Shown in pieces: positions 1 through 64,000 of a stretch of DNA of 64,000 nucleotides. Every line of letters starts with the position of its first letter. Positions within the stretch are counted from its first letter, which is position 1. The DNA is from a virus (Duplodnaviria; Caudoviricetes): the IMG/VR virus record IMGVR_UViG_2603880160_000004, positions 33,477 through 97,476 of that record, one strand, 5' to 3'. The notes under the pieces are model-generated. The model did not search any database and had not been told where the DNA came from. It was given only the letters and a program-made list of their open reading frames with translations. The position numbers were made by a program, and so were the translations under genes.

Positions 1-2
1 TT

Positions 3-278
3 AGTGATAGGAAAAGAAAATCGGGTAATTCCGACATTTACGGAAACTATTGTTTTTGGAGGAACACAATAACATTGTATCTACCCAATAATACCACCAT
101 ACATGACATCGTGGCAACCATGATACACGAATATACGCATTATTTACAATCTCGTACAAAATATAGGAATTACGAAAAAACTCATTACTATTCTCAAAAT
201 CCATTGGAGAAAGAAGCTAAACGTAATGAGGAAAAATATACCAATATGTGTTTAAGACACATTAAAAAGAATATGTAA
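3..278 (+). CDS. HExxH metallopeptidase-like protein, 5' partial
   Basis: Frame is open from the window start; TMIHEYTHYLQ and a later NPLEKEA glutamate. Confidence 0.55.
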   Translation, partial: SDRKRKSGNSDIYGNYCFWRNTITLYLPNNTTIHDIVATMIHEYTHYLQSRTKYRNYEKTHYYSQNPLEKEAKRNEEKYTNMCLRHIKKNM

Positions 279-488
279 TTAAATTATATCTTTCACAATT
301 TCAGCTTCAGGAATTTCTATTAAAAAAAGAAGAGTATCATCATTATTAATTCTACTTTTAACAACAATATCACATCTCCAATGTTCCTTCAAATCATTGA
401 CAGAACCTTCCACAATACGTTCTTGTTTTAACTTTTTATAGATATAATAAAGTTTGTTTTGGTAATTTACTAATTCTTTGTTCAACAT
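279..488 (-). CDS. hypothetical protein
   Basis: 69-aa ORF abutting the endonuclease gene. Confidence 0.6.
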   Translation of the reverse strand: MLNKELVNYQNKLYYIYKKLKQERIVEGSVNDLKEHWRCDIVVKSRINNDDTLLFLIEIPEAEIVKDII

Positions 489-1147
489 TACTTAAATTTT
501 AATCCTGTTAGTTTTTCAATATCAATTAAATCTACTTTATTATTATAAATTCCGTCTGGTTTAGATTCATCATTATCGAATAAAAATGCCATCCATTCTT
601 TTGATTTTTTATAATAAACTACCTTCCAACATTGTTTTGGAACCGATACTCTACCTATTCTTTTTATTTCACCTATGTTACCAGCCCAAATATGAATTGA
701 ATCGTCTTTAACCGCCCATTCTCTAGTCATTGTTTCTAAAGATTTCCAGTCACCGGCATTTAATCTATGTGTTTGTGCTGCCATATTACTAAAATAGAAA
801 CATTCATCTTGTACTGATTGTGTTTGACATTGATTTGATTTTGCTGGCATTAAATGACCTCTATCGTATCCACTATTAACATAATCTTTAGTCAAATCGG
901 TTTCAATCGGTAACAATGGATCAGGTTTAAAATTGTCTTTTCTTGGTAGTGGGGTTGGACAACCTATTTTTGCCCTCGTCTCCCACCATTCCACCATCAC
1001 GGGATATTTCTTTGATTTTGAATAATGTGATGTGTAATTTGTATGTTTCAAAACCACCACATCTTGTGCAAATGTAAAAACTGTAATGAATATTAACATC
1101 GTCGTCATTAACATCACCCCAACATAAGTACCTAATTTTTGTCTCAT
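488..1147 (-). CDS. DNA/RNA non-specific endonuclease (NucA/EndoG family) with signal peptide
   Basis: SGYDRGHLMPA, FSNMAAQ..LN.G.W, VPKQCWKVV; hydrophobic N-terminus. Confidence 0.9.
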   Translation of the reverse strand: MRQKLGTYVGVMLMTTMLIFITVFTFAQDVVVLKHTNYTSHYSKSKKYPVMVEWWETRAKIGCPTPLPRKDNFKPDPLLPIETDLTKDYVNSGYDRGHLMPAKSNQCQTQSVQDECFYFSNMAAQTHRLNAGDWKSLETMTREWAVKDDSIHIWAGNIGEIKRIGRVSVPKQCWKVVYYKKSKEWMAFLFDNDESKPDGIYNNKVDLIDIEKLTGLKFK

Positions 1148-1695
1148 AAATTCTTTTCTATTAAATACCTATAAATCTCCAAAGGAGTGTCGTTATGAAC
1201 AGAAAATTCACTATAAGGTATATTATTAACATCCAATGTTTGTTTAATATCTTCGTCAATTTCCTGAGCCTCTTGTAGACCTTGTAATCTACCATTTGTA
1301 TCATATGTCTCATCATTTCTTTTTAATAATATGTTTATGTTGTCATATCTCTTAAATAATCCCCAAAGAAAATTACTTAAACCTGACATTGAGTAATGTG
1401 ATGCGGGATAACCCTCACCATATCTTTGTTCATAGAAACAACCCAAAACTATGGGTGAATCAACAATGATATAGTCAACCTTACCGTAAAGACGACTAAT
1501 ATTTCTATGTTGATTTGCGGTAATGAAGAACTGATCCTTCAATTGAGATACATTTCCCTCCCATGCTACTTCCTTTGGGAACTCATAAGTGTATTCAACA
1601 CTCATATGGTGTTTTTTCATCTCGGTAAATAAACCAGATGCTTGTGTGGATTTACCTATGCCAGGTCCACCAAAAAAGTTAATTATCTTACTCAT
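1144..1695 (-). CDS. P-loop nucleotide kinase/ATPase (NadR/AAA_28-like)
   Basis: GGPGIGKST Walker A; IIVDSP. Confidence 0.75.
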   Translation of the reverse strand: MSKIINFFGGPGIGKSTQASGLFTEMKKHHMSVEYTYEFPKEVAWEGNVSQLKDQFFITANQHRNISRLYGKVDYIIVDSPIVLGCFYEQRYGEGYPASHYSMSGLSNFLWGLFKRYDNINILLKRNDETYDTNGRLQGLQEAQEIDEDIKQTLDVNNIPYSEFSVHNDTPLEIYRYLIEKNL

Positions 1696-1925
1696 ATCTT
1701 ACCTAATATACATAAAAAAGGGGAGTTTGTGAAATCTCCCGTATATTAATTTATATTAGTTTATTTTGTCCCCCGACAACAAAAATAAATAAGTTATATA
1801 TTGTAAAAACACCTAAAAATAGGGTGTCTATTTGTCAGGTAAAAATTAATTTGGGTTTTAAAGTAATCCAACTTAAATAAATTCAATTTTTTATTTTAAA
1901 ATATACTATTTATAGAATTATTACT

Positions 1926-2552
1926 ATGGAACAACACACAATAGAGTTAATTGGTATGGTTTTAGTTGCTGTTATTACAGCATTAGTTGGTCCAGCAGGA
2001 CTTGAGTATGTAAAAGCTAAACTATCTAAACCAGTCTCAAAAGACATCGTCAAAGATGACATTGAAAGAAATTTGGTTATTTTTGATGAAATATCGGAAA
2101 TTAGAGATATGTTAGATGCGGATAGAATTTGGATATCTCAATTCCACAATGGTGGTCATTTTCTTCACACTAATAAATCAATTCAAAAGTTTTCAATAAC
2201 ATATGAAGACGTTAAAGTTGGTGTTAGTAGTATTATTCATTTATTCACTGACATTCCACTATCGTTATATTCAAGATCAATGAACTACATTATGGAAAAT
2301 AAACATTTGTGGATTTCCGATTTTAAAGATGACACCATTGCAACTTATGGATTAAAGTCAGCAGCAGAAGCGACGGGAACTAACGCATCATATGTAATTG
2401 GGTTATTTGACATTGTGACGGATAAATGTATTGGAACAATGGGAATTGATTATAGAACTAAAAAGAAACTAACACAAACACAAAAAGATTTTTTAATAGA
2501 GAGAGGTAGTCGTTTAGCTGGATATTTATCAGTATACCTTAAATCAAAATAA
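1926..2552 (+). CDS. membrane-anchored GAF-like protein, holin candidate
   Basis: One N-terminal TM helix then ADRIWISQFHNGG...IGTMGIDY; architecture like T4 holin T; endolysin nearby. Confidence 0.5.
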   Translation: MEQHTIELIGMVLVAVITALVGPAGLEYVKAKLSKPVSKDIVKDDIERNLVIFDEISEIRDMLDADRIWISQFHNGGHFLHTNKSIQKFSITYEDVKVGVSSIIHLFTDIPLSLYSRSMNYIMENKHLWISDFKDDTIATYGLKSAAEATGTNASYVIGLFDIVTDKCIGTMGIDYRTKKKLTQTQKDFLIERGSRLAGYLSVYLKSK

Positions 2553-2558
2553 TACATT

Positions 2559-2921
2559 ATGAAAAAATATATATTCACAGAAAGTCAAATTAAGAAGATT
2601 ATTGACAATCAAATCACAGAAAATAAAGATTTACAAGAACAAACGATGGTTGATGATCAGAAAGCCGCAATAAATGCTGGAACTAAGGCTTTTTTAGACG
2701 CAAAAAAGATAATGGGTGTCGATTTAACAGATAGAATTGTTAAATATCAAAAATCAATTGGTTGTGAACCTACGGGACATATGATGGATTGTCAAGGTAA
2801 ATTACCTGAAAATGATAAGAAGTTATGGCAATCATTAGTGAATAAAAATAAACCTCTTTTAGATAAGGCGTTAGATTGGTTCAATCGTATGTTAGGATTA
2901 GGTACTGGAAGTGGTTATTAA
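2559..2921 (+). CDS. putative virion-internal protein (IFTESQ tag)
   Basis: MKKYIFTESQIKKII N-terminus. Confidence 0.6.
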   Translation: MKKYIFTESQIKKIIDNQITENKDLQEQTMVDDQKAAINAGTKAFLDAKKIMGVDLTDRIVKYQKSIGCEPTGHMMDCQGKLPENDKKLWQSLVNKNKPLLDKALDWFNRMLGLGTGSGY

Positions 2922-3020
2922 AATATAATTTAATATGAGTTATACCCAAATATTTTTTATGATATTTGGGTTTTTCTTTTAATATACATTACCTTTGTGT
3001 CTTAATCAAAAAATAGATTT

Positions 3021-3374
3021 ATGTCTGAAGAGAAAAATGATAAGAGATGTTCGGGGTGTAAAACACCTAAACCACTTGATAATTTTTACAAGAACAAATT
3101 GGTATTGGACGGTCATAGTAACTACTGTATTGACTGTACTCGAGAAAATTCTAAAAAGTATTTCCAAAGGAAGAAATTGAAAATCTCTAAAATTGAAAAC
3201 GATACCCTATTAAAAATGGCATTTTTGAATAGTGATACTGTGGGTAATGTATCGGTAAATGCTGAAAATCTAATGAAAATCATGATGATTGAAAAGATGA
3301 TTGGTTCAATTACTACCGAATTGAGTAATCTAAAGAATAATGTAATAAAATCAGAAAATATCATATCTCAATAA
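3021..3374 (+). CDS. zinc-binding protein (CxxC..CxxC, HNH-associated type)
   Basis: KRCSGCKTPKPLDNFY...DGHSNYCIDC; TACCTTTG promoter at 2990. Confidence 0.6.
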   Translation: MSEEKNDKRCSGCKTPKPLDNFYKNKLVLDGHSNYCIDCTRENSKKYFQRKKLKISKIENDTLLKMAFLNSDTVGNVSVNAENLMKIMMIEKMIGSITTELSNLKNNVIKSENIISQ

Positions 3375-3402
3375 TTTTGATTTTTTTATATATTTATGTA
3401 GT

Positions 3403-5112
3403 ATGAATATTACCGATTTAGTGTACGACGTACTAGTTGAGGAAGTAAAAAATAAGAAACAATTTGCTTTCCTATTAAAAAAATGGTACGGAGATGAACC
3501 AACCCCTCAACAAATTAAAAGAGCGGAAGAAAATTTACAGTTATTTTTTGAAAAGCAAAAAGGATTGACATTAAACAATCCTGGTGTTCTTTCATTTCTA
3601 CATCGTTGGGATGGTGTACATGGTTTAGGTGTTAAGGTGCCAGATTTAGACAATAATGGGGTACAAAAACAAAATAACGGACAACCTATGTTCAAATTAG
3701 TTCCGTTTAATTTTGAAGATGTTAAAGACCCTGGTCGTTATACTTTAGAACAATTTGAAGATTTACTTGATGAATTTAGAGATGCAACTTTAAATGGTAA
3801 TGATGAAGAAGAAGAATTTAAAGGTAAATTAGATTCTACTCCTGAGAAAGTTAAGGCATCAAATAAATTATGGTTAAGTGAACGTAATAGTGTGGTCAAT
3901 GAGGAAGGATTTAAAGTACATTATGTTTCTGACGCTAGAGAAGCGATTAAATACGGATTTTATCAACAACAGTTAACAAAAAAATTTGGTGGTGCACAGT
4001 GGTGTGTAACGGGTAGAAATACTTCAGATTCTCGTGGTAATTTATGGGGTTCATATAGACCAAAAAGAACGTTTTGGTTTGTTATAGATGAATCTAAAAA
4101 TCCGACAGAAGTAACTGACTCAAATGTTTATAGATATTATTTATGTGCATTACAATATTGTGAAAATGATACGGATCATAGAGGTAACAGGTACACCGGT
4201 TTTAAAATGACAAGTATGTTAAATGATGGTGATAATCCTAAAACATGGGAAGAAGTTGTTCAAATTTACCCACAACTTGCTGAACATAGAAATTTATTCA
4301 AATATGTAAAATACGATGAGAATGAGTTATTTGATAAGGATGAAGTTAATAGGATTAATGAAACACCAGGAAATAAATTAGAATTTGCAATGGTTAGAAG
4401 AAATTTAAAAAAAGCTTACATCGATAGAGGTGGAGTTATTTCAACCGCAAAATCTTGGCAACGAATGGATACCAATCTCAGAACGTTATATATTATTTCG
4501 ACAAACGCAAGAAATGTGATTGACAAATATCAATCATATGAGTTGATGAGTGAAATTAGAAAAGTTGGTAATGAATTTAAGTTGTTAGATAACACACTTA
4601 GGTCTTTAGGTTTAAGATTAGATGAAAGAGGTGCTGTGGTTAACCAAAAATTGGGGGATGTTGGTGTTGGGTTTATCTATGAACATTTAATGTCGAATGA
4701 GTTTATTGTTGCTAGAGTTAGTATAGATAATAAAAACTTAGTTTTATATGAAAGTAAAAAAACGAAAAAATTTGGTTTATATTATAACGACAAAGCATCG
4801 TGGGTTAAACAAGATGGTGTAGTTTTTGAACCTAATTATGCCCAAATGGGAACCGATTTATATAATGACAATGAAGGTAAAACTTACATTGTTGAGACAT
4901 ACACAACAGGTGGTGAACCAGATAATACAAGTTTATATTGTGTATTCCCAATTGAAGAAAACGATAATGCAAGTGGTCACTTTGTTACTGCACAAAAATT
5001 TGAAATGTTAAAAACTAAAATACAACCTAAGGATGAAAATGATGATGACGATAGTGTAAAAATTAGTGATTTTAATCCTGAAACGGATGTTGATATTAAA
5101 GAAATGAATTAA
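3403..5112 (+). CDS. large hypothetical protein with WCxT domain
   Basis: 569 aa; QWCVTG..WGSY..FWFVID resembles a segment of 7900..9750; TATTTAT upstream. Confidence 0.7.
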   Translation: MNITDLVYDVLVEEVKNKKQFAFLLKKWYGDEPTPQQIKRAEENLQLFFEKQKGLTLNNPGVLSFLHRWDGVHGLGVKVPDLDNNGVQKQNNGQPMFKLVPFNFEDVKDPGRYTLEQFEDLLDEFRDATLNGNDEEEEFKGKLDSTPEKVKASNKLWLSERNSVVNEEGFKVHYVSDAREAIKYGFYQQQLTKKFGGAQWCVTGRNTSDSRGNLWGSYRPKRTFWFVIDESKNPTEVTDSNVYRYYLCALQYCENDTDHRGNRYTGFKMTSMLNDGDNPKTWEEVVQIYPQLAEHRNLFKYVKYDENELFDKDEVNRINETPGNKLEFAMVRRNLKKAYIDRGGVISTAKSWQRMDTNLRTLYIISTNARNVIDKYQSYELMSEIRKVGNEFKLLDNTLRSLGLRLDERGAVVNQKLGDVGVGFIYEHLMSNEFIVARVSIDNKNLVLYESKKTKKFGLYYNDKASWVKQDGVVFEPNYAQMGTDLYNDNEGKTYIVETYTTGGEPDNTSLYCVFPIEENDNASGHFVTAQKFEMLKTKIQPKDENDDDDSVKISDFNPETDVDIKEMN

Positions 5113-5115
5113 ATG

Positions 5116-5144
5116 AAAAAGGGACTATAAAGTCCCTTTTTTTA
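5116..5144. terminator. bidirectional intrinsic terminator
   Basis: AAAAAGGGACT-ATAA-AGTCCCTTTTTTT between convergent genes. Confidence 0.85.
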
Positions 5145-5984
5145 TGATAGTAACGAATAGTATTCTTTAAAGTGTTTAATACGATCTGCAAGACCTATTG
5201 TTCCACCGTTTACTCTTTTAGTTATGGATGTTACAACTGCGTCAGTTGCTCCACCATCTGCCATCTTATGTAATCCGTTCTTATTAAAGAACCAAGCGGC
5301 AGATAATAACGCATAATCTGATGCTACTTTATCAGGGTTGGCTGTCATATCCTCATTAATTGATTTACCAAACGCAGTGTAGTTATCTTTTCCTGTTAAT
5401 TGAATGTAACCACGACCACAGAATTTAGATCCTTCACCGCTTGATTCAGGACCATTACCCATTCTTCCACCATAAACCTTATTTGCAATTTTAACTGGTT
5501 GTCTTTCGTATGGTTTTGCTGCCACCTCTGTGGGGAAATATTTCTTAAAGGTACCATTTAAACCCTTAGCTGAATAGTTTAAATTTTCCTTTGTAAGTCT
5601 AAAACCTCCAGATTCATGACCACATTGAGCCAAGAAATGAGCTAAACGTAATGGTGTATCTATTTGAAATTTAGCTGCAGTATCAGGTATTTGAGCGATT
5701 ACCACATCAGGTATGTGACCTTTTAATCTCTCTAATTTTAACCCCCCAACACTTTTAACGGGTGCAGGTTCGGTAATTACAGTAGGAGAGCTAACAGTCC
5801 CTTCGGTAAACATTTTAGACCATGTTCCGTCACCTACCACACCATCGGCGGTCAACCCATTAGAAGATTGCCAAGATTTAACTGCAGCTTCAGTTTTTGG
5901 TCCAAATTTTCCTATTGGGTCTACCCCTAATTTAACTTGGAGTTTTTTAACGTCTTCTCCTTCAGATCCTAATTTTAATAACAT
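5142..5984 (-). CDS. endolysin: peptidoglycan-binding domain plus GH19 catalytic domain
   Basis: N-terminal LKLGSEGEDVKKLQ..DGVVGDGTW; LAHFLAQCGHESG, GRGYIQLTG, ITKRVNGG. Confidence 0.92.
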   Translation of the reverse strand: MLLKLGSEGEDVKKLQVKLGVDPIGKFGPKTEAAVKSWQSSNGLTADGVVGDGTWSKMFTEGTVSSPTVITEPAPVKSVGGLKLERLKGHIPDVVIAQIPDTAAKFQIDTPLRLAHFLAQCGHESGGFRLTKENLNYSAKGLNGTFKKYFPTEVAAKPYERQPVKIANKVYGGRMGNGPESSGEGSKFCGRGYIQLTGKDNYTAFGKSINEDMTANPDKVASDYALLSAAWFFNKNGLHKMADGGATDAVVTSITKRVNGGTIGLADRIKHFKEYYSLLS

Positions 5985-6066
5985 ATTTTGTGTTTTATTA
6001 AATGTTTATTTATTTATAAATACCTCATATATTTTCTTAGGTATTTATATAAAAGGTATTTTTTCA

Positions 6067-7182
6067 ATGAAAAAGATTATACTATCCGAAAATCAAATAA
6101 AAAGAGTGGTTGATTCTATTATAAAAGAACAGGCTGGTGAAATTTCAGTTGGTACTGATGGGTCAAAAATAACCAATTCGTCACTATCGGGATTTGGATT
6201 ACCCAAAGCCTCGACTGATAATTTTTATTATTCATCAACAACAGCGGAAATTATTAAACAAAGTGGAGGACCTGAGAATGGATTTCTTTCTATTTTTAAA
6301 CCAATAAGTGATTCAAAAACATACGTTGACTACTTAAAAATTGGTGATAATGTCTTATCAGGACAAGGTTCCCAAGTTGTAGATTTTAACACAAATCAAC
6401 AGGTTATTGCGTCACATAACGGTTTGCTGCTAATTGTAAGGGCAATGAGACAATTTAAAGGTAGACCTTTTGTTACGACGTTGAGTTTTGGTAAATCAAA
6501 AACAACGACTGACCAAGGAAGATTGGAGAGGGAAACAAAAGTTACTGAGATTGATTGGGCAAATGCATTAAGACCACCGTTAGGTGTAATGGATTTACTT
6601 TGGTTGGGTTTATCTGTTGTTGATTCTAAAACCTCAAGACCTGATTATAAAGTCATTATTGACAGAGCTAATCAAGGGGGTGTTAATTTATTTAATAAAA
6701 CCTACCCAACGTATTTGTGTGGTTTGAACGTTGGTGGATTTGCCGACCCAACAAAAAAAGATGAGATTTTAAACGTCCTACCAAAAAAAGGGTTTATATT
6801 AGATTTTCAATATGATTTATCAAAAATGTATAACGCATTTAATTCATTAAAAAGTATGGAAGATTATGATGAAGATGGTAACGTTAACAAACAAAAACTT
6901 AATAAGGTAGATGAAATGTGGAACACATACTCCGGACCACTATTTGATTACATTTTACCAATTTACAAGAGAAATCTATTGGTATATGTTAAACATTATT
7001 TACCAAATTCATACGTCCAATATGAAAAACAAATAAATTCAATTGTGTATAACAATAAATTTAATGCATCCCAATGGTATGGTAAACTCGTTCAAAAAAC
7101 GGGTAACATTACAAAATCATACGGAACAACAACTAACGCATCGGTAAATCAACAAACGGTACAAAATAGAACAGGTAATTAA
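6067..7182 (+). CDS. putative virion-internal protein (ILSENQ tag)
   Basis: MKKIILSENQIKRVV; TATTTATA upstream. Confidence 0.65.
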   Translation: MKKIILSENQIKRVVDSIIKEQAGEISVGTDGSKITNSSLSGFGLPKASTDNFYYSSTTAEIIKQSGGPENGFLSIFKPISDSKTYVDYLKIGDNVLSGQGSQVVDFNTNQQVIASHNGLLLIVRAMRQFKGRPFVTTLSFGKSKTTTDQGRLERETKVTEIDWANALRPPLGVMDLLWLGLSVVDSKTSRPDYKVIIDRANQGGVNLFNKTYPTYLCGLNVGGFADPTKKDEILNVLPKKGFILDFQYDLSKMYNAFNSLKSMEDYDEDGNVNKQKLNKVDEMWNTYSGPLFDYILPIYKRNLLVYVKHYLPNSYVQYEKQINSIVYNNKFNASQWYGKLVQKTGNITKSYGTTTNASVNQQTVQNRTGN

Positions 7183-7418
7183 TTTTTAATTACTTTTGGT
7201 TTATTTCTATAATAAACGGTATCATAATGATATATTTTAACGGAAACCTTTTTTCCGTTTTTATATAACCATATTGGTTTACCCTCAACTTCCACCATTA
7301 CTGTATCAAATACCTTTGGTGAGGTCTGTATGATGTAATATTCAATTCTGGTTGTCGGTTCTTGTGTAAACAAACATAATGTAAATAACATAGTTAAAAT
7401 AATAATAATGTGTTTCAT
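7179..7418 (-). CDS. small protein with signal peptide
   Basis: MKHIIIILTMLFTLCLF hydrophobic leader. Confidence 0.55.
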   Translation of the reverse strand: MKHIIIILTMLFTLCLFTQEPTTRIEYYIIQTSPKVFDTVMVEVEGKPIWLYKNGKKVSVKIYHYDTVYYRNKPKVIKN

Positions 7419-7474
7419 ATAAATGATTTAGACACAAAATTATGTATTTTTAATGATATATCAAAAAAATTTTA

Positions 7475-7903
7475 TTATTTGTTGTGAGTTCCACACCAAG
7501 GACAAATTGGTAATGATTTCTTGTTTTTGTGTGTTGTTTGGGTGAATTTCTTTCTACAATTCTTACAAGTTAGGAATTTAGCGTCTTTATTTAAATCCTC
7601 AATACTTTTAACTTGTTTATCGGTAAGTGGTCTATATTCCTCAAGTCTGTCACTTTCTTTATATCTTAAAGGATTGGACGTTCTTTCCGGTTTACTAAAT
7701 AACCTTTTTTTTCTTGTAAATGCAAAACTTCTACTTCTTTCGTCAACCTCTTGTTCTTTATTTACGTGACCACATTTGTGACAAGTATACGGATCTTTTT
7801 CTCCGTCAGATAAATCCCATTCCCATCCACATTCTGAACAATGTATTTTTTTAAATGACTTCTTTAACTTTTCTAATTGACCTTCTGATATTAATATTCT
7901 CAT
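7475..7903 (-). CDS. zinc-ribbon protein with LISEGQ tag
   Basis: Four CxxC motifs; MRILISEGQL. Confidence 0.65.
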   Translation of the reverse strand: MRILISEGQLEKLKKSFKKIHCSECGWEWDLSDGEKDPYTCHKCGHVNKEQEVDERSRSFAFTRKKRLFSKPERTSNPLRYKESDRLEEYRPLTDKQVKSIEDLNKDAKFLTCKNCRKKFTQTTHKNKKSLPICPWCGTHNK

Positions 7904-9750
7904 TTTATAAAGGACATTAACTTTAATTTATTTTCATTCAAATTCAATTGATAGTTAGTTAAGTATGAAACTAAATTATCTATTTTAACTGATTTGTTAT
8001 AAAAATTTTGTTTATTATCTTTGTTCTCATAATCAATTTTAATCGATTCATTGTCACAATCAATTGACATAGATTTAATTCTCACAGTCACATGTTCATT
8101 ATCAAACCTATCTTTACCGTACCCACCATTAAAAAATTTATCGACAATGTCATTTAATTTTTTTCTAAGTTCAATACAATGACGACTCCTATTTGGGTCA
8201 GATATTATTTTCTCAAAATACTTTTTAGTTTCTCTTGTTATATAATTATTGTCACCATATTTTGGATACGTTATTTCAAAATTATAGACAGGTTCTTCTA
8301 TTTGTGTGGTTATATTATATTGACTTATATAGCTATCTAAAACATCTTGTAACGGCCATTCATCATCTCCAATAAATTTAATTTCATTTTTGATTAAAAA
8401 ACGAACTAAATGAACTACTGAAAAATTAAATTCATCATCACTACCGAAAGATAAATACTTTTCAATTGCGTCCGCTTCTCTATCATTTTCTTCTTCATAG
8501 CTCCTATAACTTAAATCGGTTACATCGTCAACAAAATAATCTTTCAAATCTTCGTTTGATGAATAATCAGGAAAATAATCCTTTGTGAATTCCTCAATAT
8601 TTTTAACCCCTAATTCATTTAATAATTCATATTTATTTTCATTATAATAATTTGTAAAAATCCCTTCAATATCTGAAGAATACTCTTCTTGTTCATAATA
8701 TTTATTTTCCAAATCACTATGTACCCATTCCCATCCATTACTTGCTTCACCTCTATATTGATTAATACTGTCGTTAACACCGGTAGCTTCACCAATACTA
8801 ACATCATCAACTTGTATTATTAACCTCCCTTGATACACATCCACAGAACCATTTCTAGTGTCATCATTAATTAAATCCTCCAACGCATCGTTATCCAAAT
8901 TTAAAATTGCTACCACTAATGGATTATCAATTGTACCTATTGATTTTTTAATTACATCCATCCCATCTTCATCTGGTAAAATGGATATTCTAGCAATTTC
9001 ACTTTTCACTTCTTGTTCTGATGTTTCTCTCACTAACGACGGAAAGAAATAATATTTAATCTCATCTTTACCAACCCAAAATTCAGTTGTGTTAATTCTC
9101 CTATCATCCTTATCCATATATTGATTTGTCTCAAAATGGAATTGGTATTTATCCAAAGGATTGTTTTTATTAATCATTATGAATAAAGGACCTTTAACGT
9201 GATGTGATTGGAAATAATTTCCTCTATCTCTATATTTTTTATTCAAACAATGTTGACCCCAAGTTGTGCACCATTCAGTATTAACACCTAAATAAGATGA
9301 CCCCTTTTCGGTCAATGGTTGGTAAAATGTCCAATCTTTACCGGTATGTAATAATTTATAGTCGGTACCTAAAACTAACGAATCCAATATTAATTTAAAA
9401 TCTAACGTATCCTCAATAATATATTGTTTAACAATATTGTATAAATCACCAAGTTGTCTTATTTTACCAATTTCCACCGGTATGTTATGTAAATAAACAT
9501 ATCCCAAATATTCTTTTGCTTTAACCAAATCTTCAATTTGTAATGTACCTTTTTGGTATAGTGATAATAATAATTTTGAGTATTTTCCTAAATTCAATAA
9601 ATTACCTACTCCATCTACATTTGACCTTGGGTCAGAAACAACGATATTAACAAAAGTTTCATATGGTATTTTAGAATAATACTTTTGGTGTATTTCCTGA
9701 CCACTTAACTCAAGTAGTAACTCTTCCAATAAAACATCTAAAATCTTCAT
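7900..9750 (-). CDS. large acidic hypothetical protein with WCTT domain
   Basis: MKILDVLLEE tag; TEWCTT..YFQSH..GPLFIMI..KYQFHF. Confidence 0.7.
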   Translation of the reverse strand: MKILDVLLEELLLELSGQEIHQKYYSKIPYETFVNIVVSDPRSNVDGVGNLLNLGKYSKLLLSLYQKGTLQIEDLVKAKEYLGYVYLHNIPVEIGKIRQLGDLYNIVKQYIIEDTLDFKLILDSLVLGTDYKLLHTGKDWTFYQPLTEKGSSYLGVNTEWCTTWGQHCLNKKYRDRGNYFQSHHVKGPLFIMINKNNPLDKYQFHFETNQYMDKDDRRINTTEFWVGKDEIKYYFFPSLVRETSEQEVKSEIARISILPDEDGMDVIKKSIGTIDNPLVVAILNLDNDALEDLINDDTRNGSVDVYQGRLIIQVDDVSIGEATGVNDSINQYRGEASNGWEWVHSDLENKYYEQEEYSSDIEGIFTNYYNENKYELLNELGVKNIEEFTKDYFPDYSSNEDLKDYFVDDVTDLSYRSYEEENDREADAIEKYLSFGSDDEFNFSVVHLVRFLIKNEIKFIGDDEWPLQDVLDSYISQYNITTQIEEPVYNFEITYPKYGDNNYITRETKKYFEKIISDPNRSRHCIELRKKLNDIVDKFFNGGYGKDRFDNEHVTVRIKSMSIDCDNESIKIDYENKDNKQNFYNKSVKIDNLVSYLTNYQLNLNENKLKLMSFIK

Positions 9751-9830
9751 ATCTATATAAATATCTCTTTATGTATAATAAAAAACCCCTCATTTCTGAA
9801 GGGTTTATCTACGACTTTATAATAATATTG

Positions 9831-9995
9831 TTACAAGTATCTCTTGAACTCACTCTTTATCTTCTCCACCGTTTCGTTTACTTGAGGTAATTCCTCTTTT
9901 TTAGGTTCTACCACATTTTCCACTTGAACTGTCTTTTTGTTGTTTTCTACCAACATTTTAAGTTGTGATTCTGTGATTTTAAGTTTCTTAGTCAT
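9831..9995 (-). CDS. 54-aa protein with ITESQ tag (not in the ORF track)
   Basis: Hand translation MTKKLKITESQLKMLVEN...EFKRYL; TATTTATA upstream. Confidence 0.7.
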   Translation of the reverse strand: MTKKLKITESQLKMLVENNKKTVQVENVVEPKKEELPQVNETVEKIKSEFKRYL

Positions 9996-10052
9996 CGTTT
10001 TGTTTTTATATAAATACTTGAGTTTTAGGAATTGTTTAATTATATTACAAAT

Positions 10053-10439
10053 ATGGAAAAACCAATTGTAATTAACTCTCTCGAAACTGAGGGATGTTGT
10101 GTCCCAAAAGGTTGGGGTGATGAAATCATTATTGAAAATAATGAAATGTATTGTGGTAAACTCTTAAGATTTAAACAGGGAGCAAAATTTTCTATGCATT
10201 ATCATATGATTAAAGATGAAACTTGGTATGTAGATAAAGGTGAATTTATTTACAGATGGATAGATACAGAAACGGCAGAAACCATTGAACAACAATTAAA
10301 AGTTGGTGATACTGTAAGACAAAGACCCGGACAACCTCATCAGTTAGAAGCGTTAACTGACGGTGTAGTATTTGAAGTGTCTACAGAACATAAAGACACA
10401 GATTCATACAGAGTGTGGAAAGGTGATAGTCAAAAGTAA
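10053..10439 (+). CDS. cupin-domain sugar isomerase-like protein
   Basis: VPKGWG.E, SMHYH..KDETWYV, PGQPHQL, FEVST; start moved to MEKP. Confidence 0.8.
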   Translation: MEKPIVINSLETEGCCVPKGWGDEIIIENNEMYCGKLLRFKQGAKFSMHYHMIKDETWYVDKGEFIYRWIDTETAETIEQQLKVGDTVRQRPGQPHQLEALTDGVVFEVSTEHKDTDSYRVWKGDSQK

Positions 10440-10442
10440 AAT

Positions 10443-11207
10443 ATGAAAATAACTGTAATAGGTGAATTTTGTACGGATATATTCGTATATGGTGAAACAA
10501 AGAGATTAAGTCCTGAGGCACCCGTACCAGTTTTTAATCCGTTATATGTGGAAAGAAATTTTGGAATGGCAGGAAATGTAGTTGAAAATTTGAAGTCATT
10601 AAATCAAGATGTGACGATTAAACATTTACATCAATTTCAACCAATTAAAAAAACAAGATATGTGGACGACAAATCTAATCACATGTTTATTAGAGTCGAT
10701 GAAGGTGAGGAAACAATTACACCTTTAGAATTAACTGATAGTGTTATTGATGAAATAAAAGAATCTGACGCAATTATTATAAGTGATTACAATAAGGGAT
10801 ATTTGAATGAAAAAATATTATTAGAAGTTGCATATCATTCTCGTTTTATTGTCATGGATACAAAGAAAAAAATTTCACCTAATCTTGTATCTAATTTTAA
10901 TTTTATAAAATTAAACGAACATGAGTATAGTAATTTTAGTGATGACGTTAAAAAACAATATCCAAACAAATTAATTGTAACGTTAGGTTCAAAAGGAGCA
11001 AAATATATGGATACCATATACCCGTCACCCGATCCTCGTGAAACAATTGATGTTAGTGGTGCTGGTGACACATTTACCGCATCATTTACCGTAAAATATT
11101 TAGAAACTAAAAACATTGAGGAGTCGATAATATTTGCAAATAAAATGGCATCAATTGTTGTTCAGAAAAGAGGGGTGAGTGTACCGATAACAAGACAAAA
11201 AAAATAA
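10443..11207 (+). CDS. hldE: D-glycero-D-manno-heptose-7-phosphate kinase (HldE/RfaE domain I, PfkB family)
   Basis: RLSPEAPVPV, GMAGNV, SDYNKG, DVSGAGDTF. Confidence 0.85.
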   Translation: MKITVIGEFCTDIFVYGETKRLSPEAPVPVFNPLYVERNFGMAGNVVENLKSLNQDVTIKHLHQFQPIKKTRYVDDKSNHMFIRVDEGEETITPLELTDSVIDEIKESDAIIISDYNKGYLNEKILLEVAYHSRFIVMDTKKKISPNLVSNFNFIKLNEHEYSNFSDDVKKQYPNKLIVTLGSKGAKYMDTIYPSPDPRETIDVSGAGDTFTASFTVKYLETKNIEESIIFANKMASIVVQKRGVSVPITRQKK

Positions 11208-11208
11208 T

Positions 11209-11841
11209 ATGAAAAAGTTATTACCATTATTAATGATATTTCTGTCTTTCGTTTCTTACGCACAAGAAGAAAAATATAAATTGAAAAAAATTAAAACTAT
11301 TTCTTATGTTAAAGAGTATATCAATAATACATCAGAATATGAACATTCGGGTAGTATTAGTTTAGGAGTTTCTCCTCACGGTAATGCTTACTATGAAAGA
11401 AGAAGTAAACCAAAGGGAGATGGGTTTGGAGTTGATATATATAGGGATAAAGTAATTTATCCAGATGATTTTCAGAATAAGTATTATAGTGAAACGGATA
11501 GATTTATATTAAGTTCAAATAAAAGATTTGGTATGGGTATGTATTATATAACACCTTTAAAATATGGGTTTGATTTATCTTTCGGTGTTGGTTTTTTACG
11601 TTATAATTTATCAAAATCTTTACTCGATTTAACCGATAATATCAATGTAAAGTCAAGTACAAATTGGTATTTTATTTTTGGGTTTACAAAAGAAGTTCGC
11701 ATTACAGAACGATTCCATTTAGAAACGAATGGTAAGTTTAGAAATGTAGTAAAATATTCTGTATTTCGCGGCAATAGTCGAATTACCAAGTTTGAACCTG
11801 CATTGGGTATTAGATATGATTTAAATTTTAAGAACAGATAA
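11209..11841 (+). CDS. exported protein, outer-membrane beta-barrel-like
   Basis: Signal peptide ending SYA-Q; alternating aromatic strands; C-terminal LGIRYDLNF. Confidence 0.5.
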   Translation: MKKLLPLLMIFLSFVSYAQEEKYKLKKIKTISYVKEYINNTSEYEHSGSISLGVSPHGNAYYERRSKPKGDGFGVDIYRDKVIYPDDFQNKYYSETDRFILSSNKRFGMGMYYITPLKYGFDLSFGVGFLRYNLSKSLLDLTDNINVKSSTNWYFIFGFTKEVRITERFHLETNGKFRNVVKYSVFRGNSRITKFEPALGIRYDLNFKNR

Positions 11842-11851
11842 AAAAATAGTT

Positions 11852-12658
11852 ATGAGAATTTTAATAACGGGCACAAACGGTTTTATTGGAAAAAATCTTC
11901 TAAATGAGTTAAAAGATAAACATGATATTTTGGAAATAAATGAAGATATTTTTGATATTGAGGATTGGTATAACGAAATATATTTTAAATTAAATAAGTT
12001 TGATCCTGAAGTGGTATTTCACGTTGGTGCGTGTTCAGATACATTAGAAACTGATGTTAACTACATGATGACACGGAACTTTGAATTTACCCGTAGGGTT
12101 GCGGAATGGTGTCAGTTATTGGGCAAGAAGTTTATATATTCTTCCTCTGCTGCCAATTATGGAACAAATGAAGAATATCCGTCCAATCTTTATGGGTGGA
12201 GCAAATATGCTGCCGAACAATACGTTGTTAAATGTGGTGGGGTTGCTTTACGTTATTTTAACGTTTATGGTCCATTAGAGGGTCATAAAGGGAGGATGGC
12301 ATCTGTGGCATATCAAATGTTGGAAAAACAAAAAGAAGGTCAGGAAATCAAGTTATTCCCTAATAAACCACAAAGGGATTTTGTCTATGTTAAGGATGTG
12401 ATAAGTGCCAATTTATTTGCATTAGAAAACTATGACGATAATAGAGGTCAATGGTATGAAGTCGGTAGTGGTGACGCTAGAACTTTTGAAGATGTTTTAG
12501 ATATTTTGAAAATTAGTTACACCTACCATAACGAAAAAGATATCCCTGAAGGATATCAATTTCATACTAAAAGTAATTCAGAAAATTGGATGATTGGTTG
12601 GACACCTAAATACAATTTAGAAAAAGGGTTAGAGAATTATTGTCTAACATTAAATTAA
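11852..12658 (+). CDS. hldD: ADP-L-glycero-D-manno-heptose 6-epimerase
   Basis: ITGTNGFIG, FHVGACSDT, YSSSAANYG, YGWSK, LRYFNVYGP, HKGRMASV. Confidence 0.88.
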   Translation: MRILITGTNGFIGKNLLNELKDKHDILEINEDIFDIEDWYNEIYFKLNKFDPEVVFHVGACSDTLETDVNYMMTRNFEFTRRVAEWCQLLGKKFIYSSSAANYGTNEEYPSNLYGWSKYAAEQYVVKCGGVALRYFNVYGPLEGHKGRMASVAYQMLEKQKEGQEIKLFPNKPQRDFVYVKDVISANLFALENYDDNRGQWYEVGSGDARTFEDVLDILKISYTYHNEKDIPEGYQFHTKSNSENWMIGWTPKYNLEKGLENYCLTLN

Positions 12659-13086
12659 ATTATTTCAATTGAATTTATTTTATCTCCTTGTTGGATTAAA
12701 TCAATAACATCCAAACCATCGATTACTTTACCAAAACAGGTATGGTTTCTATCAAGATGAGAAGTGTTATTACGACTATGACAAATGAAGAATTGAGAAC
12801 CTCCTGTGTTTCTACCAGCATGTGCCATAGATAATACTCCCTTATCGTGGTATTGTTTTTCTGCTGTTACCTCACAAGGAATGTTATATCCTGGTCCACC
12901 TGCTCCCGTACCATTTGGACACCCACCTTGAATAACGAAATCAGGTAATACTCTATGGAAATTTAATCCATTGTAGAATCCTTCATTAATTAATTTTTTG
13001 AAGTTGTCGGTTGTTATCGGTGTTTCGTTGTCATATAATTCCGCAATCATATCACCTTTTACTGTTGAAATTTTTACTTTGCTCAT
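12655..13086 (-). CDS. cyclophilin-type peptidyl-prolyl isomerase
   Basis: FYNGLNFHRV, IQGGCP, LSMAHAG, GSQFFI, HTCFGKV. Confidence 0.95.
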   Translation of the reverse strand: MSKVKISTVKGDMIAELYDNETPITTDNFKKLINEGFYNGLNFHRVLPDFVIQGGCPNGTGAGGPGYNIPCEVTAEKQYHDKGVLSMAHAGRNTGGSQFFICHSRNNTSHLDRNHTCFGKVIDGLDVIDLIQQGDKINSIEII

Positions 13087-13186
13087 TTTTTGTTTTTTTA
13101 TATTTTTCCAGTATTTATTCTAGAATACTAGCACTAGAAGCAAAACTAGATATAAAGAATTCTAGTTTAATACTGGGTTAATTTAT

Positions 13187-13759
13187 TTAAATTGCTTCAT
13201 ACTCAATATCACCATAATCGTAATATTCGTTATCGTCATTATTTTCCACACCATCTTCTTCACCTTCTTCAATCTTCTTAATTGCTTCACATGCACTTTT
13301 AGCCATAACTCTATAAGTCCAAGATTGAACTAATGGTTGTTCAGCTTTAATTTCCCATTCTGTTTCTTCAGCGTCTTCAGGTAAATCCTCATCACAATCT
13401 GAATCAATAATGTTTTTTTCTTTTTCTAATGGTCTTTTAAATGTGTCAATTGATTTCATTAACTCATCCCTAAATTCAATTAATTTTTTTAAGTCAGTAA
13501 ATGTAAAATTAAAAGATCCAATTGTACTTGATAATTGAATGTCAACATGAGATTGTTCGTCATTTCCACAATTGTAAATGTAGAAACCATTTTCTTGACC
13601 CAACTCAATGTTGGAAGTGTCGGGATAAACTGAAATGTATTGGTCTGGGTTATCTTCAACCATAGTTTTAAATTCCCTTTCAAGAGACTCTAATTGGGAT
13701 AGACAATCTGAATATTTTTTAGTAAATTCTTTGTCCCACTTTTTAGTGTACTTTGCCAT
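13187..13759 (-). CDS. acidic hypothetical protein
   Basis: 190 aa; C-terminal VMAKSACEA motif resembles 32224..32508. Confidence 0.65.
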   Translation of the reverse strand: MAKYTKKWDKEFTKKYSDCLSQLESLEREFKTMVEDNPDQYISVYPDTSNIELGQENGFYIYNCGNDEQSHVDIQLSSTIGSFNFTFTDLKKLIEFRDELMKSIDTFKRPLEKEKNIIDSDCDEDLPEDAEETEWEIKAEQPLVQSWTYRVMAKSACEAIKKIEEGEEDGVENNDDNEYYDYGDIEYEAI

Positions 13760-13822
13760 AATAATTTATTTTATAATACCAATATACAAAAAATAATTGA
13801 TACAAAAAAATTATTATGTAAT

Positions 13823-14704
13823 TTAATTAATTGAGATTGTTGTAGGTTCAGGATTTATATGTTCCTTTTTCTTGTATTTTTTATAACTACTAAATCCTCC
13901 ACGTTCCTCAACCCATTTTGATGGTTTTATTTTAAAGAATCCAAATCTACCTTGATTGTCTGCCAAATAAACTTCTCCCGATGCAATTGAATTTAATTTT
14001 TGACCTATTTCATCTATCACTTGAATTTTTTGTTCTTCAGTCTCCCACGTCTCTAAAAAGTCAACAACATTCTCTCTCCATAAAATATCTTTCACATGAA
14101 CGTTATGAACTATTGTCTCATTCCACATCCCACCTTGTTCACTATAGTTATTAAAATTACTAAAAAACTCTCTAATTTTTTTGGAGTTTCTTTTTATAAT
14201 TTCATCCATTTTACGATAATACCTACCTATTGTTTGTACGTCAAAATCGTTTGTACTGTCATATTCGGATTCTTCATCTAACCCCATCTCTTCTCTAATT
14301 GATTTTGGAAACACATATATCGGAATCCATCGTCTACCTGTTGCGTCCGGAGAACTCATCATATCTCTAGGACCTTCAAACAATAAGTCACCCACTATTT
14401 CATATATAATACCACCTTCAGTTTGAACACCGTTCATTTTATTTAATAAATCTTTGTTCATATATTTGAACGTAGATATTGATTTTCGTTTACCAATTAT
14501 AGATTTAATATTGTCAATGTTTTCAACGTCACTAACATGAAATGATTTGACTTGTTTTTTACCCCATATGTAATTAACAAAAGAAGGGGTAAGTGGAATG
14601 TCTAATTGTGAAATATGTGATGAAACAGATTTAATCCAAGCAATCTCATTTAATTGTTGTTGTTCTATTAAGTTTAATTGTTGTTCTGTTATTTCTAATT
14701 TCAT
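13823..14704 (-). CDS. putative virion-internal protein (ITEQQ tag)
   Basis: MKLEITEQQLNLI. Confidence 0.65.
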   Translation of the reverse strand: MKLEITEQQLNLIEQQQLNEIAWIKSVSSHISQLDIPLTPSFVNYIWGKKQVKSFHVSDVENIDNIKSIIGKRKSISTFKYMNKDLLNKMNGVQTEGGIIYEIVGDLLFEGPRDMMSSPDATGRRWIPIYVFPKSIREEMGLDEESEYDSTNDFDVQTIGRYYRKMDEIIKRNSKKIREFFSNFNNYSEQGGMWNETIVHNVHVKDILWRENVVDFLETWETEEQKIQVIDEIGQKLNSIASGEVYLADNQGRFGFFKIKPSKWVEERGGFSSYKKYKKKEHINPEPTTISIN

Positions 14705-15423
14705 TACTTTGTAGGTGATGTGATATTCGTACCAGGGGTATTACTACCAGGTATTGGTGTGTTAGTTTGACCATTCGACAACACATATGGATATGTCTCA
14801 ATACCAACAATACCATCTACTTTAATATTTTTAGATGTTTGTAACGCTTTAACTGCGGCAAGTGTTTTATTTCCAAAATAACCTGTGATTGGGGTTACGT
14901 CCAATAAATTTTGTAGTTCTTTAACACCTTGTGTTTTACAACCAAATTTCAACATTTTTCCTTTAGATGCATCAATTAATTGTGGTGCACAATTTACTGT
15001 AGAAATTCCGTTTGACCATTTGTTATCCTTTGAATTAAATTTCTTATTACCTAATGTAATTTCAATTGAACCATTATTATCTTTCCACGTCCCCTTTTCA
15101 ATCTCATCAGGATCGCCAATTTTACTCGTAAAAAAACTACCATTTTGTTCAAAGTTCCAATCGACATTACCAACTGTTCCCCATATGTAATTCTCTCCGT
15201 TTCCAACAACTTCAGGTTCTTTTGTGTATGATTTAACAAATTTTTCAACGTTTGTACCGGTCCACCATCCTTTATTGACTTGATATGGAACCTTTTGGTT
15301 ATTTGTTACTGGATTCAATTGTGATTTTAAATTGGGGTTACCTATAGGTGCACCTTGTTCTTTTATAACTTTAGATACGATATCTTTAAGTTGGTTTTCT
15401 GTTAATTTGATAATTCTTTTCAT
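14704..15423 (-). CDS. tagged protein with C-terminal peptidoglycan-binding domain
   Basis: MKRIIKLTENQL; VKELQ..GYFGNKTLAAVKALQ..VDGIVG. Confidence 0.75.
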   Translation of the reverse strand: MKRIIKLTENQLKDIVSKVIKEQGAPIGNPNLKSQLNPVTNNQKVPYQVNKGWWTGTNVEKFVKSYTKEPEVVGNGENYIWGTVGNVDWNFEQNGSFFTSKIGDPDEIEKGTWKDNNGSIEITLGNKKFNSKDNKWSNGISTVNCAPQLIDASKGKMLKFGCKTQGVKELQNLLDVTPITGYFGNKTLAAVKALQTSKNIKVDGIVGIETYPYVLSNGQTNTPIPGSNTPGTNITSPTK

Positions 15424-15440
15424 GTTATATAAATATTATG

Positions 15441-15770
15441 TTATTTGTGTTTGATTATAAGTTCACCAAGTACTTCCAATCTACCCACTTCAGTTTGAAA
15501 CGCAGTTTGGTCCATATCTAATGATATTTTATTTAACGTTTCCATAAATTCTTTTTTAGACTTATCCATATCGAATTTACCTTCGGAGGCTTCTTTATAA
15601 TATGGTAATTTAACCTTAAAGTGGTGGTAAGTCAACATTGAAGGTCCACCTTTTTCTTTTGCACTATTTGCAATTTTAGACGCACCACCCATTCTTTTTA
15701 AAACAAACTCATCAAATGACTTTGATTCTGTTAATAGTTTATATTGTTGTTCTGATAGTAATAGTTTCAT
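15441..15770 (-). CDS. putative virion-internal protein (LSEQQ tag)
   Basis: MKLLLSEQQYKLL. Confidence 0.6.
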   Translation of the reverse strand: MKLLLSEQQYKLLTESKSFDEFVLKRMGGASKIANSAKEKGGPSMLTYHHFKVKLPYYKEASEGKFDMDKSKKEFMETLNKISLDMDQTAFQTEVGRLEVLGELIIKHK

Positions 15771-15771
15771 A

Positions 15772-16146
15772 TTAATATTGTGCGTGATATTCTATTTTAG
15801 TTATTTCACCACCCTCTTTATAGAATTCATATCTTTGTTCTTTGGTTATCGCCCTATCCATCGCCATAAACATCGCTTTAAATTCATTATCGTTATATGT
15901 TTTTTTACCTGTATTCTTTTTCTCCAATAATCTTTGAGCCATTGGATATACCAATTTGTCATTGAATTTAAATATCTTTTTAAGGTCGTTGATAGGTGTA
16001 TTTTGGACTTCACCATCCTCACCACGAAGAAATCTTGATAGGAACCCCAACATAGTTTGTTCGACAGATGTTAGGTTACCAGTTTGAGTTTGTTGTTCGT
16101 TTAGAACAATTTTTCTTAGTTGTGTCTCATTTATGATAAGTTTCAT
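15772..16146 (-). CDS. putative virion-internal protein (INETQ tag)
   Basis: Start moved to MKLIINETQLRKIV, just after TATTTATA. Confidence 0.6.
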   Translation of the reverse strand: MKLIINETQLRKIVLNEQQTQTGNLTSVEQTMLGFLSRFLRGEDGEVQNTPINDLKKIFKFNDKLVYPMAQRLLEKKNTGKKTYNDNEFKAMFMAMDRAITKEQRYEFYKEGGEITKIEYHAQY

Positions 16147-16162
16147 ATTATATAAATATAAC

Positions 16163-16242
16163 AAAAAGGGATATGAGTAGCGAATTCATATCCCAACGGA
16201 ACGTTAACCATTCCGGTCCTAAGTCGGGTCTTCAAACCCGAG
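16163..16242 (-). other. three consecutive stem-loops ending in a terminator; structured RNA candidate
   Basis: TCGGGT/ACCCGA, CGGAATG/CGTTCCG, GGGATATGA/TCATATCCC, then TTTTT. Confidence 0.55.
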
Positions 16243-16265
16243 GTATCTTTAATTGTGTTCAATAA

Positions 16266-16778
16266 CTACCATCTTAAAAGTCCAAAAAGACCGCGAGACC
16301 TTGTACCATCACAAAAATATGTTGTTCTTTTCGTTCTAAATAATTTACCTAAAAAAGATAACACTAATGCGAAAAGAATCACACCAACAGCAATAGCAAC
16401 ACCAGGATTCATACTAACACCTAATAAGGTAACGACAGCAGGTGCCGCAACTTGTTCAGATTGTAATTTTGATTGTCTCTTTAATTCCTTCAGTTGTTTT
16501 TTCACTTGCATTAATTCAGAAAATGATGCTGTTTTCATCTTTTCCTTTAGTTCCATTATCTTTTGTCGGTCTTCACCGCTAACATTTGATGGTAAATCGA
16601 TATTGTCTGTTTCTAAACATATGATTCCCTCATATTCTTCTATTGTCAAATCTTCGTCAACTTTTTGATTAAATTCTTGGGTATCTTGTTGTAACATAAT
16701 CATGGATTGAGAATCGTCTTCATTTAGATTCATCATGATTTTAATTCTATCAATTTGTTCGTGTAATGTTTGTTTCAT
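16266..16778 (-). CDS. membrane protein
   Basis: MKQTLHEQIDRIKIMM leader; C-terminal TM segment. Confidence 0.65.
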   Translation of the reverse strand: MKQTLHEQIDRIKIMMNLNEDDSQSMIMLQQDTQEFNQKVDEDLTIEEYEGIICLETDNIDLPSNVSGEDRQKIMELKEKMKTASFSELMQVKKQLKELKRQSKLQSEQVAAPAVVTLLGVSMNPGVAIAVGVILFALVLSFLGKLFRTKRTTYFCDGTRSRGLFGLLRW

Positions 16779-16779
16779 A

Positions 16780-16902
16780 TTACTTCTTTAATTCTTTCTT
16801 CAAACGATTAATTATTTCAGTGTTTTTGGAGGTTCTCTTAAATGATTTAACTCCAGATTTTATACTTCTCATTGCTCGTTTTTTTGGTGCCGCGGTTCCC
16901 AT
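16780..16902 (-). CDS. 40-aa basic protein (not in the ORF track)
   Basis: MGTAAPKKRAMRSIK...LKKELKK fills the gap between neighbours exactly. Confidence 0.5.
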   Translation of the reverse strand: MGTAAPKKRAMRSIKSGVKSFKRTSKNTEIINRLKKELKK

Positions 16903-16903
16903 A

Positions 16904-18580
16904 TTAAATTGTTTTTTTATAAATATCTCTTACCGTATCAATTAACGATAATTTGGATTCGTTTATTTTAAATTTACTTTTAGGGGTTTTAGGTGTTTCT
17001 CTTTCCGGATAGTCACCGACATATTCTATTTTATTTCTTTCAACAACTTTTAATTTGTTCTCTAATAATTTATCATATTGACCTTCTTTAAGGGTATGAG
17101 GTATACGAATCAAACCCAAACCGTAATTATTAGTTTTAATAAATTCATTTTTTATATTATCACTTTCGTACAATATATTATAATTCATTTGTCTAGTGTA
17201 CTCTGATTTACCAAACGTGGGTTCAAAATGTTGTTTTCCGTCATATTCAATAAGAACATTATATGGTTCTGGTAAATAAAAATCAAATTTTTGATTACCA
17301 AGTTCAGGATAGTTCTTTTCTTTTTCAAATTTTATACCATTTTTTCTTAATAGTTCACCAATGTATCTTTCATTTCTTGATTCTTGACATATTGGACAAC
17401 CTTGTCCTGTAGAATGATTAGAGGGAGTTTGCCAAAACATTCCATGTTCTTTATCATTAGGACCTTTTACGTGACATTCAATAGGTATTTTTGTGTTTCC
17501 ATTAATAAATTCTTTATCAATATTTGGGTAAGTGTATTTAATCGACCTATTAGACTGAACATCCTCAAATTTTCTTTTATAATTATTTAAATTGTTAACC
17601 CTATCACATTCTTTACATTCAATTGAACCTCCTCTTTTAATTGCGTCTGTAATTGATGATGGGTAACTTCTTTCAATAGGGTATGGTGTTTTTCCATGTA
17701 ATGTACAACCAAGTGTTATCGGTGTTTCTCTATTGATATAGTCCGATAATAAAACAAATCTATCTCCCGAATATTCACGAACTTTATCCATGAAGTTTTT
17801 TTCTTCAATTGCAATTCTTTCACATTCTGAACATAAAGGTATTCCATCATAAAAATATTTTGCTTTTACTTTTGTGACTTCTTTATTATGTTTTTTACAT
17901 TTTATTTTTCCGTTTTGATACGGACTTTTATATTCCATACCAGACCACTCATACCAACTTATTGGAATGTGGTATAATTTCATTCTTTCTTTAACTTTTC
18001 TTATAAACTCTGCACGAGAAAGATTAATTGGTTGTTTAACTATTCCTTGTTCGTCTTTACATTTCCCACAACCAACATTTTGATATATGTGAAGTTGTGC
18101 ATTTTTTATAGTTTGTTTACCGTGAGGTTTTCCATCGGAACCAACTTTCGGACAATAAAAATCAAATTCATTATTGATACCAGTATATCTTCTTAAACCT
18201 GGTCTATTGTAGATATATAAAGGATTTCCATTTTCATCCTTCCATATCTCTTTTACCTTACTATAAAAATCATTTTTAGTTGATTTAATATTATTTTGAC
18301 TATCATCTTTTTTACACTCACTACATCCATTTGGACCAATACGACCTTTCAATAGATACTCAACAAGTGCAGGGAAATCAACGTTATGTTTCTTACAATG
18401 AACATTTACGGTTGAATTTTTTGTGAAATTTTCTTGATTACCGAAATCATAAAGACTACCTTTTCCATAAGGGAACAATTGTTTCATTTTTAATAAAAAA
18501 TCTTCCTTTGACCTCGCTTCAGTTTTTTCACTTAACGGTAATAGGTTTTCATCTTCCAATATAATATCAAATAATTTCAT
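16904..18580 (-). CDS. endonuclease with repeated CxxH/CxxC modules and C-terminal PD-(D/E)xK/Vsr-like domain (homing-endonuclease type)
   Basis: About five C..H..C..C modules; FDFYLP...LIEYDGKQHF...LIRIP. Confidence 0.75.
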   Translation of the reverse strand: MKLFDIILEDENLLPLSEKTEARSKEDFLLKMKQLFPYGKGSLYDFGNQENFTKNSTVNVHCKKHNVDFPALVEYLLKGRIGPNGCSECKKDDSQNNIKSTKNDFYSKVKEIWKDENGNPLYIYNRPGLRRYTGINNEFDFYCPKVGSDGKPHGKQTIKNAQLHIYQNVGCGKCKDEQGIVKQPINLSRAEFIRKVKERMKLYHIPISWYEWSGMEYKSPYQNGKIKCKKHNKEVTKVKAKYFYDGIPLCSECERIAIEEKNFMDKVREYSGDRFVLLSDYINRETPITLGCTLHGKTPYPIERSYPSSITDAIKRGGSIECKECDRVNNLNNYKRKFEDVQSNRSIKYTYPNIDKEFINGNTKIPIECHVKGPNDKEHGMFWQTPSNHSTGQGCPICQESRNERYIGELLRKNGIKFEKEKNYPELGNQKFDFYLPEPYNVLIEYDGKQHFEPTFGKSEYTRQMNYNILYESDNIKNEFIKTNNYGLGLIRIPHTLKEGQYDKLLENKLKVVERNKIEYVGDYPERETPKTPKSKFKINESKLSLIDTVRDIYKKTI

Positions 18581-18586
18581 GTTTCT

Positions 18587-19417
18587 TTATTGTATTATGA
18601 AATCCCCCATTTCAGAATTACCCGATAACACGTTAGGTGATGTTAATGTTAATTCAAATGCTTGACCATTTAATTTTTGACCTCCGTATGTACCGGGACC
18701 AACAATTTTCATATTAAAATTTTTCCCATTCACATTCTCCAAATTCTGAACTGTAAGTTGGTATTTTTGATTATCCTTATCTCTTATTGCAACATACGTT
18801 TTACCATCTTCAAAATTACCATTGAAAGTTGATTGTTGGGTATTATTAGGTTTGTCAACAGGAGTTGTTTTACCACCAACAGGAGGGAATGAATTAGGTT
18901 TTGTATAACGATAGAAGACCTGTCTAAATGAGTTCTGACCACCTTTATGTATGAAATCGTTAACTTTCTGAATATCAATGTTAGATTCGGTATATGTGGT
19001 CATAATACGTTTCTTAGCCGACTCCATATCATTTCCTCGTGAAACGGACTCAGCACGGTTAATAACATCATCATTACATCCCGCACCACGACTGGTAAAA
19101 CCAACCCAAGATTTACCATCGGGACTCGGTACAATAGTACAAGACCAATTGACAGTCATACCATTAACGGATACATCCACCTTAGATACCATAGGGTTCA
19201 TACCACCCTTATATAACTCTTCGAGTTTATTACCAACAAGAACATTCATATTACCAATGATTTTACTAACCTGTTTACCATTTATGATTTGTTTTGTGCT
19301 TTGAAACGCATGTAATTCATCACAGTCATTTGCGGTATATGTACCACTTACAACAACCGTGGATGATTGTTCCGTTATTATACGTTTTAATTGTTGTTCA
19401 GATATTAAAATTTTCAT
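18587..19417 (-). CDS. putative virion-internal protein (ISEQQ tag)
   Basis: Start moved to MKILISEQQLKRII, after TATTTATA. Confidence 0.6.
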   Translation of the reverse strand: MKILISEQQLKRIITEQSSTVVVSGTYTANDCDELHAFQSTKQIINGKQVSKIIGNMNVLVGNKLEELYKGGMNPMVSKVDVSVNGMTVNWSCTIVPSPDGKSWVGFTSRGAGCNDDVINRAESVSRGNDMESAKKRIMTTYTESNIDIQKVNDFIHKGGQNSFRQVFYRYTKPNSFPPVGGKTTPVDKPNNTQQSTFNGNFEDGKTYVAIRDKDNQKYQLTVQNLENVNGKNFNMKIVGPGTYGGQKLNGQAFELTLTSPNVLSGNSEMGDFIIQ

Positions 19418-19532
19418 ATGATATAAATATCTCATTATTATTAAGGGACACAAAAAGAGAGAGACAAATTTCAACGGGGGTTCCGGCGTGTGAAAACAGA
19501 AAATTGTGAACGGGGTTATCGGAGGTTAGAAA

Positions 19533-19976
19533 TTAAGAACTGCTGATATCAACACCGAAGTTATCGAATTTCCTTTTATATACAGATGAGATGGCATGTC
19601 CCTTATGCATCATAAATCTATCCATATCGGTATCTCGTTGTGTTTCAAAGTTATGGAGGGTATATTTCACCTTACCAACGACATCAAATATATACTGAAC
19701 ATCAACACCATCTTTAAGTTGTTTTTTAGTAGGATAGTCAATCAGGATTACAACGGTGTTTAAAGGGGGTAATTCGTAGGATACGTCCAAAGGAGGATAA
19801 TTACCACCATGATGTACCTGAACCCTACCACGACCCTTAGAAAGAGCCCTATAGACATTAATCATCTTCTTAATCATCTTATGATTTTCTGGAGTGGAGT
19901 CATAACCCTTTGGTGTATTATAATAAACAATTCTAGGTTTATTAACATTCTCTTCTAACAGGTCCATTAGTTTCAT
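19533..19976 (-). CDS. MKLxDxxE-tag protein, paralog of the 41-43 kb repeat domain
   Basis: VYRALSKG...YEL...KFDNFGV. Confidence 0.6.
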   Translation of the reverse strand: MKLMDLLEENVNKPRIVYYNTPKGYDSTPENHKMIKKMINVYRALSKGRGRVQVHHGGNYPPLDVSYELPPLNTVVILIDYPTKKQLKDGVDVQYIFDVVGKVKYTLHNFETQRDTDMDRFMMHKGHAISSVYKRKFDNFGVDISSS

Positions 19977-20053
19977 ATCTTATAAATATCTTGTATACCA
20001 AGAGTTCCTGGGGTGGTATAAATAAAAAACCCTCCATATAGGAGGGTCTTCAA

Positions 20054-20299
20054 TTATTTGCTAACTTTATGTTCGTCCCAAAACGACTTTAATTCGGTTC
20101 TAGTTAAATCATCAGACCAATTATTCCAATCAAGATAATCTGGTATCATTATAACGTCAAATTCAACCATTGATTCGTTTTTGGTGACTTCCATAAATTC
20201 CTCACTAACTGCACTGTTTTTAACGTACACAGTATCATTAGTATCATCATATTTCATTGTGATTGTGTTATCCAATGAATCTGTTTTTGTTGTTTCCAT
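20054..20299 (-). CDS. hypothetical protein
   Basis: 81 aa; TATTTATA upstream; terminator at 20025-20048. Confidence 0.6.
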   Translation of the reverse strand: METTKTDSLDNTITMKYDDTNDTVYVKNSAVSEEFMEVTKNESMVEFDVIMIPDYLDWNNWSDDLTRTELKSFWDEHKVSK

Positions 20300-20322
20300 A
20301 TTGTTTTCTTTTTATATAAATA

Positions 20323-21054
20323 TTACGATTTATTTAAAATATAATTATACAAATGATTTCCCCAAAGTTCTTGTATAAATGTGGTGGGATGACCAGAATT
20401 TAAATCGTTACTATAATCAGGATGTTTTTGCATATATGACTTCATATCTCCTAATTCATTAAAGAATGATATATCGTTATATAATTTCACCTTATTCTCG
20501 TTCTTTAAAAGAGAAAGATTTTTTACTTTAATATCATTTTCATTAAAATCGATGTCCATAATGGAACCAATTCCTTCAAACATGATATAATCTATGTTTT
20601 TAGATTTTAGATAGTTTTGAGCCATAATCATTGAATGTATTGTTCTAATAACCATTTCTCTATTGTCGAACCACAATGAGATAAAATATTCTTTATTATC
20701 TTTAAAGAATTTTAAGCTTACGTTGGGGTCATTGTAATCATCATATAACGCCGAAGCAACAAAGGTGGTATAGTATCCGGTTTTATTATCAAAAAGTTCT
20801 CTACGAATAAGTTGACTCCACTGTATACCTACACATATATTGGTCATATCGTGAGTTTCACAATAATTTATAACGTGTGTCATAATCATGTAGTTGGAAG
20901 AACCAACCCCACCATTGTGTTCGCATTTACACCCCAATTTATTTGATAGAAAATTTCCCCACGACCCCCCTTCAGTAAAAGTACCTCCTGCGGTAAATGA
21001 ACAACCAAATGATATTAATTTATCATATTGTTTTTTAGAACTAATTAAAGACAT
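20323..21054 (-). CDS. SGNH-hydrolase-like protein
   Basis: FGCSFTAG, GVGSSN, SGHP. Confidence 0.65.
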   Translation of the reverse strand: MSLISSKKQYDKLISFGCSFTAGGTFTEGGSWGNFLSNKLGCKCEHNGGVGSSNYMIMTHVINYCETHDMTNICVGIQWSQLIRRELFDNKTGYYTTFVASALYDDYNDPNVSLKFFKDNKEYFISLWFDNREMVIRTIHSMIMAQNYLKSKNIDYIMFEGIGSIMDIDFNENDIKVKNLSLLKNENKVKLYNDISFFNELGDMKSYMQKHPDYSNDLNSGHPTTFIQELWGNHLYNYILNKS

Positions 21055-21078
21055 ATATGTTTTATAAATATTCCACCA

Positions 21079-21282
21079 TTATCGTAGCTTCTGTAGATTA
21101 TGTATTATATTATTGATTAATCTTACCTTATGACCTGCTTCACCTTGAATAAACATAAACTCCTTCTGCATGTTTAACCAATCAATCTGTTCGGATATAC
21201 CATACTCCTCACCTTCGGTGTATCTAATTGGTCTTTCGTTGATGACGGTCTTTAGTTGAGATTCTGTAAGGATGATTTTCAT
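21079..21282 (-). CDS. small ILTESQ-tag protein
   Basis: MKIILTESQLKTVINE. Confidence 0.65.
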   Translation of the reverse strand: MKIILTESQLKTVINERPIRYTEGEEYGISEQIDWLNMQKEFMFIQGEAGHKVRLINNIIHNLQKLR

Positions 21283-21283
21283 A

Positions 21284-21580
21284 TTAACAACCGTATTTTT
21301 CTGATGCCAAATTCTTTATTTTATGGACAACGGATGATTTAAACATTGGGTCGTCCATTTTAACTTGAGTTTCGTCTTTTCTTCCAATTGAGAACTTAAT
21401 TCTTTTACCTGTTTTAGGTATATCTATTTGTGCCATAACATATTCAATTTTACTTTGGGTATGTATTTGTTTAACAAACCTTATTTGTTCAAATGTCAAT
21501 TCCCCAATGAATTTACAAGTCATAAGTTGATTTAATTCTATTTTCAACTCTATAATCCTTTGGTCTATGTTATTTTCCAT
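21284..21580 (-). CDS. hypothetical protein
   Basis: 98 aa; TATTTATA upstream. Confidence 0.55.
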   Translation of the reverse strand: MENNIDQRIIELKIELNQLMTCKFIGELTFEQIRFVKQIHTQSKIEYVMAQIDIPKTGKRIKFSIGRKDETQVKMDDPMFKSSVVHKIKNLASEKYGC

Positions 21581-21692
21581 ATGATATAAATACCCATAAT
21601 TGGATATATATTTCTAATATAATGAAATTGTCCCCCGATATATAGGGAATATGGTATGAATTGGAAATATAGTTCTCATTTACCCTAAAAAA

Positions 21693-21748
21693 TCTGGAAA
21701 ATTTTTAAATCACTTTTAGGGGTAAAGTCCATTTTTTCACTTTTTTTC
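21693..21748. repeat. 56-bp direct repeat, copy 1
   Basis: 53/56 identical to 22464-22519. Confidence 0.9.
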
Positions 21749-22425
21749 TATCTATTATCAATGTATAAGTAAACACCAACATAGTAATCTAAAAAATGTT
21801 CATTCCATAAATCCCACTTAATATCAAAAAAATCTAATGACATTATTTGATAGTTTTCAAAATGAGGTAGAACATTGTCCCTGAAATTTCTAAATTGTTC
21901 TTTCTGAATCTTATAACCCAAATGACATTCAATTACAATCTTGGGAATGTTTTTTAAAATAGATAAATTCTCTTCAGTTAATATACTATACTCTCCCCCC
22001 TCACAATCTATTTTTAGGAAATTAATATTGGATAATCTGTTTTGTTCAATAAATTCTTTGAAAGTCAATGTTCTAACATCTTGTTCCTGTCCGTCCCATG
22101 AAATCTTCATGTATCTCTCAGAGGATATTGCTGCGTTAGTGAAAGATACGGGATGTCCCTCCAAATTTTTCTTCAATACATCAAAAAACGTTATAATCGG
22201 TTCCACAACGTAAATGTGTTTCGGTTTCTTATGTAATACACTATAAGGGAAATCCCCGACCGTTGAACCTATATCTACAACAATATCATTCTCTTCCACT
22301 TGAAAGATTTTCTCATAGTCACTATTTTCACCGTTATTAATCGGATTGAATATTTCATTCATGAGGTATTCTTTGAGATGATCAGAAGTGGGACCCCAGT
22401 CAAAACTACTTAAATCTATTTTCAT
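21748..22425 (-). CDS. FkbM-family SAM-dependent methyltransferase
   Basis: VVDIGSTVG, VEP, FLKIDCEGGEY; start moved to MKIDL. Confidence 0.85.
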   Translation of the reverse strand: MKIDLSSFDWGPTSDHLKEYLMNEIFNPINNGENSDYEKIFQVEENDIVVDIGSTVGDFPYSVLHKKPKHIYVVEPIITFFDVLKKNLEGHPVSFTNAAISSERYMKISWDGQEQDVRTLTFKEFIEQNRLSNINFLKIDCEGGEYSILTEENLSILKNIPKIVIECHLGYKIQKEQFRNFRDNVLPHFENYQIMSLDFFDIKWDLWNEHFLDYYVGVYLYIDNR

Positions 22426-22463
22426 AATTATAATATAGATAAAATCCACAAGAATGTAAATTT

Positions 22464-22519
22464 TCTGGAAAATTTTTATTTCACTTTTAGGGGTAAAGTC
22501 CATTTTTTGACTTTTTTTC
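22464..22519. repeat. 56-bp direct repeat, copy 2
   Basis: TCTGGAAAATTTTTA..TCACTTTTAGGGGTAAAGTCCATTTTTT.ACTTTTTTTC. Confidence 0.9.
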
Positions 22520-22539
22520 CGGAAAAATTTCAGTCGAGG

Positions 22540-22715
22540 TATTGACCCCCCTTTCAGAACACCGAAATACCCCCTATATAAGGGGGGATACGGGAGGGGG
22601 GAGGGGGTATATCCCTACACCCACTACTGATAGGGGGATGCCACACAACATTGTTCCCGAAGGGTTCACCTATGGTTACCAACAAGTTATTAACAACGGA
22701 ATGTGGATAACTTTA
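22540..22715. other. non-coding strand-switch region with C/G homopolymer tracts and a DnaA-box match; terminus or origin candidate
   Basis: G6-ATAC-G3-A-G6-A-G5 at 22582-22607; TGTGGATAA at 22702. Confidence 0.45.
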
Positions 22716-22776
22716 TTTGTATATTCTAACTTTGTATTAGTATATACACTATCTTTGTATCCACAAACAATAAGAT

Positions 22777-23331
22777 ATGAACATTACAAAAACTGAACTA
22801 AAAGATATACTATCAGGTATAGATATCTTTGTCCCTAATGTGGGATTGACAACATTAAAAAAAGTTAAGATGAATAAGTATCTTGACTTCAAGACAAGTG
22901 GTAAGAGTAACCCTAACCCTTACTATGACCAAGTATCTATTGAACAACGATTATCAAATATCCAAACGGGTTTTGATTACGAGGGTCAATTAGAACGAAA
23001 GTATAAAAGTGAGGGAATCACTCCTACCGACAACGAGGACAAAAAAGAAAGTTGGTTTACCCAAGTTTCAAAGTGTTTAGTTGTTAGTAAGAAGAATCCC
23101 GATAATTTTTACTTCCGTTACCAAGACCACGATAGTAGTTATTTGGAAACCAAGTATATTTTTGAGGGTAATAGTATTGACAAGGTAATGTTCACTCAAT
23201 ACCTTATTGATACGAAAACGGACTACTCAAAGTATCAAAATGGTTTAGAGAATACTTTGAACTTCAAGGTAACTTCATTAGACCACATTAAAAGAATTAA
23301 AATTCTTAAACAAGAATACACAATTCTTTAA
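22777..23331 (+). CDS. hypothetical early protein
   Basis: Own promoter; terminator at 23353-23379. Confidence 0.75.
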   Translation: MNITKTELKDILSGIDIFVPNVGLTTLKKVKMNKYLDFKTSGKSNPNPYYDQVSIEQRLSNIQTGFDYEGQLERKYKSEGITPTDNEDKKESWFTQVSKCLVVSKKNPDNFYFRYQDHDSSYLETKYIFEGNSIDKVMFTQYLIDTKTDYSKYQNGLENTLNFKVTSLDHIKRIKILKQEYTIL

Positions 23332-23690
23332 GGTTTGTTCCCCTACAAACTGACCACTCCGAAAGGGGTGGTTTTTTTTTGACTTCACTCATACTTCGTA
23401 ATCCAAATTATTGTTTGGCATTTGTCATACAACGAACCTTGACTTCACTTTACCGGAGTAATTGGTTTGGCAAGTTTAGTGAAACTTTTTCTACCCCCCG
23501 TGAATTTAAAATTTATTGTTTGGCATTTGTCATACACCGAACCCTTGAGTCAGTTTACTCAGTCAATGTTGGTTGGCAATTGCCAGAACATATTCAAACC
23601 GATCAGGAAAAAAAATATTCTAAAATTAATTAAAATATATTTGTTGTATAAAGATAAAAGTATTATCTTTGTGTCCACAAAACAAACAAT

Positions 23691-24488
23691 ATGAAAATTA
23701 AAGAAAACCAATTATTTGAAACTATTTCAAGTAAAAAACCAAAATACAAAAAATTTGTATTAGGTAATGATGTATTATTAACTTGTCAATCAATTAAGAT
23801 TGATAATGTTTATCAACCTATGTGGGATAATAAATTTGATGTGTATGCAAAAAATATGTGTTCAATCTTAAAGTTATTACCTAATAGAGAATGTTTGTTA
23901 TTTTATCCAAGTGATAAACAAAGTTTATATAACAATATTGTTTTTGAATATGTGAAAAATGATAATGACGTTATCTTTACACATAACCAATATATAAGTG
24001 GTAATTTATTTCAATCTTTTCAATACTTTAATTTGAAAACCAATGAAGTTAGATTTTTAGAAAAAACTAATGGTGTTAATGGAATTGATGAAAAAGTAAG
24101 ATTAAGTTTAGATGAATACTATCTTAAATTGTGGGGTAACAATTATACTTGTAATATTTTAACTGATGTAATTGAATTCATATTAAAACCAATGATTTTT
24201 ATTGAGTTGTCTGGTGTGAATGTGAAGTTTATTGACATTAAATCTAAAAGTGAGTATGGAAGTATATTAAAACCAATTCATGTTAAAAATCAAACGAGAG
24301 TAAATGTGGTGTATGTTAATAGTTTATGGAATGTGGGTACGATAGCTTTGGGTGAGTTTAAGGTTAGAGGTCATTTTAGATTACAAAGGTGTGGTGTAGG
24401 TAATACAGAGATTAAGTTAATCTTCATTGAGGAGTTTGTTAAGACCCACTACATTCGTAAGTCCACAAAAGAATTGGTACTTGGTTAA
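23691..24488 (+). CDS. phage hypothetical protein
   Basis: C-terminal VRGHFRLQRCG motif; own promoter and terminator. Confidence 0.7.
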   Translation: MKIKENQLFETISSKKPKYKKFVLGNDVLLTCQSIKIDNVYQPMWDNKFDVYAKNMCSILKLLPNRECLLFYPSDKQSLYNNIVFEYVKNDNDVIFTHNQYISGNLFQSFQYFNLKTNEVRFLEKTNGVNGIDEKVRLSLDEYYLKLWGNNYTCNILTDVIEFILKPMIFIELSGVNVKFIDIKSKSEYGSILKPIHVKNQTRVNVVYVNSLWNVGTIALGEFKVRGHFRLQRCGVGNTEIKLIFIEEFVKTHYIRKSTKELVLG

Positions 24489-24861
24489 TTGTTTTCATAG
24501 GTTTTATGTTTTGACCCTCGTAGTAATACGGGGGTTTTTTATTTCCCTACCAACCTCGTCCGTGAATTTATTGTTTGGCAATTGTCATACAAGGAATCTT
24601 GAGTCAGGGTTCGGGAAAATTATTGTGTGGCAAATACGGATATGATATAAGATATCTACGGATATTAACGGATATGCCAAACAAGTTTTTGTAACCTCAG
24701 GAACCAAGTGGTTTTGTCATACATGCCAAACAATATCCGGATGGAGACGACAGATGAAAAATCTTGGTATTGCATTTAAAATAATTTGGTGGATAAAAGA
24801 ATTATCGTTATCTTTGTGGTTCATATTAAACGTCAGTCAAGACGATAAAACAATAAAGAAT

Positions 24862-25155
24862 ATGAAAAAGAAAATGACACAAGAGCAATTTGATTGGAAC
24901 ATCAAGTTCTTAAAAGAAGAATGGAACTATTGTATTGAGTTGATTAACGAAAAGAAAAAAGAGTTAGACAACTTCACGATTGACAACCACAAAGGATTGT
25001 CCGAACAACACGACTTTATGGGTATCGTAAGACACACTATTGGAAAAGGTTGGTACTTCACCAATAAAGAAAATACTCCTATCTCTCAAAAAGAGTTGGT
25101 TTATAATTCTTTCAAAACACTTCATAGTGTGTTTGATAGTATAGAACAAAATTAA
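24862..25155 (+). CDS. hypothetical early protein
   Basis: Start moved to MKKKMTQ, downstream of the promoter. Confidence 0.65.
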   Translation: MKKKMTQEQFDWNIKFLKEEWNYCIELINEKKKELDNFTIDNHKGLSEQHDFMGIVRHTIGKGWYFTNKENTPISQKELVYNSFKTLHSVFDSIEQN

Positions 25156-25371
25156 AAAATAACCCTCACTGAAAAGTGGGGGTTTTTTATTACCACCTGA
25201 AAGTAACTGGACCTGGTGAGAATTTGTGTGGCAAATGCCAAACAATATCCGGATGGAGACGACAGGTGAGAGATTTTGGTATTACATTAACAATATTTTA
25301 ACAACAAATTCTTAATAGATGAGAAAGTATAAAGATAAAAGTATTATCTTTGTGTTCTAAATGATAATACT

Positions 25372-25713
25372 ATGACAACCGAAGAAAAACTTTTGACATA
25401 TGGTTCTCAAAGACCTTTTGAACCTAATCAAACATTAAAGTTATTACAACAAGATATCAATATCTTTTGGAGTTGGGGTGTTGAGAAGAAAATATTGGTT
25501 ATTGGTAAGGAAAGCGATGGTTGGGTTAAAGGTATTATATTCAAGGTAAATGGTTTCAAGTGGAAACAATATGTTATGATTACTTTAAATGGTTTGGACT
25601 ATTATGAAGTAAGGTTATTAACACAAAACTTTGATGTCATTGAAACCAAAGACCACGATATATGTTTTATGGATTTGGTTGAAGTAATTGATAAGTTGGT
25701 TGAAACAAAGTAA
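25372..25713 (+). CDS. phage hypothetical protein
   Basis: FWSWG..FKVNG..VMITLNGLDYYEV. Confidence 0.7.
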   Translation: MTTEEKLLTYGSQRPFEPNQTLKLLQQDINIFWSWGVEKKILVIGKESDGWVKGIIFKVNGFKWKQYVMITLNGLDYYEVRLLTQNFDVIETKDHDICFMDLVEVIDKLVETK

Positions 25714-26167
25714 ATTTTCTGTTTTTCATATTTTAGTTTTCCCCCTCGGAGTGATTTCCCGAGGGGTTTTTGTTTTTGGGAGATGCCGTAACACAGATGG
25801 ACCTGGTGGAATGTTGTTTGGCAGATTCGTATTACATTTCTCCATGTGACTGATCATCCGAATATATTGATTGGCAATGCTGTTACATTTTTATATATAA
25901 AAGTAACATGCCAAACAACATTCCTATGATCAGCTCGTCCCACGGGAAAGTGTATTATATTACACATTCAGTTACCTTTTTGGTATTCGTATTACATATT
26001 GTATCAAATAGTGTAATATATTACACATTGCCAGTCAATAATTTTTCCGGTCTTCCTCCACGGGTATTACATTAACAAAGTTTTAACAAAAATATTCTAA
26101 AAAAGATTTGGTATATAATTGTATTACACTTATCTTTGTCCTATTACTAATCTAAATCTAAATTAAA

Positions 26168-26383
26168 ATGTTAAATCAAGTAAAAGACCTTGTTGGAAAA
26201 AGAGTGAAACTTATTCTAATGAATGATGACCCTCAAACAAATCCTATCCCACCGAACACAATGGGAACAATCCTATCGGTAGACGATATGTACTACTATC
26301 GTGTTAAATGGGATAATGGTAGAATATTAAACCTACTACCCGATGAAGATGAATATGAAATTATTGAGAACCCTATAAATTAA
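26168..26383 (+). CDS. DUF4314-like SH3-fold protein
   Basis: GKRVKLILMNDD..PIPP.T.GT..VDD...VKWDNGR.L.L. Confidence 0.75.
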   Translation: MLNQVKDLVGKRVKLILMNDDPQTNPIPPNTMGTILSVDDMYYYRVKWDNGRILNLLPDEDEYEIIENPIN

Positions 26384-26387
26384 ATGT

Positions 26388-26675
26388 ATGAACGATTTTA
26401 TTGATGTAATGAGAAGAGAAACAAAAAGGCATATGGATGAAAAAGGTATCTTTAGAAAAGATATTACTTTAAACCCAACAACACCAATTACTGAATTGGA
26501 ATTATCAACAAGATTAAAAAATGTGTTATCAAAACACAATATTAAAAATGTTTCTCAATTAGAGGAATTAACCACGAGTGTAGTATTAAGTATGAAAGGT
26601 TTGGGTGATAAGTTAGTTATCGAACTACAAAACTTTCAATATCAATATCGTATTTGTCCATTCAATAAATTTTAA
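26388..26675 (+). CDS. RNA polymerase alpha C-terminal-domain-like protein
   Basis: ITELELSTRLKNVL...I..V.QL......MKGLGDK. Confidence 0.75.
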   Translation: MNDFIDVMRRETKRHMDEKGIFRKDITLNPTTPITELELSTRLKNVLSKHNIKNVSQLEELTTSVVLSMKGLGDKLVIELQNFQYQYRICPFNKF

Positions 26676-26679
26676 ATAA

Positions 26680-27030
26680 ATGTTAGTTAAATTAACCCAC
26701 CGCGGCACACCGACCTTAGTAAATGTAGACCAAATCGTATCTATCTATATGGATACTGATATGAAAAGTGGTTTGGTACAATCCAAAGTTACCACAACCA
26801 ATGGTATTGTGTTCGTTGAGGAGTCCCTGAATGTAATCCAAAAAATGGTTTGGCAAGTTAAGAATGGTGTTCCACCCGAAATGGACTATGAAGTTCCTAC
26901 TATCGAACAACGATTAGAGAAGTCGTACAACAATGAAAGACCTTTGTCATACGAACCAATTAGTCATAGAGTAAGAACTCCTATAAGAAGGAATTATAAC
27001 CCTCATACTTTCCAAGACAACCAATTTTAG
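26680..27030 (+). CDS. FlbD-like domain protein
   Basis: MLVKLT..TLVNVDQIVSI...VEES. Confidence 0.55.
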   Translation: MLVKLTHRGTPTLVNVDQIVSIYMDTDMKSGLVQSKVTTTNGIVFVEESLNVIQKMVWQVKNGVPPEMDYEVPTIEQRLEKSYNNERPLSYEPISHRVRTPIRRNYNPHTFQDNQF

Positions 27031-27663
27031 TTTTTGTGTTTGTGAGTTCATATTGTGTTCCCCTCGTAGAAATACGGGGGGTTTTTATTTTATCAAATTC
27101 AGCAAAACTGTGCAGATCATGTAATGTTGTTTGGCAGAAAAGTTCTCTAAAAGGTTTTACACTATTTACTAAAAACTTACTAAAAGTTCTCTAAAGAATT
27201 ATGAAACCCTTACTACCATTGACTTTCGTGTTATGAAGTGGAGGGAATTCACCCCGACAGTGGGTCCCGTACAATTTGTTTGGCAAACGTAATACAAGTC
27301 ATAATGAAACTTATCGTTCAAACACAAGTCATTTATCAATCATTTTGACACCTATTTGACCGATAAACGAATTTTTAATGAACGATAAATGTGGTTAGAC
27401 CATGTGCCACAGACCTGTGCACATATTGTTTGGCAAACGTATTACACCACAACCTCAAGATTATGATCAGTCGTCTGAAACTTGTTTGGCATGTTCACTT
27501 ATTACCGATGTTCACGGTCCGTGAACAAGAAGAATTAGTGAACAAGATTGCCACACAATATTTGAGACGGACGAACAGGTGAAATATTCTTTAACAAAAT
27601 TTTAATAAAAATATTTGTGTATGTTACATAAAAGAATTACCTTTATACTCTAAATTAAACACT

Positions 27664-28206
27664 ATGAAAAAATTTGAATTAGAAGTCGTTCAAGACACAG
27701 ACCCTGAAAGTCCTCGAACTTGGGATAACTTGGGAACAATGGTTTGTTTTCACAAAAGGTATGAACTTGGTGATAAGACCGATTATCGTACAGAAGATTA
27801 TGATAGTTGGGATGAATTAAAAGAAGGTATCATTAAGAATGAAGGTGAAGTTGTTATCTTACCTTTGTATCTTTATGACCACTCGGGAATTACAATATCC
27901 ACAAGTTCTTTTGATTGTCGTTGGGATAGTGGACAAGTTGGTTTTATCTTTGTATCAAAGTATAAGATAAAGAAAGAAGGTATTGATGAAACTAAAGTTG
28001 AAGAATACCTTAAAGGTGAAGTTGAAACTTACGACCAATACCTTACGGGCGACGTTTGGGGTTATAAGGTATATGAAGTATCTACTTGTGATAAAGGTCA
28101 CAAACATTGGAACGAAGTTGAAAGTTCTTGGGGTATATACGGACACGATGAATGTGAAAATGAAGGGAAGTCCGTATTACAACATTTAGAAAAAGAAGTT
28201 GTGTAG
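27664..28206 (+). CDS. conserved mobile-element hypothetical protein
   Basis: SPRTWDNLG, LPLYLYDHSGITIST, WDSGQVG, YLTGDVWG. Confidence 0.7.
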   Translation: MKKFELEVVQDTDPESPRTWDNLGTMVCFHKRYELGDKTDYRTEDYDSWDELKEGIIKNEGEVVILPLYLYDHSGITISTSSFDCRWDSGQVGFIFVSKYKIKKEGIDETKVEEYLKGEVETYDQYLTGDVWGYKVYEVSTCDKGHKHWNEVESSWGIYGHDECENEGKSVLQHLEKEVV

Positions 28207-28599
28207 AAATATATATGGTTGGAAGGTGAAGACCCTCGAAGTAATTCGGGGGTTTTTTATGTTACCGCCTCTCCACAGATTTCCCATCCGGGATATTGTT
28301 TGGCAAACGTATTACACTTACCCGTGTCCCACAGCGCATGCATAAAATGTTGTTTGGCATTTGCCAATCAATATCGGGAGCTGGCCACACAGATTCCAGT
28401 TCGTATTACACTTGTCCAGTTTTTTATATAATAAACGGGACATTCTTGCCAATCAATATCCCGAAGGTGCTGCAGGTGGACACATTCTCGTATTACATGT
28501 GTGGATAACTTTATTAAAATATATTCTAATTAATTTGGAATATATAAAAGAATATTCGTTATCTTTGTGTCCTATTCATTAATCTAAAAAATAATTAAA

Positions 28600-29346
28600 A
28601 TGAACAAGATTCAAATCGGAAAGAAAGTAGGAGAAATTTTTGAAACAAAAGATTATTCAATCTTTAAGTTTCGTGAGGACAACAGATTAGTAAACGCTAA
28701 TCATGTTAAGAAGTTAGCTAATCGTATGAAAGAAAAAGGTTGGTTATCTTCATCAGTTGTTACGTTAAACGGAAGTGGTGAAGTTATTGACGGACAACAT
28801 AGAGTAAAGGCTGCAATGTCAGTCGGTAGTCCAATTCGTTACAAAGTAACTAAAGGTGCAGGTAGTGATGAAATGACCGGTATGAACACATTACAAAAGA
28901 ATTGGTCACCATTTGACCACTTACACAAGTTTGTAACTAAAGGTAATTCTCACTATGTAACCTTTGATAGATTTGTTAATGAATTTCCAATGTTTAAGTA
29001 CACGGAAGTTGCAATGTTATTGAACAACACTTTGACAACAATTGCTCGTGATACATTTGAAAGTGGTAATTATGTTGTTAAGAATGAAAAGAAAGCTCGT
29101 GAGTGGGCGGGTTACATCTTGGAGTTGAAACCATACTTTGAGAAGTATTACACTAAAGCCATTTTCGTAAGAGCATTTATTAAAATTATCTCTAACAAGA
29201 AAGATTTTGTGTTTAGTGAGTTCTTACACAAAGTGAAGTTACGACCAAACAATTTAGTGGCTTGTGGTACGGTAGACCAATATGTAGAAATGATTGAAAA
29301 CATTTACAACTACAAGAGAAGTAACAAAATTAATTTAAGGTTTTAA
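28600..29346 (+). CDS. ParB/Srx-like (DGQHR) domain protein
   Basis: NR.V...HV.KL..VIDGQHRVKAA. Confidence 0.75.
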   Translation: MNKIQIGKKVGEIFETKDYSIFKFREDNRLVNANHVKKLANRMKEKGWLSSSVVTLNGSGEVIDGQHRVKAAMSVGSPIRYKVTKGAGSDEMTGMNTLQKNWSPFDHLHKFVTKGNSHYVTFDRFVNEFPMFKYTEVAMLLNNTLTTIARDTFESGNYVVKNEKKAREWAGYILELKPYFEKYYTKAIFVRAFIKIISNKKDFVFSEFLHKVKLRPNNLVACGTVDQYVEMIENIYNYKRSNKINLRF

Positions 29347-29576
29347 TTTGGGTTAGTGAATAATAGGAACGGGGGTTGTCGTAAGACAATCCCTTTTTTT
29401 TGTCTAAACTTTTTCTTCTGATCGTCTTCTGGATATTGTTTGGCAATTGCCACACAATATTAGTTCCTGCACAACATCCTGAGGTGTTCGTATTACATAT
29501 CCTTTAACAAAATGTTAACAACTATTATTTGGTGGTTAATATAAAAAGACTACCTTTACACTCTAAATTAATTAAT

Positions 29577-30425
29577 ATGAATGAACAAGTTAAAAGTTTA
29601 TTAGACAAAACCAACCTAAATTGGTCGGTACGTCAAGAGGACATCCAAACCACAAGTGGTATTATTGTTCCAAACAAAAAAGCATTAGTTCGTGAAGACA
29701 CCAACACAATCGTAGGTGTTCACTCGGATGGTTATCAACCTTATCAAAACCATGAGTTGATGGACTTATTACATCAAGTAAGTGGAAGAACAGGTTTAGA
29801 AGTTCACAAAGGTGGTGAGTTCAAAAATGGTGGTCGTATTTATGTTCAATTAAAAGGTAACAACCTTAAATTGGGTAATGACGTCATCGAGGGTTTCTTA
29901 ACGGGTGTTAATTCTTTTGATGGTTCCACATCATTAGCATTCGGTCATTCTAACACAACTATCAGTTGTATGAATACTTTCTTTAGAGTAATGAAAGGTT
30001 TAGAAAACAAGGTTCGTCATACAAAATCTTTATCATTAAAGGTAGAAGACATATGTAAGAGATTGGACATTGTTTTGGAAGAAGAAAAAGAAACATTTAG
30101 ATTCATTACTGAATTAAGTGAGACACGTTTTGATGATTTGTTGAAGGAGAAGGTGACACGAAAATTGTTTGGCATTAAACCCGAAGTAAATTTGAATGAT
30201 GAAAATTCAATCTCAACAAGAACAAGAAACAATTTAAGTAGATTCTACATTGACTTAAATGGTGAGATTAGTCAAAAGGGTGATAACCTTTGGGGTTTAT
30301 TTAGTGGAGTTACCAAGTACACAACACACTCTTATAGTAAGAACGATAATACCGAAGTTAAAATGTTTGGTAATGTCGGACAAGTTGAACAAGAGATATT
30401 CTCCGATTTAGTGGAGTTAGTATAA
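29577..30425 (+). CDS. DUF932/DUF945 family protein
   Basis: LNWSV, ALVREDT, YQPYQN, NSFDGS, CMNT, RHT, LWGLFSGVT. Confidence 0.8.
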   Translation: MNEQVKSLLDKTNLNWSVRQEDIQTTSGIIVPNKKALVREDTNTIVGVHSDGYQPYQNHELMDLLHQVSGRTGLEVHKGGEFKNGGRIYVQLKGNNLKLGNDVIEGFLTGVNSFDGSTSLAFGHSNTTISCMNTFFRVMKGLENKVRHTKSLSLKVEDICKRLDIVLEEEKETFRFITELSETRFDDLLKEKVTRKLFGIKPEVNLNDENSISTRTRNNLSRFYIDLNGEISQKGDNLWGLFSGVTKYTTHSYSKNDNTEVKMFGNVGQVEQEIFSDLVELV

Positions 30426-30828
30426 TATTGATTTGTGGAATAATCAGTTGGTGACAACCTGTCGAACCCTCGTAGAAATACGGGGGTTTTTTATTTTGTA
30501 ACTGCCGTGGGCACAGATCGTCCAGGAAATATTGTTTGGCAAGTGCCAGTCAATATCGACAACGCATGTTCCTGAAGTTCCACTTGTTCCTAAAAAGATG
30601 TCCCACTTGTTCCCGAAGTCCCTGAAGTCCCCGACAGATGCCAATGTTGTTTGGCAAGCGTATTACATATGTCAAGTATTCTGCTCAATAAACTTGACAT
30701 TTCTGCCAAACAATATCGTAGCTCTGATCACAGGTATTACATTTGTTAAATTCTTTAACAAAGTTTTAACAAATTAATTTGAAAGATAAAAGAATATTCA
30801 TTATCTTCGTGTTCTAAATATAAATGAT

Positions 30829-31023
30829 ATGGAATATAAAATTGTGTATGGTGATAGTCCAAGTGAAATAAACACCAAAGTAAATGAAATGATTAACAAT
30901 GGATGGGAAATTGTGGGTTCTCACCAAGTTGTAATTCGTAGAGAACAAAATAGATATAGTGGTTCTCAACATATGGACACACTAAACCAATTAGAATATA
31001 CACAAACAATGATTAAAAAATAA
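30829..31023 (+). CDS. DUF1737-like small protein
   Basis: YKIV..VNEMINNGW...YTQTMIK. Confidence 0.6.
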   Translation: MEYKIVYGDSPSEINTKVNEMINNGWEIVGSHQVVIRREQNRYSGSQHMDTLNQLEYTQTMIKK

Positions 31024-31026
31024 ATT

Positions 31027-31224
31027 ATGACCAAGTATCAAGTATTAAGTCCCGACGGGTTTACGATTGAGTTCGATAAACCACATTATCCAAGTAAGAA
31101 AAAAGCAACGGAAGCTTTTAACAAATGGAAAAAACGATATGAACTACAAGGATATTATAGTTCTAACAACGGAAGAATCCCTTTGGATGAATTAGAAAAT
31201 AATTGTAAAATTCAAATGATATAA
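31027..31224 (+). CDS. hypothetical protein
   Basis: Tightly packed operon member. Confidence 0.6.
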   Translation: MTKYQVLSPDGFTIEFDKPHYPSKKKATEAFNKWKKRYELQGYYSSNNGRIPLDELENNCKIQMI

Positions 31225-31226
31225 CA

Positions 31227-31445
31227 ATGATAAAGTCAATCGAAGAAAAAGAAAACAAATTAGAAATCGACCTTACGGGGCCGAATGGAAATGTATTCTA
31301 CCTAATTGCAACCGGTGGAAGATTATGTAAACAACTTGGTCTTAATTCAGAAATGTTCTATCGTCGTATGACAAGCGGAGATTATGAAAATGCTGTGGCA
31401 ACATTCGAAGAATACTTTGGAGATTATGTAACCCTTTATAGATAA
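31227..31445 (+). CDS. conserved phage protein
   Basis: IDLTGPNGNVF...MTSGDYE. Confidence 0.7.
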   Translation: MIKSIEEKENKLEIDLTGPNGNVFYLIATGGRLCKQLGLNSEMFYRRMTSGDYENAVATFEEYFGDYVTLYR

Positions 31446-31448
31446 ATT

Positions 31449-31730
31449 ATGACAAAGAAAGAAATTACCCGACAACTACAAGAAGCTTCTAATTGGATTT
31501 TTGTAGTATCAAAAGAAAGTGATGAACCACATATAACAAGTATGTTGGAAGGTATTGAAAATGCTATTAATAACTTATCAATGGATGTTATTGAGGTGGA
31601 CATCGCATTTTATCATCCTGAAGATGGGAATGGTATTGTAGATGAAACCATTAAGGTTTACGATGAAGAAGGTATGAGAGAAGAATTCGAATATAAATTA
31701 GATTGTATCATTAAAAACGCAGGAATATGA
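31449..31730 (+). CDS. acidic hypothetical protein
   Basis: Operon packing. Confidence 0.6.
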   Translation: MTKKEITRQLQEASNWIFVVSKESDEPHITSMLEGIENAINNLSMDVIEVDIAFYHPEDGNGIVDETIKVYDEEGMREEFEYKLDCIIKNAGI

Positions 31731-31984
31731 AACTACACATTTTAAAAATTCATGACAGAAAAGACCATTTATCTGATGATTTTTTTCTTACCATTCCATT
31801 CTTAAGGGATAGAGTGGTAAAAGATTGGTATGATATATGGGATGAGACAAGTATTACAAAACAACAAATCATCGAGAGTGATGAAATGTTATTCGACTAT
31901 ATGGATAGTTTTGGTTATGATGTTGAAACCATTTTAACAATCACCGAACACGACATTAATCAAGTTTTAAATAAAGTATCATGA
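31727..31984 (+). CDS. hypothetical protein
   Basis: ATGA overlaps with both neighbours. Confidence 0.6.
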   Translation: MKLHILKIHDRKDHLSDDFFLTIPFLRDRVVKDWYDIWDETSITKQQIIESDEMLFDYMDSFGYDVETILTITEHDINQVLNKVS

Positions 31985-32220
31985 TAGTAGAATTAAAATC
32001 CGTCGCATCTGTAATTGACACCGAAACCAAAATCATCTATCCAAAATATCAGATGGGTGGGTATGATAAGTTGTCCGGCAAACACATCGATGACCTTGAT
32101 AAGAAGTTTGTGGATGAAATATCTGAAGCTGACATTACATTAATTAATGAATCACTTAAACCAAATATTAACCCGTACGACGACTTATATCGTAGAAGGG
32201 GTATTAGAAGTAAATATTAA
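31981..32220 (+). CDS. hypothetical protein
   Basis: ATGA overlap. Confidence 0.6.
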   Translation: MIVELKSVASVIDTETKIIYPKYQMGGYDKLSGKHIDDLDKKFVDEISEADITLINESLKPNINPYDDLYRRRGIRSKY

Positions 32221-32223
32221 CTT

Positions 32224-32508
32224 ATGAAAACATTTGAATTCTTTTTAGACCAAAAGGTTACGACTTGGATGAGAACCGAGTTTGAGGTAAAGGCTAATGA
32301 TTTAAACGAAGCTGTTAAGATTGCCAAAGAAAAATTTGAGAACGGGGACCTGGACGATATTGGTTGGCAAGAGATTGATGGCACCAAGGAAATATTACAA
32401 CCAAGTGATAATGGTGGTGAAACAACTGCCGAACTTTATAACATGAATCATTTAGGTGATATAATGGAAGTTTATAACAATAAACTTGGTAAAGTGGAGA
32501 ATATTTAA
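32224..32508 (+). CDS. hypothetical protein (DpnD/PcfM-like motif)
   Basis: FEVKANDLNEAVKIA. Confidence 0.55.
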   Translation: MKTFEFFLDQKVTTWMRTEFEVKANDLNEAVKIAKEKFENGDLDDIGWQEIDGTKEILQPSDNGGETTAELYNMNHLGDIMEVYNNKLGKVENI

Positions 32509-32706
32509 TATATTTATAATGTGTCTTACCCACTATGGGTGTGTTTGTTATACGATGGGTGTCAGAAATGATACCCATTTTTTATTTGATGTAATACCTG
32601 TGAGGCCCCTGACGGATATTGTCTGGCAAAAATAAATAAAAAAATAAATTTGTTGGTTTGTATTATATTTTGTATTACCTTTACATTTCAACAAATCCGT
32701 AAAACT

Positions 32707-32883
32707 ATGACGACTACTATTAAATTGTCGCCAAACAACAAGACGTATGAAATTTGGTACACTAACAATGGCACAGATTACAAACTACATAAGACAGGTA
32801 TTACAACGATTGATGAAGCAATGAAAGAGACAACAATAATCAAAGGTAGTTCTCGACTACTTCGTGATTTATGTAAAAAATAA
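32707..32883 (+). CDS. small early protein
   Basis: Start moved to MTTTIK; promoter and terminator present. Confidence 0.6.
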   Translation: MTTTIKLSPNNKTYEIWYTNNGTDYKLHKTGITTIDEAMKETTIIKGSSRLLRDLCKK

Positions 32884-33164
32884 TATGGTTCAGGGTTAGT
32901 AAGTTTAGTTCAGTCCCTCGTAGAAGTACGGGGGATTTTTTTGCGATGTTGTTTCGCATGTAATACTTGTTTCGCATAGCATGCTACTGATCTGCGCGCA
33001 GCAACAATGTTGTTTGGCAAAACATAACTCATTGATTATCAACAACAGAATTTGCCAAACAATATCCACCAGATGCGCGCGCATGTTTTTTTTATAAAAA
33101 AGCTCTAAATAATTTGGTGTTATAAAAGAATATTCATTATCTTTGTATCCTAAAACTTACAACT

Positions 33165-33626
33165 ATGGGATTAGATATGTATCTCTACAAGAAACACTAT
33201 GTTAAGAATTGGGATTGGATGGCTGACCAAGAAAAGCACACCATCTCTATTAAGAAAGGTAAAAAGAAATTAGACCACATCAAACCTGACAGAGTTTGTT
33301 CTGTTGTTGAAGAAGTGATGTATTGGAGAAAATTCAATGCTCTTCACAAATGGTTCGTCGATAATGTACAAGAGGGTGTGGATGATTGTAAAGAAAGTTT
33401 TGTAGATGAATCAGACCTCAAGATGTTATTGGAAACATTAACATATGTCTTGGAGAATAAAGATACGGCGGAAAATATACTTCCAACAGCACAAGGTTTC
33501 TACTTCGGTAATGATGAGATGGACGATAACTATTGGAATTATGTTAAATCCACGATTATTCAACTTAAGGATTTATTAGAAGAAGATAATAAAGGAGCTT
33601 CCTTTTACTATCGTTCATCTTGGTAA
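33165..33626 (+). CDS. conserved phage protein (MGLDMY family)
   Basis: MGLDMYL..YWRKFNALH.WF..GFYFG..YYRSSW. Confidence 0.75.
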   Translation: MGLDMYLYKKHYVKNWDWMADQEKHTISIKKGKKKLDHIKPDRVCSVVEEVMYWRKFNALHKWFVDNVQEGVDDCKESFVDESDLKMLLETLTYVLENKDTAENILPTAQGFYFGNDEMDDNYWNYVKSTIIQLKDLLEEDNKGASFYYRSSW

Positions 33627-33644
33627 TCAATTAAATTATAAATC

Positions 33645-34307
33645 ATGCCAAACTGGTGTAACAACTCCATTAGAATTAATGGTGATAAAAAAATGATATC
33701 TACTTTAGTAAGAGTTATCGAAAGTACCAAAGATACTGATGACAGAGTATTCCAATCCCTTATAGGATTCCCCGAACATATGACCAAATCTGATTATGAT
33801 AGAGATTGGTATGATACCAATGTGGGTTGGTTCGGAACGAAGTGGGATGTGTCATACGATACTTGTAATATGGAATATGATGAAACTGAAATCAGATTAT
33901 ATCCTGATACAGCTTGGAGTCCTCCCATAGAATTTCTAACCAACTTGGTCAAGCAGTATGAGGGTATCGAAGCTTACATCTTTTATAGTGAAGGTGGTAT
34001 AGGATTCAGTGGTGAAACTAAAATCTATCGTGATGAGAATGGAGATATAATAGTAGATGATAGTGAACATCCTTACTTGGAAGGCATTTATCTGTTGGAC
34101 AAGGAATTGTTTTGGAATTCCGAGCTTGAATCTATGATTGATTCAGCTCGAGATGAAATAACATCTGATGATGAGGACGAGGATGGTGAAGTTAAAAAGA
34201 TAGATGAAGTAAAAATTATAGAGTATGTAAACGAGAACTTCGGTTTCGTAACGGATGAAGATAAAGAAACAATTATTAAACAATTTAAAGAAGAATTAAA
34301 TGACTAA
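33645..34307 (+). CDS. DUF1281/YubB-like ferredoxin-fold protein
   Basis: MPNWCNN, WFGTKWD, DTAWSPP. Confidence 0.75.
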   Translation: MPNWCNNSIRINGDKKMISTLVRVIESTKDTDDRVFQSLIGFPEHMTKSDYDRDWYDTNVGWFGTKWDVSYDTCNMEYDETEIRLYPDTAWSPPIEFLTNLVKQYEGIEAYIFYSEGGIGFSGETKIYRDENGDIIVDDSEHPYLEGIYLLDKELFWNSELESMIDSARDEITSDDEDEDGEVKKIDEVKIIEYVNENFGFVTDEDKETIIKQFKEELND

Positions 34308-34527
34308 AGAGAAAGTGGTTAAGACCACATACCCCGACAAACATCTAACTCAGGACGAGTGGTTCCGCCAATTTGGTGTGGCAAGTTTCTATGACAAACC
34401 AACCCCATACTATGGAGGCAATCATTTTAACACCCGAGTTTTTCTCGGTCGACCACAGAGATCATCCTGGTCGATATTGTCTGGCAGATTTATTAAAGAT
34501 TTTATAAACAATTTAAACATACTATAA
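34300..34527 (+). CDS. hypothetical protein containing a TGGCA box
   Basis: Overlaps both neighbours. Confidence 0.5.
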   Translation: MTKEKVVKTTYPDKHLTQDEWFRQFGVASFYDKPTPYYGGNHFNTRVFLGRPQRSSWSILSGRFIKDFINNLNIL

Positions 34528-35027
34528 TGGGTAGGTTAAATAAAACCACGGAAGGAGTATTCGTAAACATTGTAGGGACCTCTAAAGAAAGGAGTTCCTA
34601 TGATCAATTCATAACAAGAAGTAACGGATCTGATCAGCCAGGTGGATATTGTCTGGCAGATTTTGTAACAGAGTACAGTAACAAAGTTTCTAAACACAAG
34701 GTGGACTTTCAACAGTTGTCTGACTTAGAAGTAATCATTATGCAGATTAGAGCCTTAACTAACATGAAGGACACTATCAAACTCTACACTGTAAGAGATA
34801 CATATGTGTATGGTCGTTGTCCTTTCTTTAGGTCCGATAACGATATCAATGAAGTTAGAGTTCTAATAGACCCAATAGATTTATACTTCCCCGATGGAAC
34901 AGCAGATCTCGCAATGTTGTCTGGCAATCAATTGTTTATGTTGAAGGTGTATGACAAGGTATCTGCCGTAATGTTAACAGAGATTGTAGAAAATGTTAAT
35001 AACTATAAAAAAATATATTCCAAATAA
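34527..35027 (+). CDS. hypothetical protein containing two TGGCA boxes
   Basis: 166-aa ORF. Confidence 0.6.
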   Translation: MGRLNKTTEGVFVNIVGTSKERSSYDQFITRSNGSDQPGGYCLADFVTEYSNKVSKHKVDFQQLSDLEVIIMQIRALTNMKDTIKLYTVRDTYVYGRCPFFRSDNDINEVRVLIDPIDLYFPDGTADLAMLSGNQLFMLKVYDKVSAVMLTEIVENVNNYKKIYSK

Positions 35028-35078
35028 TTTTGTGATATCATAACTATGTCATAACTTTAAACCCTAAACTTAAATCAT

Positions 35079-35642
35079 ATGAAGCGTATTACACTTGAGA
35101 GTGATGTGATGGTCAGTGACCCTTGCTACTCGGATGAAACTTGGTGTCAAGTTAAACTAAAGGATGTATTACCTGGTGGTTACATAACTACCGTGAGAAA
35201 AACTGAGGACCCTAATTGGGGGAACAGGTGTTCTGTATTACTTACTGTCCACGAGGATTATGTGGAGGATACATTGTCTTGGAGGAATTACCCTGGTCAA
35301 GTTGGGGTGGATTCAGGTCAAGCAGGAATCTTCAGCATGTCTTCCTTCAAGAATGACGACATTGCCGCAAGTATTACAACACCCGATAAGACATATGATG
35401 GAAGACCATTTACCTTAGGTTTAAAAGATAGGGATGGTGATGAGTGGTACGAGAAGATGTGCCAGTTCACATTATCCACCGAGTCGTGGGGTATGTATGA
35501 CACAGGTGTGGTATCATCATCAGGTATTGGGGATGGTGGGTACCGATGTCTTGTGGCAAAACACAAGGGGAAGATTGTAGGAATTGCAATAGATTTTGGT
35601 ATGGAGAGGTTCCCAAACAAATTCTTAAATGAATTAATATAA
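35079..35642 (+). CDS. DUF4241-like protein
   Basis: VSDPCY, GVDSGQAGIF, SSGIGDGGY. Confidence 0.65.
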   Translation: MKRITLESDVMVSDPCYSDETWCQVKLKDVLPGGYITTVRKTEDPNWGNRCSVLLTVHEDYVEDTLSWRNYPGQVGVDSGQAGIFSMSSFKNDDIAASITTPDKTYDGRPFTLGLKDRDGDEWYEKMCQFTLSTESWGMYDTGVVSSSGIGDGGYRCLVAKHKGKIVGIAIDFGMERFPNKFLNELI

Positions 35643-35649
35643 GATTAAT

Positions 35650-36021
35650 ATGTCAAAGAAAATCAAAGTTAGGTTCAATCTCGGGAGAGGTGAGAACTAT
35701 ATGAAGTGGAAGGTGGAGTATCCGAATGGATGGACCAAGTACTTCAAACCCACAGATGTTCAGTTGGTAATGTCAGATTGTATCCTCAAGAATAGTAGAG
35801 CAACAGCTCTGAAGATATTAAATGGGGAACACAAGATGGTATGTGCATCAGTCCTTTGTGACACCATTGATATTAGAACTGAGGACTTCATTCCAGACAA
35901 TGGACAACAGGTGAAGTATAATCCAAGAGTTCTTCCATTCTGGAATAGGGATGGTGTGGATATGGATGGTTCGAAGATAAAAGAAATGTATTCAACTGAT
36001 TTCAAACTTAATATTAAATAA
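35650..36021 (+). CDS. phage hypothetical protein
   Basis: VRFNLGRG..YMKWKV; YNPR. Confidence 0.65.
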   Translation: MSKKIKVRFNLGRGENYMKWKVEYPNGWTKYFKPTDVQLVMSDCILKNSRATALKILNGEHKMVCASVLCDTIDIRTEDFIPDNGQQVKYNPRVLPFWNRDGVDMDGSKIKEMYSTDFKLNIK

Positions 36022-36022
36022 T

Positions 36023-36205
36023 ATGGACAATCAAATACTTAAAATTTACATCAAATCCGAAATCAGTCGTATTCGACATTCAATTGATATGGGGAACATA
36101 TTACCTGTTGCTGGTTTAGCACAGATAGATATCTTAGAAAAGTTAGAACATGTATTCCAACTTGATAAGGAAACTATCAAAGTAACATATCATAACAACT
36201 TTTAA
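36023..36205 (+). CDS. hypothetical protein
   Basis: Operon packing. Confidence 0.5.
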   Translation: MDNQILKIYIKSEISRIRHSIDMGNILPVAGLAQIDILEKLEHVFQLDKETIKVTYHNNF

Positions 36206-36245
36206 CATCACCTGATCAGGCATGTGAATATTGTCTGGCAAAATT

Positions 36246-36458
36246 ATGTACAGTATGGAGAACATGTATAAACATATGTTAAGGGATTTACTTAAGAAGA
36301 AGTTCAGAGCTGTTACTTCCGAGAAAGGTTCCTTAAAGAACTTAGGTAAGTTGGAGATCATAGAAGAACTATATGATCATCTTGGATTTGATAACATCGA
36401 GGATGAGGAGCTCACTCCCGACCAAATCATGGTGAGATTATATAAACCACAATACTGA
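36246..36458 (+). CDS. hypothetical protein
   Basis: ATG start after the TGGCA box. Confidence 0.5.
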   Translation: MYSMENMYKHMLRDLLKKKFRAVTSEKGSLKNLGKLEIIEELYDHLGFDNIEDEELTPDQIMVRLYKPQY

Positions 36459-36582
36459 TTGGGACAGTGAGTCTGTGGAATGTTGTTTGGCAATTCCAAA
36501 AATAAATTGCCATTTATTTTTTTTTACCGAATTAATGGTTTATATTTTATAAACAATAATGTTAAATTAAAATTCAGTAAAA

Positions 36583-36759
36583 ATGAAAACAACCAAAACT
36601 CGTTCTACCAAGACAACTTATGTACCTGTATCTAACAATGTATACTTCGACGGTAACAGCTACCGCGTTCGTGTATCTGTAGAGGGAACTAAGTTCAGTA
36701 AGAATTTCTCAAACAAGAGAACAGCGATTACTTACAGAAATACTTTATTATCTGCATAA
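36583..36759 (+). CDS. 58-aa AP2/integrase-arm-like DNA-binding protein (not in the ORF track)
   Basis: Hand translation ..NVYFDGNSYRVRVSVEGTKFSKNFSNKRTAITYRN..; own terminator at 36786. Confidence 0.65.
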   Translation: MKTTKTRSTKTTYVPVSNNVYFDGNSYRVRVSVEGTKFSKNFSNKRTAITYRNTLLSA

Positions 36760-36881
36760 CCTGTAGATTATAAGAACGATAGTAGACCCTCCACTATTGT
36801 GGGGGGTTTATTATTTAAAGACGACACTGATCAGGAGATCAACACTGTGAATATTGTTTGGCAAGAAACTATTTATATAAC

Positions 36882-37715
36882 ATGAAGATAATGGACATTA
36901 TATCAGAACAAGAAGAGACCAATTACAAGGTGGTTGAATTCAAGAACCTCTTGGAAAAGATAAAGAAGGACTTATGGTTTAAGAAGGACCTTAAGTTATC
37001 CAGTGGGACAGGTTACATGTCATACACGATTAGTTCGAATGGATTAATATTTGAAGTTAACGTGGTATACAACCCTGATCATGTTAATCCAATCATACCG
37101 TCAGATTTATTTAAAGTGGCAGGGGACGAAGTGATCAACTTAATTTGTTCGGCAAAAGGAATGTCCAAGGATGAATTGGTTCAATACTTCGGTGGTGTGT
37201 TAAATAACTATAGTATCCAAATCTATAAAACCGTAATATTCCTAATGGAGGGTGTCTTTGAGTTAAGACGATACATGGACAATAACATCTATAATATGAA
37301 AATAGATACCCCACATATAATGAGTGAGTTATTCAGAAATGAGAACTTATACCAATTATTGCCAGAACAATTACCAAGGTTCTCAGAAGACTACGCCACT
37401 ACAATGTCCAAACTAATTAAGAAGTGTAAGACAATCTATATGGCAATGGGTAAAGGAACTTGGAAAGGACACGTATATGACTACGGTAAGTTTAACCAAT
37501 CTAATATTGTGGTACACCAAAAGGATTACAATTATAACAAAAGGGATAAGATACTTAACCCTGATTTCGAGATAACCTATGGTGCCTCTTGGCCACTCAT
37601 AGATGGAATTAAATTTAACACAGACGAGAATCCATTAACCGCATATGAAATGGACGAATTTAGAAATTGGATAGAAGCCAAGTTTAAACACTTCGGTATA
37701 GAGTTCAACGCGTAA
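36882..37715 (+). CDS. MKIMDIISE-tag protein with C-terminal copy of the 41-43 kb domain
   Basis: TATTTATA upstream; KTIYMAMGKG..KFKHFGI. Confidence 0.65.
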   Translation: MKIMDIISEQEETNYKVVEFKNLLEKIKKDLWFKKDLKLSSGTGYMSYTISSNGLIFEVNVVYNPDHVNPIIPSDLFKVAGDEVINLICSAKGMSKDELVQYFGGVLNNYSIQIYKTVIFLMEGVFELRRYMDNNIYNMKIDTPHIMSELFRNENLYQLLPEQLPRFSEDYATTMSKLIKKCKTIYMAMGKGTWKGHVYDYGKFNQSNIVVHQKDYNYNKRDKILNPDFEITYGASWPLIDGIKFNTDENPLTAYEMDEFRNWIEAKFKHFGIEFNA

Positions 37716-38439
37716 TACAACATATACATATTTTAATTGTTCGGGGACCCTATGGGTCCCCTTCAGGTTTTAGGGATGTCCGTAGTGGAACGAATGTATG
37801 ACGGACAATAGTGTTTGGCCCAAAAGTTCTCTAATATTGTTTGGCAAGTTTTGTGTAAGTATTACACTTAAATGGTTAAACGACGATATCCCCGATATTG
37901 TCTGGCAAGGACCCACGTATGACATGTGAGTAAAATGTGAATAACTATCTCCCTCCCTTCGGTCGGTCGTCAGGGTGTGGATAAAGATGTGTATTACTTG
38001 TGAACCTATAACCTACATTATGTTAAATGGAATGTTAAGTATTACAAGTCACTGTATTACGTATACTATCTTTTATATATACATAAATATATCAGACACT
38101 ATGACAGACCTGAAGGGGTCCGAAGGACCCCGTATTACAGTTATATATTCAAATTTTTATGGATATGGTCCTTGATTCGGACAGAGGACAATCCCCACAT
38201 ACTACCACTTTTCCCCACATTCTCCCCAAATTACCGATATTATATACGGTATCAATAAATATCTACTAAAAGTGGGAATTTCAACCTCTAAATATTTTCC
38301 GACAGATCAAGGTAAATAAAGTGGGGATATTAGTATCAATATCGGGGATAAATTAGGGGTGTTTTTTACACCCCATTCGGTGGGAAAACCCGACCACCGG
38401 GAGGTAATTTTCGGGGGTATATAGGTGGGAATTTTATAC
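37716..38439. other. long structured non-coding region
   Basis: Hairpins at 37743 and 38116, DnaA-box matches at 37936 and 37976, last TGGCA boxes, CCCCAC repeats. Confidence 0.55.
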
Positions 38440-38464
38440 TATATTTGTATCAAACTAAACTACT

Positions 38465-39037
38465 ATGCCGTTCAAAGACAAAGAAAAAAAGAAAGAATAT
38501 GGTCAGATGTATTATCAAATGAACAAGGAAAAACATTACGAACGTACTAAACTACGTAGAAAAAACAACCCTCAAGAAAGGAAAATAAATGATAAAAAAT
38601 ACAGAGAAACTCATAGGGAACAGAAGAGAATTTACGATACCAAATACAGAAGGGAGAACAGACATGTGGCTCGAGAGTGGGAAAGAAATCGTAGAAAGAC
38701 TGATCCATTATTTAAACTAAGAACGAACTTAAGAAAGAATATAGGTCGTTCATTAAAGAGAGAAGGGTTTAAGAAGATATGTAAAACTATGACCATTCTG
38801 GGAACAGATTACAAAACCTTTAAGGAATATCTCGAGGGACAATGGGAATCATGGATGTCGTGGGACAATTATGGTCTATATAAAATGGATACCTTCAACT
38901 ATGGGTGGGACATAGACCACATTATACCAACCTCAACAGCAAAGACAGAAGAGGAAGTTCTTAAACTAAACCATTATACCAATCTTAAACCTTTGTGTAG
39001 TAAAGTGAATAGGGACATCAAAAGGAATAAAGTATAA
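38465..39037 (+). CDS. HNH-type endonuclease
   Basis: WDIDHIIP...NHYTNLKPLC..N; basic helical N-terminus. Confidence 0.75.
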   Translation: MPFKDKEKKKEYGQMYYQMNKEKHYERTKLRRKNNPQERKINDKKYRETHREQKRIYDTKYRRENRHVAREWERNRRKTDPLFKLRTNLRKNIGRSLKREGFKKICKTMTILGTDYKTFKEYLEGQWESWMSWDNYGLYKMDTFNYGWDIDHIIPTSTAKTEEEVLKLNHYTNLKPLCSKVNRDIKRNKV

Positions 39038-39110
39038 TTACCTCGGACCTAAAGGTCCTCGTCGGGTGTTCCCGACACAGATGTCGGAGACATAGCGGAA
39101 ATAAACAGGT

Positions 39111-40130
39111 CTAAAAGTCCCTTACCAACGGAGGATAATGAGATAAACTCGGTGGTAGTTGTCCTGTAATCTTACTAATCAACTCGTAACAAACCCTTAC
39201 ATTATGTTCCACTTTATCTTCAATCAATCTATACAACTCACTATAATCCTTACCCTTTAACCTTTCAACATTGTCTATAATTCCCCTAATCCTATCCTTA
39301 TAATCTGGTTCACTATCAAATGAGTAATCAAAGATTTCATCATATAGTTCAAACCCATAACCCTTTAGAGTTTTATGTGTATCTTTGGCACATAGGGTAA
39401 GGAATGGTTGTCCTATGAACAATTGTCTATAGGTCTTCTCTGTTATGAATAGGGCATCAATATCACTCTCTGTTACCACATTCACAAAACATTTCATATC
39501 AAAGATGTTTGTTGTGAACTCTCTATTTGTTTCATACTCAAATTCATCCAACATCATCTTCTTATCATCAAAACAACTAAAGGTATAATGACCTAATCTT
39601 TCTTTACCATGTCCAAACTTAGAAGTCTCAATCCAACTATATAGATTATCCTTTAGTAAATCCCTTTTACATAACTCATCCATCATCTCACATCTATGGT
39701 ATCTTGACTTATTATTATAACATATCATTAGATACTTAAAGTCCTTATTAATCCTATGGGTTGAATATTCTTTTATTAGATTGATATATACACGAAACAT
39801 TAGATAAGTGCTCCAATATACTATATGGAAATTAGGTATAGGGTATGTTGTAAAGTTTGAGAATACTTCATTATATTCACACCCCACGATTAGATAGAAC
39901 CTTATGTTTCTTTCCTTTAGAATACATCCCAATTCATTTAATAGTTCATCCCCAGTAAACTCCTGACCATAATTTAGATATCCCTCATACCATGATACCT
40001 TATACTCCGATTGATTCCCATATATAACCACATCATAATCTCCTCCCTTAATTAAATCTATTATGGGTCTTAAGGTATAATCCTTTACCTTATCAAGTGT
40101 TTCGAAATGGGTGTACAATATCCTATCCAT
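39111..40130 (-). CDS. putative glycosyltransferase-fold protein
   Basis: VNVVTES..FITEKT..GQPF..GFELYDEIFDYSFD; start moved to MDRIL. Confidence 0.5.
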   Translation of the reverse strand: MDRILYTHFETLDKVKDYTLRPIIDLIKGGDYDVVIYGNQSEYKVSWYEGYLNYGQEFTGDELLNELGCILKERNIRFYLIVGCEYNEVFSNFTTYPIPNFHIVYWSTYLMFRVYINLIKEYSTHRINKDFKYLMICYNNKSRYHRCEMMDELCKRDLLKDNLYSWIETSKFGHGKERLGHYTFSCFDDKKMMLDEFEYETNREFTTNIFDMKCFVNVVTESDIDALFITEKTYRQLFIGQPFLTLCAKDTHKTLKGYGFELYDEIFDYSFDSEPDYKDRIRGIIDNVERLKGKDYSELYRLIEDKVEHNVRVCYELISKITGQLPPSLSHYPPLVRDF

Positions 40131-40163
40131 ATTAATATATATCCCACGAATTATAATAATATA

Positions 40164-40286
40164 TCTGACTGAGGACATCTAGTCGCTTTAGAGATTATAC
40201 CTATTTGGGATATAGTATCTACGTTCGGAAGCCGGTTTTGGTGGTTGTTTTCGTACGCCGGAATCCCCATTCACGGTGTTGTGGGT
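40164..40286. repeat. bipartite intergenic repeat, copy 1
   Basis: TCTGACTGAGGACATCTAGTC and TTGTTTTCGTACGCCGGAATCCCCATTCAC; also at 43010-43205. Confidence 0.85.
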
Positions 40287-40299
40287 TATAAATGACCCT

Positions 40300-40836
40300 T
40301 TATATTAATGTTCTGTAAACGTTTTTACCTCTTCTTAATTCATCATATAAACGAATTTCAGGTCTTATTATAAGTTTAAGTAAACCCCATAGATAAGGTT
40401 CTTGATCAATAATATCCTTTTCAGTTACCGTTATATCCGTTCTATGATTAGTTTTGGTGTATGTACGAACATCTACAATCTTTTCTAAAAAGTTATTTAA
40501 GTTTGTCAATTCAACAAACGTTACATTTGGATTAAACTTACAATACAAATTTAACATCTGAAAACGATTTGTATTAAAATGTGGATCAACATTTAATAAC
40601 ATATTTTCCATTGTTTCTTTAAGTGTGGGAGTTGGGTCATATCTTAGACTAACATTTATTGCCCCAATTAAATTATCTTTTGGATTTCTCATAATAATAT
40701 ACAGAGGTTTATCTTTATATTTTTCATTTGTAAATAAATCCACATAAGTTAATTCACCTATATATGTTAACTTTTCATCTAAGAACCTTGTTCCTGTCTT
40801 TGGGAACGATATGATATTATCATTGTATAGTTTCAT
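40300..40836 (-). CDS. sulfotransferase-like protein
   Basis: FPKTGTR PAPS-loop-like motif; IIMRNPKD. Confidence 0.5.
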   Translation of the reverse strand: MKLYNDNIISFPKTGTRFLDEKLTYIGELTYVDLFTNEKYKDKPLYIIMRNPKDNLIGAINVSLRYDPTPTLKETMENMLLNVDPHFNTNRFQMLNLYCKFNPNVTFVELTNLNNFLEKIVDVRTYTKTNHRTDITVTEKDIIDQEPYLWGLLKLIIRPEIRLYDELRRGKNVYRTLI

Positions 40837-40848
40837 TATATATAAATA

Positions 40849-41094
40849 TTAATCCTTGAATATATCTTTGAACCATCTATATACCTTTAATATGAATGGT
40901 TCCTTCTTTCTCTTCTCCCTTATTTGGTTTGCAAGTTGTAGTATGGTATTTTCATAAGATTCCACCCCGAATAAGGGTTCCATCACCTTTCGGTACATAT
41001 CCATCGTATCCCCTATATGTAGGTCATATACGGTGTTCTTTACTGTAGTTGTCTCGTTGAATAACTTGAATGATAGTTGAATAGGTATTTTCAT
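40849..41094 (-). CDS. hypothetical protein
   Basis: 81-aa ORF. Confidence 0.5.
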   Translation of the reverse strand: MKIPIQLSFKLFNETTTVKNTVYDLHIGDTMDMYRKVMEPLFGVESYENTILQLANQIREKRKKEPFILKVYRWFKDIFKD

Positions 41095-41132
41095 ACCACA
41101 AATATACTAGTATGAATTGGAATATCCTAATA

Positions 41133-41492
41133 TTATCTTAGGTGTATTCTAAAATGTTTAAACTTTTCTGATATTTTTCTCCACATTACCTGATATATGG
41201 CGTCATATCCATTTACCTCGAAATACCTTTCCACCCCATCGGACCCAATCTCATATAACTTTATCTTGGGTGTCTTATCATCAGATGTAACAAACAGAAT
41301 GGTACTATTATGTTCCACACCTATTCCCACACTTAATTGGTAGTCGTTATTAAGTTCATATTTAATCTTATACCCTAATGCTGGAATGAATATAACCCCT
41401 GACCTTAACGCCCTGAATATGGTTTTAACCCTCTTCTTCTCCTTTGGGACCTCTATCTCAGCATCCTCGTTGATTATATCTAATAGTTTCAT
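41133..41492 (-). CDS. MKLLDIINE-tag single-domain protein
   Basis: KRVKTIFRALRSG..YEL..KFKHF. Confidence 0.65.
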   Translation of the reverse strand: MKLLDIINEDAEIEVPKEKKRVKTIFRALRSGVIFIPALGYKIKYELNNDYQLSVGIGVEHNSTILFVTSDDKTPKIKLYEIGSDGVERYFEVNGYDAIYQVMWRKISEKFKHFRIHLR

Positions 41493-42974
41493 TTAAAATA
41501 AAAAATTAATTTGGAATTGTTTGAATTTATTCTCTATATTATCCTTCATCCACTGATACAGGTGAGTTCTTATTGAACCATCTATGTATTTCTCTATCAT
41601 TTCCCCCGTTTCATGATTTTTGTGCACATAATACATCTTCATTTTTTGTTGGGGATTCATGGTTAGAACAATATTTAACACACCGTCACCAGATACACTT
41701 ACATAATACTCATCAGGAAGAACGTATTTGTACGTTCCACCATGTTCATTATGTTGTCTATCACCTTCTACAGTGAACTTTCCCGTCTTAAACGCACGAT
41801 AGAATATTCTCGCCCTTTTCTTCTGTTCTTTGGTTGGGTAGGTGTAATCATCAGTAATAACCACATCATCCTGTTCGTTTAACTCTCTCTTTAAATCGGT
41901 GTCCACATTATCTGAAATTATTGGTGGATGATGTACTATAACCTTAAATTGTTCGAACCTCTTTCTAATTTTATGTGCCATTAAATCTGCACTAATAATT
42001 CTACACGCTCTATTCAGTTCCACAATCTTAACCTCAGGTGTAAAAATGATAATATTACCATCGTCTATTCTCACAGAGATGTCAGTGGACAACTCATAAG
42101 TAAATCTTGGTTCATTGGGTTTATCATCGGATCCTATGGTTCCCTTATTTAATGCCTTAAATATAAGTTTCCCCTTTCTGATTAGTTTATCCTCTTTGGA
42201 TTCGTTTATAGGTTCTTTCGGTTTATCTAAAACAAACTTCATACCCCTTTTATTAACTTGTACACTAACGTTAAAATTATCAAATTTACTTTTAAGTTTA
42301 TCCACGAACATTTCCCTTAAATGAAAACCCGTCGGGTTCCTTGACATGGAATCTAAATCGTTTGTACATTTATCTACAATATCTTCATCATCACAGTAAA
42401 TAGTTATACCCTCACCAGGAAAGTTATCGGTAACAATGGTAAGATGCTTTTCCATCATAGTATAATGTTCCCATTTATATGATACGTTATCTATATTATA
42501 CCTAAACTTGATGATTTCGTCTGTTCTTGGGTGTTGAACCTTTACTACACCCTTTTTAAGTGCTTTGAAAATGGTTCTTACCCTCTTTTCCTCACTCGGA
42601 TCTTCTTTCGTTAATAACTTCGCATCTTCACTTAACTCCCACGGTTTTTTTCCTTGGAACTTATGTATGTTGTCTTTACTTGGTGGTCTTAAATCTGTGG
42701 TAATATAGAACTTACGAAATCTATTCTCTATTAACTCCGTCATATACCTTTCATTTATCGGACAATAGGTATTTTCTATTATCTTGGAAACGGATCCGTA
42801 TAGTTCTAATTCCCCGTTTCTTACCATCATCTCCACATTGTTATCTAATACATAACTAAACGATACTCCATCAGTACGTGTGATTGTTCCCTCCTTAAAT
42901 GCCTTAAAGATTGTCTTTCCTCTCTTTAATAACCTTTCTTCTTCGGATTCGTTTATAATGTCTAAAAACTTCAT
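41493..42974 (-). CDS. MKFLDIINE-tag protein with four tandem domain repeats
   Basis: Four copies of (R/K)xKxIFKAxxxG..Y.L..(K/R)Fxx(F/Y). Confidence 0.75.
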   Translation of the reverse strand: MKFLDIINESEEERLLKRGKTIFKAFKEGTITRTDGVSFSYVLDNNVEMMVRNGELELYGSVSKIIENTYCPINERYMTELIENRFRKFYITTDLRPPSKDNIHKFQGKKPWELSEDAKLLTKEDPSEEKRVRTIFKALKKGVVKVQHPRTDEIIKFRYNIDNVSYKWEHYTMMEKHLTIVTDNFPGEGITIYCDDEDIVDKCTNDLDSMSRNPTGFHLREMFVDKLKSKFDNFNVSVQVNKRGMKFVLDKPKEPINESKEDKLIRKGKLIFKALNKGTIGSDDKPNEPRFTYELSTDISVRIDDGNIIIFTPEVKIVELNRACRIISADLMAHKIRKRFEQFKVIVHHPPIISDNVDTDLKRELNEQDDVVITDDYTYPTKEQKKRARIFYRAFKTGKFTVEGDRQHNEHGGTYKYVLPDEYYVSVSGDGVLNIVLTMNPQQKMKMYYVHKNHETGEMIEKYIDGSIRTHLYQWMKDNIENKFKQFQINFLF

Positions 42975-43009
42975 TGTATATAAATATCCATTTAATTGAT
43001 AATATTATT

Positions 43010-43205
43010 TCTGACTGAGGACATCTAGTCACTTTCGAATTATATGTATTTGGATATAATATGTAAAGTAATTAAGTGATTATATGTAAAGTGATATAGT
43101 TGTATGCTGGTTTTCTCGTGCATTAAGATGGTTATTTGTGGTTTGTGCGTGATATATCCATCATTGTTTTCGTACGCCGGAATCCCCATTCACAGTAGTG
43201 TGGGT
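43010..43205. repeat. bipartite intergenic repeat, copy 2
   Basis: Same two blocks as 40164-40286, with a longer spacer. Confidence 0.85.
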
Positions 43206-43207
43206 CT

Positions 43208-43537
43208 TTATTGTGTCTCTCTTAATGTGTTTATCATTTGTCCCATCGTATTCCAATAATCTATATGTATTGTATGTGACGTAATCTCTCCACCCCTTAT
43301 GGTGTAGGTGACCACGATATTAGAAGCCTCTAATGGATATGCGTTGACGGTTCCCGCCACAATATTACCGTCACCATAAGTGTAATCCACCATCTTATAT
43401 GTTGCGGTTGTTGTTGTGATTTCATATCTAATTACATTATTGACATAATCATTGAAATATCTGAGTGCTTCAATGGACATTTGACCGTTAAAGTTTATTG
43501 TATCGTTCTTAGATAAAAATTTAAAATCTTTCATCAT
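43208..43537 (-). CDS. FKF-tag protein
   Basis: MMKDFKFL; similar to 44694..44990. Confidence 0.7.
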   Translation of the reverse strand: MMKDFKFLSKNDTINFNGQMSIEALRYFNDYVNNVIRYEITTTTATYKMVDYTYGDGNIVAGTVNAYPLEASNIVVTYTIRGGEITSHTIHIDYWNTMGQMINTLRETQ

Positions 43538-43923
43538 CGTCTTGGGTTTATAAAGTTATATGTATCAACTAATATCTCCTGATTTGTTGCTCCACCCATT
43601 TCCCACAGTTCAAATACTCCATATACCAAATCTGAATAAGCGCTATGAACAAATCTCCTTATCTCTTCGTGGGTTGTTATATGACCTCCATTAATAAATC
43701 CAACCGTTCTATTATATAAATCTGCCGATTCATTAAATAATGGATGATTTTCATTAAATATATTATAATGTGAAGCATAATGAGAATCCAATCTTCTATG
43801 GTATTCTTTTAGAAAACGAAGATTGCCAGTTAAACTGATTGTTTGATAATGATTTGGATTGATTTCTCTACCATACATATCCAACATAGATTTCACCCCC
43901 GATAAAAATTTAAATTGTTTCAT
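43534..43923 (-). CDS. FKF-tag protein
   Basis: MKQFKFL. Confidence 0.7.
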   Translation of the reverse strand: MKQFKFLSGVKSMLDMYGREINPNHYQTISLTGNLRFLKEYHRRLDSHYASHYNIFNENHPLFNESADLYNRTVGFINGGHITTHEEIRRFVHSAYSDLVYGVFELWEMGGATNQEILVDTYNFINPRR

Positions 43924-44143
43924 TTACAGTTTGCATTTGGTAATCAATCCAACCTCTATTCCACATATAGGCATATTGTGTATTTGCGTAACGATTATCA
44001 ATTATCTGATTTCCCACCATAGCACATAAATAACCAGCCTTATATACCTCTCTCATTAAAGGACATACTAAATCATCAGGATATGGAATAGTATTAGTTC
44101 CTGTTGATTTGTTATTACTTAAAAATTTAAATTGTTTTATCAT
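43910..44143 (-). CDS. FKF-tag RMF-like protein
   Basis: VYKAGYLCAMVG..NRY...MWNRGW. Confidence 0.65.
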   Translation of the reverse strand: MIKQFKFLSNNKSTGTNTIPYPDDLVCPLMREVYKAGYLCAMVGNQIIDNRYANTQYAYMWNRGWIDYQMQTVNETI

Positions 44144-44481
44144 ATTCCTGTTATATCTATTCTTCTTAAAAATTCTTCTTCATTCATCCTAAATGTGAAA
44201 TTTCTTGCTGTTGTGTTTATCTCTATCACACTATAATTAATCTCAACCGTAGGTGATAGTGAATTTAAATCCCAATTTCTCCAACCTGTAATTCTCAACC
44301 TACAATTATTAATTGGAACATTCACCATAGATAATTCAGTACCAAAATCACTAAGCATTTCTATATTATGATATTGTAACCACCTTATCACATTGATTAG
44401 AGCATCATCCATATTAAACATCAGATACATATTACCTGGTGGTTGTATTGGTATTGGTTTTTGAAAAAATTTAAAGTCCAT
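44140..44481 (-). CDS. FKF-tag protein
   Basis: MDFKFF. Confidence 0.7.
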   Translation of the reverse strand: MDFKFFQKPIPIQPPGNMYLMFNMDDALINVIRWLQYHNIEMLSDFGTELSMVNVPINNCRLRITGWRNWDLNSLSPTVEINYSVIEINTTARNFTFRMNEEEFLRRIDITGI

Positions 44482-44707
44482 TGTTTGCTCTTTGTTGTGC
44501 GTCTCTTAATATATCATATGAATGTTCTAATTCCCATCCCTCGTCAAATGCGTCAGATAATTCTAATCTTAAAAATGGATTATAATCTACGCTGCGTCCT
44601 TCTAAATAAGCTCGTCTTCCAATATCTATGGCACGAACAATTTCATCCTCCGTTGGGGTGATATAATCATCTTTCTTATTATTGTTTAGGAATTTAAATG
44701 TTTTCAA
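44471..44707 (-). CDS. FKF-tag RMF-like protein
   Basis: GRRAYLEG..NPF...AFDEGW. Confidence 0.65.
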   Translation of the reverse strand: MKTFKFLNNNKKDDYITPTEDEIVRAIDIGRRAYLEGRSVDYNPFLRLELSDAFDEGWELEHSYDILRDAQQRANNGL

Positions 44708-44990
44708 TAGTATGATTTGTTATGAATGCAAATGTATTTGCTACGGTTACCCAATATGTTATTATCATGTTAGTATCTCTATTAGGATATACTTTAACAA
44801 CAGCACGTGATAATTGTCCGAGTTCATATGTTGTTTCGGTAATAATATATTTGGCATCAAATGTTTCTGATATATATGTGTCTCTATATCTATTGTTAAT
44901 ATAATCATAAACCATTCCAATAACATGTCGTGACCATTCACCATTATATTCAATTGGTTTTGCTTTAGTTAAAAATTTAAATCTCTGCAT
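44694..44990 (-). CDS. FKF-tag protein
   Basis: MQRFKFL. Confidence 0.7.
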   Translation of the reverse strand: MQRFKFLTKAKPIEYNGEWSRHVIGMVYDYINNRYRDTYISETFDAKYIITETTYELGQLSRAVVKVYPNRDTNMIITYWVTVANTFAFITNHTIENI

Positions 44991-45282
44991 TTGGTGTAAA
45001 TGTTAATGTTACGTTAATATATTCCGCTTCTCGTCTTGGTAATTGGAATATTTGATTTCCCCTTATTTCAATTATGTCCGCCATATGGAATGATTCCTCG
45101 TGTTCGTGTATTAAATTTCCAGTGAGTGGAAGACGTGTATCATTATTCATAAAAATCATTGTTCTATACCTTCCTTGAACATCTTCATGAAATTTAATGG
45201 GACTAACACCGATGAATGTAAATCCTTCAACATCATATTGTCTTGGATTGAAAGGGGTTCTAAAAAATTTAAATGTTTTCAT
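44977..45282 (-). CDS. FKF-tag protein
   Basis: MKTFKFF. Confidence 0.7.
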   Translation of the reverse strand: MKTFKFFRTPFNPRQYDVEGFTFIGVSPIKFHEDVQGRYRTMIFMNNDTRLPLTGNLIHEHEESFHMADIIEIRGNQIFQLPRREAEYINVTLTFTPNAEI

Positions 45283-45598
45283 ATCTTTGCATTACTTCGT
45301 TAAACACATCCTCAGCAAGATGAAATGTGTGTTGGTTTATTCCGTTTCTGTCATATAATTCATATCTTATCCTCACATGTCTGGATTCAAAATAATCATG
45401 ACTTATTACATCATTAATCACCAAATGTCTAATAAAACCATTCTCCGCGAATTGATGTTGATATCCAACCGGTATTAAATGCATTCTATAACAATAACTT
45501 ATTAATCCTAATACCATATTCTCATATACATTTAGATGATAGAGTGGATCATCTTCAATGTTGATTTTGTTTTCTGTAAAAAATTTAAATGCTTTCAT
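45269..45598 (-). CDS. FKF-tag protein
   Basis: MKAFKFF. Confidence 0.7.
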   Translation of the reverse strand: MKAFKFFTENKINIEDDPLYHLNVYENMVLGLISYCYRMHLIPVGYQHQFAENGFIRHLVINDVISHDYFESRHVRIRYELYDRNGINQHTFHLAEDVFNEVMQRYENI

Positions 45599-46056
45599 TG
45601 TCTTAAAGTTAAACCAACTTCATCAACTAGTTGGTGAATATGGTCTATAGTTTCATTATATCCGCTTGATAATATATCGTGGATTCTATCCGTTAAAATA
45701 TAATCATCAAATGTTAGTCCATAACAATCATCAATCCGTGTTATTGATCTATATCTTGTGGTTTGATTGTTATTTCCGTTAAGATGTGTAAAATCTCTAT
45801 TGGTTATAATGAAAACACTACTTCTGTCAAATGTTTCATTTCTCCAATTATTGAAATCCCCCACGGATGATGCTATTACCGCACATTCTCTTGTACGCAG
45901 TGCGCCGTATAGTGAATTCCTAAGAATATGAAAGTCATTATCAGGTGGACCCAATGGTTGAACCGGCACAAGGTCTTGAGCGATGGTTCTTCCTGCACCT
46001 CTTCTTACTATCGGAAGAAAATAATCTTCTTTCTGGAAAAATTTAAATGGTTTCAT
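45595..46056 (-). CDS. FKF-tag protein with gp23/Gol-like segment
   Basis: MKPFKFF; LPIVRRGAGRTIAQDLVPVQPL. Confidence 0.7.
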   Translation of the reverse strand: MKPFKFFQKEDYFLPIVRRGAGRTIAQDLVPVQPLGPPDNDFHILRNSLYGALRTRECAVIASSVGDFNNWRNETFDRSSVFIITNRDFTHLNGNNNQTTRYRSITRIDDCYGLTFDDYILTDRIHDILSSGYNETIDHIHQLVDEVGLTLRQ

Positions 46057-46408
46057 TGTCTCTTATTACTCCTCTGAATATTAGTGGTCTATCCTTTGGC
46101 ATATCATCAAAATTATCTTGGTTGTAATGTATCATATTACTTATGTTTGTGTTGTCCACAAATTCATATACAAATATAATCTTATCTCTACTCATTTCCA
46201 TAAAATGATTGTATGAATTGATATATCTATTTGTAACTGTCACCGTCATCGTCTTTAATTCCTCGGTATAAAAATTTCCATCCCATCTATTTTCCATATA
46301 GAATATTACACCCACCGGTCTATACATCCATTGTAATTGACCGAGGTAATCACTCCTTAAATACCATTTTCTCTCTATATTCTTTTGGAAAAACTTAAAT
46401 GGTCTCAT
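46043..46408 (-). CDS. FKF-tag protein
   Basis: Start moved to MRPFKFF. Confidence 0.7.
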   Translation of the reverse strand: MRPFKFFQKNIERKWYLRSDYLGQLQWMYRPVGVIFYMENRWDGNFYTEELKTMTVTVTNRYINSYNHFMEMSRDKIIFVYEFVDNTNISNMIHYNQDNFDDMPKDRPLIFRGVIRDNETI

Positions 46409-46739
46409 ATAAAGATATATTTTCTTGAGTGGTAAAATCACAATAATATTCTGTATCAGGAAACTTTACACTATATTCTATCACTATTCTATTAGGTATG
46501 TTAAAATATGGTACAATATTATTTATCTTATAGAAATAAGTTACCCCTTCACCAATTTCGTTTTCTACTCTATACTCTACTGATGAAAATAATATCATAT
46601 TCTCCCTATGTAAACCCACCGCTACTTCCATTATATGTCCATACATATCTAATGGGATGCTGTAGGTTGTATTTGTATCCTTGGTGATTATTAGAATATA
46701 TTGTATTCTTGTCCCCAAAAAGAATTTAAATGGTTTCAT
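46395..46739 (-). CDS. FKF-tag protein
   Basis: MKPFKFF. Confidence 0.7.
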   Translation of the reverse strand: MKPFKFFLGTRIQYILIITKDTNTTYSIPLDMYGHIMEVAVGLHRENMILFSSVEYRVENEIGEGVTYFYKINNIVPYFNIPNRIVIEYSVKFPDTEYYCDFTTQENISLYETI

Positions 46740-47020
46740 ATGTAACCTCCATTTCTTACAAGTTCATCGTGACCAATTACATTTACCGCATTGTCGAATC
46801 TTTCTCGTAATAGTTCCAGTAATCTATCCCTATTCATATGATCATCCCACATTCTCATGTAACCCCTGTTGACACAATTCAATCGGGATCTGATTTGATA
46901 TGAAGAGTGATGTGTTTGAATGCGGAACATATATCCGTCTATTTCAATATCCACCCATCTTAATCCTATGTATGGATTTTCTTCTTCTATTTCTCTAAAA
47001 AATTTAAATGGTCTAATCAT
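46736..47020 (-). CDS. FKF-tag protein
   Basis: MIRPFKFF. Confidence 0.7.
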   Translation of the reverse strand: MIRPFKFFREIEEENPYIGLRWVDIEIDGYMFRIQTHHSSYQIRSRLNCVNRGYMRMWDDHMNRDRLLELLRERFDNAVNVIGHDELVRNGGYI

Positions 47021-47231
47021 TTCTTCTTTTTAATTCATTATCTAATATAATATACCACTCGGTTGCCGTTCTCCCATCTTTTTGATTAGGCAATGTACCA
47101 TTAGTTACCAAAAGTTTCATTATTCGTTTGATATAATCTGTGCTTATGGTTTCCAATGGATGCATCAATCCACCGTATGTTCTCCATTTAGGTGGGGGTG
47201 TCCCTTTAAAAAATTTAAAATCCATAGTCAT
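47013..47231 (-). CDS. FKF-tag protein, paralog of 55587..55823
   Basis: MTMDFKFF; WRT.GG..EW..IL.NEL.RR. Confidence 0.65.
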   Translation of the reverse strand: MTMDFKFFKGTPPPKWRTYGGLMHPLETISTDYIKRIMKLLVTNGTLPNQKDGRTATEWYIILDNELKRRND

Positions 47232-47613
47232 GTTCTTCCCATTTACATTTTTCATAAATAATATGATTAATCTCCGCTTCAACATCAATACTCATCCAAG
47301 CACCCGCTGCAAGTTCTTGTATATATCTTCTTATTGTTACACTATTCGTATGAACCGCAACCTCATCGATCTTCCTTCTAATATCATAATCACTATAAGA
47401 ATTATATTTGTCCCTATATAATTTGGTCATAACAATAATCAATATATTTTTAACCCTGTCATTATCCATTAGATTATTATCCTGAATATATTTGTATGTG
47501 ATGTCCAATACACCAATCAATAATGGAACATTTGTTGCATCGTCTAACAAACCGGTTAGTTGCCAATTTATTCTTGTTTCGTTTGATCTAAAAAATTTGA
47601 AGTCCTTTATCAT
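47215..47613 (-). CDS. FKF-tag protein, first gene of the operon
   Basis: Start moved to MIKDFKFF; TATATTTG promoter at 47621-47628. Confidence 0.7.
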   Translation of the reverse strand: MIKDFKFFRSNETRINWQLTGLLDDATNVPLLIGVLDITYKYIQDNNLMDNDRVKNILIIVMTKLYRDKYNSYSDYDIRRKIDEVAVHTNSVTIRRYIQELAAGAWMSIDVEAEINHIIYEKCKWEEHDYGF

Positions 47614-47699
47614 ATCATAACAAATATACAAAAAATATTTTGTAATATAAAAAATCCCCACCGAATTAACGATGAGGACTATTTCTTAATTTATTGCTG

Positions 47700-48020
47700 T
47701 TACATAAAGTTTCTGTAGTTCTCAATATCCTTTATACCTTTGAATAAACTTTCCGCTAAATTTGCATCAGATAATATTTTCTGAAAGTTCAAATCTATCT
47801 CCTCTTTATGTTTGAGTATTAGGTATCTACCTTCTGTCCAATTATCTTTATTGGTATGTGATATGTCTTTAAGAAGATAATCTAAAATATCCTCCAAAAA
47901 CATTGGAAATCCTGTTATGTATTGTGGATGGGAATATGATTCTCCCGCCGCGTCTTCATAACTACAATCTTCAACAAATTCTTTTATATCTTCAAGGTGG
48001 TTGTTTAATTCTGGTTTCAT
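47700..48020 (-). CDS. hypothetical protein
   Basis: Follows the helicase; terminator-like hairpin near 47650-47680. Confidence 0.6.
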   Translation of the reverse strand: MKPELNNHLEDIKEFVEDCSYEDAAGESYSHPQYITGFPMFLEDILDYLLKDISHTNKDNWTEGRYLILKHKEEIDLNFQKILSDANLAESLFKGIKDIENYRNFM

Positions 48021-48026
48021 ATTAAT

Positions 48027-50132
48027 TTATTTTATGAATAAATGGTTCTTTTTATTTTTAGTTATCCATACACTCAAACCTGTTAATCCTTTTATTTTTC
48101 TACAATCGGCGTGTGTGTTTATATTGTGTTTTTTTATAAACTTATTTGCAATTTCATCCGTCCAAAATATTTTCTCATCGGTAGTGAAATATTTTTTTCT
48201 ACCCCCACCAAAAAGATATATCCATCTATGTAAACTTAACCCCATTGAACCCATTTTACTTAAGTGGGTAAAATTAGATGGTTTATTTTTTTTAATAAAA
48301 TCTTTTGCAATTTTTTCTGTCCATTCTACGTCTTTAGATTCGGGAAAATAGGTAAATGTTAAATCATTATTTATTATCCAATTTATTAACCCCGAACCTT
48401 TTTCGTGATTTCTTAAATCACTTATTTTTTTTGCTTTACAATTTTTAATAAAATCTTTGGCGGTTTTGTCCGTCCAAGGTTTTATTTTAGATTCACCAAA
48501 AAACTTTTCTGTTAAATTATTTTCTCTTAACCAATAGGATAACCCAAAACCACTTTTAATATTTCTTAATTCAGATAATTCATTTATTTTATTCTTTTCA
48601 ATAAAATCTTTCGCAATGTCTTCATTCCAATTAGTATATGAGACATCTAAAAATTCGTTTCTTACATCACTTAATGTTGTCCAAGCAACAGTATTAAATA
48701 AACTATTACTTGAATGAAAAATGTCTTGTTTAAAAAAGTTCAAATCTAATGGAATACCTAATTGTTCAATGGAAATATATGGTCTAGTTCTTCTATTGTT
48801 AGTTGTAGAACTACCTGAGGATGTGTTGGATTTGTTGTTGGTTCTTCTACCATTTAAAACTTTCGGTATTCTAATTCCTCCCATATTTTTGCCATTATAT
48901 TTAGAATACCATTCTAAATTAGTTAAACATAACATAGCGGTCATCAAATCAACAAAGTAATCGGCGGTATTTTTAGTAGCAACTTTAAAATATATTTTTG
49001 TTTTGTTTGGATTTACATCAGATTTTCTTAATAATCTACCATACATCTGTAATAACATATCTAAACTTTGTGTCATTGTAAAATCAACAATGTTGAATAA
49101 CTCCGGCATATTAAAACCTAATCTACCCCTATCAACCGCAATTAAAATAATATATTCAGGATTTTTTTGAAACTTTTTAAACTCCTCACTATTTTTATCA
49201 TTCTCACTATGAGATAATAAAACCTTACCACTTAAATCTTTATTTGTGTTAAGTGTATTGTAAAAATTAGTTGCCTGTTTTCTACTGTGTGTATATATGA
49301 TTGTTTTATTTAAAGAATTAAATAATTTACCTACCCCATTACTTGTAATATTATTTATAGAGTGTAGTCCTTTAATTGGGTTTTTTAATTTTTTAACCAT
49401 TTCATTACAAACCGATAACAACGCATCTTCTGCTTGTTGTTTAGAATTAGTTTTACCCTCTTTCAAATGTCCAAATGTACCAAACCAATCGGTTCTTTTA
49501 AAATCGTAAGATGAAGAAACGACTTCCATTTTTACATTACTAACTAAACCAAGTTCAAATAATTCCATAACAGGAACAAATTTAAAAAGAAACCCACCTC
49601 TTTCAATAAAACGGGACGGAGTTCCAGTAAGTAATAATGTTTGTTTTGGTTTTGTGTGTTTTAAAATGTTTTGGATTGTCTTTTTGAAATACCATTGGTG
49701 TGCTTCATCCAATACGAACATTTCTAAATTGGGTAATAACTTATGGTTTTTAATTAAAGTTTGAGGTAAACAAATAATAACTTGTATCTTATCTTTTAAC
49801 GCACTTTCAATTTCCTTTTTATCTTTAACAACACGATAATCAAAAGATAATTTATGTTGTTCATTCATAATGTCTAAATCATCCTCAAAATTATCACGAA
49901 GGATAGTTTTGGATGCGGGAACAATTAAAGTGATTTTATTTTTATTAGATTTAACTTTATAAAATAATTCCAATTTTAATATGGTTGTTTTAGTTTTACC
50001 GGCAGATGTCCCCGCTGCCAAAACAACAACCTCTTTTGGAGATATATATATTGGATTAGTTAAATAATCAACTTGGTATGGGATTTTTTTTAATCCTCTT
50101 TTCTTCAATTCTTGGGTTATAATGTCATTCAT
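48027..50132 (-). CDS. superfamily 2 (DExH) helicase with four C-terminal repeats
   Basis: AAGTSAGKT, LDEAHQ, LTGTP, QMYGRLLR; start moved behind TATCTTTG at 50152-50159. Confidence 0.85.
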   Translation of the reverse strand: MNDIITQELKKRGLKKIPYQVDYLTNPIYISPKEVVVLAAGTSAGKTKTTILKLELFYKVKSNKNKITLIVPASKTILRDNFEDDLDIMNEQHKLSFDYRVVKDKKEIESALKDKIQVIICLPQTLIKNHKLLPNLEMFVLDEAHQWYFKKTIQNILKHTKPKQTLLLTGTPSRFIERGGFLFKFVPVMELFELGLVSNVKMEVVSSSYDFKRTDWFGTFGHLKEGKTNSKQQAEDALLSVCNEMVKKLKNPIKGLHSINNITSNGVGKLFNSLNKTIIYTHSRKQATNFYNTLNTNKDLSGKVLLSHSENDKNSEEFKKFQKNPEYIILIAVDRGRLGFNMPELFNIVDFTMTQSLDMLLQMYGRLLRKSDVNPNKTKIYFKVATKNTADYFVDLMTAMLCLTNLEWYSKYNGKNMGGIRIPKVLNGRRTNNKSNTSSGSSTTNNRRTRPYISIEQLGIPLDLNFFKQDIFHSSNSLFNTVAWTTLSDVRNEFLDVSYTNWNEDIAKDFIEKNKINELSELRNIKSGFGLSYWLRENNLTEKFFGESKIKPWTDKTAKDFIKNCKAKKISDLRNHEKGSGLINWIINNDLTFTYFPESKDVEWTEKIAKDFIKKNKPSNFTHLSKMGSMGLSLHRWIYLFGGGRKKYFTTDEKIFWTDEIANKFIKKHNINTHADCRKIKGLTGLSVWITKNKKNHLFIK

Positions 50133-50231
50133 TTTTTTTAATTTTAGAATACAAAGATAGTGATTATTTGGAATATCACAAAATATTTTAGAATATTTTT
50201 TACCATTGATAATCAATGAGTTATGAGTTAT

Positions 50232-50459
50232 TTATATTCCACTTGGTATTTTACCGAACTCTTTATAACTTAAATAATTGTAATATCCTGCCAACCACAC
50301 TTTCTTTATTCTTGGTGAGAAATAATCAGCACACGCGTAATTATATCCATTCTTTCCCGCCGTCCAACCATAACGATAGTATGATATTTCAATATCATTT
50401 TTCAAATATCCTTTTGGATATAATACTGGATTAAAGAATTTAAACTTATCTATCTTCAT
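50232..50459 (-). CDS. FKF-tag RMF-like protein
   Basis: YYRYGWTAGKNG...VWLAGY. Confidence 0.65.
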   Translation of the reverse strand: MKIDKFKFFNPVLYPKGYLKNDIEISYYRYGWTAGKNGYNYACADYFSPRIKKVWLAGYYNYLSYKEFGKIPSGI

Positions 50460-50889
50460 ATAATTTATAATCTATTCTAACAAATTCGTGATTAAATAAA
50501 AATCTTGGGTTTACAAATCTTGGTTCGGTATTGTAATTAATAATATAGTCAACCCCAACAAATATTCTTCTTATTCTTGGATAACAAGGTATCCAATCTT
50601 CACCTGTGTTATTTCCAAGTGACATTCTTCTATTTTCATAATGACTCTTGAAATCTTTTATTGGTCCTGACCAAGATACTATTCGGTATTGATTATTTAT
50701 GATATCTCTTGGTTCCCATATAAATGCAAAACTTTCATAATCAAAGTTTAGTGATAATGGATATTCACAAAAAGATAATTGTCTTTCACCTGGCCGAAAT
50801 TCCTCTCTTGGTATGTGTATATAAGGAACATAACCAGTCGGAACTGCCGATTCTTTTTTTGTGTTTAAAAATTTAAAATCTTTTATCAT
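50446..50889 (-). CDS. FKF-tag protein
   Basis: MIKDFKFL. Confidence 0.7.
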   Translation of the reverse strand: MIKDFKFLNTKKESAVPTGYVPYIHIPREEFRPGERQLSFCEYPLSLNFDYESFAFIWEPRDIINNQYRIVSWSGPIKDFKSHYENRRMSLGNNTGEDWIPCYPRIRRIFVGVDYIINYNTEPRFVNPRFLFNHEFVRIDYKLYEDR

Positions 50890-51116
50890 TACACATCATT
50901 ATTTCGTTCATACATCGTAACTCCCTCTCGCCACAATTCATACTTATATTCTTCCACAAGTGGATTGTATGGTGACTCTAACGAACGACTATTACGGTAA
51001 CAATCAAATGCATCATAATATCCTTTTGTGTATATGTTTCTATCCTCAGGACTTAAACCACTATATCTATTGGGTATAGGAACTTGTTTTTTTGAGAGGA
51101 ACTTAAATGTTTTCAT
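50889..51116 (-). CDS. FKF-tag RMF-like protein
   Basis: IYTKGYYDA..SPY..LWREG. Confidence 0.65.
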   Translation of the reverse strand: MKTFKFLSKKQVPIPNRYSGLSPEDRNIYTKGYYDAFDCYRNSRSLESPYNPLVEEYKYELWREGVTMYERNNDV

Positions 51117-51118
51117 TA

Positions 51119-51316
51119 TTATATATTATTATAGGTTTCGGCGTAGTATTCTTCACCATCATCATATGCCACTAATGTATCTGGCCATATACCTCTATTG
51201 TGTGCTTCAACTATTTGCACACGTTCCATTTCCAATGCTTCTTGGAATACACCTGATGGTATTGTTTCACCACGGTCAATATATTGTTCTTTTAACCACT
51301 GTACCGCTGTTTTCAT
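51119..51316 (-). CDS. small phage protein
   Basis: MKTAVQWL..ALEMERVQI..A..G..YY.ETY. Confidence 0.65.
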   Translation of the reverse strand: MKTAVQWLKEQYIDRGETIPSGVFQEALEMERVQIVEAHNRGIWPDTLVAYDDGEEYYAETYNNI

Positions 51317-51992
51317 AGGTTATTTGTTTTGGTTTATTTTTTTTTTTGAATAGATTTTTTATAAAATCAAATATTGTGTAAATTTTTTTACCACTAGCTT
51401 TATCTTGTCCACAACAAACTTCAAAAGGATTTCCTTTTTTGCAAATTGGGCATTTTGTATATATCATAGGTTATTTGTTTTAAATGTTTCAATATCAGGA
51501 TTAGGTTCTCCGCCGTTTAATTGATTTAGAATGTCCTCATCAATTACTCTTGTTATTTCTTCCCAAAGTAATTTACGAAGACGTTTGTTTATGTGATATT
51601 TTCTTTCTCTTGGTGTCATAATGTTTTTAATTTTTCAATTACATTATTATTAATGCCTGTGCAGAAATCTCTTTCAAGTATATTAATTAATGCTCGTTCA
51701 GCATCAACGCCAAATTCACCTGTTGCCATTTCAATACACTCGTCATCTGTTTTGTTATGCCAGAAGGATAAGTGTTTTAATAAATCGCTTGGGTTTGAAA
51801 TGATATTCATATTATTTTTTTATTTTAAAGAAATTAAGCATTCTATCTGTGAAAGGTAGTTTATTCTTCTTTAACATCTCTTGATATTCCACTACCTCAA
51901 TCGCCTCACTCATTAAGATTGGGGTTCCTCTTCTTACCTTATCAGACAATTCTTCAAGACGTTTATCTGTGAGTGTTTTTCTGAATTTCATA

Positions 51993-52223
51993 TTATTTAA
52001 TTTTATTTTCAATATTTTTATTATGGAGTTCAACAAAATACTCTGCAATATTTTTATGTAACTCACCAGACCCAACTATCCAATATTCATCTTGACCCCC
52101 GTCATCAAAAAGTATGGGTTCAATAGGTTTGATTGTTCTACACCAACATTTTTCTCCTTGATTACAAGTTCCTATTTGCCATTTTACGGTTAAAGATTTT
52201 TCTTCCGCTTCTTCAAATTTCAT
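51993..52223 (-). CDS. hypothetical protein
   Basis: 76-aa ORF in a - strand operon. Confidence 0.55.
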   Translation of the reverse strand: MKFEEAEEKSLTVKWQIGTCNQGEKCWCRTIKPIEPILFDDGGQDEYWIVGSGELHKNIAEYFVELHNKNIENKIK

Positions 52224-52399
52224 ATTAATAATTTTTAATTAGTCCAAATAAGAAACTGATTTGTATTTTCATACCTTGTCCCCATTCTATATAAAATAAT
52301 GGGTGACCATAATTAATTTCTAAAAAAGAAATCCAACTTCTTCCTACTCTGTGGAAATCAATTGCGAGTAATTCTACGTTTAATCTCATATTATTTGTT

Positions 52400-52972
52400 T
52401 TATATTACATCAGGAAAATTATACATATAGTGGTCTGGATAAATTGTTTGTCCTTCCACTGTGTTCCCTTCTTCAATACTTCTAAACAACATAACTTTAT
52501 ATGGCTGCGGCAAAATAGAATCGTATCTTTCTTCGGACACATCAAAGAACAAAAACTCTTCTGTGTGATAGTATTCCATATCCCTTTCGGTATATGTTCT
52601 TGTTCTTCTATTGAAAAATTCTCTATCTGCGTGATAGTGTTCCATATCCCTTTCAGTATATGTTTCTCCATTACGACGTTCAAACCACGCGTGCCATCCT
52701 CTATTCCATATTTCAGCTCTTATTATATCGTCGTGATATGGATTGTTGTAATTAGCCTGTGATGATGCTTCCCACCCTTCAATATATAGTTCCATATTTT
52801 CTCGTTCACCACCTCTCAAATCTTGTGGTAACATATTCCAATGACGATGTGATATTCCTTCTGGTGGTGCATGTGTTATCTGCAACGGAATATATGGTGC
52901 ATAAAACTCACCACCGGTAGCAACAACTCTTGGACCAACTACCCCACGAAAAAAATTAAATGGTTTTATCAT
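52400..52972 (-). CDS. FNF-tag protein with gp23-like YAPYIPLQ segment, RMF-like domain and internal duplication
   Basis: MIKPFNFFRG; FYAPYIPLQ; YIEGWEA..NPY..WNRGW. Confidence 0.7.
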   Translation of the reverse strand: MIKPFNFFRGVVGPRVVATGGEFYAPYIPLQITHAPPEGISHRHWNMLPQDLRGGERENMELYIEGWEASSQANYNNPYHDDIIRAEIWNRGWHAWFERRNGETYTERDMEHYHADREFFNRRTRTYTERDMEYYHTEEFLFFDVSEERYDSILPQPYKVMLFRSIEEGNTVEGQTIYPDHYMYNFPDVI

Positions 52973-53307
52973 ATGTATCTTATTGTTGATGTTCCATCTA
53001 AATGTTCATTTAAAAAATCTTCCATAAATCCAATTACCTGTTCATTACATATATAATTTCTATATCTATATTTTAATTCATCTATCATTGCTCTAACAGA
53101 TAATTCGTCCATGTCACCATCATAAATTAATTCTAATTGTGTATTTTGAACTCCTACATAAAAACCAAGATGTTGTGTGGGACCAGAAAAAAAATGTGTT
53201 GGTGGTTCGTTTGAAGTTATTACCTCAACAGGTACACCTCCAACCAATAGGTCGTAGTGATATAATCTTTTTGGTCTCCCCTCAAAAAATTTAAATTGGT
53301 TTATCAT
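52969..53307 (-). CDS. FKF-tag protein
   Basis: MINQFKFFEGRP. Confidence 0.7.
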   Translation of the reverse strand: MINQFKFFEGRPKRLYHYDLLVGGVPVEVITSNEPPTHFFSGPTQHLGFYVGVQNTQLELIYDGDMDELSVRAMIDELKYRYRNYICNEQVIGFMEDFLNEHLDGTSTIRYI

Positions 53308-53308
53308 A

Positions 53309-53719
53309 TTATCCTCTTCTTTGTAAATTAACTAATGGGACACTTACTCTATGATGTTCCGTGTTATCGTTTATAGTGGTTAAATAAAGGATATGAAACA
53401 TTCCACCAATGTTTATACCACTTACAATCTTTAATTTTGTGTATCCATCCGTTTCTGCTAACCAACATTCATAACCTCTCCAATTTATACGTTGTCTCAT
53501 ACTAGTTCTTACACGATTGATAACAACACTATCATAGAAAGACCCATTTACTTCTATATAATTTGCCGGATTGTAGTTTGGGTCCGATACTATTTGTTGA
53601 ACCCTATCTGATAACTCGGCAAGTCTGAACCCACCATACAGGCTATTATTAATTATTCTATCACTATACTGATACAACCTTGATGGCCTACCCTGAAAAA
53701 ATTTAAATGGTTTTATCAT
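53309..53719 (-). CDS. FKF-tag protein
   Basis: MIKPFKFFQGRP. Confidence 0.7.
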   Translation of the reverse strand: MIKPFKFFQGRPSRLYQYSDRIINNSLYGGFRLAELSDRVQQIVSDPNYNPANYIEVNGSFYDSVVINRVRTSMRQRINWRGYECWLAETDGYTKLKIVSGINIGGMFHILYLTTINDNTEHHRVSVPLVNLQRRG

Positions 53720-54177
53720 CCTCTAAAAAATTTAAAATCTAATTTGTTCTGTTGTTTCATATATCGTTCCCGATGGGATTGTTCATAACGACCTCTTTGA
53801 TTTCTAATATTATATGTCTCAACCAACTCATCTTTTAACTTTTGAAACTTTCTCCAATGATACCATTTAACAAACGACATAAACAAATGACTTTTGTGTA
53901 TGTATAAATTATCTGTTAGTTTTATATCACCATCAAGAAAGAATATGATATTAACATCGGTGCGAGTAAATGTTATGGTAGTAATATCATAACTGTATAG
54001 ATAAAAATAATTTGATTCGGTATGTTCTGCTGGTTCATACTTATACACACCGCGTTCCAACTCATCATATTTCTTTTTATATAATTTCACGTTTGGGTAT
54101 GAAACCACATTAAAGATAAGAATTACGAAAAATATCACAGCAAATATTACTGATATTACTATTTGAGCGTCGGTCAT
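53716..54177 (-). CDS. membrane protein with C-terminal FKFFRG tag
   Basis: N-terminal TM helix; ends KLDFKFFRG; promoter at 54182-54189. Confidence 0.7.
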   Translation of the reverse strand: MTDAQIVISVIFAVIFFVILIFNVVSYPNVKLYKKKYDELERGVYKYEPAEHTESNYFYLYSYDITTITFTRTDVNIIFFLDGDIKLTDNLYIHKSHLFMSFVKWYHWRKFQKLKDELVETYNIRNQRGRYEQSHRERYMKQQNKLDFKFFRG

Positions 54178-54217
54178 GTAACAAATATAAGATATTAGTT
54201 TGAATATACAAAAAATA

Positions 54218-54667
54218 CTAATGGTTATCTACAAAATCATTCCACCCCACATACCACATATTAAACTGGTGGGACCCGTATGTATGTGGGTTTTCATTTA
54301 ATGGAAGACCTAACTGTGCAGTTGCCCATCCCTCCTGATAAGACTCCTCATCGGTTGGTTGTATTTGTCTTGATGGGTGGTGAAGAAAACATTCAAGATA
54401 TCCACTTTCCCATATTCTATGTAATGAATAAATTAGTTCTTCCCTATTACCATACGGATTATCATATACCTCCATACCTCTTTCACAAGCTCTCCATCCT
54501 CTTCCGAATATTCTTTTTTCTCTTGGTGTTTCACAATTTTCAGGATATGGAATTTGACCCATAGGTATCCTTGGATACCTTGGTTGTGCTAATGTTAATC
54601 TTTCTTCTATGTCAACTATTCTTGCACTGATTATTCCCCTTAAAAAATTAAACTTGGGAAGTTTCAT
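54218..54667 (-). CDS. FNF-tag protein with two RMF-like domains
   Basis: Start moved to MKLPKFNFLRG; GWRACERG..NPY..WESGY and GWATAQLG..NPH..WYVGW. Confidence 0.7.
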   Translation of the reverse strand: MKLPKFNFLRGIISARIVDIEERLTLAQPRYPRIPMGQIPYPENCETPREKRIFGRGWRACERGMEVYDNPYGNREELIYSLHRIWESGYLECFLHHPSRQIQPTDEESYQEGWATAQLGLPLNENPHTYGSHQFNMWYVGWNDFVDNH

Positions 54668-54668
54668 G

Positions 54669-54869
54669 TTATCTTTTGAATTTGACTTTGTGTAATAAAA
54701 ACATTGGAACAAATATCCACGATAATAATGCGGCAGGAACGGTCTTGGCAATAACTTCTAATAATGTAAATTCATCATTATCCTCATATCTTCTGTCTGA
54801 TGGATGTTTAACCAACCAATATGTTCCATATATTGTTGTTAGTATCCAGTAAATTAATAGTAATGTCAT
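54669..54869 (-). CDS. small two-TM membrane protein
   Basis: Two hydrophobic segments. Confidence 0.6.
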   Translation of the reverse strand: MTLLLIYWILTTIYGTYWLVKHPSDRRYEDNDEFTLLEVIAKTVPAALLSWIFVPMFLLHKVKFKR

Positions 54870-54872
54870 ATT

Positions 54873-55124
54873 TTAAACGTTTGGGTATTTCATAAACCAT
54901 TGGGTGAATTTATATAACAACTGAATTGTTGCAACAACAATAAACATTGGTGCTGTCACAAACCAACTCAATGAAAAGAATAGATAAGCCTCAGCATTAT
55001 TTTTATAATCATTATAGTCAGATTCGTGTGGTGGATCATAATCAATCTCCATCTTCTTACCGAACAACTTTAAAAATGTTAGTGTTAGGATAAATCCTAT
55101 TATGTAGAATAAAATGAATATCAT
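54873..55124 (-). CDS. small two-TM membrane protein
   Basis: Same layout as 54669..54869. Confidence 0.6.
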   Translation of the reverse strand: MIFILFYIIGFILTLTFLKLFGKKMEIDYDPPHESDYNDYKNNAEAYLFFSLSWFVTAPMFIVVATIQLLYKFTQWFMKYPNV

Positions 55125-55531
55125 ATTTTATAAATTTTTATATCTTCTAATTTAATTTGTTTATGGGTTTTTCCAATTAATATGTCAATTCGTTTCTTAT
55201 ATCTTTTATTCATTACATCCCTTACATAATAAGTTCCATTGTACTTTCCCGCACCAGTTATTCTTACCTTTGTTCCAAACTTCCATTTCTTTTTTAAATC
55301 TCTTGACACCGCAATAATCCTATGTTTCATTGGATTAAGTGTATCAATTTTAAAACCAGATGCGGTTATATTAGGAGTTGAATCTGTTTCCTTTGCACTT
55401 GTTGTGTATGTGGTTAAAGTTACAGATATTGGCTCTAATGTCTTTATCTTTTCCATTATCATCTTTTCAGATTTTTCCATCTCATAAGGGAGAAGTAAAA
55501 GAACCAACGATAAAGTTATTGATATATTCAT
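55121..55531 (-). CDS. 3D-domain (MltA-like) cell-wall protein
   Basis: TDSTPNITASG, IAVSRDL, VRDVMN, RIDIL. Confidence 0.8.
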   Translation of the reverse strand: MNISITLSLVLLLLPYEMEKSEKMIMEKIKTLEPISVTLTTYTTSAKETDSTPNITASGFKIDTLNPMKHRIIAVSRDLKKKWKFGTKVRITGAGKYNGTYYVRDVMNKRYKKRIDILIGKTHKQIKLEDIKIYKI

Positions 55532-55586
55532 ATAACAAAGATAAGGATATTATTTGGAATATACAAAATTAATCTTATCTTTGTTT

Positions 55587-55823
55587 ATGGAGTTTAAATT
55601 CTTAAGGGGGGAAATATTTGATAGGAACGTCTGTTGGAGGTCTCAAAATGGTCGAGATACCCCTATTTTTTATATGACCACTAGTCACATTGAGAATACT
55701 ATTTTATGTTTACGTGGTGTGGGTCTAACCGAAATACCCGACCCGTATAATGGGAAAACAAAAGACGAATGGATTCGTATATTGACTAATGAATTAAGAC
55801 AAAGGTTAAATGAAAATAATTAA
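55587..55823 (+). CDS. FKF-tag protein on the opposite strand
   Basis: Start moved to MEFKFLRG, behind TATCTTTG at 55576. Confidence 0.7.
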   Translation: MEFKFLRGEIFDRNVCWRSQNGRDTPIFYMTTSHIENTILCLRGVGLTEIPDPYNGKTKDEWIRILTNELRQRLNENN

Positions 55824-55845
55824 AACATAATCAAAAGAATTAACT

Positions 55846-56808
55846 TTAATTTTTGTTATTTATAATATACGATTTATTTTTAAAGATTTCTCTAAATTCA
55901 TCGTCAAATGATATTTCGTAAATAATTTTATTATTGTTATCTACTCTAACATGTGTTATTTTATTAAAGGTACCCAATTCCCTTATATGCCAAAATCCTG
56001 CAGATGTTGTAAACTTAATCATTTCTTCTTTGTTTACTATAACAGTTATTTCTTCTGATTTTTTAAAACCTATTGAATTATAAAAAATATTTAAAGTTCC
56101 ATTATCGGGATTATAATATAATGTAAAATGTAAATTTCTATGTTCAGATATGTTACCTTTTTTAAATTTATCAATTGGTGGTTCATTTTTGAATAAAGGA
56201 TTTCCTGAGTCAATAAATAATTTTTTTGTTAAAAATTCCAAATGTGTTGGAGTTACGTTTTTCATTTCAGACTCAATAAAATCCCTATCGTAGTTTTTAT
56301 ACTTATCGGGTAAGGATTTTACTTTGAACGATTTAAATGAACCATACAACCATCCGTCTTTGTCTCCAGTATCAGTACTAATTACTGAATCATACACTTT
56401 AAGATGTTCTCTATTTTCATATATTAAATTCTCATCTAACAATTCACAATCGTACTCAATATGGTGTATATTGTCGTAACCAAAATTTATTGCAATTTGA
56501 CTCGCAATTGAAAACATTCTATATATTGCAAATCCATAAAAAAATTTATTAAAAAATCTTGACTGTATTGTTTTATCTCCTATATTAAAAGTAAAATGTC
56601 CCAATAAATTATAATCCCCACTAACATCGTTATTATAATCATAAAAATAATAATTACATTTTTTTTGTATATGCATCGATATGTGTGAATGTGATAATAA
56701 TAAAATGTGAAATCCAAGTTTGAGTACTGAATCTATACATCTATTTAACGCCTCTTCTTGTTTTTCAGTTGGACAATAAGCTGTGATAAAAATTAAATCT
56801 TTCATCAT
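55846..56808 (-). CDS. hypothetical protein, glycosyltransferase-like
   Basis: HHIEYDC motif; located in a sugar gene cluster. Confidence 0.45.
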   Translation of the reverse strand: MMKDLIFITAYCPTEKQEEALNRCIDSVLKLGFHILLLSHSHISMHIQKKCNYYFYDYNNDVSGDYNLLGHFTFNIGDKTIQSRFFNKFFYGFAIYRMFSIASQIAINFGYDNIHHIEYDCELLDENLIYENREHLKVYDSVISTDTGDKDGWLYGSFKSFKVKSLPDKYKNYDRDFIESEMKNVTPTHLEFLTKKLFIDSGNPLFKNEPPIDKFKKGNISEHRNLHFTLYYNPDNGTLNIFYNSIGFKKSEEITVIVNKEEMIKFTTSAGFWHIRELGTFNKITHVRVDNNNKIIYEISFDDEFREIFKNKSYIINNKN

Positions 56809-57405
56809 TTAAAAATTTTTGAATAAATCATTCTTTGTTAAATCGGGATAATCTTCAAATGTATCGTCATTGTGTTTTGGTATGGATGACATTAACCATA
56901 ATCCATCGGCGGCATCAGGAGGAGTCATGTACATATTCCAACCTAAAAACTTAATATTGTCTTGAGTATATGGTATTTCATCTCTACCTTCGTGTCTGGC
57001 TTTTTTAAACCATTTATATGCATCCTCATTATCGGTTAATATCATCCCACCTTTCCTCATTTTTAACGTTTTTTTAGGGTGAAAAGAAAGGCACATAAAA
57101 CTATTCGGTATATACATATTGCTTGTAAATCTTCTTGCCGAATCATATATTTTGTATGGTTTCAATTCATATATTCCTCTCCATTCAGTATCGTCAAATA
57201 TAACTTTACCCCCTGAAGACATGATTGCTTGTGGAACTGAAAGGTATGTTTTTTTAGGGATAGTTACTTCTGTTACTTTTGAATAAACACAACAAAGAAA
57301 TAATGCATCGGTACAATTATCTAATGCAATTGCGTAAGGTGATCCCGTGTATTCGGCAACCTCTTCTTCAAACATTTCTACTATTTTATATGGATTGTGT
57401 TTCAT
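56809..57405 (-). CDS. DegT/DnrJ-family aminotransferase-like protein (short)
   Basis: FEEEVAEY, NCTDAL, CLSFHPKKTL, KGGMILT. Confidence 0.75.
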   Translation of the reverse strand: MKHNPYKIVEMFEEEVAEYTGSPYAIALDNCTDALFLCCVYSKVTEVTIPKKTYLSVPQAIMSSGGKVIFDDTEWRGIYELKPYKIYDSARRFTSNMYIPNSFMCLSFHPKKTLKMRKGGMILTDNEDAYKWFKKARHEGRDEIPYTQDNIKFLGWNMYMTPPDAADGLWLMSSIPKHNDDTFEDYPDLTKNDLFKNF

Positions 57406-58057
57406 ATTGATGATTAACTATTTTACAAGGGCTACCATAGGCAACCACATTATTTGGAATGTCTTTAGTAACTAAGGAACCAGCACCTATTACCGTATTA
57501 TCACCTATCGTAATTCCGTCAATTATATTCGCACCAATACCTATTTGACAACCTTTACCTATACTTACATTACCGGCAATATTAACACCTGGATTTATTG
57601 ACGTGAAGTCTCCAATAGTTGTATGATGACCAATTGAAACGTGTCTATTAATTGTAACAAAATTACCTATTGTCGTATGTGCGGCAATTGATACTTTAGA
57701 ATTAATTAACAATCCATAACCAAGTGTACTTGTATATGAAATATCTTCTCCTTTATGAATAACGTTAATAAATTTATTTTTGTCAGGATTTAACGATTCT
57801 ATAATTTTAATTTTATTTTTGGGTTGGTAAACACCTAACGTATATAAATTAAAGTCATTTACATTAACCTCATTCAAAACTTCTATATTGAATTTATTAT
57901 GTTCAAATGAATTTAAAATTGGTAAATCTAAATTATTATATATAACAATATCTTTACCAAAGTCTAATAATCTATCTATAGAGTATGAATATAGATTATC
58001 TAATATCATCGTAATCACATTGTCTCCCTTACCTAATACCAATATTCTTGTTTCCAT
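57386..58057 (-). CDS. PglD/NeuD-like hexapeptide acetyltransferase
   Basis: IGHHTTIG, IGAGSLVTKD, VAYGSPC. Confidence 0.85.
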   Translation of the reverse strand: METRILVLGKGDNVITMILDNLYSYSIDRLLDFGKDIVIYNNLDLPILNSFEHNKFNIEVLNEVNVNDFNLYTLGVYQPKNKIKIIESLNPDKNKFINVIHKGEDISYTSTLGYGLLINSKVSIAAHTTIGNFVTINRHVSIGHHTTIGDFTSINPGVNIAGNVSIGKGCQIGIGANIIDGITIGDNTVIGAGSLVTKDIPNNVVAYGSPCKIVNHQYETQSI

Positions 58058-58886
58058 ATCCTAATTTTCTTAATTCTGTTGATGTGTAGTGAACCATATC
58101 TAATTCATTCATAATTCTATGAGATCGTTTTAATAATTCTACGTTAGTTGTTTTTTCTTTATCTTTAAAATATAAGTTATCTTCTAACCCAATTCTGATT
58201 CCGTCAAAATCTAACAAACCATATGTTGTACACTTTAATTGTTGTGAACCTATTCCACCTAAACACACATATGAATTATTTGGTAGTTTACTTTTGATTA
58301 ATGCTAATGTACTAAAATCACATTGACCGTTATAAATGTTTCCCAATATAACATTGATGTGATATGGAGGTTGTAGTTTATTTTTTGATATTAAATAATT
58401 TGTGTAGTTTAACATACCGTCATCAAAACATTCAATCTCAGGACTAACACCATACTTATCCATTTCACTTATCAATGACAAAATCATCTCAGGTTCATTA
58501 ACTGATGCACCAGTTGGGAAGTTTAATGATGACATTGTTAAAGATCCCATATCAGGATATAGTTGCAACACTTCAGATCTCTTTTCCAATTCAGGAAAAT
58601 TTCTTCCTGTTAAAGAAACACAAATTAATAATTCAGGACAATGTTTTTTTATCCCTTCTACTATTTTTTGGTAGGTTTCTTTTCTATACGTGTTCTTTAA
58701 TGTCTCTTCATCTCTTGCGTGTAGATGAACTATCGATATACCTAATTCATATGCGTTATGAACCTCATCAATTATTTCATTTGGTAATAATGGAGCATAC
58801 GAATTTTCTCTGGTAGTTTGTGTACCTGTTGGTGTAAAATTAATAATTTTCTTATTACAAATATTTCTCACATGTATAATATACAT
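58029..58886 (-). CDS. beta-keto acid cleavage enzyme (BKACE/Kce, DUF849)
   Basis: FTPTG, IVHLHARD, PEIECFD, IRIGLEDN. Confidence 0.85.
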   Translation of the reverse strand: MYIIHVRNICNKKIINFTPTGTQTTRENSYAPLLPNEIIDEVHNAYELGISIVHLHARDEETLKNTYRKETYQKIVEGIKKHCPELLICVSLTGRNFPELEKRSEVLQLYPDMGSLTMSSLNFPTGASVNEPEMILSLISEMDKYGVSPEIECFDDGMLNYTNYLISKNKLQPPYHINVILGNIYNGQCDFSTLALIKSKLPNNSYVCLGGIGSQQLKCTTYGLLDFDGIRIGLEDNLYFKDKEKTTNVELLKRSHRIMNELDMVHYTSTELRKLGYGNKNIGIR

Positions 58887-58909
58887 TATATTTATTAATA
58901 ATCCAAATA

Positions 58910-59230
58910 TTAATCCTCAATTTTTTTAACTCTAATAACTCTACTGATTGGTTGTGGTTCTTTAACACACTTCTTCTTTCTTGGTAATCTTTTCTTCTTA
59001 GGTTTAATGTTATGTTCTTTTTTATGACAATGTGAACATAATGATTCCAATGTGTTATTATCATACTCCCACGGCATAAGACCATCTTCGTATTTGGTAT
59101 GGTGTACCTGTAATCTGTGTGATTTCTTTCCACATCTGACGCAGGTGTGGTTGTCACGTTTCCTTATAAATGATGCTTTAATCTTCCACTTCGGGTCTTG
59201 TAATAAACGTCTATATTCTTTCCTATTCAT
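58910..59230 (-). CDS. HNH endonuclease
   Basis: RDNHTCVRCG, LQVHH, LCSHCHKKEH. Confidence 0.85.
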   Translation of the reverse strand: MNRKEYRRLLQDPKWKIKASFIRKRDNHTCVRCGKKSHRLQVHHTKYEDGLMPWEYDNNTLESLCSHCHKKEHNIKPKKKRLPRKKKCVKEPQPISRVIRVKKIED

Positions 59231-59258
59231 TAGGTATAAATACCCTATAGTATTGATT

Positions 59259-59975
59259 TTAATCCCAATATCCGTGGGACTTCTTAAAGAACTCAGGATT
59301 GTTTCGGTTAAAATAAGATTTAATCAATATCTTAATCATATAAAAAACCCCCTTATTCTTAAATCTTCTCGCCGATGTCCATACCCCACCAGTTTTATGT
59401 ATCTTAAAGTTTTGACTATCAATCTTTTGTGATAAAGAATAATCTTCGGCAAACTTTTCATTTGGGTTATATCCACCGATGTTCCAATATGTTTCAGTTT
59501 TAAATAATTGAAATCCACCCACCGCAAATGGTGTTCCAAGAAATACTGACAATCTTTGGGTGATATCAAACATCCTAAAAATCCAATTAAACCCTGTTTC
59601 CGTCTCAAATGGGACGGTCACCAGGTCTTTCTCATATTCTACCACCGTTTCCAACAAACCTTGTTTAAACAACATTATATCAGCATCCAAGAATAACATA
59701 TAAGGTGTGGTAACTAACTTTGATCCGTTTAACCTTGCTTGAGCGGGAAACCCACCCTCAATTACATCTATTTTTAATGAATATTTGTAGTTTGATTCCG
59801 TTTGGTATATCCATCTTAATGATTCCTCATCGTCTGAATTATCTGAAATGATTACTCGTGTACCCGCAATTCCTCTTTGTTTAGATATGAACCCCAAACA
59901 CTCGTAAATGTTTACCCCCTCATTTTTACATGGAATTACTATGGTTAACCTATCCTTTAATAACTGTGTATTCAT
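59259..59975 (-). CDS. GT2 glycosyltransferase
   Basis: IVIPCKNE, FLDAD, GGY..AED, TSARRF; start moved to MNTQ. Confidence 0.85.
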   Translation of the reverse strand: MNTQLLKDRLTIVIPCKNEGVNIYECLGFISKQRGIAGTRVIISDNSDDEESLRWIYQTESNYKYSLKIDVIEGGFPAQARLNGSKLVTTPYMLFLDADIMLFKQGLLETVVEYEKDLVTVPFETETGFNWIFRMFDITQRLSVFLGTPFAVGGFQLFKTETYWNIGGYNPNEKFAEDYSLSQKIDSQNFKIHKTGGVWTSARRFKNKGVFYMIKILIKSYFNRNNPEFFKKSHGYWD

Positions 59976-60636
59976 TTTCGTTGTAGATGATGTAAGAATT
60001 ATTTTCAATCCAATCCCCACAATTTAAATATCTAACATCTCCTATAAGTTTATCTTCAGGATGGTGGATATGACCGCACATTACAGTTGAACAATTATGT
60101 TTAATACCTTGACGGACAATCTCTTCCTCAAAAGATGTAATGAATTTAACGGCCTCTTTTACTTTATCTTTTAAGAACTTGGATAGTGACCTTTTATATC
60201 CTAACTTCTTTAATCTCCTATCTATGGAAATGGCGAAGTCATAACCTATACTACCCAATATACCCAACCATTTAAGTTTAACAACGCCATCATATAAATC
60301 CCCGTGAGTTATATAAGTGTTATTCCATATGTATTCATTATGGATTTCAATGTTTCCAAAATTCAAATCCAAATATTCTCTGGCAAATTCGTCATGGTTT
60401 CCTGGCAAGTATATGACCTTTGTCCCATTCTTGGAATAGGACATTATCTTTCTAATTACGTTTGTGTGTGATTGTGGCCAGCGGAACTTTCTTTTTAACA
60501 ACCATCCGTCTACTATATCACCAACCAAGAATAGATATTCAGGTTGATATTGTTTGAGGACGTTTAATACTTGTTCGGCATTTGAACCTTTGGAACCTAA
60601 ATGTACGTCGGAAATGAATAACGCTTCTATTTTCAT
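59950..60636 (-). CDS. LpxH-like UDP-2,3-diacylglucosamine hydrolase (metallophosphoesterase)
   Basis: ISDVHLG, GDIVD, GNHD, HGD, GHIH, NCGDW. Confidence 0.85.
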   Translation of the reverse strand: MKIEALFISDVHLGSKGSNAEQVLNVLKQYQPEYLFLVGDIVDGWLLKRKFRWPQSHTNVIRKIMSYSKNGTKVIYLPGNHDEFAREYLDLNFGNIEIHNEYIWNNTYITHGDLYDGVVKLKWLGILGSIGYDFAISIDRRLKKLGYKRSLSKFLKDKVKEAVKFITSFEEEIVRQGIKHNCSTVMCGHIHHPEDKLIGDVRYLNCGDWIENNSYIIYNENEYTVIKG

Positions 60637-60891
60637 CTACATAAATAGAATAAGTTGCCTTGGGTATATGTTAAGAAATTATTAACCTATAAGATATTGA
60701 TTTACAATCTCATCACCCTTTAGTTCTGTCTTAATTAGGAACCTATCAACATCTGACATATGTTTCATTTTACGTTCAGCTTGTTCAAGTGATTCACACT
60801 CAATTACCTCATTACCAACCTCTATGTGGTATTTAATTGTTATTTTTACTTTCATAAAGCAAATATACAACAATATTCGTATATACCAAAT

Positions 60892-61014
60892 TTAATTACC
60901 TCTACCCGTCTTTTTAATCTGTGTGTTGTTCTTGATAGGTTTGGTTGGAATAGGTTTCTTATCTCCTTTGGCCGCCTTAGGTTGTTGTGAATTGTTGAAA
61001 AATTTTGATGACAT
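60892..61014 (-). CDS. 40-aa basic protein (not in the ORF track)
   Basis: MSSKFFNN...IKKTGRGN; TATTTATA upstream. Confidence 0.55.
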   Translation of the reverse strand: MSSKFFNNSQQPKAAKGDKKPIPTKPIKNNTQIKKTGRGN

Positions 61015-61033
61015 AGTCGTTTATTTATAAATA

Positions 61034-61354
61034 TTATGGTCTGTATCTTAAATATGTAATATGAATTGGGTCTGTTTGAATATTAAATCCCCACCCATTT
61101 CCTTCGTTTTCACTATTATGAACCACACCATTTGGACCAACAATAGAGCTCACAGGAATTACCATTTGTGATGGAAACATTCTTAAAAATTCAATAATAC
61201 CGTTAGTGTCCACCGAAATAATATCGTACATCTCATCTGATGGGTCCATTGAACTTTCCCACATCCAAGAGGCAATTTCCACATTCTCTAAATTGATATA
61301 ACCTTCTGGCATATCATCGTCATTGTCCGTTAAAAATTTGAAGTCCTTTATCAT
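61034..61354 (-). CDS. FKF-tag protein
   Basis: Start moved to MIKDFKFL; ATGA overlap. Confidence 0.7.
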   Translation of the reverse strand: MIKDFKFLTDNDDDMPEGYINLENVEIASWMWESSMDPSDEMYDIISVDTNGIIEFLRMFPSQMVIPVSSIVGPNGVVHNSENEGNGWGFNIQTDPIHITYLRYRP

Positions 61355-61746
61355 GCTCCGAATAATTTCATTACACCTATGAATGTAACAACTGACACTA
61401 ACAGTGTCATCACCACAACACCGATAGGTTCCAACTTCCAAGTTTCAATTAAAACCAATTTAACTCTTGTTCCAAATATCTTAACCTTAGTCCATAGTGT
61501 TGGGTTCACCGTTATGGTTGTTGTTGCTTGAAACAATCTAATTTGTTCGTCCACGTCTCTATCAAGACGTTCAACTCTTTGAAAATGTTCGGCATAATAT
61601 CTTTCCATTTCATTATTGGATAAGGGATTTGCATTAACTTCTACCCTTATTCCATTCGGATTGTGGATTGATGCAGTGGCATATGTTTGTCCGTCCATTA
61701 TATCTAATGTGCCGATATAACCCCTGAAAAACTTGAATTTAGTCAT
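61351..61746 (-). CDS. FKF-tag protein with C-terminal TM helix
   Basis: MTKFKFFRG. Confidence 0.7.
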   Translation of the reverse strand: MTKFKFFRGYIGTLDIMDGQTYATASIHNPNGIRVEVNANPLSNNEMERYYAEHFQRVERLDRDVDEQIRLFQATTTITVNPTLWTKVKIFGTRVKLVLIETWKLEPIGVVVMTLLVSVVTFIGVMKLFGA

Positions 61747-62138
61747 TACATAAATTTTGAGGTAAATGCTCCACTTCTAAATGTTGCAGTACCAGTTGTT
61801 AAAGTTCCTCCTATTCCTCCTGTTGTAACTGTTCCTGTTGTTGTATATGTTGTTCCGTTTGGATTTGATGTTGTTAAACTATACCCTGTTGCCGTATTAA
61901 TTGTACCGTTGTATGGAATTGTAAATGTACCAGTGCCGGGTGTTGTTGTTATAGTATAGTTTGGTGGTGTGTATTGAATGAGACCTGGATTAACAACCCA
62001 AGTAGGTGTATACGTTATTCCACCCCAATTTGGAGTAAGAATAGTATTCAAATTATTCAATCTGTTTATTGCATCCCAATCAATATCCAATAATGGATGT
62101 TCTTCTTGATATCCGTGGAAAAATACAAATCTTTTCAT
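61746..62138 (-). CDS. FxF-tag Thr/Gly-rich protein
   Basis: MKRFVFFHG. Confidence 0.65.
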   Translation of the reverse strand: MKRFVFFHGYQEEHPLLDIDWDAINRLNNLNTILTPNWGGITYTPTWVVNPGLIQYTPPNYTITTTPGTGTFTIPYNGTINTATGYSLTTSNPNGTTYTTTGTVTTGGIGGTLTTGTATFRSGAFTSKFM

Positions 62139-62217
62139 GTTATTCCTTTCTAATATATATGACTAATATATGAATTTTTATTTAAAATACAAAGAAAATT
62201 AATTATATTTAATTATC

Positions 62218-63012
62218 ATGAATACGTTACATTTATTTGGGGACAGTTTTACTGAAGGTCATAAATTAGACACATCATTTATTTGGTATAAGGTTTGGAA
62301 AGAATGGAGAGGTGGAGATTTACCTCCTGTTTGGCATGAAATATTATCTGAAAAACTTGGTATGGAAACTAATGTTAAAGCTATTGGAGGTTCTTCTAAT
62401 CATGAGACCTTTCATACAATATGTGAAAATTCTGATTTATTTAAAAAAGATGATATTGTTATAATAAACTGGTCATATATGAACAGATTTAGATGGGCAA
62501 GTACTTTTCATGATAATGATGGTAATGAAGTCATGTATATGGAAAAACCAATTAATACGTGGGTAAGAATGGGAGTAAATAAATCTTATAATTTTCAACA
62601 TCACATAACTGAATCAACTCAAATGGAAATAGCTGTAAAAATATCAGAACATCCGTTTTATGTTGATGAAATATATAATTATGAAAAAATTATAGATAAT
62701 CTTTGTAAAAATATTGGTTGTGATGTTTATTATTGGTCAATGGATCATAAAATTATCAATACATTACCAATAGAAATTTTAAATCAAAAAAAATATATTT
62801 GTAATCAATATGCGGGTAATTTTGAAGTTGGTAATGGTGAACCAAATTGGGATCATCATTTTACTATTTTTAGAGAAGTATATAAAAGAGGAGGAAAAAA
62901 TATTAAACAAGAAACAAATGATGAAATACCCGACTCACATTTAGGTGAAAGTGGACATAGAATACAATCGGAAATGTTTTATGAGTATCTTAAAAAATAT
63001 CACAATTTTTAA
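62218..63012 (+). CDS. SGNH-hydrolase-like protein
   Basis: FGDSFTEG, GGSSN, DSHLGESGH. Confidence 0.7.
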   Translation: MNTLHLFGDSFTEGHKLDTSFIWYKVWKEWRGGDLPPVWHEILSEKLGMETNVKAIGGSSNHETFHTICENSDLFKKDDIVIINWSYMNRFRWASTFHDNDGNEVMYMEKPINTWVRMGVNKSYNFQHHITESTQMEIAVKISEHPFYVDEIYNYEKIIDNLCKNIGCDVYYWSMDHKIINTLPIEILNQKKYICNQYAGNFEVGNGEPNWDHHFTIFREVYKRGGKNIKQETNDEIPDSHLGESGHRIQSEMFYEYLKKYHNF

Positions 63013-63071
63013 GAATAAAATCATATAAAACTCTATGATTTGTTTCTTGTGGCCATTCACCAAGTCCCCAA

Positions 63072-63989
63072 CTATCCCCACCTATTAATATCTTCATCGT
63101 TTATAAAATTTTCGGGTTTCCACATCATACCACCTATTAATGGAATAATATTAAATTTAACATTTTTAGATATTGCCAATTTTATAAAATTTGAGTCTAC
63201 ATACCCAAAATAATTAAAAGAGTAAATTTCTTTAGATTGTGATAAAGTTAACATATCAATTGCTGCGTGTAGAGTCCTTGTTTGATATTCATTATGGTTA
63301 AAATTTTCTGTAAAAGGGATTGCACCTAAATGATTTCCATATTCTTTTTCAAATGGAAAATCAAACATAAAAACATTATCATAATTAAAACTTTTAATGT
63401 ATTCTTTGAATTTATATGAATTAGAACAAACAAAAACTTTATTTTCTTCAGATATTATTTTTTTAAATTGTTCTTCATGATTTTTATATAAATCTTCATT
63501 GTCTTTACTATCTCCTGCTCTAAATTGAATTGCAACGTATTCTTCATTTTTATGAACATTAGTTTCTCTATATTTGTTCATAATATATTCACTAAAAAGA
63601 TATCTATATTTTTTAAGTGTGTTAGGTACAAAAAAATTATGTAAATTTATTTTAAATAATTCAAATTTCTCATCATTATAATCAATGAATATATCAAATT
63701 GATTCATTCCAATTTCTTCATGTCCATTAACATAAAATAATTTTAAATTATCATAATTTTCAGTCCCAATTTTATTATCTGAAATTATAATATTATCAAA
63801 CAATTCTTCAAATACTTTTCTATCATATAGGACAAAAAAATAATCTTTATTAAACATTGAAGTTCTTTCCATATTAACATACAACGTAATATGTTTGTAA
63901 CCTAATTTTTTTAATTCTTCAACTAGATAAAAATATCTATAAATAGAATGGGTGTAGTCTCCTAATCCTGCGTGTACATTGTGTTGCAT
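63072..63989 (-). CDS. fucosyltransferase-like (GT-B, NodZ/GT11 type) protein, possibly 5' partial
   Basis: AGLGD, AIQFRAGD, AIDMLTLSQS. Confidence 0.5.
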   Translation of the reverse strand: MQHNVHAGLGDYTHSIYRYFYLVEELKKLGYKHITLYVNMERTSMFNKDYFFVLYDRKVFEELFDNIIISDNKIGTENYDNLKLFYVNGHEEIGMNQFDIFIDYNDEKFELFKINLHNFFVPNTLKKYRYLFSEYIMNKYRETNVHKNEEYVAIQFRAGDSKDNEDLYKNHEEQFKKIISEENKVFVCSNSYKFKEYIKSFNYDNVFMFDFPFEKEYGNHLGAIPFTENFNHNEYQTRTLHAAIDMLTLSQSKEIYSFNYFGYVDSNFIKLAISKNVKFNIIPLIGGMMWKPENFINDEDINRWG

Positions 63990-64000
63990 TAATTTTAGAT

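Follow-up and report, generated by a model that had tools for sequence, protein, structure and literature searches.

Asymmetric 13-nt boxes with a G+C-rich flank exempt from palindrome avoidance mark the gaps between early genes of a giant freshwater phage

Giant phages of Bacteroidota from lakes have not been brought into culture. In the giant freshwater phage considered here, a short box marks the gaps between the first-expressed genes in about 42 copies, and the question is what purpose the box and its flank serve. The box is an asymmetric, non-palindromic 13-nt word with an ATAT side and a TGGCA side. Its distribution was determined in the window, the whole 64,000-nucleotide stretch of DNA that was analysed, and in the 97-kb contig. 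All 42 window matches to the core TTGNNTGGCA fell within 22639-37907 (15.3 kb), as did 42 of the 45 across the contig. The same interval held 23 of 23 exact window matches to ATRTTGTYTGGCA and 24 of 24 exact contig matches to TTGTTTGGCA. When up to two mismatches to ATRTTGTYTGGCA were allowed, the window contained 58 matches compared with 8.3 expected, a number reached in none of 100 shuffles, and 48 of the 58 fell within the interval. A sequence-only reading of this DNA had described about 40 boxes restricted to one region, which is confirmed by these counts. An even spread over the whole genome is ruled out by a complete 335.6-kb relative, in which all 16 exact boxes lie within 12.8 kb. Five Bacteroidota genomes, a set that may not include the true host, had 1-5 box matches each; 14 of the 16 matches in a MAG were on a single phage-like contig, and a scan of the collection gave isolated, scattered single matches. 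A host transcription-factor regulon is therefore not indicated in the genomes covered.

The boxes follow a strict layout between the early genes (Table 1). The order is terminator, patch, one or more plus boxes, minus box, patch and promoter cassette, where the patch is the DNA on the ATAT side of a box. In seven genomes, the first box downstream of a terminator was a plus box in 44 of 44 cases, at a distance of 20-45 nt in 38 of them. Among the upstream regions listed, the box nearest the promoter was a minus box in 10 of 11. The boxes are biased toward the gene strand (29:13 for all boxes; 18 plus and 5 minus for exact boxes), a bias also seen in relatives (14:2, 16:1 and 7:1) and in the sister dialects (28:6), and minus boxes form a regular class adjoining promoters. 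Of 72 close convergent pairs, about half had a gap of 2 bp, tandem boxes were spaced 46-58 bp apart (about 52, or about five helical turns) in 48 of 103 cases, and no divergent pair was closer than 62 bp. Since 33 of 43 boxes lie outside 2-bp pairs, they are mostly single sites. The region opens with a minus box and closes with two plus boxes, and its distal half has plus boxes only, 5-150 nt upstream of start codons, with no host-type promoter seen there. The box itself is neither the promoter nor the terminator of the cassette: the terminator ends 20-45 nt ahead of it, and the -7 element follows at 83-113 nt; the latter distance, counted by hand from the minus box, is variable and without helical phasing. 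The cassette promoters, which we take to be of the -33/-7 type from the host promoter consensus, are accompanied in sister cassettes by TTAACAA repeats after GTATTACA. The strict order of terminator, box, box and promoter indicates control of transcription units in the first place.

Table 1. Positions of the boxes and of neighbouring features in the window.
Feature	Position	Strand	Basis
Left-boundary box, preceding the first early promoter cassette	22639..22651	-	Box matches, layout
Spacer array: 23408+, 23513+, 23566+, 23581- (2 mismatches; 2-bp gap to 23566+)	23408..23593		
Mirror array: 24568+, 24620+, 24675-, 24724-; private ACGGATAT repeats central	24568..24736		
Convergent pair 25224+/25245-, 2-bp gap	25221..25248		
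Array 25811+, 25864+, 25909-, 26029-; population contigs connect 25823 to 25908, opposite strands	25811..26041		
Array 27124+, 27273+, 27423+, 27479+, 27549-; inner segment 27492-27548 is a strong hairpin (z -4.7)	27124..27561		
Mirror array 28293+, 28347+, 28362- (2-bp gap), 28447-	28293..28459		
Example promoter cassette: GTATTACA, A/T-rich upstream part, presumed -33/-7-type promoter ending TATCTTTG, leader	28490..28599	+	
ParB-like protein, candidate binder	28600..29346	+	PHROG match only
Convergent pair, 2-bp gap; invariant in 5 aligned genomes, both flanks variable	29433..29460		
Example intrinsic terminator	30464..30492	+	
Array 30529+/30544- (2-bp gap), GTTCC-type private repeats, then 30644+, 30704-	30529..30716		
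Lone plus box upstream of a 58-aa ORF	32616..32628	+	
Convergent pair 33007+/33053-, 33-bp gap; GCGC-rich patches on both outer sides	33007..33065		
Three in-ORF boxes (34474, 34646, 34914), each with a GATC-bearing patch	34474..34926	+	
Three boxes (36228, 36480, 36851), each 5 to 90 nt before a start codon	36228..36863	+	
58-aa protein, AP2/arm-binding-like fold weakly supported	36583..36759	+	Structure prediction, Foldseek
Right-boundary box pair past the last terminator; degenerate copy at 37808	37834..37907	+	

Where relatives could be aligned, the boxes were 92-95% identical compared with 83-87% for the flanks and 72-78% for the patches. The patch diverges faster than its surroundings, and related phages do have conserved boxes with variable patches, as the earlier reading would lead one to look for. 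In sister phages the box is spelled differently, with the layout and the patch retained.

The 5' side of the box had been described as G+C-rich, and this was borne out. The patch, taken as the 18 bp from -22 to -5, had a mean G+C content of 0.542 and reached at least 0.5 in 32 of 42 boxes, compared with 0.306 and 2 of 42 for the opposite flank (+10 to +27), that is, 54% against 31%. No position inside the patch carried more than 0.5 bit of information. Nine strings cited as examples were all found in place. The pairing of box and patch also extends into genes, as had been claimed for 34477, 34649 and 34917: these boxes are inside conserved ORFs, where the codons of the patch vary between relatives and those of the box are conserved.

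The patches are also set apart by their palindromes. GATC, GCGC, AGCT, CTAG, TCGA, GGCC and CGCG are depleted genome-wide, as in the restriction-site (palindrome) avoidance of phages. Unlike in the usual avoidance, however, one defined part of the window (2.6%) escapes the depletion, and GATC and GCGC are even enriched there. Between 1 and 22500 of the window, GATC was found 14 times compared with 63.3 expected from base composition, which matches the first estimate of its scarcity, and it is absent from the 20 ORFs (8,070 nt) that open the early block. Most of the GATC in the region does sit beside a box: 15 of 21 are in the 5' patches (1,176 nt, or 7.7% of the bases of the region), one is in the 3' flanks and five are in the remaining 13.3 kb. 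Six of the eight GCGC of the window are in patches. The observed-to-expected ratio of palindromes was 1.16 in patches compared with 0.51 in 482 GC-matched pieces of the same genome and 0.35 in 80 GC-matched controls within the early region. The patches escaped the purge in all seven relatives tested and in two of three sister lineages with a different box spelling, and the premise that restriction-type words lie on one side of the box is thereby upheld.

For restriction-modification words, the outcome varies with the control. When every patch was compared with its own shuffles, 4-bp palindromes were at the expected level (51 vs 50.0), and only GATC (15 vs 3.3) and TGATCA (7 vs 0.1) were enriched. 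The claim that the patches are packed with such words holds against the purged GC-matched background but fails against patch shuffles, GATC and TGATCA excepted. Pooled over seven relatives, GCGC occurred 44 times in patches compared with about 18 expected, and in GC-matched controls 3 times compared with about 49. ACGT, TCGA, GTAC and CTAG were not retained. In relative L013, 28 of 30 GATC are in patches; the patches of L012 have two, and L017 has none in 10.4 kb. GATC prefers distances of -12, -16/-17, -22 and -27 from the box. The exemption shows that selection actively maintains palindrome avoidance and that some 1.2 kb of the early DNA somehow escapes this selection; the pattern would fit cover by a protein if the purge reflects restriction. 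The flanks of the box are thus a rare internal control for palindrome avoidance, and a literature search on the box words found nothing relevant on such an exemption.

The explanation proposed here, tentatively, is that the box may well be a docking site for a predicted, most likely phage-encoded protein that insulates or shuts off the early-gene cassettes and covers the patch. A sequence-specific protein would bind the asymmetric 13-bp word as a monomer and pair head-to-head via the TGGCA side, and its footprint, or that of a partner, would cover about 20 bp of the G+C-rich patch next to the ATAT side. The boxes bracket every early-gene cassette and could serve as insulators or polar barriers. 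Whichever way a polymerase came, it would meet the hard-to-melt patch first and the protein second, read-through would be halted, and the early block could be switched off as one unit. Protein cover would explain why restriction-type palindromes survive in patches alone, and cassette swapping at boxes would be a by-product. The different dialects with the same layout and patch in sister phages are as expected of a co-evolving pair of protein and site. Several observations count against this explanation, however. Three boxes with full patches lie in a conserved ORF, where a permanent roadblock would cut the phage's own gene, and the distance from the minus box to the -7 element is variable. The excess of GATC and GCGC above even the shuffle expectation is unexplained by passive shielding, and a protein made by the phage could not shield the DNA at entry unless it was packaged in the virion. 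The box offers a concrete handle on gene timing: it is a single short word in a strict layout, has dialects in sister phages and leads to a prediction, that of a polar barrier, which can be tested.

The orientation bias of the boxes, together with the distal plus boxes that precede start codons where no host-type promoter was seen, would also suit a role as promoters, or as core elements of promoters, that a phage-directed RNA polymerase holoenzyme reads in a middle mode with a phage sigma factor. Two sigma-70-family proteins are encoded in the complete relatives, and the dialects of sister phages would suit a co-evolving sigma factor. This alternative is nevertheless considered unlikely. The boxes are most often arranged face to face with a 2-bp gap, the box nearest the gene points away from it, and box 36480 belongs to a hairpin followed by a T-run. 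No second element was found at a fixed distance, as the Gibbs motif of the patch had only 4.2 bits at scattered positions, and there was no conservation at +27 to +32. No conserved partner hexamer of the sigma-70 type (16-18 bp spacing) was present upstream or downstream of the box, and the region had no excess of sigma-70-like sites (71 vs 78.5). In sigma-54 promoters a GG and a GC element are separated by a constant spacing of about 12 bp, and nothing was conserved about 12 bp after TGGCA. A T7-type RNA polymerase was not found in a weak search whose control was silent.

The enrichment of GATC over patch shuffles, its concentration in so few bases of the region, its near confinement to patches in L013, its absence from the first early ORFs and its preferred distances from the box raise a different possibility, as does the GCGC pooled from relatives. 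The box-bound protein might deliberately shelter GATC and GCGC in a protected pocket, where they would decoy host enzymes or, through their methylation state, report whether the DNA is modified or newly replicated and so tune the early genes. D12-class adenine methyltransferases are encoded in two relatives (one in G001, two in G002). We regard this as quite improbable. GATC is dispensable, as L012 and L017 illustrate, other palindromes are not retained, a general excess of restriction-modification words over composition is absent, and no PDB relatives were found for the methyltransferases. Furthermore, we know of no mechanism by which a phage would benefit from uncut bait. It is improbable to the same degree that the first-expressed DNA holds about 40 restriction-proof pockets in which GATC and GCGC are kept on purpose and the methylation state alters the hold of the protein. 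Methylation would stem from the previous host or from methyltransferases of the phage itself; the phage could tell modified from unmodified, or parental from newly copied, DNA and set its counter-defence genes to match. Such an epigenetic sensor in operator flanks would be common to sister phages with different box spellings. If true, flanks that are shielded by protein or read for methylation would be a new phage way to join gene control with defence evasion.

The boxes could also be primarily recombination joints that move or swap cassettes of promoter, gene and terminator, either like the PeSL (promoter-early stem-loop) cassettes of T4-type phages or as sites of a dedicated recombinase or transposase. 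The gene content forms a mosaic in which identity to relatives changes abruptly, just about 37% of 20 kb is alignable at the DNA level, and boxes bound indels between relatives. In contigs from four lake runs, compared at a likeness threshold of 88, six of the 15 joints listed end at a box, and three runs had an inversion-type joint between inverted boxes. The cassette ends have the form TG...CA, with abutted ends 2 bp apart. However, no resolvase, tyrosine recombinase or rve-type transposase (PF00239, PF00589, PF00665) was present in either of the two complete relatives, in searches with positive controls. Target duplications are not visible, the distal half has no minus boxes, other repeats also carry joints, and the conservation of the box, also in an ORF, and the 52-bp phasing exceed the needs of homology-driven exchange. 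A primary role in recombination is decidedly unlikely. PeSL are described as repeated units of a terminator and a strong host-type early promoter that concentrate in hyperplastic regions of small accessory genes and serve as recombination joints (PMC2839356; PMC4122927). Terminators and promoter cassettes repeat here as well amid mosaic gene content, a likeness of the cassette and not of the box. Unlike in PeSL, the TGGCA box is a third element between terminator and promoter, with its own layout and polar patch.

It is hardly credible that the units act as folded nucleic acid, such as RNA or ssDNA hairpins serving as processing sites, attC-like sites or hairpin promoters: strong hairpins occur in some inner segments of convergent boxes (27482, z -4.7; 30647; 25867) and dyad symmetry is slightly more frequent than expected in the patches of 8 of 8 genomes (z 1.1 to 5.7), but inner segments as a class resemble controls (median z -0.45 vs -0.32; shuffles beaten by 3 of 28 vs 1 of 50), stems of at least 5 are found in 7 of 42 patches and none in L017, most boxes stand alone, a comparison with Rfam gave no match, and conserved pairing of the arms is largely absent.

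The proposed docking site can be compared with known dispersed operators. The stoperators of Cluster A mycobacteriophages (L5, TipsytheTRex repressor) are described as dozens of copies of one asymmetric 13-bp site, located in short intergenic spaces with an orientation correlated with transcription, and their binding requires DNA outside the 13-mer (PMC9283540). The phage box likewise has many copies (42) of an asymmetric 13-nt word; it has an orientation bias, with the minus boxes as a regular class next to promoters, and a polar flank. Unlike the genome-wide stoperators, the boxes are confined to one 15-kb block, are arranged in strict convergent pairs and 52-bp arrays, and have a G+C-rich flank rich in restriction-type words. 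Since the phage family has no integrase, the boxes do not serve prophage immunity. Repressors of the stoperator type are monomeric two-domain proteins that stop elongation once bound. In KorB-OB of plasmid RK2 and the P1 C1 operators, one regulator acts at many dispersed sites near many promoters, some of them palindromic or 'bivalent'. The ParB-like gene in the phage early block is a likeness to KorB, but the phage sites are mostly single and polar and the ParB-like protein has no Pfam ParB match.

The 58-aa protein at 36583..36759 was also considered as the reader of the box. Its predicted structure had a pLDDT of 83, and the top Foldseek rows were arm-binding and AP2 domains, with E values of only 0.5-0.8 and VIA Z of 3.6-5.4. 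Solved domains of these kinds have a sheet of three or four strands against a C-terminal helix. It is an unlikely reader because it is conserved across box dialects and does not change with the dialect. No known fold was found for a 166-aa ORF. The genes of the early block (DUF932, DUF4314, DUF1737, DUF1281_C/Api92-like and ParB-like) are of kinds typical of plasmid leading regions, and the switch of the block therefore likely controls counter-defence functions.

The box, an asymmetric 13-bp word with the core TTGNNTGGCA, was found to be confined to the early-gene block. When up to 2 mismatches were allowed, 58 matches to the 13-mer were obtained against 8.3 expected, 48 of them, including every one of the 23 exact copies, within positions 22639-37907. 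The core occurs 42 times in the window, every time in the block, which confirms and sharpens the observation of the sequence-only reading that TGGCA boxes paired with a patch recur in one region; the 33 kb of the contig preceding the window hold 3 further copies. A complete relative of 335,630 bp has all 16 of its exact boxes between 25,416 and 38,183, and the records of two other relatives carry 17 and 8 copies with the same strand bias. Five relatives' loci surrounding the DUF932 gene contain 34-41 copies apiece, and more distant contigs, found via the palindromic pattern, contain 9-20 (32 at locus L043). Three sister lineages spell the box differently, here called dialects. A scan of the collection gave mostly single matches across many phyla, among the matches listed, and a literature search for the box words gave, among the papers listed, primers and unrelated uses. 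In one Bacillota genome, an Alkalihalobacillus MAG (loci L035-L037, L040, L046, L055-L057, L066, L103 and L105), the search pattern was matched many times by an unrelated repeated palindrome of the TTGCCTGGCAATTGCCAGGCAA type.

The source contig, from IMG/VR, is 97,476 bp long with a completeness rating of 27%, and the window spans its bases 33477-97476; the genomes of relatives reach 316-336 kb, one with a rating of 100%. Metagenome DNA runs containing the block were of lake and freshwater origin, with no RNA run among those listed, and one relative's contig was binned within a Bacteroidota MAG. Megablast with the 15.5 kb as query found no match in the phage collection. From 22.7 to 37.7 kb every sizeable ORF is on the + strand, with opposite transcription in both flanks. 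The ORFs are mainly small and without assigned function; the named domains are DUF932, DUF4314, DUF1737, DUF1281_C/Api92-like, a ParB-like PHROG and an RNA-polymerase alpha-CTD-like domain, and Pfam and PHROGs searches gave no match for most of the other small ORFs. In the first two thirds of the block, nearly each gene has its own intrinsic terminator (terminator-like sites, 19 vs 9.1 in shuffles) and an upstream cassette with TATCTTTG at its end, a match to the Bacteroidota -7 promoter consensus. We infer that a giant Bacteroidota phage has its early, hyperplastic region here. The 95-aa ORF with the alpha-CTD match is missing at every relatives' locus tested; within the early block it may represent a free-standing mimic of the alpha-CTD. 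Contigs from two lake runs skip 26383-26728, the segment that holds it. At the left border, population contigs diverge or break at 22571-22609 in 4 of 4 runs, as loose ends.

Features of the early block and its borders (window positions)
Feature	Position	Strand	Description
Block borders	22540-22640, 37940-38420		Odd G-run/C-run stretches, GGGG(A/T)AT-type words
95-aa ORF	26388-26675	+	PF03118 (C-terminal domain of the RNA polymerase alpha subunit), E 1.3e-9, above cut-off
166-aa ORF	34527-35027	+	Two in-frame boxes; conserved across all dialects of the box (37-83% identity)
GTATTACA, then direct repeats	e.g. 25279-25310, 26064-26095, 29490-29520, 30734-30775		TTAACAA-N4-TTAACAA
Private repeats between boxes	24633-24672		ACGGATAT x3
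Private repeats between boxes	27492-27548		Nested TGTTCAC/GTGAACA palindrome, hairpin z -4.7
Private repeats between boxes	30556-30640		Seven GTTCC/GTCCC words ~9-11 nt apart
Exact TTATCCACA words	22702, 28500, 37976	-	Two at block borders

The boxes follow a fixed layout. The first box after an intrinsic terminator is in + orientation in 44 of 44 cases from seven genomes, at a distance of 20-45 nt in 38 of them. Among 11 upstream regions listed, 10 have a - box closest to the host-type promoter. Beyond this promoter-proximal box come a 17-32-nt patch, GTATTACA, the TTAACAA repeats and the promoter, in that order. The block opens with a - box and closes with two + boxes; its distal third has + boxes only, some within ORFs and some 5-90 nt 5' of start codons. 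The commonest gap between convergent boxes is exactly 2 bp, with 21-23, 32-34 and 42 bp also recurrent, tandem boxes cluster at a spacing of 50-55 bp, and divergent neighbours are separated by a minimum of 62 bp. Given this spacing and orientation, the patch always faces outward, with a terminator at one side and a promoter at the other. Separate from the box, GTATTACA and the TTAACAA repeats form an upstream module that the early promoters share, 63-70 nt before their -7 element. A second block-specific word, GTATTAC(A), occurs inside the block 26 times on the + strand and 6 times on the - strand, and elsewhere 9 times on both strands; it often stands 3 nt after a + box, or else follows the patch of a - box. 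The private repeats in the spacers look like further binding sites.

The patch, on the ATAT (5') side, has 48-69% G+C at positions -22 to -5 relative to the box, while the opposite side is at the background of 31%. Conservation is below 0.5 bit at every patch position. In aligned relatives, the boxes are 92-95% identical, the neighbouring DNA 83-87% and the patches 72-78%. Box columns are invariant in aligned spacers, whereas the patch letters vary yet remain G+C-rich, and in a conserved 166-aa ORF the box codons are retained and the patch codons variable. In the patch, then, selection acts on composition and not on sequence.

The sequence-only reading described the patches as packed with restriction-type words and proposed a role as bait for host enzymes or as a methylation sensor. 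Two controls were employed, per-patch shuffles and GC-matched 23-mers from the remainder of the contig (n=482, GC 0.53), and their answers differ. Against shuffles, 4-bp palindromes in the patches were at expectation (51 vs 50.0; 36 vs 46.6 when GATC was excluded), with only GATC (15 vs 3.3) and TGATCA (7 vs 0.1) in excess, and no word was enriched on the 3' side of the box. However, palindromes with at least two G/C had an observed/expected ratio of 1.16 in patches against 0.51 in the GC-matched controls, and 0.35 in 80 controls from the early block, indicating that the genome has been purged and the patches have not. One-sided placement of these words stands relative to the GC-matched genome, and relative to shuffles for GATC and TGATCA alone; the sequence-only interpretation is supported in part, for this premise. 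The ratios in seven relatives were 0.90-1.68 for patches and 0.36-0.52 for controls, and GCGC totalled 44 vs ~18 expected in their patches and 3 vs ~49 in controls, although these genomes are related and the counts hence not independent.

In the window, 6 of 8 GCGC copies adjoin boxes, and the patches, 1,176 bases in all, account for 15 of the block's 21 GATC; over their 8,070 nt the first 20 early ORFs have no GATC, and CTAG is absent across 22500-38200. GATC favours the context CTGATCAG and the box distances -12, -16/-17, -22 and -27. Its use differs by lineage, with 28 of 30 copies in patches at one locus (L013), 2 of 4 at another (L012) and none in the 10.4 kb of a third (L017). The polar, G+C-rich, GATC-concentrating patch is retained in two of the three sister lineages with another box spelling, and at L166 9 of 16 GATC lie inside 392 bases. 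GpC is strongly depleted outside box plus patch, with 95 copies in early ORFs against 295 expected, 10 against 70.5 in other spacer DNA and 521 against 1132 in the rest of the window; in box plus patch it is normal (77 vs 84). ATC was not avoided in early ORFs (175 observed vs 166.6 expected). A polar flank exempt from palindrome avoidance is a new, unexplained feature of the element.

Several features point to a dedicated DNA-binding protein as the reader of the boxes: an information content of roughly 13 fixed bp, asymmetric sites that mostly stand alone, boxes paired head to head, a phasing of five helical turns, a range limited to one block, and spellings that differ by lineage. The patch faces outward and is hard to melt, and the element has a set position between terminator and promoter; these traits suggest that the predicted protein, with box and patch, would form a polar barrier or insulator for every cassette. 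Such a barrier would resemble the mycobacteriophage stoperators (PMC9283540), with temporal shut-off in place of immunity as its use. The element belongs to the operator/stoperator-type site arrays, as a variant with a new polar flank. If the protein's predicted footprint covers the patch, selection against restriction words there would be relaxed. Such cover leaves the extra GATC/GCGC excess unexplained, and the methylation sensor stays alive on this account, with low probability.

A promoter role and a link to methylation are possible, because two sigma-70-family proteins (269-286 aa and ~233 aa) are encoded in the complete relatives, as are adenine methyltransferases of the D12 class, of which the GATC-poor G001 has one and G002, with GATC in its patches, has two (loci L029 and L032 in G001; L030, L031, L153 and L155 in G002). 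The two D12 enzymes had no sequence relatives in the PDB, and a search for phage-type Dam (PF05869) was negative. A T7-type RNA polymerase gave no match either, a result of little weight since the control genomes were silent too. A two-hexamer promoter was rejected: the one second motif that Gibbs sampling returned from the patches, aCCTG, is weak (4.2 bits) and its positions are scattered. Relatives show exchange at boxes, which resembles PeSL-mediated shuffling (PMC2839356); 6 of the 15 joints listed from lake populations lie at boxes, perhaps through exchange, and are hints only, coming from short contigs at likeness 88. The site of a known recombinase was dismissed, since three families are absent from two complete relatives. 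A folded RNA or DNA element was discarded as a class; patch stems and inner-segment hairpins are not general, and an Rfam search over 22000-38800 found no family. As to a host regulon, the box is not abundant in the five Bacteroidota genomes examined.

At 36480-36520 (+), one box contributes to a terminator-like hairpin: its TGGCAATT pairs with AATTGCCA, which lies 9 nt further downstream and precedes a T-run. The hairpin is not conserved in relatives. A 58-aa protein with a predicted AP2/arm-like fold (weak scores) is an unlikely box reader, being nearly invariant across dialects. The first 39 residues of the 166-aa ORF, first box and patch included, are predicted to be disordered, and a fold search gave no match (TM at most 0.28). 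The exact TTATCCACA words, which have the DnaA-box consensus, are not significantly enriched (3 vs 1.6 expected); similar words adjoin boxes at relatives' loci L015, L019, L028 and L043.

What the first reader, a model, noticed from the sequence alone, without database searches (positions are those of the whole stretch)
43208..62138. About 26 mostly unrelated small proteins share an FKF(F/L) peptide tag
Seen: 14 consecutive overlapping genes (43208-47613), plus groups at 50232-51116, 52400-54667, 55587 (+ strand) and 61034-62138, start M-x(1-4)-F-K-F-(F/L), often followed by xG. Their bodies are mostly unrelated. Codons vary synonymously (TTT AAA TTT TTT, TTC AAG TTT TTC, TTT AAG TTC CTC), which indicates protein-level selection. 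Promoters are host-type TAnnTTTG rather than the TATTTATA class. Inference: a shared docking or localisation signal that recruits a diverse effector library to one hub, compartment or protease.
Basis: partly seen in the sequence, partly recalled or inferred. Interest (0 to 1): 0.88.

Follow-up and report, generated by a model that had tools for sequence, protein, structure and literature searches.

The report
Shared peptide tag on phage proteins
About 26 small, mostly unrelated proteins of an uncultured giant lake-water phage all carry the same short Phe-Lys-Phe-Phe/Leu peptide at one end, like a common address label whose reader is still unknown.

Summary
The window has 25 ORFs starting M-x(1-4)-F-[K/N/V]-F-[F/L], against 0.22 expected from shuffles. 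A 26th protein, a membrane protein, carries the motif at its extreme C-terminus. The DNA is a 97-kb fragment of an uncultured freshwater T4-like jumbo phage; a close relative is 335 kb with a Gp23-type capsid protein and a gp21-type prohead protease. Selection acts on the protein: synonymous third positions in the motif follow background codon usage, and orthologues with 26-50% identical bodies keep the tag. The motif lies almost only at protein ends: 83 N-terminal, 9 C-terminal and 1 internal among 486 ORFs. In two AlphaFold models it lies outside the folded body. The bodies fall into about 20 unrelated families. Some carry fragments of the phage's own major capsid protein. All five gene gains or losses relative to the close relative break inside the tag-coding DNA, so the array behaves as a cassette array. 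The function is unknown. My best reading is a terminal docking or localisation peptide for one common partner or site. The T4 capsid-targeting sequence is the nearest precedent, but its defining features tested here are not met. I found no description of the motif in the papers searched.

The parts
43208..43537 (-). g1, tagged gene (MMKDFKFL..), 109 aa; paralogue of g6
43534..43923 (-). g2, tagged gene (MKQFKFL..), 129 aa
43910..44143 (-). g3, tagged gene (MIKQFKFL..), 77 aa; related to g5 and g21
44140..44481 (-). g4, tagged gene (MDFKFF..), 113 aa
44471..44707 (-). g5, tagged gene (TTG start, MKTFKFL..), 78 aa; sub-threshold RMF hit (E 0.0039)
44694..44990 (-). g6, tagged gene (MQRFKFL..), 98 aa; paralogue of g1 (35% over 95 aa)
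44977..45282 (-). g7, tagged gene (MKTFKFF..), 101 aa
45269..45598 (-). g8, tagged gene (MKAFKFF..), 109 aa; absent from close relative G001, with the indel bounded by tags
45595..46056 (-). g9, tagged gene (MKPFKFF..), 153 aa. Residues 14-38 resemble the capsid-protein N-arm segment. In the AlphaFold model residues 1-53 are unmodelled and residues 56-146 form an alpha/beta domain
46043..46408 (-). g10, tagged gene (MRPFKFF..), 121 aa; residues 26-42 resemble the capsid-protein strand after the N-arm (E 6.9e-4)
46395..46739 (-). g11, tagged gene (MKPFKFF..), 114 aa
46736..47020 (-). g12, tagged gene (MIRPFKFF..), 94 aa; absent from G001, with the indel bounded by tags
47013..47225 (-). g13, tagged gene (MDFKFF..; an alternative start lies at 47231), 70 aa; paralogue of g22
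47215..47613 (-). g14, tagged gene (MIKDFKFF..), 132 aa; first gene of the 14-gene run; weak similarity to the capsid spine-helix region (E 0.066)
47621..47628 (-). TATATTTG, 7 nt before the ATG of g14 (Bacteroidota-type -7 motif by recall; activity not tested)
50232..50459 (-). g15, tagged gene (MKIDKFKFF..), 75 aa
50446..50889 (-). g16, tagged gene (MIKDFKFL..), 147 aa; its tag is one edge of the helicase-containing insertion relative to G001
50889..51116 (-). g17, tagged gene (MKTFKFL..; codons TTT AAG TTC CTC), 75 aa
52400..52972 (-). g18, tagged gene (MIKPFNFF..), 190 aa; residues 20-34 match the conserved C-terminal capsid-protein segment (E 3.1e-5)
52969..53307 (-). g19, tagged gene (MINQFKFF..), 112 aa
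53309..53719 (-). g20, tagged gene (MIKPFKFF..), 136 aa
53716..54177 (-). Membrane protein (hydrophobic N-terminal helix), 153 aa, with the motif at its C-terminus (..LDFKFFRG-stop). The C-terminal motif is kept in the G001 orthologue and in a 39%-identical orthologue in L111
54182..54189 (-). TATATTTG, 4 nt before the ATG of the membrane-protein gene (head of the run down to g18)
54218..54667 (-). g21, tagged gene (MKLPKFNFL..), 149 aa; best RMF hit (E 4.5e-5, 23.9 bits, below the 27.9-bit cut-off)
55576..55583 (+). TATCTTTG, 3 nt before the ATG of g22
55587..55823 (+). g22, tagged gene (MEFKFL..), 78 aa; the only tagged gene on the + strand; paralogue of g13
61034..61354 (-). g23, tagged gene (MIKDFKFL..), 106 aa. 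The family is widespread. AlphaFold mean pLDDT is 80.9, with residues 1-12 below 50
61351..61746 (-). g24, tagged gene (MTKFKFF..), 131 aa, with a hydrophobic stretch of 19 residues; by eye (translation) it lies near the C-terminus
61746..62138 (-). g25, variant tag (MKRFVFF..), 130 aa

Best explanation
What is shown. The F-K-F-(F/L) peptide, often in the context [K/R/D/E]-x-F-K-F-[F/L]-x-G, is a modular tag selected at the protein level. It sits at the free N- or C-terminus of small accessory proteins of an uncultured freshwater T4-like jumbo phage. It lies outside the folded body and is joined to it by a variable polar linker. The tagged genes form tightly overlapping arrays. These arrays behave as a cassette array: genes are gained and lost by recombination inside the tag-coding DNA.

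What is inferred. The tag most likely works as a short terminal docking or localisation peptide. It would bring all tagged proteins, soluble and membrane-anchored alike, to one common cytoplasmic partner or site. My ranking within this reading:
- a specific protein hub of phage or host, about 0.25;
- the inner face of the cell membrane, through a weak basic-aromatic peptide, about 0.2;
- an AAA+ protease (degron), about 0.1;
- the assembling capsid, about 0.08.

The partner is unknown.
For: (1) More than chance: 25 tagged ORFs against 0.22 in shuffles.

(2) Protein-level selection.
- Third codon positions in the motif follow background usage, while F-K-F stays fixed.
- Position 4 uses TTT, TTC, TTA, CTA, CTC, CTT and TTG, all of which encode F or L.
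- Searching by body alone, 41 of 43 homologous ORFs in relatives carry the strict tag. One of the other two has FKLL; for the second, the printed upstream stretch did not reach the tag.
- Of the 120 listed g9 homologues, 115 have the tag, 3 are truncated gene calls and 2 have FKLL or FKVL.
- In the g23 family, F, K and F are invariant in 24 of 24 sequences, down to 39% identity.

(3) Terminal position, at either end. Among 486 non-overlapping ORFs, the motif lies in the first 12 residues 76 times, plus 7 more where the first ATG was called too far upstream. It lies in the last 13 residues 9 times and is truly internal once, in about 70,700 interior residues. The 9 C-terminal cases fall into 7 BLAST-unrelated families. 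In the membrane-protein family the C-terminal motif is kept at 39% identity, and one synonymous change (TTT to TTC) separates the window from G001.

(4) Outside the fold. In the g23 model, mean pLDDT is 80.9 but residues 1-12 are below 50. In the g9 model, residues 1-53 are below 50.

(5) Modularity. The window genes form 22 BLAST families, about 20 after profile comparison. The same tag is found on bodies that resemble capsid-protein fragments.

(6) Cassette behaviour. All 5 indels between the window array and G001 have their breakpoints in tag-coding DNA, where the flanking alignments overlap by 11-39 nt.

(7) Restricted to one clade. Arrays are present in records G001, G005 and G006, with fewer tags in G002-G004. 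The pattern gives 0 hits in the cultured Flavobacterium phage immuto and only scattered background hits in 5 other T4-like phages.
Against:
- Low pLDDT is not proof of disorder, and both alignments were shallow (34 and 24 sequences).
- Orthologues are not independent samples. The between-family tag statistics were collected by searching for the motif itself, so they carry ascertainment bias.
- Recombination between tag sequences can by itself spread and homogenise a shared 5' module. Sharing alone therefore does not prove a shared partner.
- Membrane sub-reading: the helical hydrophobic moment of the tag is only moderately raised. Its mean is 0.47 against 0.33 for body windows, and 23% of tags exceed the body 90th percentile.
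- Degron sub-reading: a ClpP homologue is encoded by G001 and G002, but also by 3 of 5 other T4-like phage records searched, which show no tag array (W02-W04).
- Clamp-hub sub-reading: the C-terminus of the G001 DNA polymerase shows no such motif.
Confidence: 0.58

Rival explanations
1. Capsid-targeting sequence as in T4. The tag would load a diverse set of proteins into the prohead, for injection or for head assembly. Tagged proteins that carry capsid-protein fragments would then be head-associated.
For: - The close relatives G001 and G002 have a Gp23-type capsid protein (E 1.8e-63), a gp21-type Peptidase_S77 prohead protease (E 5e-21) and an acidic scaffold protein.
- In T4, unrelated internal proteins share only a 10-19-residue N-terminal targeting peptide. 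Residues 4 and 7 matter most for targeting, and Alt also has a C-terminal propeptide (PMC9026906, passages read; PMC3012670, passages read).
- In the commonest tag form (M-K-x-F-K-F-F/L) the aromatic or hydrophobic residues fall at positions 4, 6 and 7.
- 8 of 72 tagged proteins in relatives, and g9, g10 and g18 in the window, contain capsid-protein segments.
Against: - There is no consistent hydrophobic-x-Glu cleavage site after the tag. Only 8 of 25 proteins have any such site in their first 35 residues, at scattered positions.
- The tagged proteins are acidic (median body pI 5.3), whereas the T4 internal proteins are described as basic.
- The window arrays lack the TATTTATA motif that precedes the protease and scaffold genes in G001. 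They carry TAT[AC]TTTG instead.
- A different set of genes in the same genome has TATTTATA directly upstream. Their N-termini end in hydrophobic-x-Glu and fit a T4-type propeptide better.
- Membrane-anchored proteins also carry the tag.
Confidence: 0.1
2. Degron. The exposed basic-aromatic end would be read by an AAA+ protease (host ClpXP, ClpAP or Lon, perhaps with the phage's own ClpP). All tagged proteins would then be short-lived and cleared together.
For: - The tag is a terminal peptide modelled with low confidence, on unrelated proteins.
- ClpX recognises N-terminal and C-terminal degron classes, including the tag of a phage protein, lambda O (PMC12723719, passages read).
- G001 and G002 each encode a ClpP homologue (E 4e-58), which lies away from the head genes.
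Against: - The same motif is used at N- and C-termini, whereas the paper read describes the N- and C-terminal ClpX degrons as separate classes.
- ClpP is also present in 3 of 5 other T4-like phage records searched, which show no tag array (W02-W04).
- No ClpS homologue was found in 4 of 4 records of this clade.
- No half-life data exist.
Confidence: 0.1
3. No common partner. The tag would be a shared 5' (or 3') gene module that persists through common descent and frequent recombination or gene conversion between cassettes. Any constraint would be local only, for example on the first residues of each protein.
For: - All 5 indels relative to G001 break inside the tag-coding DNA.
- In the g9 family the linkers after the tag are mosaic.
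- In 8 of 13 junctions the upstream gene's stop codon (TAA) lies inside the TTTAAA of the next tag. This may explain the slight excess of TTT at the first Phe (p = 0.018).
Against: - Synonymous sites have diverged to background codon usage while the amino acids stay fixed. Gene conversion alone would also homogenise the synonymous sites.
- The tag is kept in orthologues whose bodies are only 26-50% identical.
- C-terminal copies exist in 7 unrelated families. 4 of those 9 genes are not followed by a tagged gene, so they cannot be remnants of a neighbouring start.
Confidence: 0.15
4. A nucleotide- or translation-level element. The conserved sequence would be an AU-rich initiation or re-initiation signal for Shine-Dalgarno-less, overlapping genes, or a nascent-peptide 'ramp'.
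For: - The genes overlap by 4-14 nt, and TTTAAA supplies the stop codon of the upstream gene in 8 of 13 junctions.
- The consensus sequence is very AU-rich.
Against: - G- or C-ending synonymous codons (TTC, AAG, CTC) occur at background frequency.
- The two Phe positions are never replaced by other AU-rich codons for Ile, Tyr, Asn or Leu. The 97-gene set was collected by the motif itself. In the sets found by body similarity, the second Phe is Leu or Val in 3 sequences.
- Operon-first genes and the lone + strand gene also carry the tag.
- The motif occurs at C-termini.
Confidence: 0.03

Closest known systems
T4 capsid-targeting sequence (CTS) on the polymorphic internal proteins IPI, IPII, IPIII and Alt
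   Same: In both cases a short terminal peptide is the only thing shared by otherwise unrelated small proteins of a T4-type phage, and the protein set varies between related phages (PMC3012670 and PMC9026906, passages read). The phage clade here has the T4-type head genes.
   Different: No protease cleavage motif follows the tag. The proteins are acidic, not basic. The promoter motif differs from that of the head genes. The number of tagged proteins is much larger (about 26, against 3-4 in T4). The same motif is used at C-termini of membrane proteins. Virion presence is untested.
Terminal amphipathic membrane-targeting peptides of MinD, FtsA and E. coli MreB
   Same: These are very short basic-hydrophobic peptides at either the N- or the C-terminus. 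They are transplantable and bind weakly on their own (PMC3163269, passages read). The tag is likewise terminal, basic-aromatic, and followed or preceded by a flexible linker.
   Different: The tag is shorter (4-7 fixed residues) and far more strictly conserved in sequence: F-K-F is nearly invariant. Its helical hydrophobic moment is only moderately raised. Membrane binding is untested.
Promoter-early stem-loop (PeSL) cassettes of the hyperplastic regions of T4-type genomes
   Same: A short repeated element flanks non-essential small genes, and recombination between copies causes insertions, deletions and replacements between close relatives (PMC2839356, abstract read). Here all 5 indels break in the repeated element.
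   Different: Here the repeated element is coding sequence, the first 7-8 codons of each gene, inside overlapping genes. It is not an intergenic promoter-terminator unit, and it is conserved as amino acids.
[quoted passage not shown]
   Same: A short unstructured terminal peptide is sufficient to address unrelated proteins to one machine (PMC12723719, passages read).
   Different: One and the same motif is used at both termini here. There is no evidence of degradation.

Membership tests
T4-type capsid-targeting sequence / internal proteins | A short shared terminal peptide on otherwise unrelated small proteins | tested here: met
   25 N-terminal tags plus 1 C-terminal tag; 22 BLAST families
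T4-type capsid-targeting sequence / internal proteins | The phage has a T4-type prohead (Gp23 capsid protein, gp21-type protease, scaffold) | tested here: met
   Met in the close relatives G001 and G002. The 97-kb own record does not contain the head module.
T4-type capsid-targeting sequence / internal proteins | The propeptide ends in a prohead-protease site (hydrophobic-x-Glu) and is removed | tested here: not met
   8 of 25 proteins have any [LIVMF]-x-E in their first 35 residues, at scattered positions. Actual processing is not testable here.
T4-type capsid-targeting sequence / internal proteins | Basic proteins | tested here: not met
   Median pI is 6.4; median body pI is 5.3
T4-type capsid-targeting sequence / internal proteins | Present in the virion and ejected into the host | not testable with these tools
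   No cultured relative carries the tag and no proteome is available
Terminal amphipathic membrane-targeting sequence | A short peptide at a free terminus, either end | tested here: met
   83 N-terminal, 9 C-terminal, 1 internal
Terminal amphipathic membrane-targeting sequence | Amphipathic helix | tested here: inconclusive
   Mean helical moment is 0.47 against 0.33 for body windows; 23% of tags exceed the body 90th percentile. The g23 model shows a helix at residues 6-12, but at pLDDT below 50.
Terminal amphipathic membrane-targeting sequence | Membrane localisation conferred on a reporter | not testable with these tools
   Needs tag-GFP experiments
ClpX-type terminal degron | Exposed, unstructured terminal peptide | tested here: met
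   pLDDT below 50 for the tag in both models
ClpX-type terminal degron | Protease-dependent instability | not testable with these tools
   Only circumstantial: ClpP is present in G001 and G002, but it is not specific to tagged phages
PeSL-type shuffling cassette | Indel boundaries between close relatives coincide with the repeated element | tested here: met
   5 of 5 indels
PeSL-type shuffling cassette | The element is an intergenic promoter plus terminator stem-loop | tested here: not met
   The element is coding sequence and the genes overlap
Sec or lipoprotein signal peptide | A hydrophobic core after the basic N-terminal region | tested here: not met
   No hydrophobic stretch of 15 or more residues in 23 of 25. 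The two proteins with such a stretch are g24 and g25; in both it lies near the C-terminus, not after the tag (translations).
Sliding-clamp binding motif | The phage's own clamp clients (DNA polymerase C-terminus) carry the same motif | tested here: not met
   The G001 polymerase (965 aa) ends without an F-K-F-like motif. The clamp itself was not examined.

The most novel reading that the evidence does not exclude
The F-K-F-F/L end-tag is a new phage addressing code. One short peptide, usable at either protein terminus, would recruit a rapidly exchangeable library of 25 or more unrelated small proteins to a single hub in the infected cell. The library includes membrane-anchored members and mini-proteins that display the most conserved peptides of the phage's own capsid protein, which could act as decoys for host sensors of capsid protein. 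New cargo would be plugged in by recombination within the tag-coding DNA.
Probability: 0.3. Interest if true: 0.9.

Novelty: new variant of a known kind. Interest (0 to 1): 0.74.

Why it matters
A reader for this tag would give one handle on some two dozen proteins of unknown function at once. It would show where they go, when, and with what they interact. It would also provide a natural 4-7-residue address label for delivering cargo in Bacteroidota-type hosts.

The phage clade is abundant. More than 8,000 capsid-protein clusters match at E <= 1e-5, and the DNA stretch itself is held by many lake-water metagenomes.

The cassette behaviour shows a way for a phage to swap accessory genes while keeping their addressing intact.

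The capsid-fragment mini-proteins raise a testable idea: phages may express pieces of their own capsid protein, perhaps against host sensors that recognise capsid proteins. Capsid sensing by host systems is described in PMC3014915 (passages read) and in bioRxiv 10.64898/2026.01.04.697583 (passages read).

Tried and rejected
**Similarity searches that gave little**
- Megablast of 43-51 kb against cultured phages: no match.
- tblastn of g9 against cultured phages: only a chance-level hit.
- PHROGs: 4 weak families among the 25 tagged proteins. Most large ORFs gave nothing.
- Relatives found through the helicase (9 loci) are different, smaller phages without the motif. The helicase block is an insertion relative to G001.

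**Ideas tested and dropped**
- 'The tag is a copy of a capsid-protein beta-strand': rejected. In the mini-protein in L092, the capsid strand aligns to residues 10-16, not to the tag at residues 4-9. Profile comparison of most families with the capsid protein is at control level.
- Sliding-clamp motif: the polymerase C-terminus lacks it.
- ClpP as a specific partner: ClpP is not specific to tagged phages. No ClpS was found.
- Membrane peptide: the hydrophobic moment is only moderately raised.

**Structure and atlas searches**
- Foldseek of the g9 and g23 models against PDB, and of the g23 model against BFVD: no hit at E <= 0.001.
- ESM Atlas for the membrane protein: only its own viral cluster.

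**Literature**
- Full-text searches for the motif letters together with phage terms returned only synthetic (KFF)3K-type peptides and amyloid reviews.
- Searches on jumbo phage / Flavobacterium / N-terminal motif, and on capsid-protein decoys, found no description.
- Supplementary files were not consulted.

- No RNA holder was listed for the stretch, and read laying was not used.

Full report
**1.

Listing ORFs in 42-64 kb shows the run of small minus-strand genes that begin M-x(1-4)-F-K-F-(F/L). I scanned the whole record that contains the window (97,476 bp; the window is bases 33,477-97,476). It has 25 ORFs with a start codon 1-5 codons before F-[KNV]-F-[FLW] and at least 40 codons after it. 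All 25 lie in window 43,208-62,138. Fifty shuffles gave a mean of 0.22 and a maximum of 2.

The 13 junctions of the 14-gene run overlap by 14 nt (6 junctions), 11 nt (2), 4 nt (4) or 8 nt (1). In 8 of the 13, the upstream stop codon (TAA) lies inside the TTTAAA that encodes F-K of the next gene. A 26th ORF (53716-54177) has the motif at its C-terminus.

**2. What the DNA is**

Cultured-phage searches gave nothing close. An exact-pattern scan of viral contigs with the tag-coding consensus returned 118 loci, 14 of which hold two or more tagged ORFs.

The best of these, L066, is collinear with the window array at 88-96% nucleotide identity over the longer blocks of the array. It lies in a 335,630-bp record, G001, with a CheckV completeness estimate of 100%. 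G001 and a second record, G002 (323,865 bp), encode a Gp23-type major capsid protein (E 1.8e-63) and a Peptidase_S77 prohead protease of the T4 gp21 type (E 5e-21 and 7e-25). An acidic 420-aa ORF lies between the two genes.

The capsid protein aligns with solved T4 gp23 structures (E 4e-25). It has more than 8,000 related clusters in the metagenome protein collection. The stretch itself is held by many lake-water metagenomes.

The own record carries no head genes. Its 84 larger ORFs hit mostly sugar-modifying and other accessory families. The window is therefore an accessory-gene region of an uncultured freshwater T4-like jumbo phage. A Bacteroidota host is only suggested, by the TAnnTTTG-type motifs (recalled as the Bacteroidota -7 element) and by the nearest cultured capsid proteins, which include Flavobacterium phages.

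**3. Selection is on the amino acids**

I collected 97 tagged genes from the window and relatives. The first Phe is TTT 86 / TTC 11. Lys is AAA 74 / AAG 17, plus 3 Asn, 2 Arg and 1 Val codons. The second Phe is TTT 69 / TTC 28. Position 4 uses seven different codons, all for Phe or Leu. Background usage in long ORFs is 79% TTT and 79% AAA. Only the first Phe deviates (p = 0.018), which fits the embedded TAA stop.

That gene set was collected by the motif, so I also searched by the body alone:
- 41 of 43 homologous ORFs in relatives carry the strict tag. One has FKLL. For the last, the printed upstream stretch did not reach the tag.
- Of the 120 listed homologues of g9, out of 175 found in the 5.8-billion-protein collection, 115 carry the tag, 3 are truncated calls and 2 have FKLL or FKVL.
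- In the g23 family, F, K and F are invariant in 24 of 24 sequences, down to 39% identity.

**4. The tag is terminal, at either end, and outside the fold**

I took a census of 486 non-overlapping ORFs from the own genome and the relatives' loci. The motif lies in the first 12 residues 76 times. Seven further cases are N-terminal tags behind an ATG called too far upstream. It lies in the last 13 residues 9 times. It is truly internal once, in about 70,700 interior residues.

The nine C-terminal cases form seven BLAST-unrelated families. By eye, five of the nine have a hydrophobic N-terminal helix. The window's membrane protein (53716-54177), its G001 orthologue and a 39%-identical orthologue all end with the motif. 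One synonymous change separates the window from G001. Four of the nine are not followed by a tagged gene, so they are not leftovers of a neighbouring start.

AlphaFold2 on the g23 family gave a confident body (mean pLDDT 80.9, pTM 0.74), with residues 1-12 below 50. For g9, residues 1-53 are below 50 and residues 56-146 form an alpha/beta domain (mean pLDDT 55). Neither body matched a known fold.

**5. The bodies**

The 25 window genes form 22 BLAST families. With the tag removed, profile-profile comparison added only two links above 70% probability among 231 pairs. Including relatives, there are 37 families. The proteins are 70-190 aa and mostly acidic.

The only recognisable contents are these:
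- Sub-threshold similarity to ribosome modulation factor in g21, g5 and g18 (23.9, 17.7 and 13.6 bits against a cut-off of 27.9).
- Fragments of the phage's own capsid protein, which was unexpected. Eight of 72 tagged proteins from relatives hit Pfam Gp23 (best E 1.6e-13).

I built HMMs from eight diverse T4-type capsid proteins and searched the tagged proteins:
- The N-arm segment is found in g9 (E 1.6e-6) and partly in g10 (6.9e-4).
- The conserved C-terminal segment is found in g18 (3.1e-5).
- The spine-helix segment is found in a six-member family present in G001 and G002 and in four loci from other contigs (5.7e-23 to 1.3e-6).
- The best hit among 588 reversed or shuffled controls was E 0.068.

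The N-arm segment corresponds to residues 26-61 of mature T4 gp23. I take this to be the Gol region from recall and from its description as the most conserved part of the first quarter of gp23, which binds EF-Tu (PMC3014915, passages read).

The tag itself is not the capsid strand. In the L092 mini-protein, that strand aligns next to the tag, not onto it.

**6. Cassette behaviour**

I aligned the window array with G001. All five gene-content differences have their breakpoints in tag-coding DNA, where the flanking alignments overlap by 11-39 nt. The five differences are:
- the block holding g16, g15, the helicase and a 106-aa gene;
- g12;
- g8;
- a gene present only in G001;
- a 1.6-kb stretch present only in G001.

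In the g9 family, the linkers after the tag are mosaic. This resembles the recombination between promoter/stem-loop cassettes in T4-type hyperplastic regions (PMC2839356, abstract read). The difference is that the repeated element here is coding sequence.

**7. Expression class**

TAT[AC]TTTG lies 3-7 nt before the ATG of four operon-head genes in the region (47613, 54177, 55531, 55587). By contrast, 15 other genes of the record have TATTTATA 5-11 nt before the ATG. In G001, TATTTATA precedes the prohead protease and scaffold genes. 'Early' and 'late' are inferences.

One caveat applies. In relatives, the conserved tagged pair that includes the spine-helix mini-protein sits in a glycosyltransferase operon. 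In 4 of 6 loci, TATTTATA lies 3-4.5 kb upstream of the pair; in three of these a TATATTTG lies nearer or equally near. The tag is therefore probably not tied to one temporal class.

**8. Mechanism**

The tag is terminal, works at either end, is strictly conserved as F-K-F, lies outside the fold, and is carried by soluble and membrane proteins alike. This is the signature of a short docking or localisation peptide. I give that reading 0.58 overall. Within it I place a specific protein hub at about 0.25, the membrane surface at about 0.2, a protease at about 0.1 and the capsid at about 0.08.

How the nearest precedents fare:
- **T4 capsid-targeting sequence.** This is the closest precedent, but it fails on the cleavage site, the charge and the promoter class.
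- **Terminal membrane-targeting helices** (PMC3163269). These fit in position and composition, but the amphipathicity is modest and the sequence is stricter than lipid binding needs.
- **Degron.** A degron is possible. The phage ClpP is not specific to tagged phages.
- **RNA-level explanations.** These are excluded by the codon data and by the C-terminal copies.
- **Recombination alone.** This cannot explain fixed amino acids over saturated synonymous sites.

No partner could be tested.

**9. Novelty**

Full-text searches for the motif with phage terms, and for related concepts, found no description. The concept of one tag on many cargos is known from T4. This motif, its use at both termini, the size of the tagged set, the coding-sequence recombination junction and the capsid-fragment cargos are all new.

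Noticed in passing
window minus-strand gene starts at 42974, 40836, 21580, 21054, 19976, 19417, 16146, 15423, 9750 and 59230; plus-strand start at 36882: A second promoter-like class and a second N-terminal motif. TATTTATA lies 5-11 nt before the ATG of 15 genes in the own record. Several of these genes begin M-K-(I/L/F)-(L/M/I)-D-(I/L/V)-(I/L)-x-E, that is, a hydrophobic-x-Glu near residue 9-10. By recall this looks like a T4-type propeptide with a prohead-protease site. In G001, TATTTATA precedes the protease and scaffold genes.
   Followed up: partly
window 45595-46056 (g9), 46043-46408 (g10), 52400-52972 (g18); L131 6929-7168; L092 1632-1919: Small tagged proteins that contain fragments of the phage's own major capsid protein: the N-arm (Gol-like) segment, the spine helix and the conserved C-terminal segment. 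One 95-aa protein in L092 strings two such segments together. They might act as decoys or as assembly modulators; their function is unknown.
   Followed up: partly
window 41493-42974 (-): A 493-aa protein with four internal repeats, each containing a '..GK.IFKA.K.G..' segment. TATTTATA lies directly upstream. PHROGs gave no hit.
   Followed up: no
window 48027-50216 (-): A DEAD/ResIII-type helicase (PHROG 16, E 8e-27) sits inside the tagged arrays. It is absent at this place in G001. Its closest relatives (50-61% identity) lie in smaller, unrelated phage contigs, so it looks like a mobile insertion.
   Followed up: partly
L146 5531-6208 and 7428-8237 (G001 212.5-215.2 kb): The 335-kb relative encodes a ClpP homologue (E 4e-58). 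It also encodes a 269-aa ORF that by eye resembles a sigma-70-family sigma factor; this was not checked against Pfam. Both lie next to a 707-aa ORF that by eye resembles an SbcC/gp46-type ATPase, away from the head genes.
   Followed up: partly
window 51812-51991 (-): An untagged 59-aa protein that is 70-79% identical in two distant relatives (L109, L133). There it again lies next to tagged genes, so it is a conserved neighbour of unknown role.
   Followed up: no
window 54218-54667, 44471-44707, 52400-52972: Similarity to ribosome modulation factor (Pfam RMF) in three tagged proteins, below the Pfam cut-off. g21 appears to hold two copies of the G-W/Y...N-P...W..G-W pattern.
   Followed up: partly
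own record outside and inside the window (L001, L002, window 55.8-64 kb): Many sugar-modifying enzymes are encoded: epimerases, several glycosyltransferase families, a DegT aminotransferase, a hexapeptide transferase and FkbM methyltransferases. Cyclophilin, lipase, chitinase-like and LCCL-domain proteins are also present. One glycosyltransferase is about 50% identical to those of the Xanthomonas and Stenotrophomonas jumbo phages listed.
   Followed up: no
window 16904-18580 (-): A 558-aa HNH/homing-endonuclease-like protein (PHROG 559, E 6e-40).
   Followed up: no
L131 10312-10479 and L092 near 5866: Small proteins that begin M-G-C-G-C-K-K. They head the glycosyltransferase operon that contains the conserved tagged pair. 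The L092 copy ends with the FKFL motif; the G001 copy does not.
   Followed up: no

Follow-up and report, generated by a model that had tools for sequence, protein, structure and literature searches.

The window analysed here, a stretch of 64,000 nucleotides, belongs to a virus record of 97,476 bases with a CheckV completeness of 27%, whose relatives include records of 335,630 bases (100% complete) and 316,007 bases (95% complete). The source is a jumbo phage with a G+C content of approximately 31%. Non-structural genes identified in the window encode a nuclease, a thymidylate kinase, an endolysin, an HNH endonuclease, a methyltransferase, a ParB-like protein and a helicase; a 558-residue open reading frame (ORF) resembling HNH/homing endonucleases (PHROG 559, E = 6e-40) lies on the minus strand at 16904-18580. 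The minus strand also carries an array of small overlapping genes that begin with a common N-terminal tag, and the ninth of them, P0001, is the subject of this analysis. The principal features are as follows.

43208..47661, minus strand: array of 14 head-to-tail small ORFs with an M..FKF[FL] tag (from the sequence)
45595..46056, minus strand: ORF P0001, 153 amino acids plus stop; tag, capsid-like peptide and predicted alpha/beta domain
46030..46056, minus strand: N-terminal tag MKPFKFFQK, residues 1-9 (read from the sequence)
45937..46023, minus strand: core module resembling the capsid N-arm or "Gol" stretch, residues 12-40 (matches to T4 gp23, the capsid protein of relative G001 and Pfam Gp23)
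45904..45936, minus strand: extension of the capsid-like match, residues 41-51 (BLASTP, 14/36)
45598..45897, minus strand: predicted compact alpha/beta C-terminal domain, residues 54-153 (AF2 model)
50232-51116, 52400-53719, 54218-54667 and 61034-61746, minus strand: further tagged ORFs (tag pattern)
55587-55823, plus strand: further tagged ORFs (tag pattern)
45595-46056, 44140-44481, 46736-47020 and 61034-61354: examples of lysine-poor tagged ORFs (composition count)

Each of the 13 junctions within the array is an overlap, of 14 nt in six cases, 4 nt in four, 11 nt in two and 8 nt in one. Codons 1-5 of P0001 overlap the final 14 nt of the upstream gene, which ends ...DNETI-stop and whose TAA falls within the Phe-Lys codons of the P0001 tag; as a consequence of such 14-nt overlaps the upstream proteins end in ..NETI or ..ENI, with the stop inside the tag codons of the next gene. 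At least 23 small ORFs in the window begin with M-x(0-4)-F-[KRN]-[FL]-[FL], a pattern that the P0001 start MKPFKFF fits, and a literature search found no paper combining "FKFF" and "phage". The bodies of the tagged proteins are depleted of lysine and rich in arginine: lysine makes up 0-3.6% in 20 of 24 entries, four of which have none, whereas lysine accounts for 8.0% and arginine for 3.1% in 223 large ORFs of G001, a complete relative. Residues 11-153 of P0001 contain 14 arginines and no lysine. The tagged gene at 45269-45598 (minus strand) lies between orthologues of two genes adjacent in G001 (12980-13453 and 13440-13745), and represents gain or loss of a cassette within the array.

The phage is a giant one from lake water and is uncultured. 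Runs from 22 further studies, nearly all of them lake-water or freshwater metagenomes, contained 37-77% of the words sampled from the array, and no RNA run was among the listed runs matching the array. Isolate phage genomes yielded neither a tblastn match to P0001 at E ≤ 0.01 nor a megablast match, no PHROGs family was found for it at E ≤ 0.1, and the ESM Atlas returned no usable match.

The original prediction had placed a segment resembling the Gol peptide of the T4 major capsid protein right after the tag, aligned without gaps to the T4 sequence. The segment, YFLPIVRRGAGRTIAQDLVPVQPLGPPDN, indeed occupies residues 12-40 of P0001 (window 45937-46023), three residues behind MKPFKFFQK; the T4 string of that prediction is the correct sequence of gp23 residues 94-122 (T4 gene 23, NC_000866), and a recount of the gapless alignment gave exactly the predicted 10 identities in 29 positions, the common residues being VRR, IA, D, VQP and P. 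When the whole window was translated in six frames, the P0001 segment was the only 29-mer with at least 10 identities to the T4 segment, and its BLOSUM62 sum of 41 compares with 16 for the next-best 29-mer. In 20 mononucleotide shuffles no 29-mer reached 10 identities, and the best BLOSUM62 sum of shuffled 29-mers with at least 8 identities was 23. By BLASTP, the match extends beyond the core: residues 16-51 of P0001 align to gp23 98-132 with 14/36 identities and one gap (E = 4e-4 in a single comparison), residues 41-51, DFHILRNSLYG, facing QVFALR-AVYG of T4. A stretch there, ILRNSLYGAL, also resembles motif B of family-B DNA polymerases. That assignment was rejected, as N[ST]x[YF]G is absent from every large ORF in the G001 polymerase region (147-150 kb) and, by BLASTP, the gp23 match runs on through this stretch.

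The gp23 profile search that had been proposed as a check found Gp23 (PF07068) as the sole Pfam family matching P0001 at E ≤ 1 (E = 0.011), residues 13-77 aligning to profile positions 8-68, with a score of 15.5 bits that lies below the gathering cut-off of 24.4 bits. Among aligned homologues, 16 of 24 matched Gp23 at E ≤ 1, and one of them, P0112, which is 68% identical to P0001, exceeded the cut-off with 30.3 bits (E = 3.7e-7); two short proteins described below, P0139 and P0137, scored 23.8 and 23.1 bits. The module family as a whole covers profile positions ~3-68. P0001 lacks the entire HK97-fold body (positions ~99-356) that Gp23-family capsid proteins possess, and is not itself a capsid protein.

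The capsid gene is absent from the 97-kb record, in which the P0001 ORF is the only Gp23 match, and since this record is only 27% complete the comparison was made with the capsid protein of the complete 335-kb relative G001 (P0122, 591 amino acids, Gp23 E = 1.7e-72), taken as the reference for the clade. P0001 residues 10-38 align to residues 71-99 of this protein with 11/29 identities (38%, E = 4e-4), and comparing the profile of the small-protein family with that of 26 clade capsid proteins gave E = 3.5e-4 over 33 columns. Reciprocally, an HMM of the 32-position module, run unfiltered over all 1066 G001 frames of at least 60 amino acids, retrieved the P0001 orthologue at E = 1.5e-21 and the capsid protein at E = 0.011, the next match having E = 7.2. 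The alignment of the 57-residue P0137, which consists of tag and module, to the clade capsid protein has E = 1e-7; of its 39 positions, 13 are identical and 25 positive.

A chance likeness of a short peptide, arising without common descent, is a very improbable account of these matches and is largely refuted already. In its favour count the brevity of the core match, the score of P0001 by itself, which is under the Pfam cut-off, and the lack of a capsid protein among the 20 matches at E ≤ 0.001 of an exhaustive library-wide search with the family profile. The 8 profile matches to PDB sequences at E ≤ 10 include neither gp23 nor gp24; hence the case for homology rests on a stretch of 30-40 residues. 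Two of the exhaustive-search matches, P0135 (SEA repeats) and P0141 (a T9SS-type protein), resemble repeat artefacts. Against chance stand the score of P0112 and the match of P0137 to the capsid protein, the fact that Gp23 is the only Pfam family and the capsid protein the only match in the genome besides the orthologue, and the failure of shuffled sequence to produce anything comparable. Profile, reciprocal and transitive comparisons thus agree with the predicted homology to the T4 Gol region, and together they show that the segment is a true homologue, by descent, of the N-arm/Gol stretch of Gp23-family capsid proteins.

The module is not a recent copy of the phage's own capsid gene. Nearly every position of capsid residues 67-104 is invariant across the 26 clade capsid proteins, the stretch reading VQAM...FFIPKIQE; at the corresponding site the module has VQP[LM] in place of the VQAM found in 26/26 of these proteins, and the LR..YG continuation of P0001 resembles T4 and not the clade capsid protein. 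The capsid lysines K84, K102 and K109 of the matched stretch are replaced by arginine, arginine and glutamine in P0137, K84 aligning with an invariant arginine of the module (R23), and this replacement fits the general purge of lysine from the tagged proteins. As a separate observation, residues 20-33 of the tagged ORF at 52400-52972 (minus strand), GGEFYAPYIPLQIT, resemble a C-terminal capsid motif, AGYVYAPYVPLQLT (capsid residues 532-545), with 9/14 identities; this falls short of significance (E = 0.11 in a search of 223 ORFs), and the stretch is possibly a third capsid-derived piece. Both this likeness and a capsid-like piece in 47215-47613 (E = 0.31) are too weak to be claimed.

Conservation of the segment, the absence of which had been named as grounds for abandoning the prediction, is pronounced. 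Of 192 candidates, 176 are homologues of P0001 at E ≤ 0.01, and the best 120 of these 176 are 66-97% identical to it. The segment is kept in 24/24 aligned homologues, in which R19, R23, T24, I25, L29 and P34 are invariant and Y12, P15, R18, G22, A26, P31 and Q33 are at least 90% conserved, and a 16-residue piece holding residues 41-51 is deleted in four of the 24 (P0084, P0090, P0104 and P0120). The dN/dS ratio, calculated by the Nei-Gojobori method for five orthologous genes, was 0.18-0.30 for the module in diverged pairs (window versus L004: dS 0.78, dN 0.14) and similar, 0.18-0.42, for the C-terminal domain, values which indicate that the module is held by purifying selection. Synonymous divergence between the window and L003 is mosaic, with a dS of 0.10 for the module against 0.48 for the C-terminal domain, implying recombination between the modules.

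The full-length AF2 model of P0001 has a pLDDT of 41.6, with residues 1-58 below 50. When residues 54-153, which contain no lysine, were modelled alone with a more diverse alignment, pLDDT rose to 92.1 with a pTM of 0.83, and the predicted topology was beta-alpha-beta-beta-beta-alpha-beta-alpha-alpha. On these models P0001 is predicted to be composed of the tag (residues 1-9), a disordered capsid-like peptide (12-51) and a compact alpha/beta domain. Fold searches with the C-terminal domain model returned only generic P-loop-like, Toprim and terminase-ATPase arrangements (best Foldseek E = 0.01, best VIA Z = 7.4), and neither the Foldseek nor the VIA list contained a capsid protein. No relationship to terminase ATPases is claimed: Foldseek probabilities reached 0.96 but with E ≥ 0.01, the VIA Z scores of 7.4 and 6.2 are in the range of a "common arrangement", and profile comparison with the clade terminase gave only E = 0.45.

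The module and the C-terminal domain are found in several combinations. P0137, which the family profile retrieved library-wide at E = 4e-6, and P0139 consist of tag and module alone, and may be truncated gene calls. In P0143, the tag and a 23-residue module precede another body; when this protein is aligned to the window ORF 55587-55820 (E = 6e-16), the gap, 23 residues long, coincides exactly with the module. Conversely, the exhaustive profile search found the same C-terminal domain behind other N-termini in P0125, P0127, P0128 and P0129. The C-terminal part of P0125 corresponds to the C-terminal domain of P0001 (69% identity, E = 2e-45), and its N-terminal part to that of the window ORF 52403-52972 (52%, E = 1e-16), which carries a motif resembling ribosome modulation factor (RMF). 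From these arrangements the peptide is seen to be a portable cassette, placed before two different bodies or standing alone. A capsid stretch has in this way been exapted as a short module, disordered on the AF2 model, right behind the start tag of a small protein that is no capsid protein. The likeness to RMF was followed through the tagged ORFs of the window.

54218-54667, minus strand: tagged ORF, RMF best Pfam match, E = 4.5e-5, below cut-off
44471-44707, minus strand: tagged ORF, RMF best Pfam match, E = 0.0039, below cut-off
52400-52972, minus strand: tagged ORF, RMF best Pfam match, E = 0.071, below cut-off
43910-44143, 50889-51116 and 50232-50459, minus strand: RMF-like motif recognised by eye or regular expression only

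P0125 and P0129 gave no Pfam match to RMF at E ≤ 1. The RMF-like motif may be a ribosome-binding module, and as the C-terminal domain also occurs behind it, the alternative N-terminal module points to the ribosome as well.

It is also conceivable, but unlikely, that the module is an evolutionary relic, a fragment of a capsid gene caught up in cassette shuffling that now serves as a linker or in a new role unrelated to the capsid. Shuffling of cassettes is indeed rampant, the 16-residue extension is dispensable in the four homologues that lack it, and the module has invariant residues of its own (R23, T24 and P34) that the capsid protein lacks. A relic is nevertheless difficult to reconcile with a module conserved under purifying selection, which retains precisely the residues common to capsid proteins as distant as those of T4 and of this clade and which recurs as a discrete unit on different bodies.

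A second capsid-derived piece occurs in the relatives of the phage. Each of the three relatives open to search, G001-G003, has a further small ORF that aligns to Gp23 positions 135-196, in the spine helix (47.7, 43.7 and 21.8 bits).

L009:1471-1710 = G001:C1:302925-303167, minus strand: tagged protein P0123 with the spine helix, Gp23 match
G002 (L010) and G003 (L008): spine-helix tagged proteins of the other relatives, Gp23 match

P0123 of G001 has 80 amino acids, an F-R-F-F tag and no lysine; it aligns to capsid residues 349-405 with 51% identity (E = 8e-18). Its family comprises 469 members at E ≤ 0.001 with sizes of 80-110 amino acids; PF07068 was matched in all of the best 120 of these 469, and the capsid-like part begins directly behind the tag. 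No ORF of this type was found on the 97-kb record of the window. Judged by the invariant positions of the 26 clade capsid proteins, the N-arm stretch and the spine helix are both among the best-conserved parts of the capsid protein.

What the module does can be approached through its T4 counterpart. The 29-residue Gol peptide of T4 is described as binding domains II/III of EF-Tu and thereby enabling the Lit protease to cleave EF-Tu, with 13 critical residues in a 20-residue core; no other part of gp23 is as conserved as this stretch, which has been proposed to bind EF-Tu in all hosts (PMC3014915, available portion of the text). In T4 the homologous stretch (gp23 94-122) accordingly acts as a short portable peptide, whereas here it is part of a 153-residue protein other than a capsid protein, between an FKFF tag and an unrelated alpha/beta domain; binding of EF-Tu and activation of Lit are features of T4, the likeness seen here being one of sequence. 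The N-terminus of gp23 is further described as directing fusion proteins to GroEL (PMC3012670, available portion), and no Cpn10 or Cpn60 genes were found in G000-G002.

By analogy with T4, the module could be a linear mimic peptide that would bind whatever recognises the same stretch on nascent, unassembled capsid protein and would tether the attached alpha/beta domain to that partner, most likely host EF-Tu or, more broadly, the translation or folding machinery. One consequence would be competition with the capsid protein for EF-Tu, which would blunt capsid sensing of the Lit type. The original prediction had listed an EF-Tu binder among three possible roles, beside a capsid-mimic decoy and an assembly modulator. 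We rank a tether to EF-Tu or the translation machinery first, tentatively and as a possibility short of an even chance, because the C-terminal domain alternates between capsid-like and RMF-like modules. Against such a tether, the RMF matches all fall below the Pfam cut-off, and it leaves unexplained the spine-helix piece of the sister family, which is better explained by capsid-centred readings, either an immune decoy or docking to the capsid or scaffold.

As an immune decoy, the tagged proteins would display the most conserved capsid peptides and so occupy host sensors that detect the capsid, with Lit-type, CapRel-type, TIR or STAND proteins as candidates, without activating them. The distribution of the pieces accords with this, as two tagged families in one phage clade bear two different parts of the capsid protein, both from the best-conserved set described above. 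Their genes lie in fast-shuffling arrays, as is typical of accessory genes, and the module retains the capsid residues found family-wide (RR, IA, D and VQP) while the remainder drifts. Moreover, defences that sense capsid proteins exist, as described for Lit/Gol (PMC3014915, available portion), CapRel and TIR-capsid systems. On the other hand, a capsid fragment made early might equally set off these sensors, the module is as a rule joined to a folded domain for which a pure decoy would have no use, and among the titles and opening lines of abstracts surveyed no precedent for a decoy made of a capsid fragment was found. Overall we regard the decoy as rather doubtful. The nearest concept is that of DSAD1, an anti-defence protein that blocks recognition of a virion protein, the tail tube, by DSR2; the module described here is a homologue of the capsid protein itself, a relationship that the available portion of that report does not describe for DSAD1 (PMC11087589).

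Under capsid or scaffold docking, the pieces would bind partners in the procapsid (the scaffold or core, or neighbouring subunits) and the tagged proteins would be loaded into or onto the head or modulate its assembly. In the HK97 fold, the regions from which the N-arm and spine-helix pieces derive presumably both face inwards. L/I-x-E is the consensus of prohead-protease-type cleavage sites, and no such site was found after the tag in either the P0001 or the P0123 family. An N-terminal tag on many unrelated bodies does resemble the logic of capsid targeting in T4, where a capsid-targeting sequence (CTS), likewise short, conserved and N-terminal, is found on many internal proteins that are small, fast-evolving and unrelated to one another (PMC3012670, available portion). 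The tag studied here differs from the CTS in sequence, in having no evident protease-type motif and in the position of its genes outside the head module, beside those for a helicase and nucleases. Docking is also disfavoured by divergence, as identity between the module and the clade capsid segment, itself near-invariant in 26 capsid proteins, is only 38%, and, more weakly, by the element TATTTATA, which precedes 42 of 223 large G001 ORFs, including those for terminase and scaffold, but none of the 25 tagged genes of G001. Taken together, this makes docking distinctly unlikely in our judgement.

Returning to a tether or decoy built on mimicry, the broadest claim would be that lake phages of ~320-335 kb put the best-conserved peptides of their own capsid on tagged, lysine-purged proteins and so mimic the capsid protein, whether for hijacking EF-Tu or for blinding host immunity; we consider this claim a somewhat doubtful one. 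In this family nature has moved the Gol stretch onto unrelated small proteins, which amounts to a natural minimal-peptide experiment. The reason for the conservation of Gol, and how general its binding to EF-Tu is, have been open questions since the Lit/Gol work (PMC3014915, available portion), and a strong candidate for the conserved partner of the capsid stretch is whatever the module binds. If the decoy or the EF-Tu tether holds true, it would constitute a device of a novel kind, used by the phage for counter-defence or takeover, and if mimicry of the phage's own capsid protein does, that device would be one of self-mimicry of a virion protein. Either the decoy or the tether would also help to explain the very large family of tagged, lysine-free proteins in lake-water metagenomes.

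The element TATTTATA probably acts as a promoter element for genes of a single temporal class; it lies 9-43 nt upstream of the 42 large G001 ORFs mentioned above (L015-L031). In the window it reads TATAAATA on the plus strand and occurs at positions 9756, 15428, 19981, 21063, 21585, 40841 and 42979, at a distance of 5-9 nt past the start of several genes on the minus strand.
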